Below, piece by piece: positions 1 to 64,000 of a stretch of DNA of 64,000 nucleotides. The first letter of the stretch is position 1. Each line of letters opens with the position of its first letter. Both the position numbers and the translations under genes were made by a program. The notes beneath the pieces are model-generated. The model made no database searches, had not been told where the DNA came from, and saw only the letters and a list, made by a program, of their open reading frames with translations. The DNA is from Gammaproteobacteria bacterium (lineage in GTDB: Bacteria > Pseudomonadota > Gammaproteobacteria > Eutrophobiales > Eutrophobiaceae), in assembly GCA_965215365.1 (NCBI GenBank), contig CBDCDS010000003.1, positions 2,304,001-2,368,000 of the forward strand. Direction: 5' to 3'.

Positions 1-494
1 TGATGGTGGCAAGAACCATGCCGGTGCTACGCCAACTCAACCAGGCGTTACGCAGCGGCCAGGTTCGCAAAGAATATGATGCCCTGCTACAGGGGCGGCT
101 GGAGCAAAAGTTGATCAAGGTGGACAGCCCGTTGCGGCGCTACGGGAATCGTTCTGGAGGCGGCAAGGTCAGACCTGATGCTCAAGGCAAAGCCGCCCGG
201 TCTGAATTTACCGCGCGCGCCTCATTTCAGGAGGCCACCCGGGTCAGGGTCAGCATCGGCACCGGGCGCACCCACCAGATCAGGGCTCATGCCGCTGCCA
301 TTGGTCACCCGTTGGCCGGCGATGACAAATACGGGAGCCGGGAATTTAACAGGAAAATGCGTAGCCTGGGCCTCAAACGCATGTTTTTGCATGCCGCCCG
401 ACTCGCCGTGCCGGTACTGCAGGAAACCGGAAAATATCGCTTCAGCGCGCCGCTGCCCGCTGATCTTGAGGCGGTATTGAGGCGTATACCTTGA
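1..494 (+). CDS. rluC: RluA/RluC-family 23S rRNA pseudouridine synthase (5'-truncated by window edge)
   Basis: TGRTHQIRAH, GHPLAGDDKYG and LKRMFLHA motifs. Confidence 0.8.
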   Translation, partial: MVARTMPVLRQLNQALRSGQVRKEYDALLQGRLEQKLIKVDSPLRRYGNRSGGGKVRPDAQGKAARSEFTARASFQEATRVRVSIGTGRTHQIRAHAAAIGHPLAGDDKYGSREFNRKMRSLGLKRMFLHAARLAVPVLQETGKYRFSAPLPADLEAVLRRIP

Positions 495-502
495 GGGCAA
501 CT

Positions 503-1234
503 CTAACGTCTGCTCTCAGCCAGCAGGATTTTCATGTCCCTGACTGCCTGGTGCAGACCGGAAAATATGGCCCGGGCAATGATAGCATGGCCGATGTTAA
601 GTTCGGCAACCTGTTCCAGCGCCGCGATGGGTGGCACATTGTGGTAATGCAAGCCATGGCCGGCGTTGATTTGCAGCGGTGTTTGCGCCGCATGCTCGAC
701 GGCGCGGGCAATTTTATCAAGCTCGGCGGCGCAGCCTGCGGCGTCTGCGCAGTCTGCATAACGGCCGGTATGGATTTCTATCATGTCTGCGCCGGCGGCC
801 ACGGCCGCGTCTATTTGTGCGGCATCGGCGGCAATGAACAGCGATACCTTAGCACCGCCGGCGCGCAGTCTGGCGCAGGCCGCGCGTAGTTTCTGCAGCT
901 GACCGGCCACCTCCAGGCCGCCCTCGGTCGTCAATTCTGCGCGCCGCTCCGGCACAAAACAGCAGTACTGCGGGCGCAGTTTTTCTGCCAACGCCAGCAT
1001 GTCAGCAGTCACCGCCAGCTCCAGGTTGACGGGAATGGTCAATACCTCCTGAATCATCTTTACGTCTCGCGCCTGGATATGGCGGCGGTCTTCGCGCAGA
1101 TGTACCGTAATAGAGTCGGCGCCGGCCTGTTCGGCAACCAGCGCGGCGTGCGCCGGTTCCGGGTAACGCGTCAGCCGAGCCTGACGCAATGTCGCCACGT
1201 GGTCGATGTTGACTCCCAGTTTTATCGGTTTCAT
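503..1234 (-). CDS. pdxJ: Pyridoxine 5'-phosphate synthase
   Basis: [30 protein letters not shown]; synteny with recO. Confidence 0.97.
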
Positions 1235-1243
1235 GGTATTGCG

Positions 1244-1957
1244 TTACTCCTGTTTGCCCGCATTGAATTGATATAACGCCCGGCTCTGCAAAGGTTTATC
1301 TCCCAACAACCGGCCCAATGAGCTGCGCATCAGTTGTTTAGCCTCTGCCAGCACGATCTTATCAGCCAGATCTTCGTGCGCCAGACCCAGCAGGGTGCGA
1401 CCGGATACTTTCAGGCTGTCGGGAACCGCCGCGTCCCCCGGCAGCGGGCCGCGCTCGGGCAGATAATTATAATCCTGATCCGGCCTGATGGCATTGCCGG
1501 CGGTGTCCGCATCCAGTGCCAGCCCGTAACCCAGCGCTTTTAACAGCCGTTTTTCAAAGACTCTGAGGGTTGGCTGTTCGCGCGCGCGGTCGCTGAGCCG
1601 GCACAGTGCGGTTTCATAAGCATCAAACAGTTCCGGGTGCGGTTCATGTCGGTGCAGCAGCCTGACCAGCAGTTCATTGATATAAAACAGGGCGAACAGA
1701 CCAGCCGCCATATTGGTGTCATTATCCGGGCAGGGTTCCGCCCCGCTCAGCGTCCCTAATTCCCGGCGCATACTCCAGGCGATATTGACCTTGCGCCCCG
1801 GCTGCAGCAACGCCCGGCTGGCATTTTTCTGCGTTCTGCCGCCCTTGGCGACCAGACTGACCCGGCCGTGTCGGCGTGAGAACACATCCAGCAACAGACT
1901 GCTCTCGCGGTAGTTGCGACTGTGCAGGATGTAGCAGGGGTTCAGTTCGGCGCGCAT
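1244..1957 (-). CDS. recO: DNA repair protein RecO
   Basis: YILHSRNYRESSLL, YINELLVRLL; rnc-era-recO-pdxJ synteny. Confidence 0.95.
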   Translation of the reverse strand: MRAELNPCYILHSRNYRESSLLLDVFSRRHGRVSLVAKGGRTQKNASRALLQPGRKVNIAWSMRRELGTLSGAEPCPDNDTNMAAGLFALFYINELLVRLLHRHEPHPELFDAYETALCRLSDRAREQPTLRVFEKRLLKALGYGLALDADTAGNAIRPDQDYNYLPERGPLPGDAAVPDSLKVSGRTLLGLAHEDLADKIVLAEAKQLMRSSLGRLLGDKPLQSRALYQFNAGKQE

Positions 1958-1975
1958 TGTGATGGGTGTCAGAGT

Positions 1976-2893
1976 TCAGGGATGCTGGTATCCCAGAGTC
2001 TGCAACGCCTGCATATCCTCTGTCCAGTCCCGTTTGATTTTCACCCAGGTTTGCAGATAGACCTTTTTGGCGAAGAACTTTTCCAGCTCCACGCGTGCAT
2101 CGTAACCTATCAATTTCAGCATCTTGCCGTTTGCGCCGATAAGGATAGCGCGTTGTGAGCGGCGCTCCACCCAGACGGTAGCATACAGGGTCAGCAATGA
2201 TTTTTCTTCCTTGAATTGCTCAATGGTAATCGCTGTGCGATACGGCAATTCATCACCTAGGTGTGTCATAACCTGCTCCCTGATATATTCGGCTGCCAGA
2301 AAACGGGCACTTTTATCACTGATCTGATCCGGCGGGAACAGCGGCTCTCCCGCCGGCAACAGGCCGGCCAACCGCTGTTCCAGCCGCGCGACATCACGCC
2401 GGCGCCGGGCACTGATGGGTATAATTTCAGCGCAAGACAGCTGTTCCTTGAGGAAGTCAATGTACGGCAGCAATGCGGCGCGCTCCTTGAGCAGGTCCAG
2501 TTTGTTGATCACCAGCGCCAGTGGCGCGGCCACATCCTGCAGTAGCTCAGCAACCAGACTGTCTGCGCGTTCCCATTTTAGCGCTTCGACTACAAACACC
2601 ACTACGTCAATATGCGCCAGCGCGTTGACGACCTCCCTGTTCATAAAGCGGTTCAGACCGGACTTGTAAGTATGCTGATAACCCGGAGTATCCGTGAACA
2701 CGATCTGGTACTCAGGTGTGGACTTGATCCCGCGCAGTTGCCAGCGCGTGGTTTGTGGTTTTCTGGTAACGATGCTGACCTTGTGTTCAACCAGTTGGTT
2801 GAGCAGGGTGGATTTACCCACGTTGGGCCGGCCGGTGATGGTCACATAACCGGCTTTGAAGGCAGGCACTTGTTTCAGGTCGCTAACCGGCAT
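1976..2893 (-). CDS. era: GTPase Era
   Basis: GRPNVGKSTLLN, DTPG, NKLD, KH domain; start set at the internal ATG overlapping the rnc end. Confidence 0.95.
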   Translation of the reverse strand: MPVSDLKQVPAFKAGYVTITGRPNVGKSTLLNQLVEHKVSIVTRKPQTTRWQLRGIKSTPEYQIVFTDTPGYQHTYKSGLNRFMNREVVNALAHIDVVVFVVEALKWERADSLVAELLQDVAAPLALVINKLDLLKERAALLPYIDFLKEQLSCAEIIPISARRRRDVARLEQRLAGLLPAGEPLFPPDQISDKSARFLAAEYIREQVMTHLGDELPYRTAITIEQFKEEKSLLTLYATVWVERRSQRAILIGANGKMLKLIGYDARVELEKFFAKKVYLQTWVKIKRDWTEDMQALQTLGYQHP

Positions 2894-3575
2894 CCGGCGC
2901 AATGATTTCCAGTGCCGCGTCAGCCGCAGCCTGCTCTGCGTCGCGTTTGTTTTTGCCGCTCGCGCGGACCGGTTTGGCAATACCTTCGACATGGCACTCT
3001 ATGGTGAACAAGCGGTCATGCGCGACACCGGTTTCTGCCACAACCTGGTAGCTGGGCAACGGTTTTTTATTGGCTTGAAGATATTCCTGTAACCGGGACT
3101 TCGGATCTTTGGGGATATTCTCCACAGTCAACTCTGCCAGCAGGCGGGAAAATAATGTCTGCACAAAACTGCGGCACTGTTCCAGATCGGAATCCAGATA
3201 TACCGCGCCGACCAGAGCCTCCATGGAGTTAGCCAGCAGCGACTGTTTGCGCCACCCGGCGCTTTTGTGTTCGCCCAGGCCCAGCCTGAGGTGTCGGCCC
3301 AGATCCAGTTGTGATGCCAGACCTGCCAGCGTTTGCTTTTTAACCAGCGCTGCGCGTAAGCGGGTCAGGTCGCTTTCCGTTGCCTCGGGAAATTTTGCAA
3401 ACAAGGCGTCGGCGATGAACAGCCCCAGCAGCGCATCGCCCAGAAACTCAAGTCGTTCATTATGTTCCTTGCCGAAACTGCGGTGCGTGAAAGCCAGGTC
3501 CAATAACGGGGTGTTGCGAAAGTTGTAGCTCAGCAGCCCGCTTATATGTCGTTGCAGTTCGCTGTCGATACTCAT
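2883..3575 (-). CDS. rnc: Ribonuclease III
   Basis: NERLEFLGDA signature, C-terminal dsRBD (DPKSRLQE). Confidence 0.97.
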   Translation of the reverse strand: MSIDSELQRHISGLLSYNFRNTPLLDLAFTHRSFGKEHNERLEFLGDALLGLFIADALFAKFPEATESDLTRLRAALVKKQTLAGLASQLDLGRHLRLGLGEHKSAGWRKQSLLANSMEALVGAVYLDSDLEQCRSFVQTLFSRLLAELTVENIPKDPKSRLQEYLQANKKPLPSYQVVAETGVAHDRLFTIECHVEGIAKPVRASGKNKRDAEQAAADAALEIIAPDAG

Positions 3576-3602
3576 CGTCGGTACTCTTGTAAAGGACGCC
3601 TG

Positions 3603-4406
3603 CTATTCTATCGCAGACCCAATCCGGCCCCAGTCCACATCCCAGCTGGCCAAGTCAAGCAAGCCGTCGTTGCTCCAGTTCATCCAGATATAAAACGCCC
3701 GTCCCACCAGGTTTTCATCAGGCACCAGGCCCCAGTAACGGCTGTCGCGGCTGTTGTCACGGTTATCACCCAGCACAAAGTAATGGCCCTCGGGGATGTG
3801 CCTGTCGATTGCCAGCGGCGAGGCATACAGCGGATTGACCAGGATCTGATGCGGCGTCTCAGTCAGGCCTTCCTCCAGCAGATAGGAGCCGTTCTCCCGG
3901 CTGGCTACGCCGTCGCGCTGATAGACCTCCTGCAGCTCCACCTTGACCTCCTGCCCGTTGATAATCAGTTGCTTGTCCTGGTATTGCAGGTGATCTCCGG
4001 GCACACCCACTACCCGCTTGATAAACGGCACTGCCGGGTCTTCGGGATAACGGAATACGATCACGTCGCCGCGCTGAGGTTGGCCGCGACCGAATACTTT
4101 GGTGTTCAGCGCCGGCAGCCGGATACCGTAGTCATACTTGTTGACGAGAATGAAATCGCCGCGTAACAGGGTCGGCATCATGGATGCGGACGGAATGCGG
4201 AACGGTTCAATGACAAACGAGCGTAGCGTCAGCACGATAAAAAAGACCGGGAATAACGAACGGGCATAATCGACGATCAGGGGTTCTGCGCGTCCCTGAC
4301 CGGTGGATGGTTTTCTGCGACGCGCAAAAAACAGCGCGTCAACAGCCCAGATGATGCCGCTGAGTGCCGTCAGCAGGACCAGCAAGGTGGTAAAATCCAA
4401 GGTCAT
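3603..4406 (-). CDS. lepB: Signal peptidase I
   Basis: [32 protein letters not shown]; ATGA overlap with lepA stop. Confidence 0.96.
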
Positions 4407-6199
4407 TGCTCCCCTCCCACATGCAGTATGGCCATGAATGCCGACTGCGGAATTTCGACCGAACCCAGTTGTTTCATTCGTTTCTTCCCCGCTTTTTGCT
4501 TCTCGAGCAGTTTTCTCTTGCGCGTGACATCGCCGCCGTAACACTTGGCTGTGACGTTCTTGCGCAGTGCTTTTACCGATTCTCTGGCAATGATTTTTGA
4601 ACCTATGGCGGCCTGTATCGCCACCTCATACATCTGACGCGGCACCAGCTGTTTCATTTTCGCGGTCAGTTCCCGGCCGCGTCGTTGCGCCAGATTGCGG
4701 TGCACGATACAGGACAGGGCATCGACCCGAGCGCCGTTAATGAGCATATCCAGTTTCACCAGCGGCGCCTCTTGGTAGCGTTCGAAATGGTAATCAAAGG
4801 ACGCATAACCCTTGCTCACTGATTTCAGCCGATCGAAAAAATCCAGCACCACCTCGCTCAGCGGCAATTCAAAGGCAATCGCCACCTGGCGCCCGGCATA
4901 GTGCAACTTCTTCTGTTCCCCCCGTTTCTCGATACACAGGGAGATGACGTTGCCCAAGTACTCCTGGGGCGTTAGTATATCAGCCCGCACCACCGGTTCG
5001 CGAATCGCCTGCAGCTGGTCGGTGCCGGGCAGGTCTGCCGGGTTGTCGATATACAACGTGGCACCGGCCGTGGTGGCCACTTCATACACCACGGTAGGCG
5101 CGGTGGTAATCAGGTTCATGTTGTATTCGCGCTCTAAGCGTTCCTGCACAATCTCCATGTGCAACATGCCCAGGAACCCGCAACGGAAGCCAAAGCCCAG
5201 TGCCTGTGAAGTTTCCGGTTCATAGTACAGTGCCGCGTCGTTCAGCCTGAGCTTGGCCAGTGCCTCCCGAAAGTCTTCGAAATCGCTGGAATCAATGGGG
5301 AACATGCCGGCGAACACCCGCGGTTTAGCCGGCTGAAAGCCAGGCAGCGGGCATGCCGTCGGGCGTTTCGCGCAAGTAATGGTATCACCCACCGGCGCGC
5401 CGAGTATGGCCTTGATGCCGGCCACCACGTAACCGACCTCGCCGGTCTTCAGGCAGGTTCCCGGCGTGCGTTTCGGGGTAAATGCGCCCACGCCGTCAAC
5501 CACGTAGTCCTGCCCGGTGGAAAATATTTTAATGCGGTCGCCAACACTCAAGGTGCCGGCGATGATGCGCACCAGAGAAATGACGCCCAGGTAGTTGTCG
5601 AACCAGGAATCGATAATCAACGCGGTCAACGGCGCCGCGGTATCACCGGTCGGCGGCGGAATGCGCGCAATGAGCGCGTCAAGCAGGTCATCCAGCCCGG
5701 CGCCGGTCTTGGCGCTGACCCGGATGGCATCCATGGCCTCGATGCCGATCAACTCCTCTATATCCTGTATCGTTTTGTCCGGGTCCGCCGCCGGCAGGTC
5801 AATTTTGTTCAGCACCGGCACCACTTCCAGCCCGTTGTCGATGGCCGCAAAACAATTTGCCACCGTCTGCGCCTCCACACTCTGGGAGCAATCCACCACC
5901 AACAAAGCACCTTCGCAGGCCGACAGCGAGCGCGATACCTCATAGCTGAAATCAACATGGCCGGGGGTGTCGATGATATTAAACTGATACACTTTGCCAC
6001 CCTGGCGCGCATAATGCAGGCGCACGCTCTGCGACTTGATGGTAATGCCGCGTTCTCTTTCCAAGTCCATGGAATCGAGCACCTGCGCCGACATCTCCCG
6101 CTCACTCAACCCACCACAAACCTGAATAAACCGGTCCGCCAGTGTGGACTTGCCGTGGTCAATATGCGCAATAATAGAAAAGTTCCTGATCCGCTCCAT
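4403..6199 (-). CDS. lepA: Elongation factor 4
   Basis: [38 protein letters not shown]. Confidence 0.98.
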
Positions 6200-6327
6200 G
6201 GAGCTACCGGGTGGTTATGGTTGAATAACGGAGAGGTGATTTTACCCCATTTGCAGGTGCCCCGCTACAAATAGAATCTTCTTACCCAGTGGGTTCAGGG
6301 AAAATAGTATTCGCCTAAGAGTAACAC

Positions 6328-6356
6328 TTGACTATCGAACTATTTTGTTCGAAACT
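6328..6356 (+). promoter_or_regulatory. Putative hicAB promoter with operator palindrome
   Basis: TTGACT-17nt-GAAACT enclosing the inverted repeat TCGAAC-N6-GTTCGA (6335-6352). Confidence 0.5.
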
Positions 6357-6363
6357 TACGGCC

Positions 6364-6577
6364 ATGTAAGGGAGGCGAATTTATTAAACGGGTGAAAAAA
6401 CTGGCTAAAGCTAAGGGATTGCCGTTTGAGATAAACCGGGAACGTGGAAAGGGCAGCCATATAACCCTGTATTATGCTGGTCGGTATACAATTCTGAGAA
6501 ATCGGAAAGATGAAATGAAAACAGGCACTTATCATGCCATGTTGAAACAGCTTGGGATTGATAAAGCGGAGATATAG
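6364..6577 (+). CDS. hicA: HicA-family mRNA interferase toxin; probable 1-nt insertion after ATG 6364, intact frame from GTG 6392
   Basis: GKGSH motif and TYHAMLKQLGI end; directly upstream of hicB. Confidence 0.8.
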
Positions 6578-6580
6578 AGC

Positions 6581-7006
6581 ATGAAATATACTTATCCTGT
6601 CCTTCTCACCGAGGACCCGGATGACGGCGGATACGTTGTTACCTGCCGTGACATCCCGGAAGCAATCACCCAGGGCGATACGGTTGCAGAGGCGCTTGCT
6701 GATGCGGCTGATGCGCTGGACGAGGCCTTATGTGGCCGTATCAATCACGGCAGGGATATTCCTGTGCCTTCGGCAAAACAGGCCGGGGAACGGTGGGTTC
6801 CGGTACCGGTGATCACTGCGTTAAAGGCGGCGGCTTACATAAAATTCCGCGCATCCGGTCAGACCAAGGTGGCAATTGCCGAAGCTCTGGATTTGAAAGA
6901 AAGCGAAGTGCGCCGTATTCTTGATCCGCGCCACGGCACCAAGGCTGCCACCCTGGAACGGTTTATTCGTTCACTAGGGGGCGAGGTGCTGGTCAGTATG
7001 AGTTAG
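6581..7006 (+). CDS. hicB: HicB-family antitoxin with C-terminal HTH
   Basis: YPVLLTEDPDDGGYVVTCRDIPEAITQGDT, RRILDPRH. Confidence 0.9.
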   Translation: MKYTYPVLLTEDPDDGGYVVTCRDIPEAITQGDTVAEALADAADALDEALCGRINHGRDIPVPSAKQAGERWVPVPVITALKAAAYIKFRASGQTKVAIAEALDLKESEVRRILDPRHGTKAATLERFIRSLGGEVLVSMS

Positions 7007-7171
7007 ATCAGCTTACGAGGCACTGGGCATCAGCACCGCACCGGGAGGAGTCCGAAAGAACATCGTCTGAGCCCGGCAACACGTATTCCAGTACCCACTT
7101 GTAGTGCCACTCGGCCCGCCAGAACTGCGTAACCGGCTGATATACAACAAGTTCGTCCAGGCCTATGTTAA

Positions 7172-7354
7172 ACTTGGGTTAGTGTAGAAGAAATTCGTGA
7201 GGCGATGCATTCACCTGAACTTATTGAGAACTATCCTGAAGCTAAATACGGCCCATGCTGCCTTATCCTTGGATACACAAAAGTTGGTCGACCGCTACAT
7301 GTTCACTGCAGTCATGCATCACGGGAACTCGTAGATAACCATGCTAAACATTGA
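7172..7354 (+). pseudogene. DUF4258-family (toxin-like) gene fragment
   Basis: Manual translation IENYPEAKYGPCCLILGYTKVGRPLHVHCS; no N-terminus (in-frame TAA at 7169). Confidence 0.6.
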
Positions 7355-8627
7355 CAACCGCACTATTTTCTGTGATGACAATATTGATACTCTGCCGGGT
7401 ATCAATTCAGATAGTGTTGACTTGATTTATCTTGATCCGCCATTTAACAAAAACAAGAAATTTACGGCGCCTATCGGCACCAGCGCCGAGGGCGCGAGTT
7501 TTAAGGATATTTTTCGTGAAGATGATCTCAAAGACGAATGGGTGCGGACGATAGCGGAAGATGAACCCGAACTGTTCCGCTACCTGAGCGGAATTAGGGG
7601 CGTAGGCAAGCCTTATAACTTTGCCTATCTGGCCTATATGGCTATTCGGCTGATTGAATGCCGGCGTATCCTGAAGCCCGCCGGGTCTGTTTATCTGCAT
7701 TGCGACCCTACCATGTCGCACTACCTTAAAACGACTATGGATTACATATTCGGGGAGGAGAATTTCAGGAATGAAGTGGTATGGTGTTATCGTGGTGGTG
7801 GGGTGCCAAAATATGATTTTGCTCGCAAGCACGACATTATCCTTCGGTATTCCATGAATAAAACGCCCACTTTTAACGTTGACGATGTGCGCATCCCCTA
7901 TTCGGATGATGTTAACGGGTCGCATCCCAGCCGCTACGATAAATCTTATCGAACAAACAAGGTATATGAAGGATACAAGCCAAATGAAAAGGGCAAACAT
8001 CCTGAAGATTGGTGGACGATCCAACCTTTAATGCCCTCAGACAAGAAGGAACGCACCGGCTACCCGACACAGAAACCCCTTGCCTTACTAGAGCGCGTCA
8101 TACTGGCATCCACTAGGGCGGGCGATGTCGTGCTGGACCCGTTCTGTGGATGTGCTACGACCTGCATAGCGGCTGAAAGACTGGGACGTTCATGGATCGG
8201 CATCGATATATCAATTAAGGCGTATGAACTGGTTAAAGAGCGACTTGCAAAAGAAACAGCCAGCATCTTGAGCGGGGATGTTATCGTCGATCTGAAAACT
8301 GATCCCCCGGTACGCACGGACCAGGGGCGCGGACATAAAGAAACAAAATATGTCTATGTCATCTCCCATCCAAATTACCCGGGGGAGTACAAGGTGGGCA
8401 TTGCAAAGAACTGGAAATCCAGATTAAACTCATATCAGACTTCCGACCCTGACCGTCGGTACAAACTGGAATACAAGCTGACCACGCCCTGGTTCAGGGA
8501 AACGGAACAACACATCCATAATACCTTCCCAAGCAAGCACGAGTGGGTGCAAGGGAAACTGCACGACATAACCGAGGCCATCAGGATACACAAGCCCGAA
8601 GCGACCGAGGCACCAGCGCAGCCTTGA
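7341..8627 (+). CDS. Beta-class N6/N4 DNA methyltransferase fused to a C-terminal GIY-YIG-like (T5orf172/MUG113) domain
   Basis: DLIYLDPPF, YPTQKP, LDPFCGCATT; C-terminal YVYVI..YKVGIA...RLNSYQTSDP. Confidence 0.85.
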   Translation: MLNIDNRTIFCDDNIDTLPGINSDSVDLIYLDPPFNKNKKFTAPIGTSAEGASFKDIFREDDLKDEWVRTIAEDEPELFRYLSGIRGVGKPYNFAYLAYMAIRLIECRRILKPAGSVYLHCDPTMSHYLKTTMDYIFGEENFRNEVVWCYRGGGVPKYDFARKHDIILRYSMNKTPTFNVDDVRIPYSDDVNGSHPSRYDKSYRTNKVYEGYKPNEKGKHPEDWWTIQPLMPSDKKERTGYPTQKPLALLERVILASTRAGDVVLDPFCGCATTCIAAERLGRSWIGIDISIKAYELVKERLAKETASILSGDVIVDLKTDPPVRTDQGRGHKETKYVYVISHPNYPGEYKVGIAKNWKSRLNSYQTSDPDRRYKLEYKLTTPWFRETEQHIHNTFPSKHEWVQGKLHDITEAIRIHKPEATEAPAQP

Positions 8628-8711
8628 CCTGTATCATGGCGCTTCAGATAACAGCCGTTGCGGAGAAAGCGGGTTGCAGCAGGATTAATTTCGATACGGG
8701 ACAAACCTGCC

Positions 8712-9440
8712 ATGACATTGTTGTCGTCAACCCCTGCCAATCCTGAGGCGGAATTGAACAGCGCGCGCCCTGACAGGTGTATCACCCCGCCCCGGTCGGA
8801 AGCGGAGTTGTTGCAGCGTTGTCGCGCCCTGGCGGGCAGGTCGCTGGGGCAGGTGGCGGCCGAGTTGGATATTGCCGCGCCCGCTTCGCGCACCCGGGGT
8901 AAGGGCTGGGCCGGGCAGCTGGTCGAGCGTTATCTGGGCGCCAGCGCCGGTTCGCAGCCGCAGCCGGACTTCGTGTCGCTGGGCATTGAGCTGAAAACCA
9001 TACCTGTGAACCGGCAAGGCCGAGCCGGGGAGTCGACTTTCGTTTGTATGGTGCCGCTGACGGGCGCCGCCGGCTTGCGCTGGCCTGATTCGACCGTGAG
9101 ACGCAAACTTGACCGGGTGTTATGGGTGCCGCTGGAGGCCGACCCGACGATCCTGCCGCAACACAGCCGGGTCGGCAATGCCTTTCTCTGGAGTCCGTCG
9201 CCGCAACAGGCGCGCATCCTCGAACAGGACTGGCAGGAACTGATGGAGCTGCTCTGTTTCGGTCATTTTGATCAGGTCAGCGCAAAACATGGGGAATACC
9301 TGCAAATCAGGCCCAAAGCAGCCAACGCCGCGAGCCTGGCCCGGGCCACCTTGGCCGACGGCAACAGTGGCCACACTCTCCCCCGCGGGTTTTACCTGCG
9401 CGCGCGCTTTACCAATATGCTACTGGACAGTTATTTGTGA
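8712..9440 (+). CDS. mutH: Mismatch repair endonuclease MutH
   Basis: KGWAGQLVE..LGA.AGS, PDF...GIELKTIP, LQIRPKAAN, PRGFYLR. Confidence 0.93.
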   Translation: MTLLSSTPANPEAELNSARPDRCITPPRSEAELLQRCRALAGRSLGQVAAELDIAAPASRTRGKGWAGQLVERYLGASAGSQPQPDFVSLGIELKTIPVNRQGRAGESTFVCMVPLTGAAGLRWPDSTVRRKLDRVLWVPLEADPTILPQHSRVGNAFLWSPSPQQARILEQDWQELMELLCFGHFDQVSAKHGEYLQIRPKAANAASLARATLADGNSGHTLPRGFYLRARFTNMLLDSYL

Positions 9441-10426
9441 AATTAAGCCACAAATTCTGTGTGGCGCCGATGATGGCGCATACCGATCGGCATTTTCGTT
9501 ATCTGCTGCGCCTGCTTTCAGGACAAGCCATGTTATATACGGAAATGCTGACTACCGGCGCCTTGTTGCATGGGGATACCGAGCAACATATCCGCTTCAA
9601 TGCCGCCGAACGCCCGCTCGGGATACAGCTGGGCGGCAGTGACCCCGAAGCACTGGCAAGGTGCGCCGGGCATGCCGCACAGTACGGCTATAACGAGGTT
9701 AACCTGAACGTGGGTTGCCCCAGCGCGCGGGTGCAGTCCGGTCGCTTTGGTGCCTGCCTCATGACCGAACCGGAACTGGTTGCAGACTGCGTCCGGGCCA
9801 TGACTGAGGCCAGCGCGATGCCGGTCACGGTGAAAGCCCGTACCGGCATAGACCGGCATGACGATTATGGCTACCTGCAACGGTTTGTCGGCACGGTTGC
9901 ACAAGCCGGTTGCCGCACCTTCATCATCCACGCCCGCAAGGCCTGGTTGCAAGGGCTGAGCCCACACCAGAACCGCACGCTGCCGCCCCTGCAATATGAC
10001 CGGGTGTACCGCCTGAAACAGGATTTCCCGGCCCTGGAAATTATTATTAACGGTGGCATCAACAGTCTGGATGAGACGCAAGCGCATCTGCACCATGTTG
10101 ATGGAGTCATGCTGGGCCGGGCCTTGTGCAACAACCCTTATCTGCTGACAGGGGTGGACAAAGCCCTGTTTGACATGAACAATAGGACGCTTTCCCGCAT
10201 GGAAGCGCTGCAACACTACCTGGACTACATGGAGACGGAACTGGCGCAAGGCGAGCGGTTGTATGCCATGGCGCGACACTTGCTTGGGCTGTTTCGCGGA
10301 CAACATGGCGCGCGCGCATTCCGACGCCACCTGACCACACAGGCGCTGCAGAAAAACGCCGGGGCGGAGGTGGTGCGGGAAGCGGCGGCGTTGCTTGGGG
10401 GTTTAGAGGTAGCCGCTAATTTTTAG
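9437..10426 (+). CDS. dusA: tRNA dihydrouridine synthase A
   Basis: VAPMM, NLNVGCPSARVQSGRFGACLM, HARKAWLQGLSP. Confidence 0.95.
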   Translation: MKLSHKFCVAPMMAHTDRHFRYLLRLLSGQAMLYTEMLTTGALLHGDTEQHIRFNAAERPLGIQLGGSDPEALARCAGHAAQYGYNEVNLNVGCPSARVQSGRFGACLMTEPELVADCVRAMTEASAMPVTVKARTGIDRHDDYGYLQRFVGTVAQAGCRTFIIHARKAWLQGLSPHQNRTLPPLQYDRVYRLKQDFPALEIIINGGINSLDETQAHLHHVDGVMLGRALCNNPYLLTGVDKALFDMNNRTLSRMEALQHYLDYMETELAQGERLYAMARHLLGLFRGQHGARAFRRHLTTQALQKNAGAEVVREAAALLGGLEVAANF

Positions 10427-10465
10427 AAGTGGCCTATAGTGGAAAGAGCAGCAGTATTATCATCA

Positions 10466-10528
10466 CTTATTGAGAACAATCATGTTTCACAAGGCAACAA
10501 GCGACTTGGTGAGATATGCGGGTTAACC
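10466..10528 (+). repeat. Dispersed repeat family A (ends GGTGAGATATGCGGGTTA)
   Basis: Near-identical reverse complements at 34286-34348 and 36414-36470. Confidence 0.85.
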
Positions 10529-10950
10529 CGCTCACAGCCGGGGAGACGCTTATGGCCGCGCTGCTGGTGCTGAGTCCGAGCGGTAGCGGCGGGGCCTTCG
10601 ACAACCCGCTGGTGGCCGGTATTGCCGCCTATCATGACGGTGACTACCGTGCCGCGGCAGACCGCTTTGCCGAGGCCGTGACGGCCGCGCCGCAGGATTC
10701 GAGGCGACATCACTGGCTGGGCAAGAGCTACGGCAGAATCGCCGAACATGGCAACTGGTTCGTCTCCATGTCCTACGCAAAAAAGACGCTGCAACAATTT
10801 CGCACTGCGGTAGCGTTGGATAAGGATAACTACGAGGCAGTACGCGACCTGGCCGATTACCTGGAATCCGCCCCGCGTTTTCTGGGCGGCGACAAGCAGG
10901 AAGCCGCACGCCTGAAACAACGGCTGCAACAGTTACGGGACGCTCCATGA
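10516..10950 (+). CDS. Secreted tetratricopeptide-repeat protein
   Basis: Hydrophobic N-terminus, TPR-like helices (HHWLGKSYG, APRFLGGD); start may be 10552. Confidence 0.7.
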   Translation: MRVNPLTAGETLMAALLVLSPSGSGGAFDNPLVAGIAAYHDGDYRAAADRFAEAVTAAPQDSRRHHWLGKSYGRIAEHGNWFVSMSYAKKTLQQFRTAVALDKDNYEAVRDLADYLESAPRFLGGDKQEAARLKQRLQQLRDAP

Positions 10951-13046
10951 GCAAGACGCGCGCCACGGCGCTGCTGTTGCCTTGGCTGTGGCTGACTGAC
11001 GCCCAGGCAATCCCCCCCGCAGTAACGGATGCGGAATTGCACGCAGCAGAGCGTCACCGGCGCGCCACGCTGATCATTACTCACATCATGGATGAATACC
11101 ATTACCGCAACAAGCCGCTGGATGACGAGCTGTCCGCGCGTATCCTGGATTCCTACCTTGATAGCCTGGACGGTAATCGCAGTTACTTCCTGGCACAGGA
11201 TGTGGCGGACTTTGCGCACTACCGCCAGCGGCTCGACGAAGCGCTGGCGGAGGCGCAGCTTGAACCTGCCTTCGAGATCTTCCGGCGCTACCGGCAACGG
11301 GTTGCCGAGCGTGTTGAGTATGCCCGGCAACTGCTGCAAACGGAATTTGACTTCAGCATTGAGGAGGAATATCTGTTCGACCGGCGCGCCGGCGACTGGG
11401 CGGCCAGCCCGGCAGAGTTGGATGAAATCTGGCGCAAAAAGGTAAAGAATGACTACCTGATGTTATTGCTGGCAGACCAGGAGCATGACGAGATAAAGGC
11501 GCTGCTGGACCAACGCTATACCCGTTTACAAACCAGCGCCTGGCAAATCAAGCCCAACGACGTATTCCAATCGTTCATCAATGCCTACACCTCAACCATA
11601 GAACCGCACTCTTACTATTTTACTCCGCGCTCCTCGGAAAATTTCGACATCACCATGAAACTCTCTTTAGAGGGTATCGGCGCGGTGTTGCGTGCGGAAA
11701 ACGAATACACGGTAGTACAGAAAATCATCCCCGGCGGTCCGGCGGAGCACGGCGGCGAGCTACGCGCTGAAGACCGGATTATTGGCGTCGGCCAGGGCCT
11801 GCAAGGCGACATCACGGACGTGGTAGGCTGGCGCTTGGATGACGTGGTTGACATGATCCGGGGGGCGAAGGGTTCCGTAGTAAGGCTGGAAGTCCTGCCG
11901 CAACGGGCGGCTGCCAAGGGCCTCAGCAAAATTATCGCCATCACCCGTGACAAAATCAGGCTGGAAGATCAGGCTGCCAAATCGGAGATTATACAACTGG
12001 ACGGTGGCGGCGCCATCGGTGTTATCAAGGTGCCGACGTTCTACAGCGACTACACTGCCCAGCAGGCTGGCAAGCAGGATTACCGCAGCACCGCCCGTGA
12101 TGTGCGGCGCTTGCTTGAGGAGCTGCAACAGAGTGACCTGGACGGCCTGGTGATGGACCTGCGCGGCAACGGCGGCGGCTCGCTGACCGAAGCGCTGGAA
12201 CTGACCGGACTGTTCATAGCAACCGGCCCCATCATCCAGACCCGGGACTACTCCGGCAACATCGAGATCAACGGCGACCCTTACCCGGATATCAGTTACG
12301 GCGGCCCGCTGGCGGTACTGGTCAACCGCAACAGCGCCTCGGGTTCCGAAATTTTTGCCGGCGCCATCCAGGACTACCGGCGCGGCATTATTATCGGCGA
12401 TCCGACTTTCGGAAAGGGCACGGTACAGAATATCATCGACCTGAACCAGTTCACCGAAACGCAGACGGAAGACCATGGCCGACTGAAGGCAACGGTGGCG
12501 CAGTTTTACCGAGTCAGCGGCGGCAGTAACCAGTACCGCGGCGTGACCCCAGACATCATCTATCCCACGGCCCGCTACAACGAGGACTACGGCGAGCGCA
12601 TGTTGGACAATGCCCTGCCCTGGGACCAGGTGCGCCCGGTACATTTCGTGCCGACCAGCGCACCGGTGCAGCACTTTGCCCGGGTCAGGGCGCAGCATGA
12701 GCAACGCCTGCGCGACAACCGGCTGATCAACCTGCTGCTCCGCGATCTGGAAGCCGCAAAATCTACCGCGGACATCAAGCGCGTGAGCCTACAAGAGCAG
12801 CAACGCCGGGCGGAACGGGAACAACGGCGACTTGAGACCGAGGCCATCCGCAATGAAATACGTCTGGCCGCGGGCCTGCCACCCGTCGCCGCAGCTGGCG
12901 CTGAACCCGCAGCTGCCGAGGTGCTGGAACAACTGGACCCGTTCCTAGAAGAAGCCGCCCGCATCCTCTACGATCTGGTCGTGCCGATACCTCAGCCCGC
13001 GCCGCAACAAACGGCATTGACCTCATGGCATAAAATATTGCACTAA
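10947..13046 (+). CDS. prc: Carboxy-terminal processing (tail-specific) protease
   Basis: SLEGIGAVL, PDZ domain, DLRGNGGGSL, SASGSEIFAGA, TFGKGTVQ. Confidence 0.93.
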   Translation: MSKTRATALLLPWLWLTDAQAIPPAVTDAELHAAERHRRATLIITHIMDEYHYRNKPLDDELSARILDSYLDSLDGNRSYFLAQDVADFAHYRQRLDEALAEAQLEPAFEIFRRYRQRVAERVEYARQLLQTEFDFSIEEEYLFDRRAGDWAASPAELDEIWRKKVKNDYLMLLLADQEHDEIKALLDQRYTRLQTSAWQIKPNDVFQSFINAYTSTIEPHSYYFTPRSSENFDITMKLSLEGIGAVLRAENEYTVVQKIIPGGPAEHGGELRAEDRIIGVGQGLQGDITDVVGWRLDDVVDMIRGAKGSVVRLEVLPQRAAAKGLSKIIAITRDKIRLEDQAAKSEIIQLDGGGAIGVIKVPTFYSDYTAQQAGKQDYRSTARDVRRLLEELQQSDLDGLVMDLRGNGGGSLTEALELTGLFIATGPIIQTRDYSGNIEINGDPYPDISYGGPLAVLVNRNSASGSEIFAGAIQDYRRGIIIGDPTFGKGTVQNIIDLNQFTETQTEDHGRLKATVAQFYRVSGGSNQYRGVTPDIIYPTARYNEDYGERMLDNALPWDQVRPVHFVPTSAPVQHFARVRAQHEQRLRDNRLINLLLRDLEAAKSTADIKRVSLQEQQRRAEREQRRLETEAIRNEIRLAAGLPPVAAAGAEPAAAEVLEQLDPFLEEAARILYDLVVPIPQPAPQQTALTSWHKILH

Positions 13047-14204
13047 ATCATTCAGGTAGCGCGCGCCTTTTTCTGTTGCCTGCAACAACCCCGGCTCCGG
13101 CTCCAGCAAACCATCAGCTCTGGCGGCATCGACCTGGGCGGCAATAGTATCCGGCTCTAACCCGGTGCTGGCGCTGAACGCGGACAACGGCACGCCGTCT
13201 TTAAGCCGCAATGCATTGAGCATGAACTCTAGGATGCAATCGTCCTGTGTCAACGCCTTGCGCTCGGCAATGGCGGCGTCACTGCCGGCATGGTGGATAT
13301 AAGCTGCCGGCAGGCGTCGGCGTGATTGTCGCGTGATCGTCGGCCGTAACGGGGCGCCCCCGTCCGTGAATGTGGTGAGTTTGCTGTGCGCGCCGGCGCC
13401 GATGCCGAGATAGTCGCCAAACTGCCAGTAGTTCAGGTTGTGCCGACATTCACTACCCGACCGGGACCAGGCGGACACCTCATAGCGCCGGTAGCCATGT
13501 CGCGCCAGATAGTCGCCGCCGCGCGCCTGCATGTCCCAGGTGCGATCGTCATCCGGCAACGCCGGCGGTCTGGCATGGAACACGGTATTGGGTTCGATGG
13601 TGAGCTGGTACCAAGAGATATGCGCCGGTTCCAGGCTGACTGCCGCGGCGAGGTCGGACAGGGCCGCTTGCACCGACTGGCCGGGCAGTCCATACATCAG
13701 GTCGATATTGATATTGGCAAACCCTGCCTTAGCTGCCATAGCCAGCGCCGCGCGCGCGTCGGCGGCGCTGTGAATCCTGCCTATCGCCTTGAGGCTGTCG
13801 TCATCGAAACTCTGCACGCCAATAGACAGCCGGTTCACGCCCAGGGCGCGATAATCGGCAACGCGCTGCGCGTCGCTGATGCCGGGGTTCGCCTCCAGAG
13901 TAATTTCCGCGTCGGCGGCAAGCTCCAACCGGGAAGCCGCCGCCTCTAGGATGGCGCCGATACCGCTTGCTGAGAGCAGACTTGGCGTGCCGCCGCCAAG
14001 GAAAACAGTCTCAAGCCTGTTGCCTGCCAACGAGCCACGGCTGAACTCAAGGTCGCGCGCCAACGCCACCACGTACTCCTGCTCCGGGAAGGAACCGCCC
14101 GTTATTTCATGGGAATTGAAATCACAATAAGGGCACTTCCTGACACACCAGGGCAGGTGTACGTACAACGTCAACGGCAGGTCAGTTAATCCTGTAGTTT
14201 GCAC
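13023..14204 (-). CDS. hemW: Radical SAM heme chaperone HemW
   Basis: LYVHLPWCVRKCPYCDFNS, HNLNYWQFGDYLGIGAGAH. Confidence 0.93.
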   Translation of the reverse strand: MQTTGLTDLPLTLYVHLPWCVRKCPYCDFNSHEITGGSFPEQEYVVALARDLEFSRGSLAGNRLETVFLGGGTPSLLSASGIGAILEAAASRLELAADAEITLEANPGISDAQRVADYRALGVNRLSIGVQSFDDDSLKAIGRIHSAADARAALAMAAKAGFANINIDLMYGLPGQSVQAALSDLAAAVSLEPAHISWYQLTIEPNTVFHARPPALPDDDRTWDMQARGGDYLARHGYRRYEVSAWSRSGSECRHNLNYWQFGDYLGIGAGAHSKLTTFTDGGAPLRPTITRQSRRRLPAAYIHHAGSDAAIAERKALTQDDCILEFMLNALRLKDGVPLSAFSASTGLEPDTIAAQVDAARADGLLEPEPGLLQATEKGARYLNDLVQYFMP

Positions 14205-14220
14205 AGCTTATGTCGGGGTT

Positions 14221-14281
14221 GGCCCGCAGATCTCACCAAGTGATGCGAAGATCGCGCCGGATTGGTTCTGCCTGCGGGTTA
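14221..14281 (-). repeat. Dispersed repeat family A, variant 2
   Basis: Reverse-complement match to 34693-34753 and to 54072-54114. Confidence 0.8.
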
Positions 14282-15376
14282 AAGTCTTTGCAGCAACGGC
14301 TCAACCTGCTTGAGCAACGCATCCTGGTGTGGCTGCAACGGCTGACCGCCCAGGCCTGCCAGCACCGGTTCGAAGGGGTCTGCAACGCCGGTGTTGATGC
14401 CGGACAACTGTTCCAGCACCGCCAGACCGAAGAACGGTACCGTATGGCCGCTGTAGCCGCCTTCGTGGCACAGCGCCAGACGACCGTCGCAGACTTCGGC
14501 TGCAACCTGCATCATCTTTGCCGTGAGGCTGCGAAAACCTTCACTGGTCAGCAGCTGCCGACCCAGCGGGTCGTGCGCTCCGGCATCGAAACCGGACGGG
14601 ATAATGATGAAATCGGGCCGGTATTTCTGTAGTGCGGGGATAACGATGCGATCGAACGCCGCCTGATAGGCACCCACACCTGAGCCCGGCGGCAGCGGCA
14701 CATTGATGTTATAGCCGGCGCCGGCACCCTCCCCGGTCTCACTCATGTGGCCGGAATCAGGCGGGAAGCAGTTGTCCTGGTGTATTGAGATGGTCAGTGC
14801 TGCGGGGTTGTCCCAGAATGCGGCCTGGGTGCCGTTGCCGTGGTGCACATCCCAATCCACGATGGCAATACGGTCGAGCTTGCGCGCGGCGAGCAGGTGC
14901 ATCCCGGCAATAGCGGCGTTGCCGAAGATACAAAACCCCATGCCCATATCGGGCAAGGCATGGTGTCCCGGCGGGCGCACTAGGGCGTAGGCATTATCCA
15001 CCTTGCCGTCCAGCACTGCATCCACCGCCTCGAGCACCCCGCCGGCAGCGAGGCGCGCGATCTCGAAGCTGCCGCGCCCCATTGCCGTAAAAAAACCCGT
15101 CTCCGACAGATACTGCTCATTCTGTGCCTTGATCTTCTGGTAATGCTCAACCGTATGGAACCGACAGATTTCCTCTTGCGTTGCCTCCCGCGGCTCGATA
15201 TGCGCCAATTCCTTGAGGATACCGCTGACCTCCAGCAGGTTACGAATGCGCCGCTTGGTTTCCTGGTGCTCGGCATGAATGTATGGCTGCACCGGGTTGC
15301 CAAACGGCATCATCGCGGCAAAATTGCCGTTCTCATGCCACATGTAAAGTTCGTGATAGACAAAGCCTGTTGCCAT
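14279..15376 (-). CDS. Class II histone deacetylase-like amidohydrolase
   Basis: RPPGHHA, GFCIF, DWDVHHGNGTQ, GFDA, HEGGY. Confidence 0.93.
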   Translation of the reverse strand: MATGFVYHELYMWHENGNFAAMMPFGNPVQPYIHAEHQETKRRIRNLLEVSGILKELAHIEPREATQEEICRFHTVEHYQKIKAQNEQYLSETGFFTAMGRGSFEIARLAAGGVLEAVDAVLDGKVDNAYALVRPPGHHALPDMGMGFCIFGNAAIAGMHLLAARKLDRIAIVDWDVHHGNGTQAAFWDNPAALTISIHQDNCFPPDSGHMSETGEGAGAGYNINVPLPPGSGVGAYQAAFDRIVIPALQKYRPDFIIIPSGFDAGAHDPLGRQLLTSEGFRSLTAKMMQVAAEVCDGRLALCHEGGYSGHTVPFFGLAVLEQLSGINTGVADPFEPVLAGLGGQPLQPHQDALLKQVEPLLQRL

Positions 15377-15442
15377 GACGGGCTCCTCAAGATTTCAGTA
15401 TTTTTGCAATAGTATGATTATTCTCGCCCGTTAGAGGTGACC

Positions 15443-17572
15443 TTAAGTGTGTAACGTCATTTCGATTGACTTATTATTTTGACCATCGCCACTGTCAACG
15501 ATTTTGCTACCCCGGGGGCAGGTCGCGGTCACTTCCACCCAGGCATCATAGGCTGACTGGCCGACGCTGAACGGGAACAGGTCAACGGCGGCGTCCGGCA
15601 CGCAGCGCGCGCTGGACGTGAGCCGGTTGAACCCCGGCCAGCCGTCGTGGATCCAGACCGTGCCCGGCAATACTTCGTCAGTCACCCGGGCCCGGGCGCG
15701 GCAGGTGGCGCGCTGGTTGTGTACGGTGATCTCGGCACCGTCGGCGATGCCGCGTGCTTCGGCATCTGCCCGCGCAATCCACAGGGTCGGCCCCGCTTCC
15801 AGCTTGTGCAGCGACGGCAGCGCCCGGCCATGGTCGTAGAAGGCATGAAAATGGGTCAGCGTGCGCCCGTTGCGCAGTTCCAACGGGTAGTCCGCCGCGG
15901 CCGGACGTTCCCGGTATTCGGGCAGGGCCGGCAGGCCGTGCTGCGCGGCGCGGGCGGAATAAAACTCCAGCTTGCCGGAGGGCGTGGCATAGCGATGGTC
16001 CGGGTAGGCTACATGGGAAATATGCAAGGCACCGATACCGCCTTGGGCGCGCAATGACGCGACCGTGGCATGGCCGGTGCGGGGATGATCCAGCACCGCG
16101 TCGATATGCCCGTGATCGGACTCCCACGGATAGAAATCCTCCAGCCCCAGGCGCGCGGCCAGGTCTCTGACCAGGGCGCTTAAGGGGCGCGCTTCCCCGG
16201 GTGCCGGCAAGGCTTTATCCATCAGGTACAAGTGGGTGTGGGTGGCCTTTACCCCCACATCTTCCAGCCATGCAGTAGCCGGCAACACTACATCCGCATG
16301 CTGGTGCAGCATGTCATTCATAAACAGGTCGTAGCCGACCACCAGGTCCATGTTGTTGAGGCCGGCTGCGACGCGCCCGGCGTCGGCGAAGGACGACAAC
16401 ATGTTGGTGCCCAGCAGCATGAACGCCCGCAACCGTCCCTGCTCCATGGCCTCCAGGATGGCCGGCATCTGGTTGGGAATATACGCGCCAGGCGGGCGGG
16501 CGGCCAGATCACGGATAGGGTTGGTGGCAAAGCCGTGTGCGGGCGCGGCGTGACGCGGCCCCAGGCCACAGCCCGGCTTGCCGGATTTGCCGGTCAGCGC
16601 CGGCAGGCAGGACACCGCCCGAGCCGCCTGCCAGCCGTGCTCATCCTTGAACAGGGAACTGCCGCCCAGCACAATCATAGCGCGTTCGGTGTTGGCGTAG
16701 GCGTGCGCCAGGGCCACGATACGCGCCGCCTCCAGGCCGGTGATCGCCTCGGCCCAGGCCGGGGTAAAGTCCCGCACATGCTCGCTGAGCTCGACAAACC
16801 CGGTGGTGTGCCGCTCAATAAAATCCCGGTCGGTCAGGTCTGCGCTGATGAGCACATGCATCAGGGCCAGGGCCAGGGCCGCGTCCGTGCCGGGCTTGAC
16901 CAAGAAATACTCGTCCGCCTGCTTGCAGGACTCGCTCACGCGCACATCAATAACAAGCAGTTGCGCCCCGCGCCGCCGCGCCGCGGCGACATGGCGTCCG
17001 CTATTGGGCTGGCTGGCAATATTGGCGCCCCAGAACAGGATCAGATCGGCGTGTTCCCCCATGTCCTCCTTGGTGTTGGCTTCCAGCAACCCGGTCAAGC
17101 CCAGGCCGAAGCCACCCAACCCCCAGCAGATCATACTGCCGTCCCACCAGTGGCAACCGTAGCGGTTGGCGAATCGCAGCAATAGTTCAATGTGGGCAAA
17201 GACGCCGTAGTCATTGGCCAGGGTCCCGTGCCCGGCCCAGAACCCCACTGCGTCCCGGCCGACGCGCCGGAAGCCATCGACGATGCGCGCCAGTGCCTCG
17301 TCCCAGCTCACCACATCCCACTCGTCACGGCCGCGCGTCCTGCGCAGCATGGGATACAAAAGACGCCGCGGGTTATTGATGAGCTCTGCGGCAGCCTGGC
17401 CGCGCACGCACAGAAAGCCGCGGCTGTCCGGGTTGTCCTTGTCACCGGTGATGCCCAGCAGTTGCTCATTCTCCACCGTCACCTGCATCCCGCAAAACGT
17501 GGGATGGCAGTTCATGGGGCACATGGTGCGCACGGTATGGGGCGCTTGCGTAGCTGCGGCGGTCATTTGCAT
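15443..17572 (-). CDS. Molybdopterin-dependent oxidoreductase (DMSO reductase superfamily) with N-terminal Fe-S site
   Basis: CPMNCHPTFCG...LCVRG, PGTDAALAL, ADVVLPATAWLE, C-terminal molybdopterin dinucleotide-binding domain. Confidence 0.88.
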   Translation of the reverse strand: MQMTAAATQAPHTVRTMCPMNCHPTFCGMQVTVENEQLLGITGDKDNPDSRGFLCVRGQAAAELINNPRRLLYPMLRRTRGRDEWDVVSWDEALARIVDGFRRVGRDAVGFWAGHGTLANDYGVFAHIELLLRFANRYGCHWWDGSMICWGLGGFGLGLTGLLEANTKEDMGEHADLILFWGANIASQPNSGRHVAAARRRGAQLLVIDVRVSESCKQADEYFLVKPGTDAALALALMHVLISADLTDRDFIERHTTGFVELSEHVRDFTPAWAEAITGLEAARIVALAHAYANTERAMIVLGGSSLFKDEHGWQAARAVSCLPALTGKSGKPGCGLGPRHAAPAHGFATNPIRDLAARPPGAYIPNQMPAILEAMEQGRLRAFMLLGTNMLSSFADAGRVAAGLNNMDLVVGYDLFMNDMLHQHADVVLPATAWLEDVGVKATHTHLYLMDKALPAPGEARPLSALVRDLAARLGLEDFYPWESDHGHIDAVLDHPRTGHATVASLRAQGGIGALHISHVAYPDHRYATPSGKLEFYSARAAQHGLPALPEYRERPAAADYPLELRNGRTLTHFHAFYDHGRALPSLHKLEAGPTLWIARADAEARGIADGAEITVHNQRATCRARARVTDEVLPGTVWIHDGWPGFNRLTSSARCVPDAAVDLFPFSVGQSAYDAWVEVTATCPRGSKIVDSGDGQNNKSIEMTLHT

Positions 17573-17857
17573 TGCGTTGTTACTCACCTGACTTGCAGGC
17601 GATAGACGAACTGCGGGCACAGATGCCCTTTTACATCGTCGAGGGAATTTGATTTTCTTCCCACTTCTCATGCCAGAATTGATGTTCCATGGCGCGCAGT
17701 ATATCCGAAATTGACCAAGGCGCCCGTGAAAATGCCACAGAAATGGTTGGGTCGGAGTAAAAACTCATCGGAATATGCGCTATTATAGAACGTCTCAAGG
17801 GTTTTTGTGAGCCCGGCATTTGCGGTTAAACAACTTACAGGAACTGCTGAAGCAGCA

Positions 17858-18649
17858 ATGATCGTCGAACAAATCTGGACCGGCAACGTCTGGCGTAACT
17901 TCAATTATCTCATTGCCTGCGCGGAAACCGGCGAGGCGCTGGCCATCGACCCGTTGGCTTACGAGATGTGTCTGGAACGAGCCCAGGACCGGGGCTGGGA
18001 AATCACCCGGATATTAAATACCCATGAGCACCACGACCATACCGGCGGCAACGCCGCATTGATAGCCGCTACCGGCGCACAATTGCTGGCGCATAAAAAT
18101 GCCTGGGATCGGATCATCGGCATAGACCGGCCGTTGGCCGCCGGCGATGTAATCAAGGTTGGCAAGACGGTGGAACTGGAGGCGCTGGATACTCCGGGGC
18201 ACACCATGAGCCATATCTGCCTGCTCTCCCATAGCGATCAGCCGGCCTTGTTCTGCGGCGATACCCTGTTCAACGCTGGCGCCGGCAACTGCCACAACGG
18301 CGGCCATCCCAACCAGTTGTACCTGACGTTTTCCAGCCAGTTAGCCAGATTGCCGGACGCCACCCTGGTCTATCCGGGCCACGATTACATTATCAACAAC
18401 CTGCAGTTCACCCTGAACCGCGAGCCCGGCAATACCGAGGCGCAAACGCTGCACGATAAAATTATCGATCAGGACCCGGGCGCGGCACTGGTTACTACCA
18501 TCGGCCTGGAAAAAGCGGTCAACACATTCTTCCGGCTGCACAACCCCGAAGTTATAGAGAAACTGCGCGAGATGTTTCCCGACCTGCCCGCCAACCCGGA
18601 TGAGAAAACGGTCTTTCTGAAACTGCGGGAACTGCGTAACGACTGGTGA
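17858..18649 (+). CDS. gloB: Hydroxyacylglutathione hydrolase (glyoxalase II-like MBL fold)
   Basis: THEHHDHTGG, TPGHT, GDTLF, PGHDY, LRELRNDW. Confidence 0.85.
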   Translation: MIVEQIWTGNVWRNFNYLIACAETGEALAIDPLAYEMCLERAQDRGWEITRILNTHEHHDHTGGNAALIAATGAQLLAHKNAWDRIIGIDRPLAAGDVIKVGKTVELEALDTPGHTMSHICLLSHSDQPALFCGDTLFNAGAGNCHNGGHPNQLYLTFSSQLARLPDATLVYPGHDYIINNLQFTLNREPGNTEAQTLHDKIIDQDPGAALVTTIGLEKAVNTFFRLHNPEVIEKLREMFPDLPANPDEKTVFLKLRELRNDW

Positions 18650-18669
18650 GATATGCGGGAATGGCTGCG

Positions 18670-19311
18670 TCATTCCTGTACAAACAAGCCGGGGTTATCA
18701 ATCAGGTAACGCCAGGTACGGTTGCCTGCGGGCTGCCGCCGCAATGCCAGCAGATCTGCCGGCCGGTCCAGGTCGCAGGTTAGACCCGGGGGGGCGACTA
18801 CGTTGACGGGGATGCGGTGCTGTTCCGCTTCCCGGCAAAATTCAGCAAGGCTGTGCGCGCCGTACTTCAGGTCTATGGGTAAGGGTGGGGTAAATACCAG
18901 GCCGTTGGTGCCACCGTCTCTAAGCGCGGGACACAGGGTAACGCCATCTTGATGCGCTCGCTCCAGCAGCAGCAGATCTTCGTTGCTGAGCTCCGGCACA
19001 TCGGCAGGTAGCACCAGCACCTTGTTGACGCATTTCCCGCTGAGATACTCGATGCCTTTCAAAACGTCCGCGGCATAACCGCTATCGGCGCCGGTATCCA
19101 GCACCTCAGCGCCCTGCTCCCGCGCGCCGGAGATAACGTCCGCATCGCAACTGAGCACCGTAACGCCAGCGATGACCGCAGAACCGATTAGAACGTCAAG
19201 CACATCTTCCAACATATACCAGCTGAGCTGGCGCCGCTGCCCCGGCGTCAACACCCCGGCCAGACGCAACTTGGCCTGCTCCAGCCGCTTCAGCGGGAGT
19301 AGCGCCCACAT
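18670..19311 (-). CDS. cofC: F420 biosynthesis guanylyltransferase CofC/FbiD
   Basis: MWALLPLKRLEQAKLRL, LPADVP, DGGTNGL, YG..S, DLDRPADL; adjacent to npdG. Confidence 0.88.
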   Translation of the reverse strand: MWALLPLKRLEQAKLRLAGVLTPGQRRQLSWYMLEDVLDVLIGSAVIAGVTVLSCDADVISGAREQGAEVLDTGADSGYAADVLKGIEYLSGKCVNKVLVLPADVPELSNEDLLLLERAHQDGVTLCPALRDGGTNGLVFTPPLPIDLKYGAHSLAEFCREAEQHRIPVNVVAPPGLTCDLDRPADLLALRRQPAGNRTWRYLIDNPGLFVQE

Positions 19312-19313
19312 GT

Positions 19314-19397
19314 GGCCACCTCTAAAAATTAGAGGTGGCCATGCAGCATAAGGACATGCTGCCAGTAACAGCAAGCACGTCAGTGCTTGAAAATGAC
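19314..19397 (+). repeat. Dispersed repeat family B copy anchoring the 72-bp array
   Basis: Aligns with 34353-34437 (CACCTCT..GAGGTG hairpin, GCAGCA..GGA..TGCTGC hairpin, CAGTAACAGCAAGCACGT). Confidence 0.85.
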
Positions 19398-19420
19398 AAA
19401 TCGTCAGGATAGACGATTTG

Positions 19421-20212
19421 CAAACTACATCCGTGTAGTTTGCCCCGATGGGGCCAGCTGCGCTGTCCAAATTCGTTCCAGACGAATTTGTGCAAACTAC
19501 ATCCGTGTAGTTTGCCCCGATGGGGCCAGCTGCGCTGTCCAAATTCGTTCCAGACGAATTTGTGCAAACTACATCCGTGTAGTTTGCCCCGATGGGGCCA
19601 GCTGCGCTGTCCAAATTCGTTCCAGACGAATTTGTGCAAACTACATCCGTGTAGTTTGCCCCGATGGGGCCAGCTGCGCTGTCCAAATTCGTTCCAGACG
19701 AATTTGTGCAAACTACATCCGTGTAGTTTGCCCCGATGGGGCCAGCTGCGCTGTCCAAATTCGTTCCAGACGAATTTGTGCAAACTACATCCGTGTAGTT
19801 TGCCCCGATGGGGCCAGCTGCGCTGTCCAAATTCGTTCCAGACGAATTTGTGCAAACTACATCCGTGTAGTTTGCCCCGATGGGGCCAGCTGCGCTGTCC
19901 AAATTCGTTCCAGACGAATTTGTGCAAACTACATCCGTGTAGTTTGCCCCGATGGGGCCAGCTGCGCTGTCCAAATTCGTTCCAGACGAATTTGTGCAAA
20001 CTACATCCGTGTAGTTTGCCCCGATGGGGCCAGCTGCGCTGTCCAAATTCGTTCCAGACGAATTTGTGCAAACTACATCCGTGTAGTTTGCCCCGATGGG
20101 GCCAGCTGCGCTGTCCAAATTCGTTCCAGACGAATTTGTGCAAACTACATCCGTGTAGTTTGCCCCGATGGGGCCAGCTGCGCTGTCCAAATTCGTTCCA
20201 GACGAATTTGTG
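19421..20212. repeat. Perfect tandem array, 11 x 72 bp, three hairpins per unit
   Basis: Unit CAAACTACATCCGTGTAGTTTGCCCCGATGGGGCCAGCTGCGCTGTCCAAATTCGTTCCAGACGAATTTGTG, no spacers. Confidence 0.97.
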
Positions 20213-20268
20213 CACAGCGATAGCTGCCCGAAGGGTTGCGTCCATGGATGGATGCAATGAGGGATCTG

Positions 20269-20928
20269 TCAGATGCCGGTGATACAGATACCGGAATGGG
20301 AGGTCTTGTAGGTCCTGTTGATGTGGATAAGCAGGCTGGTCAGGGCTTCGGTGGCGGCGGCGTTGGCAAGTTTGCCGGCATTGATGGCGCGACAACCGCT
20401 GTCCTGCACCAGTTGCATGACCTCCTTGCGGGTTGCCGGGTCGTCCCCGGTCACCAGGATGTCGCAGTCTATGTCCACATCCTGCTCCAGCAGGTTGGCG
20501 GCGACATTGTGGTAGGCGGCGCAGACCCGCGCCTGTGCGCCCACCAGTTGCTGCGTGATCACTGCTGCGCTGCCCTGTTCCGGCAACCGTACCACGGCCA
20601 CCTTGGGCGGCGCCAGCGGCACCGTGGTGTCTATCAGCAGCTGTCCGGACAGGGCCGGCAGGATGTCCTCCAGGGTGGCTGCATGGGCGGCAAACGGCAC
20701 CGTCAGCGTCACCACCTCCGCCTGACGGGTGGCGCCGAGGTTATCGGCACCGGTAATCGTCTCCACGCCCTGCTTGCCATTGAGTTCGGCAGCTACGCGT
20801 TGCGCCTTGTCCGCCACCCGGGAACCGATGATCACCTCATGCCCGGCCCGGGCCCAGCGCCAGGCCAGACCGTAACCCAGGTTGCCGGTGCCGCCGAGGA
20901 TAGCTATTTTTTTTCTGTTACAATGCAA
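20269..20928 (-). CDS. npdG: NADPH-dependent F420 reductase
   Basis: IAILGGTGNLGYGLAWRWA, IIGSR, DTTVPL, EALTSLLIHINR. Confidence 0.92.
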   Translation of the reverse strand: MHCNRKKIAILGGTGNLGYGLAWRWARAGHEVIIGSRVADKAQRVAAELNGKQGVETITGADNLGATRQAEVVTLTVPFAAHAATLEDILPALSGQLLIDTTVPLAPPKVAVVRLPEQGSAAVITQQLVGAQARVCAAYHNVAANLLEQDVDIDCDILVTGDDPATRKEVMQLVQDSGCRAINAGKLANAAATEALTSLLIHINRTYKTSHSGICITGI

Positions 20929-20944
20929 ACCTGTTACTCCAAAT

Positions 20945-21018
20945 TGGGGGCTCGTCTAACGGTAGGACAGCGGACTCTGACTCCGCCGGTAGAGGTTCGA
21001 ATCCTCTGCCCCCAGCCA
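20945..21018 (+). tRNA. tRNA-Gln (CTG)
   Basis: Cloverleaf TGGGGGC...GCGGA-CTCTGAC-TCCGC...GGTTCGAATCC...GCCCCCAGCCA. Confidence 0.96.
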
Positions 21019-21031
21019 GTTCCACGTTCAT

Positions 21032-21526
21032 CTACAGGTTGGCCAGGACGTTCTCAGCCGAACTGACCTTGAATTGCATGGGCGCTTCGACATGGAGTTG
21101 AGTGACTACGCCGTCATCCACCACCATGGCGAAACGCTGGCCGCGGGTAGCCATGCCCGAATCGGCAAAGTCCTGTTCCAGCCCCAACGCCGCGGCGTAG
21201 GCACCGTTGCCGTCAGCCAGCATCAACACCTTGTCGCCGGCGCCGACGCGCTGGCCCCAGGCCTCCATTACAAACATATCGTTCACCGCCATGCAGGCGA
21301 TGGTATCCACGCCTTTGGCCTTGATGGCTGCGGCCTGTTCGATGAAGCCAGGCAAGTGCTCTTTATGGCAAGTCGGGGTAAACGCGCCCGGCGTAGAAAA
21401 CACCACGACCTTCTTGCCGCCAAACAATTCATCGGTACTGACCGAACCCGGCCCGTCTGCATTGATGACGTGAAACCGCCCGTCAGGGGCTTTATCTCCA
21501 ACTTGTATTGTCACTTTGACCTCCAC
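21032..21526 (-). CDS. Peroxiredoxin (Prx5 type)
   Basis: PGAFTPTCHKEHLPG, VND.FVMEAWG, LADGNG. Confidence 0.93.
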   Translation of the reverse strand: MEVKVTIQVGDKAPDGRFHVINADGPGSVSTDELFGGKKVVVFSTPGAFTPTCHKEHLPGFIEQAAAIKAKGVDTIACMAVNDMFVMEAWGQRVGAGDKVLMLADGNGAYAAALGLEQDFADSGMATRGQRFAMVVDDGVVTQLHVEAPMQFKVSSAENVLANL

Positions 21527-21598
21527 TCAGGGTTGCTGGTTATTGACGCAGATCATTATAACAGGGAATAATAGCTGGAATCATTCCCGGCGCACAAT

Positions 21599-22591
21599 TT
21601 GACTACCCCATTCACAACAGCAATAGCCCTGCAGCAGGTCCAGGCCCTGGTCAGGGAGGACCTGCAGGCGGTGAATGCACTGGTACAGGAAAAACTGCAT
21701 TCCGAGATCGGGTTGATCGACCAACTCGGCCACTACATCGTCAACAGTGGCGGCAAGCGCCTGCGGCCGGCGCTGGTGTTGCTCAGCGCCCGGTGTTTTG
21801 GTTATCGCGGCAATCTGCATATCCTGCTGGCGGCGGTCATCGAATTTATTCATACCGCCACCTTGCTGCACGATGACGTAGTCGATGCTTCCAAGTTGCG
21901 CCGCGGCAAGGCCAGCGCCAACCAGCGCTGGGGCAACGAAGCCAGCGTGCTGGTGGGTGATGTTCTCTATTCCTGCGCCTTTCGGATGATGGTCGAGGCC
22001 GGCGACATACGCGTCATGGACATCATGGCGGAGGCCACTCAGACCATTGCCGAGGGCGAGGTGTTACAACTCATCAACCGCCATGACCCGGACACTACGC
22101 AACAGCGCTACCTGCATGTCATCCACAATAAAACGGCCAAGCTGTTCGAGGCCGCAGCCCGGGTTGGCACAGTGCTTGCCGACCAGGACCGGGACACCGA
22201 GCAGGCGCTGGCCGATTACGGCCGGCGCCTGGGCGTCGCCTACCAGCTGATTGACGATGTGCTGGATTACGACGCGCCCGGCGCCGCACTGGGGAAAAAT
22301 ATCGGCGACGATCTGGCCGAAGGTAAACCCACCCTGCCGCTGTTATATGCCCTGTGGCAGTCCCCGGCACCACAAGCTGCGCTGCTCAAAAACGCAATCA
22401 CCCAGGGCAGCCTGGAGAACCTGGAGCAAGTACGCGCCGCCATCACGGACACCGGCGCCATTGAGTACACGCGCACGCTGGCGCAACGGGAGGCAGAACA
22501 GGCGCGCCAATCCCTCGCCGACCTGCCCGCCTCAGACTACCTGCAAGCCTTGCACACCCTGACCCACTTTGCGGTGGAGCGGAGCTATTAG
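21599..22591 (+). CDS. ispB: Octaprenyl diphosphate synthase
   Basis: GGKRLRP, EFIHTATLLHDDVVD, QLIDDVLD, GDDLAEGKPTLP. Confidence 0.93.
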   Translation: MTTPFTTAIALQQVQALVREDLQAVNALVQEKLHSEIGLIDQLGHYIVNSGGKRLRPALVLLSARCFGYRGNLHILLAAVIEFIHTATLLHDDVVDASKLRRGKASANQRWGNEASVLVGDVLYSCAFRMMVEAGDIRVMDIMAEATQTIAEGEVLQLINRHDPDTTQQRYLHVIHNKTAKLFEAAARVGTVLADQDRDTEQALADYGRRLGVAYQLIDDVLDYDAPGAALGKNIGDDLAEGKPTLPLLYALWQSPAPQAALLKNAITQGSLENLEQVRAAITDTGAIEYTRTLAQREAEQARQSLADLPASDYLQALHTLTHFAVERSY

Positions 22592-22698
22592 GAAACCTCT
22601 GGTAACCTCTAACAATGCCCTCCGTGGTATTTTTAGAGGTTCCCTTTACATACATTCGGGGTGTGCAGTAACCCGATCATGAGCGTTTAGAGGCGCTC
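22591..22698 (+). repeat. Dispersed repeat family B copy
   Basis: ACCTCTAA.AAT.CCCTCCGTGGTATTTTT and CGGGGTGTGCAG...GATCATGA..GTTTAGAGGC shared with 36604-36710. Confidence 0.8.
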
Positions 22699-22719
22699 TT
22701 CAGTCTGTTTTGACCATAT

Positions 22720-22754
22720 TTGACAAAACCTGAATTAAATTTTAGATTTGTCAG
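22720..22754 (+). promoter_or_regulatory. Sigma70 promoter overlapped by an inverted repeat; predicts a leaderless mRNA
   Basis: TTGACA-17nt-TAGATT, 6 nt before ATG 22755; TGACAAA...TTTGTCA. Confidence 0.6.
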
Positions 22755-23939
22755 ATGTATCAGAACAGACGGCTCATAAAACCGCTTGCTGCGGCATTAT
22801 CTCAATTTCCGGCGGTGTTGATTACCGGCCCGCGGCAATCCGGAAAAACCACCTTTCTCAGAACGGAGCTGGGCTCAGCTTATCAGTACGTTTCCTTTGA
22901 TGCGCCGGTCGAACGGGAATTTGCTCTGCATGATCCGAACGGCTTTCTGGAACAGTTTGCCGACGGACCGGTGATACTGGATGAGATTCAATACCTGCCG
23001 GAACTCCTGCCGTACCTGAAGATACGTATTGATCGGCGGCGGGATGAATACGGCCGCTGGCTGTTGACCGGGTCGCAGCAGTTTTCCCTCATGCAGAACG
23101 TCAGTGAGTCCCTAGCGGGGCGTATCGCCTTGCTGGAACTGCTTCCCTTCAGCCTCACAGAGTTGCAGCCCGGACGCAGCGACCTGCCACATTTTATCTG
23201 GTATGGCGGCTACCCGGAACCGGCCCTGCAAACCGACAAGCGGGAGCTGTGGATGAACTCTTATATCCGGACCTACATCGAGAGGGATATCAGGCTGTTG
23301 CAAAATGTCCGGGATATTCGTGCATTTGAAACCTTCATTGCCTTGTGTGCAGGGCGCCATGGGCAAGTGTTCAACAATGCCGCCATAGCCAGACAGTGCG
23401 GTGTCTCCGAGCCGACGGTAAAATCCTGGGGGAGCTTGTTGCAGGCTTCTTATATCGCCTGGTTCCTGCCGCCTTATTTCCGCAACTACAATAAAAGGAT
23501 AATTCGCTCTCCGAAGTTTTATATTATTGATTCGGGGTTGGTTTGCGCCCTGACCAGACAGCCGGATGCGCACTCCGCCCTAGCCGGTCAAATGGGGGGC
23601 GCGCTATTTGAAGGAATGATTGTTATGGAAGCTGTAAAAGTGTTCATCAATCGGGGGCTGAGACCCGACTTGTATTGCTGGCGCTCCCATGACGGCCTGG
23701 AGGTTGATTTGCTCATCCGCCTGAACGGGCGTTTGCTACCTGTTGAGATCAAGTTGACCGCAACGCCGACCAACGGTTTTTTTAAGCCAATCAACAAATT
23801 CAGGGCCTTGGCCGGTAATGATGCCAGTGATACAGGTGTGCTGGTGTGCCGGACCGAGCAGCCAAGACAAATGCCGAACGGCAACATTGCGCTGCCGTGG
23901 CGCCAATTCCCGACCTGGCTGGACGGTTTGCTCGCTTGA
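22755..23939 (+). CDS. AAA_14 ATPase with DUF4143 / PD-(D/E)XK C-terminus
   Basis: GPRQSGKTT, ILDEIQ, ESLAGR, GGYPE, EVDLL..PVEIK. Confidence 0.9.
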   Translation: MYQNRRLIKPLAAALSQFPAVLITGPRQSGKTTFLRTELGSAYQYVSFDAPVEREFALHDPNGFLEQFADGPVILDEIQYLPELLPYLKIRIDRRRDEYGRWLLTGSQQFSLMQNVSESLAGRIALLELLPFSLTELQPGRSDLPHFIWYGGYPEPALQTDKRELWMNSYIRTYIERDIRLLQNVRDIRAFETFIALCAGRHGQVFNNAAIARQCGVSEPTVKSWGSLLQASYIAWFLPPYFRNYNKRIIRSPKFYIIDSGLVCALTRQPDAHSALAGQMGGALFEGMIVMEAVKVFINRGLRPDLYCWRSHDGLEVDLLIRLNGRLLPVEIKLTATPTNGFFKPINKFRALAGNDASDTGVLVCRTEQPRQMPNGNIALPWRQFPTWLDGLLA

Positions 23940-23975
23940 CACCAGGCCTTGCCACTGCTACGCTTGCGCCGCAAT

Positions 23976-24052
23976 CGGGGTGTAGCTCAGTCTGGTAGAG
24001 CACTGCCTTCGGGAGGCAGGGGCCGGAGGTTCAAATCCTCTCACCCCGACCA
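23976..24052 (+). tRNA. tRNA-Pro (CGG)
   Basis: CGGGGTG...CTGCC-TTCGGGA-GGCAG...GGTTCAAATCC...CACCCCGACCA. Confidence 0.96.
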
Positions 24053-24094
24053 GCATTCAGGCCGGCACTTCGCACAGATGTTTTGCGCTGAGCG

Positions 24095-27000
24095 CTACTT
24101 TGCGCGCAGATGGATTGCCATTATCGCCGGCACCAGCAGCATCAGTATGACCGTGGTAAAGAGGATGCCGAAACCGAGTGATGCGGCAAAGGGAGTCAGA
24201 AACTTGGCGTGAATAGCCCGTTCCAGGATGATCGGCATGAAGCCCAGAAACGTAGTGATAGAGGTCAGGAAGATGGGACGAAAACGCATTTTGGCGCCAT
24301 CGATAATCGCCTCACGCGCTGGCGCGCCCTCGCGTAAACGCTGATTGATAAAGTCGATCATCACCAGGGAATCATTCACCACCACCCCGCTAAGGCCAAT
24401 GAAACCAAAGGCGGACGCGCTGCTGAAGGGTAAACCCAGGATCAGGTGCCCCAGAATCGCCCCCGCCAGACCAAATGGAATAACAGCCATGATGATAAAC
24501 GGCTTACTGTAGGAACGAAGCGGCGCCGCCAGCAAGCAGTAAATCACGAATATGGCGATAATCATGCTGCGATTCAGTGCGTCAAACGACTCTACTTGTT
24601 GTTGTTGTTCACCCCCCAGCCGGTACGTCAGCCCGGGGTTGGCGGCTATGAGTTGCGCCAGGATGGTATCCTCCAAGATTTTATTTGCTTCAGCGCCGGA
24701 AATGATGGATTGATCGACATCCGCAGTCACCGTGATAGCCCGTTGCCGGTCCCGGCGCTTGATCGCCGACGGTGAAATGCCCTGTGTCAGCTCGGCTATC
24801 TGGCTCAAGGGTACCTCAACACCGCCCGGGGTGCGGATCAGGTAGCCTTCGACATCGGTAATGGCCTGGCGCTCGGCCTCGGGCAGGCGCACATAAGCGC
24901 GCACTTCCTCGCGGCCTCTTTGTATGCGTAGCGCCTCGGCGCCAAAAAAAGCGGCGCGTGCCTGATGGGCCACGTCATCAAGACTGAGCCCGAGCGTGCG
25001 CGCCTCCGGCCGCATTTCGATCTGAATCTCCCTGACCCCGGAAGCATTGTCCGAACGCACATCGAAGACACCGCCCATAGCGCGCAGTTCGTCTGCCACG
25101 GAACTGACAATTTGCGTCAAACGCGCAGGGTCGGGGTGCGACAAAATGGCCTCAATAGGGTTGCCCCAATCAACCAGTTCGCTACTGAAGATAAGGTTGC
25201 GCACCTGTGGCAGCAGCCCCACTTCCGCGCGCCATAGCTGCAGGAACTGCTCGCTGGTCACGGTGCGCTGCTGTGCGCTCAGCAATTTGAATTCAACGGT
25301 GGCGATGTTGGCTTCGGGATTCAGCGTCGGCGTCGGCGTCACTCCGCCTCCCATGATACGCGCGCGCTGACCGACCACCACCGTGACACCGTCAAGCAGC
25401 AGCGACGCGTGCTCCGGGCGCGTGCGCTCGAGGCGTTCAATGACCCGCCGCCCGGCTGCTTCCAGAGCGCTCGCCACTTTATATGTTTGCCCGGCGGTCG
25501 TGCCTTCGGGCATCTCCAGGCTGGCCGTTACAAAGTCGCCTGCCACCTCCTCTGCGAACGCGGTCTTAATAATGCCGGCCGGGAACATGGAGACACAGAC
25601 TATGAGTGTACCAATGGCGCCAGCGATAATGATAACAGGCTGCCGAATGGCAAAGCCTAACGCCCGCTCCAATGGCCCCTGCAGGAACCGCTCCAGCCCC
25701 CGGTCAACATGGCCTTGCGTCCAGTGAAAGAAGCGGTCCGGCGCACGGCGGGGAGTCCACTCCGGGCCCGGCAGATGTGACAGATGATTGGGCAGGATTA
25801 ACAACGATTCAACCAGGGAAATCAGCAGCATTGAAATCAGCACGATAGGCACCGGGCGCATGATGTCACCAATCCCGCCGGGCAGGAACAGCAGTGGGGC
25901 AAATGCCACGACCGAGGTCAGCACGGCGAACGTCAACGGCCCCTTGATACGGCGCGCGCCACGGATCGCAGCCACGACACCCGGCGTGCCCTGTTTACGT
26001 TCATGGTGGATATGCTCGGCAACCACGATGGCATCATCGACTACTATGCCGATGGCCAGCACGAACGTGAACAGAGAAATGGAACTGAGTGACAGGTCGA
26101 ACACCAGCATAACGGCCAGGGCGCCAATACCCGACAGGGCCAGTCCCACGGCTACCCACAAGGCCAGCCGAATCTCCAGGAACAGCGTCAGGGCGATGAA
26201 CACCAGTAGCAGACCCAGTAGGCCGTTCTTTACCAGCAGGTTGGCGCGCTCCGAATAAATCAGGGATTCATCATTCCAGACCGTAATCCCGACACCCTCC
26301 GGCAGCGCCGGCTGCACCACCTTGGCGAGGTGCTCGCGCACTGCCTCGGCAACACCTGTCACCGGCTCGCCGTCAGCGCGGTACACCTCAATGAATGCGG
26401 CCGGCCGGTTCTGATGACGGACGATCAGGTCGCTCTTGCTGAAATCGTCGCGCACCCGGGCTATATCACCCAGCCGCACTACCGTACCGTCGCTACGGCT
26501 GAGGATGACGATATCCTCAAAATCCTGCTGGGTGTAACGTTGTCCCAGCGTACGCACGCGTACCTGGGTCGTGTTGGTATCCAGGCTGCCGGCCGACAGG
26601 TCCAGCGAACTTTGACGCACCGTTGCCGCGATATCCTCCAGAGTCAGGCTCAGCGCCCGCAAGCGTTGTAATGGCACTTCGATGGAAATTTCATAGTCGC
26701 GGATGCCGGTCACCTCGACCTCGGATACATCCGGCAGCGTTGTCAGCTTATCCTCGACCTGATAGGCCAACTCCTTGAGTGCGCGCGCCGGGATCTGACC
26801 ATGGATAATCAGGCGGATGATACTCTGGCGGTTGGTCATTTCCCTGATCACGGCGCGTTCGGCGGCGGCCGGGAAGGACTGGATGCGATCCACCGCGGCT
26901 TTGATTTCGTCCAACGCGGCGCCGACATCCGCGCCCGATTTTAATTGCGCCCGGACCGACCCCATGCCCGGGGCGGCTACGGACTTCAGCGTTTTTACGT

Positions 27001-27259
27001 CTTCCAGTCCACCGATATGATCTTCAATTTTGACAACAATGGCCTCCTCCACCTCGTCCGGGGTGGCGCCGGGATACGCCACGGAGACCTCAATATGGTT
27101 AAACGGTATGGTTGGCCACGCCTCTCGCTCCAGGCCCGTCAGCGCCACCAGTCCTGCGGCAATGATAGCAATCATCAACAGGTTGGCGGCAACGCCATTG
27201 CCGGCCATGTAAGCGATGGGGCCGGGGCGCTCGCCGTAGTGACTGTTGCTTTGGCTCAC
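24095..27259 (-). CDS. RND efflux permease (AcrB/AcrD/AcrF family)
   Basis: N.VAANLLM, GIVVDDAIVVAE, GVVVNDSLV, RFRPIFLTS. Confidence 0.95.
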   Translation of the reverse strand: MSQSNSHYGERPGPIAYMAGNGVAANLLMIAIIAAGLVALTGLEREAWPTIPFNHIEVSVAYPGATPDEVEEAIVVKIEDHIGGLEDVKTLKSVAAPGMGSVRAQLKSGADVGAALDEIKAAVDRIQSFPAAAERAVIREMTNRQSIIRLIIHGQIPARALKELAYQVEDKLTTLPDVSEVEVTGIRDYEISIEVPLQRLRALSLTLEDIAATVRQSSLDLSAGSLDTNTTQVRVRTLGQRYTQQDFEDIVILSRSDGTVVRLGDIARVRDDFSKSDLIVRHQNRPAAFIEVYRADGEPVTGVAEAVREHLAKVVQPALPEGVGITVWNDESLIYSERANLLVKNGLLGLLLVFIALTLFLEIRLALWVAVGLALSGIGALAVMLVFDLSLSSISLFTFVLAIGIVVDDAIVVAEHIHHERKQGTPGVVAAIRGARRIKGPLTFAVLTSVVAFAPLLFLPGGIGDIMRPVPIVLISMLLISLVESLLILPNHLSHLPGPEWTPRRAPDRFFHWTQGHVDRGLERFLQGPLERALGFAIRQPVIIIAGAIGTLIVCVSMFPAGIIKTAFAEEVAGDFVTASLEMPEGTTAGQTYKVASALEAAGRRVIERLERTRPEHASLLLDGVTVVVGQRARIMGGGVTPTPTLNPEANIATVEFKLLSAQQRTVTSEQFLQLWRAEVGLLPQVRNLIFSSELVDWGNPIEAILSHPDPARLTQIVSSVADELRAMGGVFDVRSDNASGVREIQIEMRPEARTLGLSLDDVAHQARAAFFGAEALRIQRGREEVRAYVRLPEAERQAITDVEGYLIRTPGGVEVPLSQIAELTQGISPSAIKRRDRQRAITVTADVDQSIISGAEANKILEDTILAQLIAANPGLTYRLGGEQQQQVESFDALNRSMIIAIFVIYCLLAAPLRSYSKPFIIMAVIPFGLAGAILGHLILGLPFSSASAFGFIGLSGVVVNDSLVMIDFINQRLREGAPAREAIIDGAKMRFRPIFLTSITTFLGFMPIILERAIHAKFLTPFAASLGFGILFTTVILMLLVPAIMAIHLRAK

Positions 27260-28461
27260 GGCGTCGGGTCAGCCTCAGTGCGCACCTGCATGCCCTCGGT
27301 GGCAAACTGTATGCCGCCGGTAATCACCGCCTGACCGCCTTCCAGGTTGCCGGTCACATACACTTTATCATCGGCGCGTTGCAGGACCTGAACAGGAATA
27401 ATACTGACCTTGCCGCCGGGCGTTACGAGCCACAGTTCATTGCCTGCTTGCAAGGCTGCGCGCGGCGCCTGGAAAAAGCTCTGCGGCGCCAGACCGGTAA
27501 TCTCCACCTCCACAAACTTGCCAAGCAGCAGGGGCGGGGCAGTAGCGGCGCTCACATCCGCACCGACCGGGATACCGGCGCTGAACGGCGCCGGCACGCG
27601 CACGACCACATCTATGGTGCGCGTCGCCTCGTCCACGGCCGTCTCAGCCCGATCCACATAGCCTTTCCAGACATATTTACCAGCGCCGTAGCGAGCCGCC
27701 ACCAAGGCCGGGACTCTCGCTTCTTCATCACCGGCCTTAAGTTCCCACAAGCCAGGGATCAGAGCCGCATCACTGTCGGACAGGGATACCACCACTTCTG
27801 ACTGCTCCGAACCAAACAATCGACCGACGGTCTGCCCCGCGGTCACGACCTGCCCCACATCTACGGCTTCGGCGCGCACATGGCCGTCGAAAGGCGCCGT
27901 GACCCGAGTTCTGGATAATGCCAATCTGGCGTCGGCAAGCAGCGCTTCGGCGCGTTTTAACCCGGCGCGGGCCGCTTCCAGTTGCGGTTCTCTCAGCGCC
28001 AATGGACTGACGCCAACCTCGCCCTGCCGGCGGCTGGAATAACGTTCATATTCGGCCCGGGCAATCTCTGCCTGTTCCTGCTCTTCCAGCAGGGCCACCC
28101 GGCGCGCGGCGAGATTAGCCTCTGCTTCCTGTAGCCGGTAGAGGTAGTCCGCTTGTTCGATACGGAACAGCGTTTGGCCGCTCTGCACCCGTCCGCCGCT
28201 TTGGAATCCGGCCTCCACCCAAACGATTTTGCCGCCGACTTGTGGCGTGATATCGACTTCAGCGCCGGCCCTGACCGTGCCGGCGCCGTACACCGGTATG
28301 GCGCCGGCGCCGGCAATGACTGTGCCAGTCTGTGCATGAGGAATTTGCGGGGGCGGCTCAACGCGCTCCGGTTCCGGCGCCCTGGACACCAGCAACGAGG
28401 CCACGGCCACGGCCGCAACGATAATGACAATGGCAATCAGAAAACTGAAAAAACGGGACAT
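27256..28461 (-). CDS. RND periplasmic adaptor (membrane fusion protein)
   Basis: N-terminal TM anchor, TRVTAPFDG, lipoyl/hairpin pattern; operon position. Confidence 0.92.
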   Translation of the reverse strand: MSRFFSFLIAIVIIVAAVAVASLLVSRAPEPERVEPPPQIPHAQTGTVIAGAGAIPVYGAGTVRAGAEVDITPQVGGKIVWVEAGFQSGGRVQSGQTLFRIEQADYLYRLQEAEANLAARRVALLEEQEQAEIARAEYERYSSRRQGEVGVSPLALREPQLEAARAGLKRAEALLADARLALSRTRVTAPFDGHVRAEAVDVGQVVTAGQTVGRLFGSEQSEVVVSLSDSDAALIPGLWELKAGDEEARVPALVAARYGAGKYVWKGYVDRAETAVDEATRTIDVVVRVPAPFSAGIPVGADVSAATAPPLLLGKFVEVEITGLAPQSFFQAPRAALQAGNELWLVTPGGKVSIIPVQVLQRADDKVYVTGNLEGGQAVITGGIQFATEGMQVRTEADPTP

Positions 28462-28462
28462 G

Positions 28463-29953
28463 TTATAGCTCCTCCCCGGTCCAGGCGCCGCCCAGTGCGC
28501 GGTGCAACGCCAGACGCGCATAGCCGAGGTCGCGCCGTGCCGCCGCCAGCCCGGATTGCGCGGCCAGCAGCTGTTGTGAAGCACTCAGAAAGGCGTCGTA
28601 CTCACCCACGCCGGAGACGTAACGCTGTTCTTGCAGCGCGGTTTCAGCCTCGACCTCTGCAGCCAGGGAGGCCAGCAGCGCATGACGGCGGCGGCTGGCC
28701 TGCAGCCGCGCCAGCGCGGCCTCCACCTCCTGCACCGCGGTGACCACGCTACGCCCGTAGGCGGCGATGGCCTCATCCAGTCTGGCTTCAGCCAGGGCGA
28801 CATTGCTGCGTAATCTGGAACCCTGCAACACCGGCCCCAGCAGATTGAAACTCAGGTTGCGAAACCATTGGTCCGGGTCGAACCATTCGCCGCCCTCGGT
28901 ACTTTGCAGGCCGATGGAACCATACAGCGACAGGCTTGGCCACAGGTCGGCGCGGCGCGCGCCCACCGTGAAACGAGCTGCTTCCACACGCTGCCGGGCC
29001 GCGCTCACATCGGGACGCTGCACCAGCAGATCAGCCGGGATGCCAACCGGCGCCGGCGCCGGCACAGCGGCCGTCAAGGCCTCGGGCAGCAATGCCTCCA
29101 GCTCGGGCCGGTGACCACCCAGTAACGTCCGCAGGCGTGCCCGGGCCGCCGCCAGCGAGGCGTCGAGCTGTGGTAATTGCGCCTCGAGGTGGCGTAGCTC
29201 ACGGCGCGCGCGGTGGCGCGCCGGCGCATTGATAAGCCCGCGCTCATAACGCAACCCCGCCAGCGCCGCGCGCTGGCGGGACAGCTCCACATTGGCCTCA
29301 GTCAGGCGCCGTTGCCGGCGCAGATCCACAAGCTCCAGGTAGGTGCGCACGGTCTCCGCCAGCACGCCCATGCGGGCGGTCAGGTAATCCGCCTCTTGCG
29401 CCAGCCGCGTGGCCGCGGCCGCACGCGCGTCGCTGCGGTTACGCCCCCAGAAGTCCAGTTCATAAGAAAACTGTGCGCTCAGGGTATAAGTGGTGAGCTG
29501 CAGGCGCTGCGGCAGTTCAATACCGAAATTACTGTAAACATCTTCTCCCAGGCCCACTTCGTCCAGTTGCGCAGCAATACCGGCATTGGTGGGAATATCG
29601 GTGTCGGTAATATCCAGCGCCGGCTGCAGCAACGGAAATGCCGGCGCCTTGACGATACGTTCGCGCGCGCGCGCCTGTTCGACCCGCGCCACCGCCTCGG
29701 CCAGATCAAAGTTGGCAGCCAACGCGGCTTCAATGAGCCGGTCCAGCGCCGGATCGGCAAACGCCTTCCACCAGGTGCGCGGTTGATAGGCGCCGGCAAC
29801 CTTGCTGCCGGCAAACTCCTGCGGCAGGTCAGCCACGGGGGCCGGCGGCGGCGCCATATCCACCAGGCTGGTCTTCATAACACAGCCGCACACAAGCCCG
29901 CCGGCAAAGACGGCCACCGACAATTCAAGCAGTCGTTTCGAGGCGTGTTTCAT
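28463..29953 (-). CDS. Outer-membrane efflux lipoprotein (TolC/NodT family)
   Basis: WWKAFADPALDRLI, YELDFWGR, PADLLVQRPDV, LHRALGGAW. Confidence 0.92.
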   Translation of the reverse strand: MKHASKRLLELSVAVFAGGLVCGCVMKTSLVDMAPPPAPVADLPQEFAGSKVAGAYQPRTWWKAFADPALDRLIEAALAANFDLAEAVARVEQARARERIVKAPAFPLLQPALDITDTDIPTNAGIAAQLDEVGLGEDVYSNFGIELPQRLQLTTYTLSAQFSYELDFWGRNRSDARAAAATRLAQEADYLTARMGVLAETVRTYLELVDLRRQRRLTEANVELSRQRAALAGLRYERGLINAPARHRARRELRHLEAQLPQLDASLAAARARLRTLLGGHRPELEALLPEALTAAVPAPAPVGIPADLLVQRPDVSAARQRVEAARFTVGARRADLWPSLSLYGSIGLQSTEGGEWFDPDQWFRNLSFNLLGPVLQGSRLRSNVALAEARLDEAIAAYGRSVVTAVQEVEAALARLQASRRRHALLASLAAEVEAETALQEQRYVSGVGEYDAFLSASQQLLAAQSGLAAARRDLGYARLALHRALGGAWTGEEL

Positions 29954-30035
29954 GGGACAGAAAAATAAATTATCCCGCCGCAAGCGGACCGGGCAGCGGT
30001 TTATGATTACTTAACAGAGTTGTTACCTGGAGAGG

Positions 30036-32111
30036 TCATGCAGCTCCGGTGACGGGGCAGGTGGCGGCCTCGGCAGAGGCAGCGTTGGCAGACGCGCGCG
30101 GCGGGCGGCTGGACGCTGGCTTTAGCTCATGCCGCTGCTCTGCAATCCGGAGCTTCATCTTGCGGGTTGGCTTCATCGTCGGGATGGGATGGATCCGAAG
30201 CTGGTAGTCGGTGGGCACCATCTCGAAGCGGAAGTAGTGAATGAGCATCAGCAGACTGACGGCCAGGTGGAGTTCCACCCACCGCAAGCCCAGACACGTG
30301 TGGGTGCCCAGGCCGAAGGGAGCATAGCTGGTACTCCACTGGGTCTTGTTATCCTCCTTCTGGTGTCGTTCGATGTCGAAGGAAAGGGGATCGGGGAAGA
30401 CGTCTTCCATATAGTGCGTGGCCGCATGGACAAGGTGGATTTTTGCGCCTGCCGGGAGTTCGTAGCCCTCGACTACGCAGGCATTCATCACCGTTCTGAT
30501 GCTCATCGGGATGATCGGGTAGAGACGTTGGGACTCCATGAAGAAGCGGTAGGTGAGATCGATTTCCGATTTGCTCAGGTGATCCGCGTCGGGGTCGCCC
30601 GCGGCAAAGACTCTGTCAGCTTCATCTTGAATCCGCCGGTACAACTCGGGCTGACGCAGCAGGTTGTAGAGCGCAAAACTCATCGCATTGCCCATATAGA
30701 GGCTGACGATCAGGGGAGAAATCAGCGAGAAGGGAAGATCCGTCTCGGGCAGAAACTGCGGATCGGCAGCATGTAAACTCAGCACATCGTCCACAATGTC
30801 GCGCGGGCAGCCGGTGCGCTGGGTCGGCGTATGCACAGCCATAATGCGGCTCACCAAATCGCCGATGCGCTTCTTGCGCCGCCTCATGCCTGGAGTTTTC
30901 AGCATGAATTCCGGGAACGCCCGCAGCACATGCGTCGCCAGCGAACGCTCCTTGAACCTGATCAAATCCCGGAATTCGTCTTGGGTGTTGACACCGACTG
31001 AGAGCTGAGAAAATGTTCCATTGATGAAATCCTGGCAGGCCCGAACGGTGGGTAAAATATCGCCGACCTTCCATTTTGCCAGGTGTTCGCGGGAGTAGTG
31101 GTACAACTCGTCGAGGCGGTCAGCCAGTGCGGTGCGCGAGTAGGTTGCCTGAATAGCCTTGCGCATGCGGAAGTGATCGGCGCCATCCATCGAGGGCAGA
31201 ATACGCGAGGCGCCATACACCTGCTCGAATCCCGACAGGTAGTCCTTCGAGCGCAAGTAGCTGCGACCGACCCGCTGCATCCAGTGATTGGCTTCGGGCC
31301 CCACGAGAACGAGCATCCCCCCCTTCTGGAAGGGTGCCTTAAGCCTGAAGACAGGTCCGTTCTTGCGGGCTATGTCGGCAAAGAGCGCGGGGATATTTCC
31401 AGTCCGCAACAGCGGATTGAAGAGTACATCACGCAGCGGAGCCGTGGGAATCGGCTTGGTGCCCAGAACACGGCGAAACTGCGGCTGGGTGATGCTCTTG
31501 GCGGTTGCCTCGCCAATGGAGCGGCCGACGATATCAAGTTTGCAAACAAAGTCGATGCGCCGGGTGGCTTCCTCGTCCAAAGGGAAAATTAAATGAAGCA
31601 CCTCGCACGAATTGGCGAGTGCGACCAGAATTGCGTCCGTCGGATGGGGGATGTCGCCCACGAGCAGAACCTTGGCGATCCGCTCCTTGACGAATTCACT
31701 CGGTATGTGGTCGGGCGTGGCGTAGGCATCCGTCTGCCAGGTGCCTTGGGAGAGAGACCAGAAACCGCCGCTATGGTAGTTCAGGATTCCATTTTTCTCA
31801 AGGCTATCCAAGGTGGCTGCCATGATCTCTTCGGAGCGCGGCGAGAGGTGTTCGATCCAGTACCGGGTGTCTCGCTTCTGCGACTCGTCGCCGATCTCCT
31901 TCAGGATGGAATCCAAATGGGGATCTTCGGTAGTAGTTGGGTCAACGACGAAGAGGTGCTCCAGATCCATGTCAATGCGCCCCAGAAGCGACAGTTCGGC
32001 AAGGCATGCACCCATGACCGCGCAGTTCAGGTTCCAGCCAGGAACCTGATGAAAATAGCCGCTCTCCTCATTGAGCAGCAGCAGCACCAACTCATGCACC
32101 AAATTATTCAC
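30036..32111 (-). CDS. GPP34/GOLPH3-domain - cytochrome P450 fusion
   Basis: N-terminal ELVLLLLNEESG...GACLAELSLLGRI; C-terminal ESQRLYP (ExxR), FPDPLSFDIER, FGLGTHTCLG. Confidence 0.85.
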   Translation of the reverse strand: MNNLVHELVLLLLNEESGYFHQVPGWNLNCAVMGACLAELSLLGRIDMDLEHLFVVDPTTTEDPHLDSILKEIGDESQKRDTRYWIEHLSPRSEEIMAATLDSLEKNGILNYHSGGFWSLSQGTWQTDAYATPDHIPSEFVKERIAKVLLVGDIPHPTDAILVALANSCEVLHLIFPLDEEATRRIDFVCKLDIVGRSIGEATAKSITQPQFRRVLGTKPIPTAPLRDVLFNPLLRTGNIPALFADIARKNGPVFRLKAPFQKGGMLVLVGPEANHWMQRVGRSYLRSKDYLSGFEQVYGASRILPSMDGADHFRMRKAIQATYSRTALADRLDELYHYSREHLAKWKVGDILPTVRACQDFINGTFSQLSVGVNTQDEFRDLIRFKERSLATHVLRAFPEFMLKTPGMRRRKKRIGDLVSRIMAVHTPTQRTGCPRDIVDDVLSLHAADPQFLPETDLPFSLISPLIVSLYMGNAMSFALYNLLRQPELYRRIQDEADRVFAAGDPDADHLSKSEIDLTYRFFMESQRLYPIIPMSIRTVMNACVVEGYELPAGAKIHLVHAATHYMEDVFPDPLSFDIERHQKEDNKTQWSTSYAPFGLGTHTCLGLRWVELHLAVSLLMLIHYFRFEMVPTDYQLRIHPIPTMKPTRKMKLRIAEQRHELKPASSRPPRASANAASAEAATCPVTGAA

Positions 32112-32172
32112 AGGCTACCTCTTGCTTCTCCGGAGTAGAGCTTCAGGACAATTCAGGTCAGCGCCCGACAGT

Positions 32173-32685
32173 TCAACCGGGCGCGTCCCGCCCGCTCGCC
32201 CCACCAGCCAACGACGACCCCGCCTCCACATACGCCTTCACGGCCTCCACATCGGCGGTAATGCCCTTTATGGCCGCCGGCCGGAGAAAGGGTGTAACCA
32301 GCTTGCCCATGAAGCTGATCGGCTCTATCCGCACCAGCATGTCGAGTTGGGCCTGGTCGCCGCTTTCATTGGGCGTCACGGTAAAGGTTGTGTGCCAGAG
32401 GGCTCCCGCCTCCTCGGTCACCAGCTGGACCATACTGCCATCCTCGAAACCGGTCACCTCGCTTTCAGTTGCTGACAGGCCAAAGACCCTCGCAAAGAAC
32501 GCCTGCACGCCGCTGAAGCGGCGGGTCTCATGAAATCGGGCGCCGACTCCGGTTTCATTTTCAGTGAGGAAATGCACCGTATCAATCTCTGGAATCGCCT
32601 TGCCGTAGTTGCGGCCATTGGCGACGACATCGAACACGGCCGGCGCTGTTGCGGCGATAGTCCGGCTGATCTTAATTGGCTTCAT
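32173..32685 (-). CDS. SRPBCC/START-family ligand-binding protein
   Basis: ISRTIAA...VFDVV, GVGARFHETR, C-terminal helix DVEAVKAYVE. Confidence 0.8.
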   Translation of the reverse strand: MKPIKISRTIAATAPAVFDVVANGRNYGKAIPEIDTVHFLTENETGVGARFHETRRFSGVQAFFARVFGLSATESEVTGFEDGSMVQLVTEEAGALWHTTFTVTPNESGDQAQLDMLVRIEPISFMGKLVTPFLRPAAIKGITADVEAVKAYVEAGSSLAGGASGRDAPG

Positions 32686-32918
32686 ATCTGATTAATCTCC
32701 TCTTCCTCGTTGTCGTTTCTTGCCGCGGGTTCCCTGCTACAGGTGTTGAGAGAGGTCTCTTGATGCACGATAAAAACAGTTGCTGCACAACAGCAGCATA
32801 GCCTCAGGAACAACTGCAGTATATCAGACATTTCAAGACCTGTGTTACGAACTGTTACGAACACACCTCTTCAAAATTCGGACGATGCGGGTCTCATTGA
32901 CGGGTTGCGCAAAGCGGT

Positions 32919-34298
32919 TCAGGCTTTGCGCAACCGCCAACCGTACATCAGGCGACCATAAAAGTTAAACCACTTGCGCGTTTCTTCATTATCGAAAGGG
33001 TAGTCGGCGCCCAGTTGCCTGGCAGTAACCAAGCCGGTAATGAAGCAGGTTTCCTGACTGTTGATCAAGGTATGCGCGCCGCAGTGCCAGCTGCGCCGTT
33101 TGCCCTGGATCAGGCGGAACAACGGCACCAGCAAGGCCACGTGGCGCACGTCATGCACGACATGCTGGAACCACCACTTCCTGACGATTTTGTTCTCGTC
33201 AATGGGAGTAATCGGGTTGTAAGTCACCAGACACGGCTTGTCCGAGCTGTTTGCCCAAGGCTGCTGATTGTGCATGATATAGGTGATTTCGTAGTTATCC
33301 GGTCTGACGCCGTACTGTTCTATGTGGTTGCTGCGGGTAGTGAGCGGTTTGACATCGTTGTCCGGCAGCACCGAGGCATCCGAATGCACCACAGTGTGGT
33401 TGTGTAACTCACTCTCGTAGCGCACGGACGAGAGCAGAAAACTCTCCAGCAAGCTCGGCTGGTCCAACATCATCAAGGTCTGATTAGCGTTGCAAGCGAA
33501 TACCACGTCATCGAAGTTCTCCCGTTGACCCTGTTCATCCTCTATCACGACTTCATCTGCATAGCGATACACCTTGCGCACCGGCCGGTTAAGGTAAATC
33601 CGCTCCTGAAAGCCTGCCGACATCTTTTCATAAACATGCCGCGTGCCCCGGTCCCAGGTTTGCATCGGCGTGGCCGCTTCGATATCAAAGAACTCCAGGT
33701 AGCGGGCGAACAGCGACGCCGGCATGTCAAACACGTTTGTGGCCATGAGAAAGTTAACGAACATTGGCTTTAATATCTTGTAGCGGAAGTCGCCGGAAAA
33801 CCTGCCTAGGTTCAGCAACATGCCCATGCTGAGGTAATTAAAGGGATTGATGGCATTGAGCAGGCGCGAGCGCGAGCGGTTCAGCCGGCCCAACCACTGC
33901 AACCCCCTGAGCATCTTCTGAAACTTCTTGATTTCCGGTTGTAATGCGCGCCTGATATCGGTGTCGAAATCATGCGCGTACAGGCCGCCGCGGTATTTCA
34001 CGCTGTAACTGAAACGGGTATCGACCAGGTCGATGTCATGTTCCTGCATGAACAGCAGGATATGATGGTACACCGTAGGGATGCAGGCGGTGACGGAAAT
34101 ATCGAATGGAATGGAGGAGCCATCATCCTGCGGCATATCCGCAGTGTAGGCATTGCCGCCGACGCGGGACTGCGCTTCGTACAGCCGGAAATCGAACCTG
34201 TCAGGATGCCGATGCAAGGCCCAAGCAAGCCCCAGGCCTGACACCCCGGCGCCAATAATGGCAATTTTTCTCGGCTCAGCAGTGTGGTTAACCCGCAT
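32919..34298 (-). CDS. FAD-dependent oxidoreductase (amine oxidase-like)
   Basis: IAIIGAGVSG, E....VGGNA, IQGKRRSWHCGA, SQETCFITG. Confidence 0.8.
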   Translation of the reverse strand: MRVNHTAEPRKIAIIGAGVSGLGLAWALHRHPDRFDFRLYEAQSRVGGNAYTADMPQDDGSSIPFDISVTACIPTVYHHILLFMQEHDIDLVDTRFSYSVKYRGGLYAHDFDTDIRRALQPEIKKFQKMLRGLQWLGRLNRSRSRLLNAINPFNYLSMGMLLNLGRFSGDFRYKILKPMFVNFLMATNVFDMPASLFARYLEFFDIEAATPMQTWDRGTRHVYEKMSAGFQERIYLNRPVRKVYRYADEVVIEDEQGQRENFDDVVFACNANQTLMMLDQPSLLESFLLSSVRYESELHNHTVVHSDASVLPDNDVKPLTTRSNHIEQYGVRPDNYEITYIMHNQQPWANSSDKPCLVTYNPITPIDENKIVRKWWFQHVVHDVRHVALLVPLFRLIQGKRRSWHCGAHTLINSQETCFITGLVTARQLGADYPFDNEETRKWFNFYGRLMYGWRLRKA

Positions 34299-34570
34299 AT
34301 CTCACCAAGTCGCTTGTTGCATTGTGAAACATTTTTACTCTCAATAAGTTATGGGCACCTCTCACAAACACGAGGTGCCCGTGCAGCACAGGGATGTGCT
34401 GCCAGTAACAGCAAGCACGTAAGTGCCTGAAAATGAAGGAAATGAAAAATTACACTTTTTCATTTCCGTCTCTAAACTTTCATGATCAGGGCGTTGCACA
34501 CCCCGACAGTATGTAAATCTGTAAAATTTACATAGCAAAAATGCCACGGAGGGCATTTTTAGAGGTTACC
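34286..34570. repeat. Composite of repeat families A (34286-34348) and B (34353-34570)
   Basis: Segments match 10466-10528, 19314-19397 and the reverse complement of 36604-36710. Confidence 0.85.
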
Positions 34571-34692
34571 TTATGGTAATTTCTGTTCTTTCCACATAAC
34601 ACACTGCGCTTGATGCGCCCTCGCTGGTCCTGGTTCTGCCTGCGGGCACGTGCTTGTTCAACCATAGCTACGGCTATGGTTTCGGGCGCAGG

Positions 34693-34762
34693 CACCCGCC
34701 GGCAGAACCAGTCCGGCGCGAGCTTCGCATCACCTGGTGAGATCTGCGGGTTAGAGGTAACC
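34693..34762 (+). repeat. Dispersed repeat family A variant 2 with a family-B end
   Basis: Reverse complement of 14221-14281; ends TTAGAGGTAACC. Confidence 0.8.
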
Positions 34763-34842
34763 ATGGCGGTACAATACGACAATGTGGCCAGTCATGCAAA
34801 TTTTGTCCGGGTTCTGTGTTGTCCGGGTCAAACAGGACCTGT

Positions 34843-35086
34843 GCAGCAATTCCCGCTAATGCCTGAGCAGTCATAAAATCCTTACAAATACAGGGTGGAT
34901 TCAGTATACTACCAGGCATTATTCACGTCAAAGGTGAGGTGAGCCATGTCCCGTCCTGCTTTACGTAAGTCGCTGAGTGCCCCGGGTTTGTTAAGTGAAG
35001 TCCGCCGTGTCCGGGTGCGGCAGCTTGCCGCAGAGATTCCAAAAGGCAAACTCCCAACGGCGCAAGAACCGAGGAGGACATTTTAG
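34843..35086 (+). mobile_element. Probable IS remnant (ISNCY-like left end plus transposase N-terminus)
   Basis: CAGCAATTCCCGC end-like motif, then ORF 34946-35086 MSRPALRKSLSAPGLLSEVRR; family assigned from recall. Confidence 0.45.
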
Positions 35087-35092
35087 AGTTTG

Positions 35093-35698
35093 CTATGAGC
35101 CATGTCTCTGCTTTTTCCAATAAATCAAACGGTTATTCGCCGGCATGGGGTAGTCACGTTGCAGCTGCAGGTTTGCCGATGTGGCCAGCTTATTGACCTC
35201 TTCAAAGTGTCGGATACCGCTTTGCGGGTCGCGTTGCTGCAGCCATAAGTCAAACCTTGCATTACTCTCGCTGGTATAGGCGTTGTTGTAGTTGAATGGT
35301 CCGTACATGGCCAGCAAGCCATTGTCGGGAAGCAGCTTTCCTACCCCGCTGAACAGAGCCTTCACGGACTCCCGGCTTATGATATGGATCGTGTTTGCGC
35401 AAAACACTGCATCGACTTGCAGCTCGGGCCAGTACGGCTGGTTGACGTCCAGTGCCAGTGGCGCCGGCGTGTTGGGCAGGTTGGCTTCAGCCAGCCATAA
35501 TTTGATGCCGGCATGGTGTTGCGGGAGCTCACTGCTGTGCCAGACCAGGTGCGGCAGGTTTGTGGCGAAGTAAACCGCATGCTGACCGGTGCCGCTGCCG
35601 ATCTCCAGAACCTGCTGGCAATCGGCAAACAGTGTTTGAATAATTTCCAGAATGGGTTGCCGGTTGTTGTCACAGGCGGCGGAATAGGGTTTGTTCAT
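35093..35698 (-). CDS. DUF938-family SAM-dependent methyltransferase
   Basis: LEIGSGTGQHA, YGPF, SNARFD.WL, MPANN. Confidence 0.92.
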   Translation of the reverse strand: MNKPYSAACDNNRQPILEIIQTLFADCQQVLEIGSGTGQHAVYFATNLPHLVWHSSELPQHHAGIKLWLAEANLPNTPAPLALDVNQPYWPELQVDAVFCANTIHIISRESVKALFSGVGKLLPDNGLLAMYGPFNYNNAYTSESNARFDLWLQQRDPQSGIRHFEEVNKLATSANLQLQRDYPMPANNRLIYWKKQRHGS

Positions 35699-35784
35699 AT
35701 AAAAGGCCAGGGTGCTGCGGCTCGTTGTGTCTGTTCTTGCAAATGAGTCTTGACATCACCTCGCTACAGGTTATTGTCATTGCC

Positions 35785-36405
35785 ATGCCAAGTCTATCAA
35801 AAATTCAGGCATTAACGCTTTGCGCGTTATTCTTGGGTAGCTTCCTGCCTGTGCCCCAAAACCTGGCAGGCAACCTGCTTGCAAGCAGCGGCGCTAAACT
35901 CGACGAGACGCAGGTCCAAGCAGTTGAGAAAGCAGCCATAACTTCGGCCGAGGTAGAACAGCAACGCCAGGCCATCGCAGTGATGCTGGCGGAATACGAG
36001 CTCGAAGGCAGGAAACTGCTGGACGGACTTGATGGAACTGCCGACAGGAACCAGATTGACCGGCAGGCCGGCGCCCTGCTCTCCGCCGGTGAAGAGATCA
36101 TGGGCTGGGCCCGGTTCCGCTTACAACAGTGCGATGAATACCTTAGCAAGGCCCTGGAACTCAAGGCAATGATGCCTGACATTACCCTGGAAGTACTGGA
36201 GCGGGATTATCATCACGATGGCGCGTTGCCGCAAGCGCTGCCGGAGTGCTACCACATCAAAGACACATTCGTACATCCGGCTACAGTGTTGGTGCTGACC
36301 CGTGATGACCCCGCCCTGGGGCAGGAAACCGTTGCCGGCATCAAGGCGGAGCTACAGGAAGTGCTGGGGCACATAGAGGTCGTGCGACAACTGATTGTCT
36401 ATTGA
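35785..36405 (+). CDS. Secreted hypothetical protein with Cys/His motifs
   Basis: Signal-like N-terminus; CDEYL, DYHHDG, CYHIKD..VHPATV. Confidence 0.7.
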   Translation: MPSLSKIQALTLCALFLGSFLPVPQNLAGNLLASSGAKLDETQVQAVEKAAITSAEVEQQRQAIAVMLAEYELEGRKLLDGLDGTADRNQIDRQAGALLSAGEEIMGWARFRLQQCDEYLSKALELKAMMPDITLEVLERDYHHDGALPQALPECYHIKDTFVHPATVLVLTRDDPALGQETVAGIKAELQEVLGHIEVVRQLIVY

Positions 36406-36406
36406 A

Positions 36407-36470
36407 GGGAACCTCTAACCCGCATATCTCACCAAGTCGCTTGTTGCATTGTGAAACATAATTGTTCTCC
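36407..36470 (-). repeat. Dispersed repeat family A joined to a family-B end
   Basis: GGGAACCTC-TAACCCGCATATCTCACCAAGTCGCTTGTTGCATTGTGAAACAT. Confidence 0.85.
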
Positions 36471-36603
36471 CAACTTCGACGGTTTATTTCTCTAACTGAT
36501 TGATTTTATTGAAGGCGCGTTGACCCTCAGGCACTACAATTGCCCTATATCGGCGTTCTCAGGGGCCGGCTATTTGAGCTCGTAGGGGGGTGGAGTGACT
36601 TAA

Positions 36604-36710
36604 GGGAACCTCTAAAAATACCCTCCGTGGTATTTTTGCTGTGTAAATTTTGCAGATTTACATATTGTCGGGGTGTGCAGTGCCCTGATCATGAAGGTTT
36701 AGAGGCACCC
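36604..36710 (+). repeat. Dispersed repeat family B, MITE-like copy with terminal inverted repeats
   Basis: GGGAACCTCTAAA ... TTTAGAGGCACCC. Confidence 0.85.
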
Positions 36711-36878
36711 ATATGTATTGAACCTGGACAAATCATTTGTCTTTGCTGAGGTATAAGGTAGAGTGTGCATGGGTCTTACCTGTGAAACCCATCCGGTGAT
36801 AGTCATTGATCTCGCAAGACATTACACAGACAAGGCTTTTTGATTCTTGGCCTTGCTAACGCGGGATTAGAGAATAAC

Positions 36879-37854
36879 ATGCTCGACTCAAGCATAAAAA
36901 TTGCTGATCAATACAGCCCGGATGAGCAAGCAGTACTTTTCCATGGCAACTGCCTGGACCTGCTGAAAGAGATACCGGAGCGTAGCGTCCAACTGGTTGT
37001 CACCTCTCCCCCTTATAACATCGGCAAGGAATACGAGAAGAAAATAAATATTGACAAGTACCTCAGCCAACAGGCCGAAGTAATTAAGGACTGTGTACGT
37101 GTTCTTTCCGATACGGGAAGTATTTGTTGGCAGGTAGGCAATTATGTCAACGATGGTTCAATCATTCCCTTAGATACAGTTCTGTATCCGATATTTACTG
37201 AACTTGATTTGGTCATGCGCAATAGAGTCATCTGGTATTTTGAGCATGGATTACACTGCACCAGACGGTTTTCCGGCCGCTATGAAACCATAATCTGGTT
37301 TACCAGAAAAACGAAGGAATTCGTGTTTAATCTCGACCCGGTCCGAGTTCCGCAGAAATATCCGGCCAAGAAATACTTCAAGGGACCTAAAGCCGGGCAA
37401 TATTCCTGCAACCCCCTCGGTAAAAATCCGGGGGACATCTGGGATATACCCAATGTCAAGAATAACCATATAGAGAAGACCGAGCATCCCTGCCAGTTTC
37501 CGGTAGGTCTCATCGAGCGGCTGGTCTTGTCGATGACCAACGAGGGAGATTGGGTGTTTGACCCTTTTCTGGGAACCGGCACATCGGTTATTGCCGCACT
37601 ACGCCACAAAAGAAGGGGGGGGCGGCGCTGAGACGGAAAAGAAATACGTCAGGATTGCAAAAGACAGGATACAGAATCAGATAGACGGCACCCTGCGAAC
37701 TCGGCCGATGAATAAACTCAAATATGATCCCGCCACGGGCAACAACAAATTGACCGTGCCGCCATGGGATACTACCGGCGAAGAGGCAATACAAGAGAGA
37801 TTGATGGAGCCCCGCGCAAAATACCATAACGATGAGGGGCCGTTTGCTGTTTAG
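36879..37854 (+). pseudogene. Beta-class N4-cytosine DNA methyltransferase, frameshifted at a G8 run
   Basis: VTSPPY, HPCQFP, DPFLGTGT in frame 1; continuation GAETEKKYVRIAKDRI lies in the +1 frame after G8 at 37615-37622. Confidence 0.82.
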
Positions 37855-38299
37855 TCCGATCGATATGAACAGGTCATTCAAAAAGCTCCTGGAAGATAAA
37901 GGATGGGCAGAAAGTCGCGTCAGCTATTGGGTGACAAAGGATGAGAAGTTGATCAGAAAGACACTCACCATGTCTCCGGAACAGCAAAAACAGGAAATTG
38001 AACGAACAGACTCTTCCCCGATATACAGCTACAACCAGACTGATTTTGTCAAAGACAGGGTGGCAATTGAGGTTCAATTCGGAAAATATTCCTTTGTTGC
38101 ATACGATTTATTTGTTAAACACCTTGCATTTTACGTGGGTGACAAAATTGATGTCGGTGTTGAAATTTTACCCATGAAACAACTGCAATCCCAAATGAGC
38201 TCCGGCGTGTCTTACTACGAAGGAGAGCTGTACAATGTTATTAGGCAGGGACGTGGGGTGCCGGCAGTGCCGCTGGTAATTGTGGGAATTGAAGATTAA
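37832..38299 (+). pseudogene. BglII/BstYI-family type II restriction endonuclease, apparently lacking its N-terminus
   Basis: NQTDFVKDRVAIEVQFGKY, DVGVEILP, MSSGVSYYE; only 155 aa. Confidence 0.75.
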
Positions 38300-38370
38300 A
38301 AATCATCCGCCGCGCTTCGGGCAAGTGGTTAACCGCGTTGGTGCCGGTATAACGCTGAAACAATGCGGAA

Positions 38371-38650
38371 TTGGGCAAGCGCGGCGTGTACTGCCTGCGC
38401 TCTAACCGCACCGACTGGGACGAGGACACCCTCTGGCGCACCTACTTCATGCTCACCGAGGTCGAAGCTGTGTTCCGCGCACTGAAATCCGAGCTGGGCC
38501 TGCGCCCCATCTACCACCACACGCCCGTGCGCGCCGAAGGACACCTGTTCATCAGCGTCATCGCCTACCAACTGGTGCAGGTCATTCGCACCCGCCTGAA
38601 ACACACCGGCGAGCACGCCAACTGGACCACCCTGCGCCGCACCCTCGGCA
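38371..38650 (+). mobile_element. IS1634-family transposase C-terminal fragment
   Basis: GVYCLRSN...Y..LTEVEAVFRALKSELGLRPIYHH...RAEGHLFISVIAY. Confidence 0.85.
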
Positions 38651-38722
38651 GAGGAATGCAGTTCCCGCAAGCTCAGCCGGCAGGCCGGGCGCAGCAGACG
38701 AACTATAACCGAATGTGCCGGT

Positions 38723-38824
38723 TCAGGAGTCTTTGTCCTGGTAAGGATACTTATAGGCCAACCAGAGCAATACAATCGCTCCTATAAAAGTAGTTGCTCC
38801 AGCAGCCAGCAAAGCCATATTCAT
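38723..38824 (-). CDS. 33-aa single-TM small protein (not in ORF track)
   Basis: MNMALLAAGATTFIGAIVLLWLAYKYPYQDKDS; ATGA overlap with the stop of the upstream small gene. Confidence 0.5.
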   Translation of the reverse strand: MNMALLAAGATTFIGAIVLLWLAYKYPYQDKDS

Positions 38825-39009
38825 CGCTTTTTCCTCATATTGCCAAGGGCTAACAAAAAAATGCCAACCAGTGCCAGCCAGATAGCCAACCAAGTGTTTC
38901 CTCCCTCAAGAACGCCGCTCAAAAAGCCGGCAGAGGTAACGATGATACCCAGCCGACGAATATCTTCCAGCACAGTCGGCACATAAAATTCAAAGTTTTC
39001 AAATGACAT
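38821..39009 (-). CDS. 62-aa two-TM small membrane protein
   Basis: MSFENFEFY...two hydrophobic segments, basic tail RKKR. Confidence 0.55.
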   Translation of the reverse strand: MSFENFEFYVPTVLEDIRRLGIIVTSAGFLSGVLEGGNTWLAIWLALVGIFLLALGNMRKKR

Positions 39010-39042
39010 ATCGGTGACAGTATAGCACACGGCAATACTTGA

Positions 39043-39936
39043 GGGGTCGTTGACCCCCTTGCCATAGTTGGCGGAGAGAGAGGGATTACAAACTACCTCC
39101 CTGTAGTTTGCCCCTGCGGGGCCAGCTACGCTGTTCAAATTCGCTCCCGGCGAATTTGTCGAACCCGGGTGTTGATTATCGAGGGTTCGAATCCGTACTG
39201 CAACAACTACCACAAGGGGGGGTCGTTGACCCCCTTGCCATAGTTGGCGGAGAGAGAGGGATTACAAACTACCTCCCTGTAGTTTGCCCCTGCGGGGCCA
39301 GCTGCGCTGTTCAAATTCGCTCCCGGCGAATTTGTCGAACCCGGGTGTTGATTATCGAGGGTTCGAAGCCACACTCAACAACTATGGCAAGGGGGTCGTT
39401 GACCCCCTTGCCATAGTTGGCGGAGAGAGAGGGATTACAAACTACCTCCCTGTAGTTTGCCCCTGCGGGGCCAGCTGCGCTGTTCAAATTCGCTCCCGGC
39501 GAATTTGTCGAACCCGGGTGTTGATTATCGAGGGTTCGAAGCCACACTCAACAACTATGGCAAGGGGGTCGTTGACCCCCTTGCCATAGTTGGCGGAGAG
39601 AGAGGGATTACAAACTACCTCCCTGTAGTTTGCCCCTGCGGGGCCAGCTGCGCTGTTCAAATTCGCTCCCGGCGAATTTGTCGAACCCGGGTGTTGATTA
39701 TCGAGGGTTCGAAGCCACACTCAACAACTATGGCAAGGGGGTCGTTGACCCCCTTGCCATAGTTGGCGGAGAGAGAGGGATTACAAACTACCTCCCTGTA
39801 GTTTGCCCCTGCGGGGCCAGCTGCGCTGTTCAAATTCGCTCCCGGCGAATTTGTCGAACCCGGGTGTTGATTATCGAGGGTTCGAAGCCACACTCAACAA
39901 CTATGGCAAGGGGGTCGTTGACCCCCTTGCCATAGT
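39043..39936 (-). repeat. tRNA-Ser-linked tandem repeat: 4 identical 173-bp units plus one diverged 176-bp distal unit
   Basis: TGGCGGAGAGAGAGGGATT recurs at 39069, 39245, 39418, 39591, 39764 and 39937 (the tRNA itself). Confidence 0.96.
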
Positions 39937-39938
39937 TG
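39898..39938 (-). terminator. 19-bp perfect hairpin immediately after tRNA-Ser, repeated in each unit
   Basis: CAACTATGGCAAGGGGGTC-GTT-GACCCCCTTGCCATAGTTG; no strong U-tract. Confidence 0.5.
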
Positions 39939-40027
39939 GCGGAGAGAGAGGGATTCGAACCCTCGATACGCTATTAACGTATACACACTTTCCAGGCGTG
40001 CGCCTTCAGCCACTCGGCCATCTCTCC
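39937..40027 (-). tRNA. tRNA-Ser (GGA)
   Basis: GGAGAGA...CACGC-CTGGAAA-GTGTG, long variable arm, GGTTCGAATCC, TCTCTCCGCCA. Confidence 0.96.
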
Positions 40028-40126
40028 GGTGCGGATTGACGCTATGATATGGGAGAAAGCCCCGGCACACAACTTCCGAAACTCTGAAACTCCGCATGGT
40101 GTCATGTCAGGGCTGTCAACTGCCGC

Positions 40127-41875
40127 TCATTGCATATTTGGAGTGAGTTGCAACTCTGCCAGCCGCGCGTACATGCCGGCGCCGGCGACCAGGCTGTCAT
40201 GGTCGCCGCTATCGACGATCCGGCCCTGGTCCATGACGATGATCCGGTCCACTTTTTTCACGGTGGCCAGACGGTGGGCGATGACGATGACTGTGCGGTT
40301 TGCCATCAATTCCTGTAACGCCTGTTGCAACAGGTTTTCGCTTTCGGCATCCAGCGCGCTGGTGGCCTCGTCCAGCAACAGCAACGGCGGGTCTTTCAAT
40401 ACCGCTCGGGCAATGGCGATGCGTTGTTGCTGGCCGCCGGACAGGCGCGCGCCTTTTTCTCCCAGGAACGTGTGGTAGCCGTTTGGCAGTTGCCGGATAA
40501 AATCGTCCGCATAAGCCGCCGTGGCCGCCCGGACTACTTCGGCATCCGTGGCATGCGGGCGACCGTAGCGAATGTTTTCCAATACGCTGTCGGCAAATAA
40601 CACCGTCTGTTGCGGCACGATGCCGACCTGCTGGCGCAGCGCGCGCAGGTCCAGCTCGCGTATATCGATGCCGGCCAGCCGGATTTGCCCCTCAACAGGA
40701 TCATAAAACCGCAGCAATAACTGGAACACCGTGCTCTTGCCGGCCCCGGACGGCCCCACCAGGGCCAGAGTCTCAGTCGGGCTGATAGCCAGAGATAAGC
40801 CGTCCAGCGCCCACTGCCCAGGGCGGGACGGGTAGCTGAAACTCACTCGCTCCAGTACCAGCGGGTGGTTGGCGCCGGCAGAAAACGGGCGCGGGGCATC
40901 GGGACTGGTGACGGCCGGGCGACTGTCGAGGATGTCCAGCAAGCGCCCCATGGCGCCGGCCGCCCGCTGCACCTCGCTCCAGACCTCCCCTATCGCAGTG
41001 GCACTGCCGGCCACCAGGGTGGCGTAAACCAGGAACTGCACCAGAGTACCGGCGCTGATGCTGCCGTCGATGACAGAGCGGGCGCCGCTCCACAGCACCA
41101 GCACGACGGCGCTGAATGAGCATAACACGACCAGGCCAGATAACAGCGACCCCACCGACAGACGCCGGCGCGCGGCGGCGAAGGAACGCTCTACCGCATC
41201 GTTAAAACGGCGCCCCTGCACAGCCTCAAGGGTGAAGGCCTGCACCACCTGTATGGCATTTAACACCTCCCCGGCAATACCGCTGGAATCGGCCACCCGA
41301 TCCTGGGTCTCCCGGGACAGCTTTCGCACCTTCCTGCCGTACACCAGAACCGGCAACACCACCAGCGGTAACAGCCCGAACAAAAGGATACTCAGCCGCG
41401 GGCTGGTGACGAGCAACATGACCAGACTGCCGCTCAGGATAAAGGCGCTACGCAAGGCCATGGACACCCCGGCCCCGATCACTGACTGCACCAGGGTAGT
41501 ATCCGTAGTCAACCGGGACAGCACTTCACCGGCTCGGGTCACCTCAAAAAAAGCCGCGTCCATGCGCAGTACGTGCCGGTAAACTGCGCTGCGGATGTCG
41601 GCGACTGCCCGCTCGCCAATCCACATCACCGTATAATAACGCGCCGCCGAGGACAGCGCATAGACCCCGGACAACAACAGCAGCGCCATGAAATAAATGT
41701 CTATGGATTGGCCGTTGGCATCGGAAAAACCGTAATCCACCACCAGCCTGATGGACACCGGCATAGCCAGCGCCGCCAGTGCTGCTACGGTCAGGCAGAT
41801 TAACGCAAACAACATTCTGCCGGTGTAAGGGCGCAGAAATGGCAACGCGCGCCGTAGTGGTTTGACCTGGGGCAT
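40127..41875 (-). CDS. ABC exporter, fused permease/ATPase (MsbA-related)
   Basis: GEVLSRLTTDTT, GPSGAGKST, LSGGQQQR, LLLDEATSALD. Confidence 0.92.
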   Translation of the reverse strand: MPQVKPLRRALPFLRPYTGRMLFALICLTVAALAALAMPVSIRLVVDYGFSDANGQSIDIYFMALLLLSGVYALSSAARYYTVMWIGERAVADIRSAVYRHVLRMDAAFFEVTRAGEVLSRLTTDTTLVQSVIGAGVSMALRSAFILSGSLVMLLVTSPRLSILLFGLLPLVVLPVLVYGRKVRKLSRETQDRVADSSGIAGEVLNAIQVVQAFTLEAVQGRRFNDAVERSFAAARRRLSVGSLLSGLVVLCSFSAVVLVLWSGARSVIDGSISAGTLVQFLVYATLVAGSATAIGEVWSEVQRAAGAMGRLLDILDSRPAVTSPDAPRPFSAGANHPLVLERVSFSYPSRPGQWALDGLSLAISPTETLALVGPSGAGKSTVFQLLLRFYDPVEGQIRLAGIDIRELDLRALRQQVGIVPQQTVLFADSVLENIRYGRPHATDAEVVRAATAAYADDFIRQLPNGYHTFLGEKGARLSGGQQQRIAIARAVLKDPPLLLLDEATSALDAESENLLQQALQELMANRTVIVIAHRLATVKKVDRIIVMDQGRIVDSGDHDSLVAGAGMYARLAELQLTPNMQ

Positions 41876-41969
41876 GTAACGCAGACGGGTCCGATGAAAA
41901 AAGACAGACATTACCACAAACGGCAAGTTTGCGCGACAGTCGGCGCATTCGGGTTATAATGCGCAAGGT

Positions 41970-43133
41970 GTGAAAATTACCATCAGACAGACGGACCGCC
42001 TGGAGCACATAGACCGCAGCGCGTGGGACCGATTGGACTATGGCGGCAACCCTTTTCTGCGCTACGACTTCCTGCACGGGCTGGAGCGTTGCAAGTGCCT
42101 AGAGGGACATGGCTGGCAGCCCTGCCACCTGCTGGCGAAGACTGCGGATGCGCGTCTGGTCGCCGCCATGCCGCTTTATCTCAGGGACAACTCGCACGGG
42201 GAGTTTGTGTTCGACTGGACCTGGGCCGACGCATACCAACGGGCCGGCGGCAACTATTATCCCAAGCTGGTAGCGGCTATTCCGTTTACTCCGGTACGCG
42301 GCCCGCGTATTCTTATCGACCGCAGCGCCGCTAACCGGCGCGGTCTTAAAACGTTGATGGTGCAGGCGGCGGCGCAACTGGCGCAGCGCTCAGGCCTGTC
42401 CTCATTCCATTGCCTGTTCACAGAGGAAGACGACCTGGAGCTGTTCGCCGACAATGAGCTGTTACCGCGCCGCACCTGCCAGTTCCACTGGCATAATCGT
42501 GATTACGAGGATTTCAACGACTTCCTGTGCCGCCTGACCTCAAAGCGACGCAAACAGATCAAGCGCGAACGCCGGGCGGTACGGGCTGAGCAGGTGGAAA
42601 TTTTGCGTCTGGGCGGCGCCGACATCAGTGAGGAACAATGGGCGGTATTCTACGAATTTTACTGCAATACCTTCTACCAGCGCTGGGGCAGCCCGCGCCT
42701 GACCCTGGACTTCTTTCACCACCTCAGCGCAACCATGCCGGACAACACCTTGCTGATCCTGGCCAGACAGGGCCGGCAATATGTCGCCGGGGCTTTTGCC
42801 ATGCTCAGCGATACCACCTTGTACGGGCGCCATTGGGGCTGCAACCGCTACCTGGCCAACCTGCATTTTGAACTGTGCTACTACCAGACCATCGAGCATT
42901 GCCTGCAACAGCGGCTGGCCTCGGTCGATGCCGGGGTGCAGGGGGAACACAAGCTAACGCGCGGCTTTGAGCCGCAGCTGGCACTGTCCGGCCACTGGCT
43001 CCGGCACCCGCGCTTCCGGCTGGCCATCGATGACTTCCTGCAACGGGAAACTGCGCAGTTGGATACATACATCAAGGCTTTGAAAACCCACCTGCCGTTC
43101 AAGGAGCCGGATAGCGGCACTCTTCCCATTTAA
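41970..43133 (+). CDS. FemAB-like GNAT protein (DUF482)
   Basis: SHGEFVFDWTWADAY, YYPKL, LYGRHWG, LHFELCYYQ, GVQGEHKL.RG. Confidence 0.9.
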   Translation: MKITIRQTDRLEHIDRSAWDRLDYGGNPFLRYDFLHGLERCKCLEGHGWQPCHLLAKTADARLVAAMPLYLRDNSHGEFVFDWTWADAYQRAGGNYYPKLVAAIPFTPVRGPRILIDRSAANRRGLKTLMVQAAAQLAQRSGLSSFHCLFTEEDDLELFADNELLPRRTCQFHWHNRDYEDFNDFLCRLTSKRRKQIKRERRAVRAEQVEILRLGGADISEEQWAVFYEFYCNTFYQRWGSPRLTLDFFHHLSATMPDNTLLILARQGRQYVAGAFAMLSDTTLYGRHWGCNRYLANLHFELCYYQTIEHCLQQRLASVDAGVQGEHKLTRGFEPQLALSGHWLRHPRFRLAIDDFLQRETAQLDTYIKALKTHLPFKEPDSGTLPI

Positions 43134-43144
43134 TTCCGACCGGT

Positions 43145-44296
43145 TCAGATCTCGCCAGCGCCGTCCCCTGCCTCCCAATACGCCACTGCGTCGGGTATCT
43201 GCGCCTCGTTCTGTGCGTGCCGGTAGTTCGAGGAAGCGGGGTAGGCGTGACGGCGCAGGCGATTCAGTTGGCCCAGGGGGCGGTGTGCCGGTAGGGCATG
43301 CCAGGGAGCAAATGCCAGATTTTCACAGAATTGCGCCTGTTCATCACCGGAGAAGTCCTGCCGGGGAATGCTGAGGGTCGCCAGCGGCATAAACGGCGCC
43401 TCCTGTTGCGGCCAGGCCCGGGTGGCGTCGTCCAGGGACATCGCTCGCGCAGCCGCGTCCTGCACCTGCACCTGGAAGATGAAGCAGGCGCCGGTGTGCG
43501 CCAGTTGCGCCCGTAGTTGCTTCCTTAAAAAATCAGCCCCGGACGAATCAGCCCCAAAGGAATGAGTACCAGAGGAATGGGCGCCAGTGTCAACAATGGC
43601 TGACCCCTGCACCGGGCGGGCGTGACAGGGACGCGCGGCAAATTTGATATTGTGCGGACCCAGCTTGTAAGGCGTTATACTGAAATATACCGGGTCCAAC
43701 ACACTCGCTGGCGCTGGCGACAGCACCTGTTTCCCGGCAAATACCTCCCTTATGCGCCACTTGAACGGATTTAAGCCAGGGAAGAAAAAACTCTTCAGGT
43801 CTTCCGGGTTGGCGATAAAGCTGTTGTAATCGGGCATGTTCCTGACAAAAAACACGGGCGTGTTGGCCATCAGGAAGTCTTGCACGGGGCCGTTGACACC
43901 GTCCTGTTCAAGCGGTTCCCCGTCTATCTCCAACAGCTTGAGCGCCATGCCCCGGGCGTCGTTTTTGTGGTCAGGGCTGGCCCGCAAGTCGTAATGGCCG
44001 TTGGAAAACCGCACCCAGGCCCGGTAGCGCCGGCCCGGTTCGGCAAATATGCCATGACGAAACTCACCGCGCAGGTCAGGCAGCACATCAAAATACGCGC
44101 GCACACAGGCATGGGCCTTGGCGTGGGCGCCGCGCGCCACATACTCGGCGCGGTAGGCCTCCACCAGCTTTTCAAAGCTGGCGCGGGTAGCCTCGCCCTG
44201 CCCCACCTCGTCGTCGCGCAACAGCTCCTGACTATGGTCAACCCGGGTGCAGGCAACCACCAGGCAGACGGCCAGCAGTGTCAACAATAGCTTCAT
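43145..44296 (-). CDS. Catalase-related heme lipoprotein (short catalase-like family)
   Basis: Lipobox VVAC; RGAHAKAH, RFSNG, QDFLMAN, HRPLG.LNR.R..AY. Confidence 0.85.
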   Translation of the reverse strand: MKLLLTLLAVCLVVACTRVDHSQELLRDDEVGQGEATRASFEKLVEAYRAEYVARGAHAKAHACVRAYFDVLPDLRGEFRHGIFAEPGRRYRAWVRFSNGHYDLRASPDHKNDARGMALKLLEIDGEPLEQDGVNGPVQDFLMANTPVFFVRNMPDYNSFIANPEDLKSFFFPGLNPFKWRIREVFAGKQVLSPAPASVLDPVYFSITPYKLGPHNIKFAARPCHARPVQGSAIVDTGAHSSGTHSFGADSSGADFLRKQLRAQLAHTGACFIFQVQVQDAAARAMSLDDATRAWPQQEAPFMPLATLSIPRQDFSGDEQAQFCENLAFAPWHALPAHRPLGQLNRLRRHAYPASSNYRHAQNEAQIPDAVAYWEAGDGAGEI

Positions 44297-44402
44297 CTAC
44301 CGCGCTCACAGAGTGAACCAGGCCGCTCGTCATTGCGGGCCCTGTCTCGAGACCAGCCCGGAATCCAGTAGGCAACAAGACTCATCACAAGAGATACTCG
44401 CC

Positions 44403-46136
44403 TTAAAGACTCTTCATATATTCCACCAAGGCCCGGAGCTCCCCCTCGCCCAGCGTTGGCAGGCCGTCTCCCCCGGTACCGTATTCGTGACCGGCATTGC
44501 TGTTGCCCGGCAGGCGGGTATCGAACAGGAACGCGCCAGGGGCGGGGGCGCTGACATAGCCGACCTTGACCGGATCGTATTCCCAAGAACCGATATGGAA
44601 GGTCTTGCTGCGTTCGACAGCAGGCAGCAGCAGCTCGTACAGGTTGGGCACCGAGCCGTTGTGCAGGTAGGGCGCGGCGCTCCAGATACCATTCAGCGGG
44701 CGCGCCTTGTAGGCCAGCAGCGCGCGGTCGGAGACTTCCTCGCCGCGTGCGAGGATTTCTCCGTCCAGGTATTTAGGTGGGTGGATCACTTCGGGGTGAC
44801 CCAGTTTTTTTGCGTCCCGAATCGCCAGCAGGCTTTGTAACGGATTGTTCCTGAGCACGCCACCCATGAGGTTATTGGCAACAAACAGAGCCGGCTCCTC
44901 AGCGCCCATGCTGGAGCCGACCAGATAGAAGCGCGGCTTGCCCTCGAAGATGCCCGTTTTTCCGCGCATTTCGAGGACGTTACGCGCCATTTTCGGGTCA
45001 GTTCCCAATTTTTCCAGGCTGCTCATACGCACCTTGATACGGCGTTGCGGATCGGTGCGGTCGATATCCTGGTGGCAGCTCAGGCAGTACTGCTGGTACA
45101 ACACGCGCCCGCGCGCCGCCTGCTCCGGGTCGATGGCCGGGAAAATATCCGGCCATTGCGGGGAATGCAATTCGGCCACTTTCTTTTCCACCGCGCGCAG
45201 GTTGCTGGTATGCACCGTCGAGGGATAACCGGCGTCATAGAAATACAACCAGGTCGCAGGAGTCGTTTGCACCCGGCCATACACGCCTATTACCTCACCG
45301 ATGTTACGCGCCAGCGCGCCGATATGGGAGTTGGACTGCGACCCGTTCCATTCCACATAGTCATGCTGGGGCGTATCCCACAGGTAAGGATAACTGGTGG
45401 GGGCGTCCGGTGCATTGAAATTGTCGCTAACGCCGGTCAGCGACAAGCCCTTGTTGAGGATGGCGCCAAAGGCATCGAGGCGCGAGTAGCCGTAGGCCAC
45501 CGGGCTGTGGTTGCGACGATTATTGTCGCTGATGCGGGCCAGGTCTTCCTGTAACAGGGTCTTGAGCGCCAGAATTTCCTGCGTCGAGGCGCGTTCCCCA
45601 TGGTAGCGTCGGCCCAGCCTGGTCAACTTGCCACTGTCATTGATGGCCGCCGCAAGGGACTGCTCCAGGTGCTGCAGGAATAGCGGCAGATCCAGCATGG
45701 CCTGACCGCCGTCGATACGCAACAGCTTGCCGTCATAACGAATATGCTGAGTATGGCAGGCGGCGCAGGTCAGGCCCACATTGTCCCCATCACGGGCAAA
45801 ACCAATGGGTAAGGCGTCCGGGTTGGCACCCGACTTTACCCCCGGCAGGAAGCCGAAGCGCATCATGTTCAAGGGCTCATGCAACAATTCCCGGCTGTCG
45901 TGCCGTTCCAGGTGCAGGAACAGGTCGTAGGACAACAGGTTGGAACCCTGGTTGAGGTGGTAGAACCATTGCCGGTCGCGCGCATCCCAGTTCTGCTCCA
46001 AAAAGACGATGTGGTCGGGGTGCAAGGCCTGCTCGTCCTGCAAGGCGCTGCGCGCCGGGGCTGGCGCGGTCAGGCTGAATAATGACAATGCCAGTAGTAT
46101 TGCCGGCGCCCGCATTGTGTACCGGATGTTACGCAT
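44403..46136 (-). CDS. Exported di-heme cytochrome c (RoxA/CcP-like family)
   Basis: Signal peptide; CAACH and CLSCH; GTDP; KARPLNGIWSAAPYLHNGSVPNL; GNSNAGHEYG. Confidence 0.88.
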   Translation of the reverse strand: MRNIRYTMRAPAILLALSLFSLTAPAPARSALQDEQALHPDHIVFLEQNWDARDRQWFYHLNQGSNLLSYDLFLHLERHDSRELLHEPLNMMRFGFLPGVKSGANPDALPIGFARDGDNVGLTCAACHTQHIRYDGKLLRIDGGQAMLDLPLFLQHLEQSLAAAINDSGKLTRLGRRYHGERASTQEILALKTLLQEDLARISDNNRRNHSPVAYGYSRLDAFGAILNKGLSLTGVSDNFNAPDAPTSYPYLWDTPQHDYVEWNGSQSNSHIGALARNIGEVIGVYGRVQTTPATWLYFYDAGYPSTVHTSNLRAVEKKVAELHSPQWPDIFPAIDPEQAARGRVLYQQYCLSCHQDIDRTDPQRRIKVRMSSLEKLGTDPKMARNVLEMRGKTGIFEGKPRFYLVGSSMGAEEPALFVANNLMGGVLRNNPLQSLLAIRDAKKLGHPEVIHPPKYLDGEILARGEEVSDRALLAYKARPLNGIWSAAPYLHNGSVPNLYELLLPAVERSKTFHIGSWEYDPVKVGYVSAPAPGAFLFDTRLPGNSNAGHEYGTGGDGLPTLGEGELRALVEYMKSL

Positions 46137-46145
46137 AAGGCGTTC

Positions 46146-47570
46146 CTAATCAATCGACAGCAAGGTATTTAACAGATTATCCCGAAAACTGATATTGCCG
46201 GTCAAGCTGTCGTGTTGTTCACACAGCAGGAATGCGTGATGCAACGGAAAGAAACTGTATTGATGGCGCGGAACGCTGGGGTCCAGGGTATCCCGACCCA
46301 GCAGCGAGGCCTTGGTGACGGCACCATCGCCGGGTTCCAGCAACAGGGCGTCATAGTCCACCCCGGGTACGGGTTGGGTGACTTCATCGGGGTACAGGCG
46401 AATTTCCGAAATGCCGTCCACTTCCTCGACCAGGATGCGGGCCGGGGTCAGGGTGCAGTCGCCGCCGAAGACAATCAATTTGGGATGCTCGTCCGGCAGC
46501 GGCACGGTCAGCGACCAGACGAAACGCCGGGCGCGCGCCAGCGACTTTTCAAAATACAGCTCCAGGGTATCGAGATAAACCTCGCCGGCAGCGGCAGACT
46601 CAAAGCGGGACAGAATGCGGGCGCGGGTATCCTCGGCAAAGATCGACCAGCCGAAGCGGCGCCAGGTGTCCACATCGAAAATATCGCGCGCCAGCGGCGC
46701 GCCGGTGGCGGTCACGATCCAGTTATTGAGGGGGTGCGGCAATAGCTGGTACATGCTCGGCATGGTCACCAGCAGTTCCGTGCCGATCTTGCGAAAACCG
46801 ACCTGTATGCCGTCGATGAACGAGTTCAGTATTTTCACCGAACCCAGGTTGGGCGTACCCAGCAGGATGACGCGCCGCACCCGCTCGCCGCCGTACATAT
46901 TCACCGGAAAGTCATTGTCATCTAGCACATCGGTGCGCCCGTAGCGGATGTAGTAACGGGCAATCAAGCCGCCCATGCTGTGCGCAACGAGGTCCACTTT
47001 CAGCTCTGGGTCGCCGAAGTCCAGCCGGATGCGGTCGATGAAATCTGCCAGCCGCGCGGCATTGTGCGCGTTATCCAGGCGCCAGTCATAGTAGAACGGG
47101 TAGTAATACCTGGTGGCGGCGCGCACGGTCTGGCCGGGCGCTGCCGGTTGATAGCCGCCCACCTCCTCCAGGGTGCGCATAACGTTGCCGTAATAGTCCT
47201 TGCCGGCAGTGTTATCGGCAATGGCAAATGGCTTGAGCGAACCGGCCTGCGGCTCCAGCGTGTCCGGGTCGATGGTCAGGGCCAGCTCTGCATGGTCGTG
47301 GAACAACAGTCGCCACAGCGGGCCGAACCAAAGCTCCTGATCGGTGTTCTCATCCTTGAGTTTACTGCCTAAGATGCCGTGGATGAATACTACCGGCGGT
47401 TGGTTCTCCACCGTCCTGCTCTGCAGGTACAGGCGTTGCAGATCAGGCTTGGCCGAACTGGTGAACCAGTAGTTGCCGAGCAAAGCCAGCAACGCGCCAA
47501 GCGCAATATAGAGCAGACGTTTCAAGCTGTGAACCTGTGTTTTCGATGTGTTTTTTTTACATAATAGCAT
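46146..47570 (-). CDS. Lipase/acyltransferase (LCAT-like alpha/beta hydrolase)
   Basis: N-terminal TM, VVFIHGILGS, YDWR, VAHSMGG, LGTPNLGS, GDGAV; start uncertain. Confidence 0.82.
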   Translation of the reverse strand: MLLCKKNTSKTQVHSLKRLLYIALGALLALLGNYWFTSSAKPDLQRLYLQSRTVENQPPVVFIHGILGSKLKDENTDQELWFGPLWRLLFHDHAELALTIDPDTLEPQAGSLKPFAIADNTAGKDYYGNVMRTLEEVGGYQPAAPGQTVRAATRYYYPFYYDWRLDNAHNAARLADFIDRIRLDFGDPELKVDLVAHSMGGLIARYYIRYGRTDVLDDNDFPVNMYGGERVRRVILLGTPNLGSVKILNSFIDGIQVGFRKIGTELLVTMPSMYQLLPHPLNNWIVTATGAPLARDIFDVDTWRRFGWSIFAEDTRARILSRFESAAAGEVYLDTLELYFEKSLARARRFVWSLTVPLPDEHPKLIVFGGDCTLTPARILVEEVDGISEIRLYPDEVTQPVPGVDYDALLLEPGDGAVTKASLLGRDTLDPSVPRHQYSFFPLHHAFLLCEQHDSLTGNISFRDNLLNTLLSID

Positions 47571-47620
47571 TGTTGCCGATGGACTGGCTTTTTTCCGGGT
47601 AAAGGTATATCTTGTGAGAT

Positions 47621-48559
47621 ATGCGGGCTAAATTTCACCGTAGCGCCAAATTCGTCAGTGCGCTAGCGCTGTTGCTGTGCTGTCAGGCTTGCGCGCCGCA
47701 GCGGGAAGTTGTCGCGCCTTTCGACATGGCGACGCATTCCAGAACTGTGGCAGTGAACGGCCTGGAATTCCCGGTCACCGTATACGGGGACGGGCCGGCC
47801 GTGGTGTTCCTGCACGGTTTCCCGGATTCCCGCGCAGTCTGGCGCTACCAGATACAGGCGGTGGCCGATGCCGGCTACCGGGTGATCGTCCCGGACCAGC
47901 GCGGGTTCGGCAACGCCAGCCGGCCGCAGGGCGAGGAACATTATCGCATCGACCTGCTGGCGGCGGACATTATCGGCATCATGGATGAACTGGGCATTGC
48001 GCGGGCGCGGCTGGTCGGTCATGACTTCGGCGCCGGGCTGGCCTGGTTCATGGCGGCGCATACCCCGGAACGCTTTGAACAGCTGGTAGTCATGTCGGTG
48101 GGCTCCTCGGGCAACCCCGGTTGGGATACCATCGAGCAGCGGGAAGCATCCTGGTATTTTGACTTCTTCAACAAGACCGGGATCGCGGAAACCGCGCTGC
48201 AAGCGCAGGACTGGGACTTCTTCCGACGCCTCACCCGCCACAGCGGCGACCAGCAACACTTTATCCGCGACCTGTCCCGTCCCGGCGCGCTGACTGCGGC
48301 GCTGAACTGGTACCGCGCCAATACCCGCGGCTGGGGCGGCCTGCACGGCGGTCTTAACTATCCACTGATCGATATGCCGGTGATGGGCATCTGGAGCAGC
48401 GGCGACCCGTTCCTCAAGGAACCGCAGATGCAGCAATCCGCCATCAATGTCGCCAGCCGCTGGCGCTATGAGCGCATTGAGGATGCCGGACACTGGTTTA
48501 TGCTGGAGGAACCGGCGGCGGTGAACCGCCTGCTGGTGGAGTTCTTTGGAAGTTTTTAA
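47621..48559 (+). CDS. Epoxide hydrolase-like alpha/beta hydrolase, lipoprotein
   Basis: LLLCCQAC, LHGFPD, PDQRGFG, GHDFG, LNWYRA, GHW. Confidence 0.85.
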   Translation: MRAKFHRSAKFVSALALLLCCQACAPQREVVAPFDMATHSRTVAVNGLEFPVTVYGDGPAVVFLHGFPDSRAVWRYQIQAVADAGYRVIVPDQRGFGNASRPQGEEHYRIDLLAADIIGIMDELGIARARLVGHDFGAGLAWFMAAHTPERFEQLVVMSVGSSGNPGWDTIEQREASWYFDFFNKTGIAETALQAQDWDFFRRLTRHSGDQQHFIRDLSRPGALTAALNWYRANTRGWGGLHGGLNYPLIDMPVMGIWSSGDPFLKEPQMQQSAINVASRWRYERIEDAGHWFMLEEPAAVNRLLVEFFGSF

Positions 48560-49229
48560 CGCCGGCCAGTTCTACTGGGTTGCGGACAACGTCATTGCCG
48601 CGGATTTCCCGGAGGTCTCCTCGGCGTTGCGTAACCCGGACGGGTTGCTGGCAATCGGCGGCAATCTGGCAGCGGCCACGCTGTTGAATGCCTACCGGCG
48701 CGGTATTTTTCCCTGGTATAGTGAAGGACAGCCGCTACTGTGGTGGTCGCCGGACCCGCGCTGCGTACTGGAGCCGGAGCAGCTCCACATCAACCGCAGC
48801 CTGGCCCGGACGCTGAAACGCAATATCTTCAAGGTTTCCTTCAATCAGGCCTTTGCCGATGTGGTGCGCGGCTGCTCAGCCCCGCGCGGCGACGATACCG
48901 GCAGCTGGATAACCACCGCCATGGCCGCGGCCTACCTCAAGCTGCATCACCTGGGTCATGCGCTGTCCTGCGAATGCTGGCACGAAGGCGAGCTGGCGGG
49001 CGGACTCTACGGCGTGGTCATCGGCAAGGTATTTTTCGGCGAGTCCATGTTCAGCCGCAAGCCCGACGCCTCCAAGGTGGCGCTGGTGCGTCTGGCACAG
49101 CTGCTGCGCCAACGCCACTTCCGCCTGATCGACTGCCAGATACATTCCCCACACCTAGAACGCCTGGGCGCAAAGTCCATGCCACGCGACGACTTTGTGG
49201 GCATCCTCAAACACTATTGTTCCCGCTGA
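48546..49229 (+). CDS. aat: Leucyl/phenylalanyl-tRNA--protein transferase
   Basis: PDGLLAIGG, AYRRGIFPW, WWSPDPR, FFGESMFS, DASKVAL. Confidence 0.95.
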   Translation: MEVFNAGQFYWVADNVIAADFPEVSSALRNPDGLLAIGGNLAAATLLNAYRRGIFPWYSEGQPLLWWSPDPRCVLEPEQLHINRSLARTLKRNIFKVSFNQAFADVVRGCSAPRGDDTGSWITTAMAAAYLKLHHLGHALSCECWHEGELAGGLYGVVIGKVFFGESMFSRKPDASKVALVRLAQLLRQRHFRLIDCQIHSPHLERLGAKSMPRDDFVGILKHYCSR

Positions 49230-49307
49230 CCCCACAGAGGCGCCTCAGACAGGTGGGAATGGCTGCTATTTGTGGTATTGAGCGGATTTTTACGCCATAA
49301 TCCTGCA

Positions 49308-49345
49308 GGAACCTCCAAAAATGCCCTCCGTAGCATTTTTGGGGG
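49308..49345 (+). repeat. Short family B copy
   Basis: GGAACCTCCAAAAATGCCCTCCGTAGCATTTTTGGGG hairpin. Confidence 0.7.
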
Positions 49346-49369
49346 CGTTACTCACAACCGCGAGGAGCC

Positions 49370-49588
49370 ATGCCGAAAGAAGACCAGATAGAAATGGAGG
49401 GGACTATTATCGAAACCCTCCCCAATACCATGTTCAGGGTGGAACTGGATAGCGGGCATATCATCACTGCCCACATTTCCGGGAAAATGCGCAAGAATTA
49501 CATCCGCATCCTCACCGGCGACCGCGTCACCGTAGAAATGACCCCTTACGATTTGTCCAAGGGCCGGATTACCTACCGGAACAGGTAG
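49370..49588 (+). CDS. infA: Translation initiation factor IF-1
   Basis: [34 protein letters not shown]. Confidence 0.98.
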
Positions 49589-50313
49589 TTGGCCCGTGCC
49601 ACATCCTCCGGCGTATTAATCTCCAGACCCGGCTCTGCTGCCGCCTGTTCTAGGTGGATGCGGTAGCCGTGGTACAGCGCGCGTAACTGTTCTAAGCGTT
49701 CGCTCAGTTCCAGCGCCGGCGCCGGCAGCCTCGTATAGGTCTCAAGAAAGTCACCGCGGTAGGCGTAGATGCCGATATGCCGGTAGCCGCACGCGGGCGC
49801 CGGCGCGTCGGGCGGGCGCCAGGGGATGGCGGCGCGACTGAACGTCAGGGCATAGCCGCGGGCGTCCGTCACCACTTTTACACAGTTGGGGTTGTGCAGC
49901 TCCTGCGCTGAGCGGAACGGCGCATAGAGGCTGGCCATGGCGGCGTCGGGATGCCGGGCCAGATTGCCGGCGACCTGATCGATCAGCACCGGCGCCAGCC
50001 CAAGCTCATCGCCTTGCACATTGACGATGAGGGTGGCGGCGGGTAATTGCAGGCCGGCGACGGCCTCGGCAATACGCTCGGTACCGGATTGGTGTGAGGT
50101 CGAGGTCATCACCACCCTGGCGTCGAAACCCTGCGCTGCGCGCGCAATGCGCGCATCATCAGTGGCGATAATAACCTCCGCCGCCTTGCTGTTGGCGGCC
50201 GCCTGATAGACATGTTGCAGCAGCGGCCGGCCGTCGAACTCGAGCAACGGCTTGCCCGGCAGCCGTTTGGAGGCATACCTGGCCGGGATGACCACCAGGA
50301 ACCGCGATTTCAC
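49573..50313 (-). CDS. kdsB: CMP-KDO synthetase
   Basis: [37 protein letters not shown]. Confidence 0.96.
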
Positions 50314-50501
50314 TGTCGGTAATGATCCACTTCGGCCTGGCTCAACGGGCGCGCGTCACTCTCCAGCATGACGGGAATATCGTCGCGGATCGGGTAGGCC
50401 AGCCGAGCGCTGACGGAAACCAGTTCCTGTTGCTCCCGAGCGTAGATCAACGGCCCCTTGGTCACCGGGCACACCAGTATTTCCAGCAGGTTCTTATCCA
50501 T
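50310..50501 (-). CDS. ycaR: Trm112-family protein YcaR
   Basis: [26 protein letters not shown]; lpxK-ycaR-kdsB synteny. Confidence 0.92.
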
Positions 50502-51489
50502 GGTTTATGTTCTCAACCAGTTGCATGAATTTTTTTTCAAATGCCATCGACAAGGTGGCATCTATCGGCACATACCAGGCGTTGTCAAGCCGGAAGCGCC
50601 GGCATTTCACCGCGTCTTTTTCCGTCATCAGTATGGCGGCACCGTCGCCAAATTCAAGTTCAGCGCGCCGGAAACCGTGATGGTCGGGAAACGCGTGCGC
50701 CTCAATATCGATACCGTTACGGCGCAACAGGGTGAAAAACCGCTCGGGGTTGCCGAGCGCCGCCACCGCATGCACCCGCTGCTGCCGAAACCCGCCCAGT
50801 TCCCGGTTGCGACTACCGTCTAAGGACCTCACCGGCAGTTCGGTATATTCCATCAGATACTCACCGGCCGCGGCGCAGCCATTGGCAACGACCAGGTCCA
50901 CCGTATTTAGGCGCGCGCGCGGTTCGCGTAACGGCCCGGCGGGCAGGCAACGGCCATTGCCGAAGCGGCGCGCGCCATCGACGACTACGATTTCCACATC
51001 CCGGGCCAGTGCGCTATGCTGCAAGCCGTCATCACAGAGCAGGATGTCGCAATCCGTCTGCCGCAACAGCGCCTGCGCGGCGCGCACCCGCTTTGGCGCC
51101 ACCACCACCGGGCAGCCGGTACGCTGCGCCAGCAACACCGGCTCATCACCGACCAGGGCCGGGTCGCTGTCTGCCTCGACCCGTAGTGCCGGCGCCGGCG
51201 CCGACACCGCGCCGCCATAACCGCGGCTGACAATACCGGGCCGGTACGACCGGGCTTGCAGGCGCCGGGCCAGCCAGATAACCAACGGGGTCTTGCCGGT
51301 CGCGCCGACCGTCAGGTTGCCTACCACGATCACCGGCACGGCCAGTCTGGTCACCGGCAGGATGCCGCGCGCATACAGCAACCGACGGCATGCCAGCGCC
51401 AGCAGATATAACCCGCTCAACGGTGCCAGCAACAATGCCAGGGGATGCCCTGCATACCACATTCTTTCCAGGCGTAAACGCAGCGACAT
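50494..51489 (-). CDS. lpxK: Tetraacyldisaccharide 4'-kinase
   Basis: [36 protein letters not shown]. Confidence 0.96.
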
Positions 51490-51494
51490 AAGGA

Positions 51495-51612
51495 CGCTGC
51501 ACACCCCGCCAGTATGTAAGTTGTTGTTCGTCATACCGGACCGGGAGTGGCCGGTATCCGGTCACAGGAATGTAAACAGGCAGGGGCAGGTAAATTTACA
51601 TAGCAAAACACG
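51495..51612. repeat. Degenerate family B remnant between exbD and lpxK
   Basis: TGCACACCCCG.CAGTATGTAA and AAATTTACATAGCAAAAA also occur at 34495-34541. Confidence 0.65.
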
Positions 51613-51625
51613 GGGCGGCGCTGCC

Positions 51626-52045
51626 TCATTTTTCAGCCTGGATGCTGGTGGCAAATGTGATATTAACCAGACCGGCCTGCCTGGCGGCATCCATGACCTT
51701 GATCACGGCCTGGTGACTGACCGCGGCATCGGCCCGGATCACCACCGGCATAGCGCCCGCCGCGCCGGCCTGTTCCCGTAACGCCGCGCTGATAGCGGCC
51801 ACCCCGGCGCCGGCCAGGGGCTCAGCGCCGATATACACCTGTTCATTAGTATCGATATGCACCAGGATCAGGTCTTCCCGAGCCTGCAGCTGCTGTTCGG
51901 AGGCTTCCGGCAAGACCAGCTTGAGCTCTGACTCCTGTTCGAAGGTAGTGGAAACCATGAAGAAGATCAGCAATAAGAACACCACATCGATAAGTGGCGT
52001 GATATTCACGTCCGTTTCCCGGTAACGCTGCGCACGGAAGTTCAT
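51626..52045 (-). CDS. exbD: ExbD/TolR biopolymer transport protein
   Basis: NITPLIDVVFLLLIFFMV, IRAD. Confidence 0.93.
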   Translation of the reverse strand: MNFRAQRYRETDVNITPLIDVVFLLLIFFMVSTTFEQESELKLVLPEASEQQLQAREDLILVHIDTNEQVYIGAEPLAGAGVAAISAALREQAGAAGAMPVVIRADAAVSHQAVIKVMDAARQAGLVNITFATSIQAEK

Positions 52046-52650
52046 CTTTGCTCCCGGTGCATGACCTCGACCAGTTTTATGGCTTCCTGCTCCATGGTAA
52101 CAACCAGCTCATCGACCCGGCCGCGGAAGTAGCGGTAGAACATCAACGAGGGAATGGCCACGGTCAGGCCCACCGCAGTCGTGATCAAGGCCTCCGAGAT
52201 GCCCTCGGCCAAGACTGCGGGGTCACCCACGCCTTGCGTCGTAATCACCGCAAAAACCTTAATCATGCCGACCACCGTACCCAGCAAACCCAGCAACGGC
52301 GAGATCGAGGCGATAGTGCCCAGAGTATTGAGGTAACGTTCCAGATCATGGGCAACATGACGCCCCACTTCCTCTATGCTCTCCTTCATTATTTCCCGGC
52401 TCTGCTCCATATTGCTGAGACCGGCAGCCAGCACCCGCCCCAGCGGCGAGCTCTTCTTTAACATGTCCAGCCGCTTGGCGTCCAGGGTCTTTTTTTTATG
52501 CCATTCCCAGACAAACCTGACCATGTTCGCGGGGATAATGCGTTTGCGCTGCAACGACCAGAACCGCTCGCAGATAATCGCCAGCGATATCACCGAACAC
52601 AACAACAACGGCCAGATTAAAACCCCGCCTGACTTGACCAGTTCAAGCAT
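52042..52650 (-). CDS. exbB: ExbB/TolQ proton channel
   Basis: LGTIASISPLLGLLGTVVGMI, GISEALITTA. Confidence 0.92.
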   Translation of the reverse strand: MLELVKSGGVLIWPLLLCSVISLAIICERFWSLQRKRIIPANMVRFVWEWHKKKTLDAKRLDMLKKSSPLGRVLAAGLSNMEQSREIMKESIEEVGRHVAHDLERYLNTLGTIASISPLLGLLGTVVGMIKVFAVITTQGVGDPAVLAEGISEALITTAVGLTVAIPSLMFYRYFRGRVDELVVTMEQEAIKLVEVMHREQR

Positions 52651-52755
52651 CCAATTCTCCGGTTTTCATATCAGCAAAGCCATTAGTATAATTGAAACCT
52701 GGTAATGCTAACAAATCCGAAATATCCGGGTTTTATACACAACGACACAAATTCT

Positions 52756-53304
52756 GTGAAATACCTGTTCGTCCTTATCCTGATTGTTTGCTGCTGCCCG
52801 CCGCTGGCGGCTGCACCTTACCACATCGAGATCAGTAAATCCGGGCGCACCCTGTCGCTCCTGCAAGACCGGCAGGTTATCAAACAATACCGTATTGCCC
52901 ACGGTAAAGGCGCGCCAGGCGCCAAAATTCGCGCCGGCGATAACAAAACCCCCATCGGCACGTACCGCGCCGTCAGGTTCAAATCCAACAGTAAATTTCA
53001 TTTTTTCATTCAGTTGGATTATCCTAACCCACTGGATGCTTGGCGCGGTTACCAGAATGAAGTTATTTCTGCGACAGAATTCAAGCAGATTATCCTAGCC
53101 TACAAGAGTAACAGCCTGCCGCCTCAGGATACCGGTCTGGGCGGCTACATCGGCCTGCACGGCATAGGCCCGCTCACGCACGAGAAAAACCGGATACATG
53201 AGGCGCACAACTGGACGGAAGGTTGCGTTGCGGTGACCAACGAGGAGATCATCGAACTCAAAAAATACATTACCCGAGGCGTCAGGGTGATGATAAGGGA
53301 GTAA
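52756..53304 (+). CDS. L,D-transpeptidase (YkuD) family protein
   Basis: GDNKTPIG.Y, LDYPN, IGLHG, WTEGCVA. Confidence 0.88.
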   Translation: MKYLFVLILIVCCCPPLAAAPYHIEISKSGRTLSLLQDRQVIKQYRIAHGKGAPGAKIRAGDNKTPIGTYRAVRFKSNSKFHFFIQLDYPNPLDAWRGYQNEVISATEFKQIILAYKSNSLPPQDTGLGGYIGLHGIGPLTHEKNRIHEAHNWTEGCVAVTNEEIIELKKYITRGVRVMIRE

Positions 53305-53311
53305 CGCAGTA

Positions 53312-54046
53312 ATGAAAAAAGGTGAACATCATTTATTCCTGTTATGGCTGATGTTAGTCAGCCTGGTGGGCTTCGGGCTGTTCCTGGCCCTGCGTGAACA
53401 GCTGTTGTTGCTGCTGTACCAGGGGGACAGCAGCAAACTGTCCTGGGTGATCAGCCTGTTATTCGTCATCATCACCCTTTACTGTGCGCGCCGGGCGTGG
53501 TTCATCTCCCGGGAACTCAACATCTCTAGGCAGATCTATGCGTTGGCGCACCGGCACGAACTTGCTGTCAAAGATGGCGCGGTATATCTGGACGACACGC
53601 AAAAACTGCCGGACTGCCTGCTCGAGCGCTACCTGCTGGACCTGTGCCAGCGGGCGCACACCGGGAATGGGCAGTCCGGCAACAACACGCTCGATACCAG
53701 CAACAAGGAGTTGATCGAGGTATTCGAGGCAAAGCTCAAAAACCCGCATAACCTGGGCTGGTTCTTCAGCGACATCATGATCAAACTTGGCCTGCTCGGC
53801 ACCATCATCGGTTTTGTGCTGATGCTCGGCTCAGTGGTCAACGTCACGGATTTTGACGTGAGTACCATGCAGGGCATCTTACAGGAGATGAGCTCAGGTA
53901 TGGGCACCGCCTTATACACCACGTTTGCCGGTCTGGTCTGCAGCATCCTCACCGCCGCCCAGTTCCACCTGCTCGACCAGGGCGCCGATGAACTCATCGA
54001 CACGACCAAGCGCCTGAGCCAGATTCACGTGCTGCCGAGACTATGA
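53312..54046 (+). CDS. MotA/TolQ/ExbB proton-channel family protein
   Basis: Four TMs; LGLLGTIIGF, GMGTALYTTFAGL. Confidence 0.85.
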   Translation: MKKGEHHLFLLWLMLVSLVGFGLFLALREQLLLLLYQGDSSKLSWVISLLFVIITLYCARRAWFISRELNISRQIYALAHRHELAVKDGAVYLDDTQKLPDCLLERYLLDLCQRAHTGNGQSGNNTLDTSNKELIEVFEAKLKNPHNLGWFFSDIMIKLGLLGTIIGFVLMLGSVVNVTDFDVSTMQGILQEMSSGMGTALYTTFAGLVCSILTAAQFHLLDQGADELIDTTKRLSQIHVLPRL

Positions 54047-54120
54047 CCGCAGCTCTCACCAAGTCGCTTAAATCCGGCGCGATCTTCGCATCACCTGGTG
54101 AGATATGCGGGCTAGCCCGC
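54047..54120. repeat. Two inverted family A ends
   Basis: CCGCAGCTCTCACCAAGTCGCTT ... CCTGGTGAGATATGCGGGCTA. Confidence 0.75.
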
Positions 54121-54131
54121 AGGTCGGCGCC

Positions 54132-54722
54132 ATGAAAAGTTACAGACGTTACCAGTCAGACCCGTTTACGGACTTGTTGTTCAACGCCCTGCTGGGTTTT
54201 ACCTTCCTGTTCCTCGTGGCCATCATGTTTATGAACCCGGAGGCCAAGTCCGGTATTATCGACCCCAAAGCGGAGTACATCCTCACCATCACCTGGGAGG
54301 ACAACAGCCCTGATGACATTGACGTATGGGTGGAGGACCCGGACGGCAGAGTGGTCTGGTTCCGCAACACGGAAGCCGGCCTGCTGCATCTGGACCGTGA
54401 CGATCGCGGGCTGCTTAACGATACCATCGTGGTGAACGGCGAGCCGTTGCAGAACCCGCTGAACCAGGAAGTCATCACTATTCGCGGTGTAGTCCGAGGT
54501 GAGTATGTCGTCAACCTGCATTACTACGCCACAGCAACCGAAAAACCCGTTGACGTGCAGGTGCGCCTGGTAAAAGTCAACCCCACCCTGGAGATCGTGT
54601 ATTACAATACGATTATCTTAGAACAGGTGGGTGTGGAGAAAACCGCGTTCCGCTTCCGTATCAACCTCGACGGTAAGGTCTCAGACATCAGCTTCCTGCC
54701 CAAGCAGCTGGTATCGGTTTGA
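54132..54722 (+). CDS. Single-TM protein with MotB/ExbD-like Asp and a YfaP-like periplasmic domain
   Basis: DPFTDLLFNALLGF TM; W...DDIDVWVEDPDG, LDRDDRG, NQEVITIR, GEYVVNLHYY. Confidence 0.7.
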   Translation: MKSYRRYQSDPFTDLLFNALLGFTFLFLVAIMFMNPEAKSGIIDPKAEYILTITWEDNSPDDIDVWVEDPDGRVVWFRNTEAGLLHLDRDDRGLLNDTIVVNGEPLQNPLNQEVITIRGVVRGEYVVNLHYYATATEKPVDVQVRLVKVNPTLEIVYYNTIILEQVGVEKTAFRFRINLDGKVSDISFLPKQLVSV

Positions 54723-54751
54723 TTAGTCACGAAGAACACAGAGAATAAAAC

Positions 54752-55273
54752 ATGTACGCATTGGGAATGACCGGGCTGCTCGCCGCTTACGTGCTGGTGG
54801 CCCTGCTGCTGCTCAGCATTAACCTGTATTCCAACTGGTCCTGGCAGGTCAAGGCCGGTTCCATCGTGGTGACCACGCTGCTGTACGTGGTGACCTACCT
54901 GTCCTTCCCGCCGCTGCTCGGCTGGCCAAGCGGGGAGCTGCCGCCGCAGCGCTTTCGGCTGGTGGGCGCCGATGTGGTGCAACCGGACAAGATGACCGGC
55001 GCGCAAGGGATGGTGTATCTCTGGGTCAAAGACATCAAGGATCTGTCCGCGCGCACGCCGCCGCGCGCACACAAGTTGCCCTACTCCGCCGACCTGCATG
55101 AGGCGGTGCTGTCGGCAAAATCGAAACTGGACCGAGGCATGGAACAACTGGGCGAGTTGCAATCACCCCTTGACGCCAATGCCCGGGAAGTGGATACGCT
55201 TATCCGTGGCGGCCAGCAAAGCGTGGAGATCGACTTCTACGACATTCCCGATCCACTGATCCCGGACAAGTAA
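54752..55273 (+). CDS. Hypothetical two-TM membrane protein, third gene of the module
   Basis: Two TMs, LLGWPS, VYLWV, PRAHKLPY. Confidence 0.75.
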   Translation: MYALGMTGLLAAYVLVALLLLSINLYSNWSWQVKAGSIVVTTLLYVVTYLSFPPLLGWPSGELPPQRFRLVGADVVQPDKMTGAQGMVYLWVKDIKDLSARTPPRAHKLPYSADLHEAVLSAKSKLDRGMEQLGELQSPLDANAREVDTLIRGGQQSVEIDFYDIPDPLIPDK

Positions 55274-55295
55274 TCGGCTTGGTGAGATATGCGGG

Positions 55296-56138
55296 CTATA
55301 TCCACAACGCCAGCACACCCATGCCGGCGAGGCCGATGACTATCAGGATAAACTTGTAAATACGGTCGCGATCATGTTCCGGCATGGGCATATCGTCGCC
55401 GAGCAGGGAACTGCGCATGAAATGCTTGATACGGTCATCGGAGCGATACATTTCTGCGTCGATGACGTCCAGGATGGCCACATACACAAACGTGCCGGCG
55501 GCCAGCGCATTGAAGCTGCCCTCGATCAATAACGCGGCCGCTCCCTCATACAGCCCTGAGGCCAAGGTGCCCAGCAGGATTCCCACGGGCGTCATCACCG
55601 CGAAGATGGCGAGCACGCGCAACAGTCGGCGGCGCTCGGCGCCGGCCGCCTGCACGCTGATGAGCAGCGCAAACGCGGCCGACCCTTTATGCGACAGAAT
55701 GGCGATCATGACCAGCAGGGACGCCGCCACCTCGGTTTCGATGCCCAACGCAATACCGGCGATGATGGAGTGGATCGACAGCACCACCAGCAACACCAGG
55801 GGATAAATCGGCTGCCGCTCCTCCGGCTTCTCACCCCTTCTTTTAGCATGGCTGGCTTCAAACAGCACCCGGTCTATGAGCAACAGCGCCACCACACCCA
55901 CGGCAGCCAGCAGTGGCGCCAGCGGATAATCGACCACGCCCGCCAGTGCCTCGCCGGCCTCCGGCAGCAGGTGGATAAACCCGGTCCCGAGGAATATGCC
56001 GCCGGCCAAAGCGTTGCCGAGTGACAGCAACCGGCGGCTGGCATGATGGCGCGCCGCCAGCAACGGGATGAGGCCGCCCAGGATGGCAACGACCAGGATC
56101 GCCAGGGCGGCGCTGAGTTTGATTTCCAGTAGTGACAT
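55296..56138 (-). CDS. ZIP-family divalent metal (zinc) transporter
   Basis: GGIFLGTGFIHLLPE, LSIHS, HKG, MTPVG, AGTFVYVA. Confidence 0.9.
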   Translation of the reverse strand: MSLLEIKLSAALAILVVAILGGLIPLLAARHHASRRLLSLGNALAGGIFLGTGFIHLLPEAGEALAGVVDYPLAPLLAAVGVVALLLIDRVLFEASHAKRRGEKPEERQPIYPLVLLVVLSIHSIIAGIALGIETEVAASLLVMIAILSHKGSAAFALLISVQAAGAERRRLLRVLAIFAVMTPVGILLGTLASGLYEGAAALLIEGSFNALAAGTFVYVAILDVIDAEMYRSDDRIKHFMRSSLLGDDMPMPEHDRDRIYKFILIVIGLAGMGVLALWI

Positions 56139-56249
56139 GATGGGGCGCGCTTGCCATGCCAGAATAACACCGGCCTGTGGTAAAAGCTATCAGACTACTC
56201 TGCGCCAGCCGCCGCCGCTACCCTCAGTGGGATAGTTGCGGTCAGGCTA

Positions 56250-56288
56250 CCCTCACCTACCCCCTCTCCCGCAAGGGGAGAGAGGGGG
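56250..56288. repeat. BoxC/REP-like palindrome
   Basis: CCCTCACCTACCCCCTCTCCCGCAAGGGGAGAGAGGGGG. Confidence 0.55.
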
Positions 56289-56308
56289 CAGACTTGCTTG
56301 CAGCGACG

Positions 56309-58762
56309 CTAAAACCCCATGCGCAAACCGAAGATGCCGGAACGCCCCGGCAGCGGCGCCTCATTCTTCACAAAGGAAATGTGCCGGCGTATCTCCTCAT
56401 CCAGCAAGTTGGAGCCGCGCGCAAACAGCGTGACCCTGTTGCCGCCCAGCCTGAACATGTATTCAGCATAGATATCCAGCAGGTGATAACCATCTGTCTG
56501 CGTCTCCAACGGCGCGGTGCTGTCCTGCTCGTTCACGCGCGTATAGTTTACAGCCGCATACCAGTTGCCGCGTGAGTAAGTGAGACCCGAACCGAAACGC
56601 CAGGGGGTGATGCGCGCCAGGTTGATATTGTTGCTGCGTTCGCCTTCCACATAGTCGGTCCACAGCCGCAATACCAGCCTGCCGTTGTTATCATCCATGA
56701 GACGCACCCGGGTTTCCGCCTCGAAACCCAGGAATTCCACATCGTCCTGGCTGACGTAAACCAGAAACAGCTCCTCATCGACTCCCGCGTCCAGAATATC
56801 AGCCGGATCGCCGTCAAAGCCTTCCGTTACCCGGTCGGCAAAACCGTCGCCGTTTAAGTCCTGCTGCTGATAGTAGATGTAATCGTCAATCCGGTTATAG
56901 AAGAAATTCACCGAAGCAGTGAGTTTCCCTGCCGTCTTGCGCCAGTAGATATCGACATTATTGGACTTTTCCCTGGCCAGACCAGCGTCACCAATCTCGT
57001 ATGTCGTGCTCGCCAGATGCGGGCCGTTCGCATACAACTCGCTAAGCGCTGGCGCCCGCTGCGAATGGCCTAAGGAAAAGCCAGTCTGGTAGCCCGGAGC
57101 ATAATCCCAGTTCAGGCCGCCGGAGGCGCTGAACAGGTCGTGACTGCTTGCATCACCGGTCTCTGTCTCTGCGCTGGTATCCTGGTGTTCATAGCGTGCG
57201 CCCAGCTCGATATGCACCGGCCCGATATCCGTTTTTTCCAGCACGAAAACTCCGAACGACTCCAGCTCCGACAGGGGGATAAAACTCTCCGGGCCGTCGG
57301 TGACGAAGTCCTGATGCCGATAGTGGAAGCCGACCGCACCACTCCAGTCACCGATGGGGTCATGCAGGAACTCGACGCGGCCTTCCACTTCCTCGTTATC
57401 GAACAGCGTGCCTGATCCTTCCTCACCCTCTAGGTGCTGATAGTCGCTATAGCCCCAGCGCATCTTGACGCGACTCAGGCCAGGCAACGGCTCATCCATA
57501 GCTGCGACAAAATCGTAGCGGGTCTGTTCCATGTCAATGCGCGCGCCACCTTCTTCCTCATTATCGTGATGCTCTTCATCGCCATGGTCGTGAGCGTCGC
57601 CTTCACCGTGAGTGTCACGATCGCCGTCATGGAGCTCGTCATCATCGTGGTCATGATCGCCGTCCTCGTCATCATGGTGTTCCTCATCATCATGGTCATG
57701 AGCGCCGTCCTCGTCGTCATGATGCTCGTCCTTATCATGGTCATCGTGATCATCGTGGTCGTCATGGTCATCATGGTCATCATGGTCATCATGGTCATCG
57801 TGATCATCGTGGTCGTCATGGTCATCATGGTCATCGTGATCATCGTGGTCGTCATGGTCGTCATGGTCATCGTGATCATCGTGGTCGTCATGGTCGTCAT
57901 GGTCGTCATGGTCGTGACCATGATGGTGGTGGTGATGCCCTGGTATCCCGTACTTGTTCTCATAGTGGCTCACGGAAAACCCGGCATACCCGCGGGCGCC
58001 GACCCAGGACAGGCCGCCTGAGATATTCTCGGTCTTGCGACTGCTGTTGGCTAGGGTACCCCGACTCGAATCCTCTGGTTCCAACTCCGCAAAGCCCGGG
58101 ATATTGTAATCATCCATATTACGCGTCATCCCATCGATATGAAAGGCGAAATTGCCCACCCCGAAATTCAACCTGCCGGCGCCGGTCATACCATCCGCCA
58201 CGGTTTCATATTGCAAGGCCACCTCACCTTCCACATCGTCGGGTACGTAGTCAAGTATCCTACCTTTTACAACGTTGACAATGCCGCCGCTGCCGCCGCT
58301 ACCGAACAGTAACGTCGCCGGCCCGCGCAATATCTCCACCTGCTGCGACAGCAGCGCCTCCGTAGTCACCGCGTGGTCGGCGCTGAAGCTGCCGGCATCC
58401 ATGCTGCTGAGGCCATCTTCCAGTATCAGTACCCGGTTACCACTCTGCCCGCGGATAACAGGACGCCCCACCCCGGTGCCGTAGTCACTGGAGGCAATAC
58501 CTGGTTCATTGGCAACTGTTTCACCAATGTTGCTGATACTGCGGGTTCGCAGCGCCTCTTTTGATAGAATCCGGACCGGCTGGACGATATGCTCATCGAT
58601 CGCGGATAACGGATGGGCAGTGACCCTGATCTCCTCAAGGGAGGCGCCAGCGGTGGGTGTGCTTTTATTTCTTTCCTGGGCATGACCTGAGGTTGCCTCG
58701 GCCTGCGCCAGCGATACATGGACGCCCGCGAGTGCGAGCGCCAGAACGGCGATGCGTAACAT
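56309..58762 (-). CDS. TonB-dependent receptor, ZnuD-like, with a very long His/Asp insert
   Basis: Signal peptide, GRPVIRG, S.DHAV, EILRGPATLLFG, ELYANGPHLA, H.SFVK..APLPGR, terminal F. Confidence 0.9.
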   Translation of the reverse strand: MLRIAVLALALAGVHVSLAQAEATSGHAQERNKSTPTAGASLEEIRVTAHPLSAIDEHIVQPVRILSKEALRTRSISNIGETVANEPGIASSDYGTGVGRPVIRGQSGNRVLILEDGLSSMDAGSFSADHAVTTEALLSQQVEILRGPATLLFGSGGSGGIVNVVKGRILDYVPDDVEGEVALQYETVADGMTGAGRLNFGVGNFAFHIDGMTRNMDDYNIPGFAELEPEDSSRGTLANSSRKTENISGGLSWVGARGYAGFSVSHYENKYGIPGHHHHHHGHDHDDHDDHDDHDDHDDHDDHDDHDDHDDHDDHDDHDDHDDHDDHDDHDDHDDHDDHDDHDKDEHHDDEDGAHDHDDEEHHDDEDGDHDHDDDELHDGDRDTHGEGDAHDHGDEEHHDNEEEGGARIDMEQTRYDFVAAMDEPLPGLSRVKMRWGYSDYQHLEGEEGSGTLFDNEEVEGRVEFLHDPIGDWSGAVGFHYRHQDFVTDGPESFIPLSELESFGVFVLEKTDIGPVHIELGARYEHQDTSAETETGDASSHDLFSASGGLNWDYAPGYQTGFSLGHSQRAPALSELYANGPHLASTTYEIGDAGLAREKSNNVDIYWRKTAGKLTASVNFFYNRIDDYIYYQQQDLNGDGFADRVTEGFDGDPADILDAGVDEELFLVYVSQDDVEFLGFEAETRVRLMDDNNGRLVLRLWTDYVEGERSNNINLARITPWRFGSGLTYSRGNWYAAVNYTRVNEQDSTAPLETQTDGYHLLDIYAEYMFRLGGNRVTLFARGSNLLDEEIRRHISFVKNEAPLPGRSGIFGLRMGF
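57734..57915 (-). repeat. About 20 copies of a 9-bp coding repeat (His-Asp-Asp)
   Basis: TCATGGTCA/TCATGGTCG/TCGTGATCA variants inside the receptor gene. Confidence 0.92.
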
Positions 58763-58809
58763 TTGGATATCTCCACATAGATACAACTGGAATAGTGCCG
58801 AGCGTTATT

Positions 58810-58836
58810 GGGCACCTCTGAAAATCAGAGGTTACC
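58810..58836. repeat. Family B minimal hairpin
   Basis: GGGCACCTCTGA-AAA-TCAGAGGTTACC. Confidence 0.65.
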
Positions 58837-58861
58837 TGCTCGGACAAACAGGTAGAACAGG

Positions 58862-59152
58862 TTATGTGGAAATCAGCGGCGGCGAGCGGGCGTGGGTAGT
58901 GGAACGGTCGTGTGAATAGTACCTGCTTGCAGCTACCGCCTGGGGGGCGGCGTTAGCGGCAGGTATGAGTGTGCAAGTATCGCCGGCGGCCACTGCATTG
59001 CCGTCAAATATCGACTGCGTCAGGCATTGCTGGCAATGCTCATGGGGTTCCAGCAGCTCATGCTCGAACTGATGCGCAAGCGCGGCGGCCTGCCCGCACA
59101 GGAGCAGAGCAGAGAACAACCAGGCCGACAAGGATTTACGTACCAAAGTCAT
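58862..59152 (-). CDS. DUF2946-like leader protein with CxxC and C-terminal RSPP
   Basis: Hydrophobic N-terminus, H..EH....HEHCQQC, HARSPP; directly upstream of the TonB receptor. Confidence 0.7.
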   Translation of the reverse strand: MTLVRKSLSAWLFSALLLCGQAAALAHQFEHELLEPHEHCQQCLTQSIFDGNAVAAGDTCTLIPAANAAPQAVAASRYYSHDRSTTHARSPPLIST

Positions 59153-59155
59153 GGT

Positions 59156-59581
59156 TTATTTAGCGGGATGCTCCGGGCATAAACAGGACTGCTGGCGCCG
59201 GCACAGGCGGTAGTTCCAATAATGACCCAGGGCAATGGTGACAGCACCGCAGACGGTCAACGCCCGTTCCTGAAAGTCGCTGATAACACCCTCGCCCAAA
59301 AGTACCGCCGACAGCAACAACAACAGGCCAACCAGACCGACGCCAAGCAAGCGATAGCGCTGGTGCTGTTTGCAGCCTATAGTCAGGGCATAGACACTGA
59401 TGGGTAGCACCGCCAGCGCCATCCACAGATGAAACGCCTCATCGTCGAACTGCAACGCCGCCAGACCGGGCAGCATCACGATGAGCACCGGCGTAGCCAG
59501 ACATTGCAGCAGGCACAGCAGCGACAAACTCATGGCCGTCTTGTCTGTCAACGCGCGCAGGCCTGTTGTAGTGATTTTCAC
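59156..59581 (-). CDS. MerC-domain membrane protein
   Basis: DKTAMSLSLLCLLQCLATP, E.FH, GCKQH, E..LTV.G, H.WN.RLC. Confidence 0.85.
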   Translation of the reverse strand: MKITTTGLRALTDKTAMSLSLLCLLQCLATPVLIVMLPGLAALQFDDEAFHLWMALAVLPISVYALTIGCKQHQRYRLLGVGLVGLLLLLSAVLLGEGVISDFQERALTVCGAVTIALGHYWNYRLCRRQQSCLCPEHPAK

Positions 59582-59708
59582 GTAAACCTGAACTCCCGCA
59601 TTCAAAGTTTTGTACACAGCATGAAAAGCAGTATAACAGTACTGTCAAGCAAAACCTGTTTTCCCCCATCCCCCAGACATTCCCGCTGAATGCCGGGGTT
59701 GGCGGGAA

Positions 59709-60191
59709 CTACTGTGTTTTCCCAGGCCCCAGCGCGGCCACGGCGTGCACGGCAATGCCTTCGCAGTTGCCGATAAAGCCCATTTTCTCGTTGGTGGTGG
59801 CCTTGACGTTGACGGCATCCCGGCTCAGGCCCAGGTCGGCGGCCAGATTGGCGCGCATGGCGTCGATATGCGGCGCCATTTTGGGTTCTTCGACAATGAT
59901 GGTGAGGTCTGCATTCAGCACCTGATGGTTATTTTGCGCCAGCAGCTCATGCACCTGCCGCAACAGGATGCGGCTGTCCACGTTTTTGAAATCCTTGCTG
60001 GTATCCGGGAAGTGCTTGCCGATGTCGCCCAGCGCCGCCGCGCCCAGCAAGGCATCACACAGCGCATGGATGACCACATCGCCGTCGGAATGCGCCAGCA
60101 GGCCCTTGTCGTGCGGAACCTTGACGCCGCCGAGTATCAGCGGCCGCCCTGCTATGAACCTGTGGGTATCGTAACCGTGGCCGATTCTCAT
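59709..60191 (-). CDS. ispF: MEcPP synthase
   Basis: [32 protein letters not shown]. Confidence 0.97.
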
Positions 60192-60885
60192 AATGCTGTC
60201 CTCAAATAAAACTCCGCCAGCGCCAGATCTTCCGGCGTTGACACCTTGATATTATGCGCGCCGCCGGGTACCAGCAGCGGCGAGTAGCCGCGCTGTTCCA
60301 GCGCCTGGGCTTCGTCCGTGACCAGGAGCTTGTCGGCCAGGGTTGCGGTCAGCGCTTCCTGCAACAGGCCCAACCGAAACATCTGCGGCGTCAGTGCGCG
60401 CCACAGGCGCGCGCGTTCCAACGTGCTTTCAATGGCCCGGTCCGGGCCGGCCTGCTTGACCGTGTCTCGCACTGGCAGGGCCAGGATACCACCGACCTCA
60501 TGCGCGCCAACCCCGTCCATGAGCGCGTCTATATCGGCCGGCGTGACACAGGGCCGGGCTGCGTCGTGCACCAGTACCCAGTCGCTGTGCGCGGCGCGTT
60601 CGGCCAGACGGTTCAAACCGTTCAGGACGGAATGGCAACGTTCCTTGCCACCGGCGGCCGTGACGATGCGAGGATGGCCGGATACTGCCAGCGTCGGCCA
60701 GCGGGCATCGTCCGCCGCCACCACTACGACCACACCCCGAATCCGCGGGTGTTCACAGAACGGCAGCAGGCTGTGCTCAATGACGGGCCGGCCCAGCAGC
60801 TCAAGATATTGCTTGGGTTTGCCGGCGCCCATGCGCCGGCCGACCCCGCCCGCGGGCATGACCGCCCAACAGTCCGGCGCAACGC

Positions 60886-60889
<4 letters not shown>
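60188..60889 (-). CDS. ispD: MEP cytidylyltransferase
   Basis: [27 protein letters not shown]. Confidence 0.96.
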
Positions 60890-63370
<2,481 letters not shown>

Positions 63371-63372
63371 GG

Positions 63373-64000
63373 TCAGACCTCCTTGCAGGTAGCGCCCCTG
63401 CCATAAGATTCTGACCTGTTCAGCGCGGCCCTGATAAAGCCACTGAACAACGGGTGCCCGCCCCTGGGGGTGGAATTGAATTCAGGATGGAACTGGCAGC
63501 CGACAAACCAGGGGTGGTCGGATAACTCCACGATTTCCACCAGTTTGTCATCCAGGGAGATGCCGGCAACCCGCAGCCCGTGCTGTTCCAGCTGCGCCCG
63601 GTAGTTGTTGTTGAACTCGTAGCGGTGGCGATGTCGTTCCCGGATCGTCGGCGCCTGATACAGGCGCCGCACCAGGGTGTTATCCAGCAACCGGCACTCC
63701 TGCGCGCCCAGGCGCATGGTGCCGCCCAAGTCGGAGTCCTCATCGCGTAATTCCGTGGCACCGTCGGCATTCAGCCATTCCGTGATCAGGCCAATCACCG
63801 GCGCCGGCGTGTCCGGTGCGAATTCGGTACTGTTGGCGTGCTGCATACCCGCCACATGTCGGGCAAACTCGATGACGGCCACCTGCATACCTAAGCAGAT
63901 ACCCAGGTACGGAACCTGATTCTCGCGGGCATATTGCGCGGTGGCGACCTTGCCTTCGATGCCGCGGTGACCGAAACCGCCGGGCACGATGATAGCGTCC
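63373..64000 (-). CDS. pyrG: CTP synthase (C-terminal part, runs off window)
   Basis: [25 protein letters not shown]. Confidence 0.97.

Follow-up and report, generated by a model that had tools for sequence, protein, structure and literature searches.

A 72-nt four-hairpin module of the tRNA-linked repeat family in tandem arrays behind tRNA-Ser genes and in an npdG-cofC spacer of a gammaproteobacterium

Within a single stretch of 64,000 nt (the window), one short sequence unit is found both as a head-to-tail array between two protein-coding genes and inside partial tRNA copies behind a tRNA-Ser gene. A preliminary description regarded it as a defined, structure-conserved 72-nt unit, present as a free concatemer and as an exact insertion into a T-loop copy, possibly mobile and targeting the T-loop.

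The first array was detected by Tandem Repeats Finder (TRF) at 19419-20214 (period 72, 11.1 copies, 100 % matches) and comprises 11 identical type-A modules in head-to-tail order on the minus strand (19420..20211). The copies were also recovered with nhmmer and with R1, a covariance model of 78 positions built from the module (87 bits per copy). Read in the sense direction, with GGA in its loops, the type-A module lies on the minus strand, which is also the coding strand of the two neighbouring genes: an npdG-like F420-dependent NADP oxidoreductase gene (20269..20928, minus strand; Pfam F420_oxidored, E = 3.6e-17) and cofC of the 2-phospho-L-lactate guanylyltransferase family (18670..19311, minus strand; Pfam CofC, E = 2.1e-18). 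The head-to-tail amplification described earlier was found again, but the concatemer is not free, since it is embedded in a MITE-like mosaic of 951 nt (19313-20263) with flanks that are met again elsewhere in the same genome.

One MITE-like arm of this carrier mosaic (19313..19419, no strand assigned) was delimited from blastn of the flanks, a flank table, the empty site in the sister species G006 and the downstream ORF. It contains a repeat of ~84 nt with blastn matches at ~60 genomic places and a plus-strand hairpin with an AGGAT loop, and its end adjoins the cofC start codon (complement of 19309-19311), where a GAGGTGG Shine-Dalgarno-like hairpin is located. The backbone on the other side (20212..20263, no strand assigned) stops 5 nt short of the npdG stop codon and was recognised from carriers with zero module copies in this genome (G000), in G006 and at locus L016. 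In these forms it is fused straight to the 19313-19419 side and resembles an extra module-like unit on the opposite strand, with 13 contiguous pairs in G006. The carrier MITE and the type-A modules have their GGA loops on opposite strands, which makes a simple picture of one transcript harder. This genome holds at least 23 full type-A copies within the MITE-like mosaic, in copy numbers of 0, 1, 6 or 11, and the module copy number per locus ranges from 0 to ~20.

The second array lies downstream of an intact tRNA-Ser(GGA) gene (39937..40027, minus strand; ARAGORN; Rfam tRNA 57.8 bits). TRF reported it at 39043-39955 (period 173, 5.3 copies, 98 % matches), and together with reading of the sequence this gave a minus-strand array of 5.3 units of 173 nt at 39043..39936. 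Each unit consists, in order, of a palindrome, a diverged antisense acceptor piece, an antisense T-arm, ~10 nt, GGGTTCG, the module and AATCCCTCTCTCTCCGCCA. A regular-expression scan confirmed the exact 72-nt spacing from GGGATT to CGAACCC (GGGTTCG and AATCCC on the sense strand) in all five units. The module copies are of type S and on the minus strand; the four nearest to the tRNA (39783..39854, 39610..39681, 39437..39508 and 39264..39335, in order of distance) score 90.3 bits each with R1, and the distal fifth (39088..39159), which differs from them in one base, scores 90.9 bits. Directly 3' of the first copy, the terminal 19 nt of tRNA-Ser(GGA), which run from A58 through CCA, are repeated (39764..39782, minus strand; 19/19 identical by direct reading). 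The same 19-nt end recurs at 39591-39609, 39418-39436, 39245-39263 and 39069-39087, every 173 nt except at the distal unit, where the spacing is 176 nt. In these repeats the module splits the partial tRNA copy at G57|A58.

The exact T-loop position claimed in the preliminary description therefore holds, but the unit is more than an interrupted tRNA copy: it also has a long palindrome, which begins at the CCA, together with a copy of the cognate T-arm in antisense. The latter occurs once per unit (39873..39889, with GGCTTCGAACCCTCGAT on the minus strand) and could pair in a splint-like manner with both halves of the split T-arm; in the minimum free energy (MFE) fold UCGAACCC is paired with GGGUUCGA. 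In the arrays of tRNA-Ser(TGA) and tRNA-Ser(CGA) the antisense T-arm varies along with its cognate tRNA. The perfect palindrome, right after CCA and once per unit (39901..39935, minus strand), is lengthened by the fold to a stem of 17 bp (39900-39936). A U-tract is absent, and a simple scan did not score the palindrome as a terminator. A promoter-like TTGAGT-16-GATAAT (39870..39897, minus strand) is a weak hint: it was scored in four of the units, against a shuffle mean of 0.7, all four sites being copies of one sequence. A restriction-modification pair and a weak transposase fragment lie just past the array.

Units of this kind lie behind each of the three tRNA-Ser genes in the genome, with nine module copies in total in arrays of 2 to 5; every one of the nine interrupts its partial tRNA copy at G57|A58, and the final 19 nt of the tRNA come after it. 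The 3' flanks of tRNA-Ser(GGA) are unrelated in all three genus members examined that have no repeats at that gene, and at the orthologous npdG-cofC site of G006 the mosaic is absent and 26 unrelated bases are found instead. On these sequence comparisons both the repeats at tRNA-Ser(GGA) and the mosaic at npdG-cofC would be the derived state.

The type-A and tRNA-linked cores are identical at 61 of 70 positions, and the nine differences are placed as originally described: two in the loop of hairpin 1, three in the loop of hairpin 2, one in the linker, one in the loop of hairpin 3 and two forming a compensatory change from T-A to C-G in hairpin 3. Both a two-module sequence (-64.4 kcal/mol, z = -7.3) and a single 173-nt unit (-80.4 kcal/mol, z = -6.2) fold more stably than any of 200 shuffles. 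Covariation was seen in four helices: for 42 distinct modules, 96.2 % of the cells paired compared to 87.7 % in shuffles (0/500 as high), both sides changed in 12 of 25 pairs, and slid controls paired at 22-44 %. The boundaries, which the preliminary description proposed to tabulate, were not random but constant over 68 distinct flank contexts. The constant boundaries and the strong covariation support the view of the module as a discrete unit with a conserved structure.

According to the definition given in PMC8144298, the hallmark of tRNA-linked repeats (TLRs) is a repeat of the 3' end of the upstream tRNA; the family was already known (Egan & Landy 1978 and Rudd 1999, as cited there). Because of the 19/19 nt match to the upstream tRNA 3' end, the 72-nt unit is shown, at the level of sequence comparison, to be the four-hairpin core of this family and not a new kind of element. 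No Rfam family matched the module. In E. coli K-12, R1 gave three matches (66.7 bits, E = 5.9e-12) at 3423269, 4040718 and 4171838 and no strong fourth one. The last of these lies 82 nt past rrfB and immediately ahead of a copy of the 5S 3' end, and the alignment to the E. coli T1-T2 spacer covers all 78 model positions, beyond the first hairpin. This homology shows that the module and the rrA/rrB/rrF sequences, which stand between T1 and T2 in E. coli rrnA/B/D, are one element.

The search of this and related genomes that had been suggested gave, besides the E. coli matches, 55 R1 matches in this genome at no fewer than 30 separate places. Sampling the class with one genome per family gave matches in 65 of 151 genomes, or in 63 of 149 when the unpublished G164 and G266 are excluded. 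That there is no discrete element, and that two local slippage arrays have similar hairpins by chance or composition, would agree with the identity of the copies within each array, but this reading has next to no probability: it is refuted by the number and scatter of the R1 matches, by the homologues across the class and in E. coli and by the covariation, and the constant boundaries also speak against it.

A tRNA or tmRNA gene adjoins the R1 match in 15 of 20 class loci fetched. The tRNA copies of other genomes are interrupted by the module in T-, D- or anticodon loops, in most cases at YG^AA, and both orientations occur. T-loop insertions are in the sense direction at many loci and antisense in three tRNAs of G176; D-loop insertions were found in Ser-TGA in six species of the genus, again in G006, and in Ser-GCT in G176, and an anticodon-loop insertion in Ser-CGA of G150. 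At the tRNA-Ser(TGA) D-loop G006 has GGTTGAAT with three D-loop units, and this genome has GGTTAAAT with none. The insertion is preceded by a short motif (TTCG, GTTG, CTCG or CTTG) that forms part of a DNA-hairpin loop on one or the other strand. T-loops are thus split exactly, as the preliminary description had it, but they are not the sole target, as D-loops, an anticodon loop and the E. coli 5S 3' end are also split.

One explanation for the insertions, that of a tiny non-autonomous mobile element or excisable RNA which targets the integrase crossover position in the T-loop, the units being miniature att-bounded integrations and the RNA having no role, appears unlikely. The direct repeat begins within the T-loop, at A58, and in T-loop-targeting integrases it likewise begins inside the T-loop. 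The proximal copies of G004 and G009 end in CCG-TAA and the distal copy alone in CCG-CCA, the pattern left by an incoming element; some species of the genus have no units, and the restriction-modification pair and transposase fragment are close by. However, none of 13 ORFs tested around two arrays is an integrase, and the would-be crossover region contains the module, which would split the core site. Splitting of D-loops, the anticodon loop and the 5S end, on the upstream as well as the downstream side of the gene and with either orientation, also argues against it, and we know of no tRNA integrase that does this. The class-wide invariant GGA loops and covarying stems point to selection on the folded strand rather than to a passive scar.

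It is very improbable that the module is a palindromic element of the IS200/IS605 or REP-RAYT type, moved as single-stranded DNA by a Y1 HUH transposase that inserts 3' of a short target without duplication. Such a mechanism would fit the hairpins at both module ends, the lack of a clear target duplication or long inverted ends, and insertion after a short motif in DNA-hairpin loops on either strand; the module 3' end (TTTGC) is similar to the target, and head-to-tail arrays would be accounted for in this way. The link to a Y1 transposase failed when tested: the sole Y1 gene of this genome is a RAYT with its own unrelated 48-nt flanking repeats, no Y1_Tnp match was obtained in G006 (98 % complete, one contig, most copies), G004 or G009, and 20 Y1 loci of the genus contained no module-like sequence at E <= 10.

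CsrA/RsmA proteins bind GGA in the hexaloop form A-N-G-G-A-N. GGA is present in the 5' hairpin loop of 42 and the 3' hairpin loop of 40 of the 42 module sequences, and in loci from other families of the class in 34/38 and 36/38, respectively. An invariant C-G pair closes one of the GGA loops, a hexaloop of the form A-N-G-G-A-N, and by analogy the conserved loops of the module look like CsrA docking sites. A csrA gene is present in this genome, and the Rfam models of CsrB, PrrB_RsmZ and RsmY (RF00018, RF00166, RF00195) had no match in it. For E. coli, PMC8144298 reports a KD of ~100 nM for RrB and CsrA, with binding lost once three GGA were changed to UUU, and its Discussion describes the phenotypes of rrA/B/F deletion and overexpression as modest and puzzling. 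The 19 tRNA-operon TLRs of E. coli are given CsrA-binding scores below 0.01 in the same source, so CsrA binding is not a trait of the whole family.

The explanation we favour, and consider fairly probable, is that of an RNA module with predicted CsrA binding, spread by site-specific insertion and amplified by unequal recombination. The module would be made as RNA on its own sense strand, co-transcribed with tRNA-Ser or with the npdG-cofC message, and would display two GGA loops, one in the hexaloop form bound by CsrA/RsmA; an array could then titrate or recruit CsrA. In the tRNA-linked units the tRNA-derived 3' end and the antisense splint may provide a closed, processable RNA end. Copies would arise first by insertion into exposed loops within copies of stable-RNA genes, for the most part at YG^AA and in either orientation, and would afterwards be multiplied by unequal recombination or slippage, which would explain why tandem copies are 100 % identical. 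No enzyme for the proposed insertion was found in the Y1 transposase family, genome- and genus-wide, or among 13 ORFs around two arrays.

The partner of a functional RNA could also be something other than CsrA, namely Hfq, ribosomes attracted by GGAGG-like loops, RNase E processing or a protein acting at the DNA level. We regard this as decidedly unlikely, as the invariant C, A, GGA and G, the closing C-G and the flanking A-U fit the RsmE/CsrA consensus better than a Shine-Dalgarno sequence, and the base after GGA is free. PMC8144298 describes GGA-dependent CsrA binding of the E. coli homologue, although it reports that RrB binds Hfq too and its authors propose the repeated 3' end as an RNase E signal. 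Several module loops read GGGAGG and mimic a Shine-Dalgarno sequence. Folding of the tRNA-Ser unit speaks against CsrA docking there, as its GGGAGG loop is base-paired in the MFE structure to CCCUCUC from the tRNA piece and this site would be hidden. The modules of G176 are antisense to the adjoining tRNAs and keep their GGA loops; they are not readable with the tRNA and would thus need their own promoter, unless the loops act at the DNA level.

Among known systems, the IS200/IS605-derived PATEs and REP/RAYT elements are similar to the module in their hairpin ends, absence of target duplication, short specific target and strand-specific-looking insertion, but differ in their link to a Y1 transposase. 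The BOX elements of Streptococcus pneumoniae and BIME-2 of E. coli are intergenic mosaics in which an inner tandem module varies in number between fixed outer parts. This layout resembles the carrier mosaic; the sequences are unrelated, and to our knowledge these elements are not tied to tRNA genes, nor are their modules known to split tRNA loops. The sponge RNAs CsrB/CsrC/RsmX-Y-Z likewise have many GGA in hairpin loops, of which the 11-copy array would offer 22, but they are stand-alone genes, whereas here exact 72-nt repeats lie in an operon spacer or tRNA trailer.

The E. coli tyrT-tyrV operon contains repeats of 178 bp named RtT or rttR (Egan & Landy 1978, as cited in PMC8144298; Rfam RF00391). 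As in the present arrays, tandem units follow a tRNA gene and end with its last 19 nt (from A58), with GGTTCG, a four-hairpin core of ~68 nt including CCCGAAGGG, then AATCC and the 3' end, and with an upstream piece antisense to the 3' part of the tRNA. Similarity of the cores to the module is weak (R1 10.6 bits, E = 0.019 in 1.7 kb), and unlike the module they have no GGA in the loops. RF00391 had no match in the window units at E <= 10 or in the genome at E <= 0.001.

The E. coli rrA/rrB/rrF share with the module a first hairpin with a CGGGA loop, a linker hairpin, a CCC-loop-GGG hairpin and a last hairpin with a CA-GGA-CG loop, and are also inserted in a partial 3'-end copy of the upstream stable RNA (GAGTAGG, module, AAACTGCCAGGCAT). 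They are described as transcribed by read-through, processed and bound by Hfq and CsrA in vitro (Stenum et al. 2021, PMC8144298), and in that account as reported only from Enterobacteriales (31 species, 12 genera). In E. coli they are single and lie behind 5S rRNA, while here arrays of 2 to 5 lie behind tRNA-Ser and no R1 match is near the single 5S gene of this genome. Also unlike E. coli rrA/rrB/rrF, the module here forms concatemers of 6 and 11 copies that are not next to any stable-RNA gene.

The two arrays of the window are built from one module, a unit of four hairpins. Tandem Repeats Finder reported 11.1 copies of a 72-nt unit with 100 % matches at 19419-20214 (the concatemer, array A, with modules of type A), and 5.3 copies of a 173-nt unit at 39043-39955, behind tRNA-Ser(GGA) (39937-40027, minus strand; ARAGORN and Rfam), where the modules are of type S. 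The preliminary description had claimed that a tRNA copy is split by exactly 72 nt and that the cores of the two arrays are nearly the same. Both claims held on recounting: the spacing from GGGATT to CGAACCC on the plus strand is 72 nt in 5 of the 5 units, the cores match at 61 of 70 positions, and the nine differences lie at the positions first described, one compensatory pair included. The module of the window is real, discrete and structure-conserved, and it is a member of a known but poorly understood family. Two other features of the window were noted. ARAGORN calls a 98-nt tRNA-Arg(GCG) at 15862-15959 (plus strand), which is absent from the Rfam tRNA model matches and lies inside a 742-aa molybdopterin oxidoreductase ORF (15443-17671, minus strand); the call is probably false. 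Tandem repeats with periods of 9, 21 and 45 nt (ATCATGGTC-like; 84-88 % matches for the 9- and 45-nt periods) occupy 57627-57913, probably within a coding region.

The tRNA-linked repeat (TLR) units follow the CCA of tRNA-Ser(GGA) without an intervening base and share its strand, as they also do behind tRNA-Ser(GCT) and tRNA-Ser(TGA). Read on the tRNA strand, each unit opens directly after the CCA with a palindrome that is perfect over 35 nt, followed by two antisense copies, a diverged one of the acceptor 3' strand and a perfect one of the T-arm. After about ten bases come GGGTTCG, the module, and AATCCC with what is left of the final 19 nt of the tRNA. The 3' end of the unit is identical to that of tRNA-Ser(GGA) at 19/19 nt in all five units. 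The tRNA-derived pieces follow the cognate tRNA: units of the tRNA-Ser(TGA) array carry the TGA-specific 3' end and a TGA-specific antisense T-arm, with CCCACGAA where others have CCCTCGAT, and in the tRNA-Ser(CGA) units of another genome (G004) the antisense T-arm piece is CCCACGG. Since this piece can base-pair to each half of the split T-arm, and the minimum free energy fold forms a UCGAACCC/GGGUUCGA helix, pairing in the RNA is a plausible reason for the antisense T-arm changing with the tRNA. A terminator scan of the TLR array gave 0 sites. In the three genus members examined that have no TLR at tRNA-Ser(GGA), the 3' flanks are unrelated and hold neither palindrome nor antisense T-arm, and for this reason the whole tRNA-linked unit, as judged from the compared sequences, is a derived state. 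Directly past the distal end of the TLR array, at 36840-38299 and 38371-38787 (plus strand), are encoded an N6_N4_Mtase DNA methylase and a restriction endonuclease similar to BglII, then a weak DDE transposase fragment; together these may form a small tRNA-Ser-associated island.

The concatemer (19420-20211) has a different setting. The closest tRNA lies at a distance of 734 nt, past npdG and on the opposite strand, and the concatemer has no copied tRNA end. It lies in a mosaic of 951 nt (19313-20263), the carrier, which follows the stop codon of an npdG-like gene and precedes the cofC start codon; the two genes were identified by Pfam and are encoded on the minus strand. In the sister species (G006) the orthologous spacer consists of 26 unrelated bases. 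The flanks of the concatemer recur at other loci with 1, 6 or 11 modules, and a form of the carrier without modules is found in the genome of the window (G000), in G006 (13 contiguous pairs) and at locus L016. The carrier mosaic fits a MITE. Its hairpins hold GGA loops on the opposite strand from the type A modules, which are inverted within a module-like backbone. The inverted ends of the module itself amount only to ACAAA...TTTGT; in the carrier, TGCA stands on either side of a 68-nt insert, which is compatible with a 4-bp duplication or a plain 72-nt insertion, and no target duplication was seen in T-loops. The module sense strand at array A is the strand of the operon message, with the cofC start 109 nt downstream. 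Array A is the only place where the orientation to genes is clear, a crude ORF check having given no clear orientation at six other loci with dispersed copies. At the mosaic ends (window 19313-19345; L016, L018, L020, L023, L024 and L029) an outward-facing hairpin with a Shine-Dalgarno-like loop is directly followed by ATG. This is the cofC start in the window, an ATG abuts the element likewise at the six loci from other species, and at L016 it opens an ORF whose N-terminus resembles a real protein start.

The module occurs at 30 or more places in the 2.73-Mb G000 genome, as found by blastn, nhmmer and a covariance model. The covariance model built from module copies (R1) gave 55 matches at E <= 0.01: 17 in the two exact concatemers, with 11 copies in the window and 6 at C3:2120409-2120840; 9 in arrays behind tRNA-Ser genes; 6 single full copies; 4 truncated copies; 12 copies of a 71-nt sister type; and 7 weak overlaps on the opposite strand. 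Units occur at each of the three tRNA-Ser genes of G000 (GCT, TGA and GGA), and none was found at the remaining 42 tRNA genes or the tmRNA gene. A tRNA-Met gene lies 78 nt from one copy of the sister type, but this copy has MITE flanks. The sister type (G000:C3:1193497-1193567 and 11 further places) has the same four hairpins with two GGA loops and forms the centre of an abundant MITE of ~240 nt ending in TTTTTAGAGGTnnCCAT. Three single module copies sit in a 3.2-kb segment that holds a 1.85-kb repeat, presumably an insertion sequence, of which G000 has about 14 near-identical copies (e.g. C3:880266-882118 and about 13 other places).

With two modules as query, BLAST gave matches in 17 of the genus's 22 other genomes, and in 0 of 18 genomes from elsewhere. 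The zero reflects limited sensitivity; a junction pattern and the covariance model afterwards showed the family to be widespread. Within the order, the pattern GGTT(N)GACAAATTYG had 76 occurrences, spread over 42 of 126 genomes and 20 of 34 genera, against 16 occurrences of the reversed control, and R1 scored a module in 15 of the 17 loci having GGTTCG-ACAAATT. The matches of the junction pattern GGTTGACAAATT at L076-L078, from three other genera, were set aside, as by eye they look like chance and no module seems to follow them. R1 matched 65 of 151 genomes at E <= 1e-5 in a class sample of one genome per family (63/149 without the unpublished G164 and G266), and 21 of 151 at E <= 1e-6 in a phylum sample, 14 of them outside the class. 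A tRNA-Ser gene lies beside the module in 13 of the 31 loci fetched from the genus (5/11 and 8/20). At 20 loci from other genera a tRNA was nearby in 13 and tRNA-Ser in none (Gln 7, Glu 3, Thr 1, Gly 1 and Arg 1), and in the class sample a tRNA or tmRNA gene stood beside the R1 match at 15 of 20 loci. The family also uses tmRNA, as at L094 (G245:C19:70100-71500) the module stands between the tmRNA gene and a copy of the 3' side of the tmRNA T-arm with the acceptor end. Four loci of other genera (L059, L065, L071 and L074) have extra GGA-loop hairpins inside the first hairpin or before the last, as if added piecewise.

According to the preliminary description the module may target the T-loop. 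T-loops are indeed split exactly, but other loops serve as targets too, D-loops and an anticodon loop being split as well. At tRNA-Ser(TGA) of six species, units upstream of the gene contain the first 22 nt of the tRNA with the module at the D-loop (GGTTG, module, A-GTGCACC), together with a hairpin made of sense and antisense pieces of the anticodon stem. The D-loop of this gene reads GGTTGAAT in G006, which has three D-loop units, and GGTTAAAT in G000, which has none; the 3' flanks of the two genes are not orthologous. The D-loop is also split at tRNA-Ser(GCT) of G176 (GCTG, module, AAGG). The same genome has modules antisense to three tRNAs, which interrupt the T-loop at the mirrored point (GGATTCG, module, AACC). 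Upstream of tRNA-Gln in G233 lie three whole copies of the tRNA, each with a module in the T-loop, and in G150 the module lies in the anticodon loop of upstream tRNA-Ser(CGA) copies (CTCG, module, AAA). Among 68 distinct flank pairs, whose sites are not independent, the module was preceded by G or C in 67, and A stood at the first position after it in 56 and at the second in 54.

Enzymes that could have left such junctions were considered. An identity block from the T-loop to the tRNA 3' end, as in an att duplication, is present, but the inserted DNA is just 173 nt per unit and no integrase was found among the 13 ORFs around both arrays, and an integrase scar was ranked low. A Y1 transposase or RAYT was rejected as parent in the manner of IS200/IS605 or REP-RAYT systems: no Y1 HUH transposase gene flanked by or co-occurring with modules was found, 20 Y1 loci held no module, and Y1_Tnp was not detected in G006 (which has most copies), G004 or G009. 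The sole Y1 gene of G000 encodes a RAYT, and the repeats that accompany it are different ones. At that locus (L033, G000:C3:1055390-1058620) the RAYT-type Y1 transposase gene lies between arrays of an unrelated 48-nt REP, and the reading frame runs on through the downstream array to 517 aa.

The structure was assessed in an alignment of 42 distinct modules, 32 from the genus and 10 from other genera. The conserved structure claimed at the outset was borne out: 96.2 % of the cells of the four helices pair compared to 87.7 % after shuffling (0 of 500 shuffles reached the observed value), and slid controls gave 22-44 % pairing. Changes on both sides were observed in 12 of 25 pairs (105 cells). 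The invariant columns are GGA in the first loop and C, A, A and G around a nearly invariant GG in the last, which makes the last loop a hexaloop A-N-G-G-A-N closed by an invariant C-G pair. GGA was present in the first loop of 42/42 modules and in the last of 40/42 (34/38 and 36/38 at loci from across the class), and 40 of the 42 last hairpins read CA(N)GGANG. The hexaloop corresponds to what we take to be the RsmE/CsrA consensus, (A/U)CANGGANG(U/A), and the array A loop ACGGAU is presumably that of the hcnA site. G000 has csrA, at C3:11843-11998, and the Rfam models of CsrB, PrrB_RsmZ and RsmY gave 0 matches in it; the module shares with these sponge RNAs the repeated GGA in hairpin loops, although their models do not match. 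The position of csrA next to tRNA-Ser(GCT) was dismissed as a functional hint and carries no weight, because E. coli has the same csrA-serV order, an inherited synteny. A look-up of sequencing runs returned 5 holders in 2 studies, with none recorded as RNA. The homology to rrB, one of the E. coli TLR RNAs, the invariant loops and the match to the presumed consensus lead us to infer that the module RNA would bind CsrA.

The observations could be joined in one reading, which we regard as rather doubtful as a whole: a still-active insertion module, captured by a MITE, amplified into arrays and taking the place of sponge RNAs. The TLR core would be self-contained, lacking inverted ends and target duplication, and would enter YG^AA sites in the exposed T-, D- and anticodon loops of stable-RNA genes in either orientation, by an undescribed enzyme or an RNA-level route. 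A MITE would then have captured the module in this lineage, giving arrays rich in binding sites, with 22 GGA loops in the npdG-cofC spacer, and these arrays would replace the missing sponge RNAs of the CsrB/Rsm type.

The literature on TLRs in E. coli goes back to 1978. The present results describe their core as a separable module, which exists also away from stable-RNA genes as exact concatemers within a MITE. Since tRNA loops of all three kinds are split by the same module, in many families, in either orientation and for the most part at YG^AA, the origin of TLRs becomes a testable insertion problem. The two GGA loops are the most conserved part of the module over the whole class, which would extend the CsrA link of rrA, rrB and rrF, the E. 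coli TLR RNAs of the rrnA, rrnB and rrnD T1-T2 spacers, to TLRs at tRNA genes. Three points appear to be new against the limited set of literature compared, PMC8144298 included: amplification within a MITE, modules in every one of the three tRNA loops and in either orientation, and GGA loops conserved across the class.

The name tRNA-linked repeats is used for the class in the main text of PMC8144298 (after Egan & Landy 1978; Rudd 1999), which counts 22 TLRs at ten loci in E. coli K-12. They are defined there as lying in a tRNA or rRNA operon just downstream of a stable-RNA gene, and they are recognised by their last 18-19 nt, which match the 3' end of the upstream tRNA or rRNA exactly. Among E. 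coli repeats, those of tyrT-tyrV (RtT) share the anatomy of the window units: an antisense piece comes first, and GGTTCG is followed by a core of ~68 nt with four hairpins, including CCCGAAGGG, then by AATCC and the 3' end. R1 nevertheless gave the tyrT cores only 10.6 bits. The comparison with Rfam yielded nothing but tRNA in the window at gathering score, with just chance-level microRNA and sRNA names at E <= 10; the RtT model (RF00391) had no match in 38900-40100 at E <= 10 or in the whole G000 genome at E <= 0.001, while the E. coli control was detected. At another E. coli K-12 locus (L110, 2816500-2819600) the argV-argY and argZ-argQ spacers are 198 nt each and have no R1 score; they may hold the TLRs listed by Rudd for this operon.

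On the E. coli K-12 chromosome R1 gave three matches at 66.7 bits, which are rrA, rrB and rrF. The match at 4171838-4171910 lies after rrfB, between T1 and the copy of the 5S 3' end, with all 78 model positions aligned. The text of PMC8144298 ascribes to TLRs 'no known function' except for these three, which arise by read-through of T1 and are processed to about 173 and about 115 nt, operon transcription and processing having been shown for them only; they bind Hfq and CsrA, and CsrA binding is abolished by mutating three GGA. On the evidence of anatomy, 3'-end identity and the R1 score of 66.7 bits, the tRNA-linked units of the window are TLRs within this definition and their module is a core of the rrA/B/F type. 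The concatemer is outside the definition, yet it has the same core. A homologous E. coli element is found within the rrnB T1-T2 terminator cassette of many cloning vectors, a point raised in PMC8144298.
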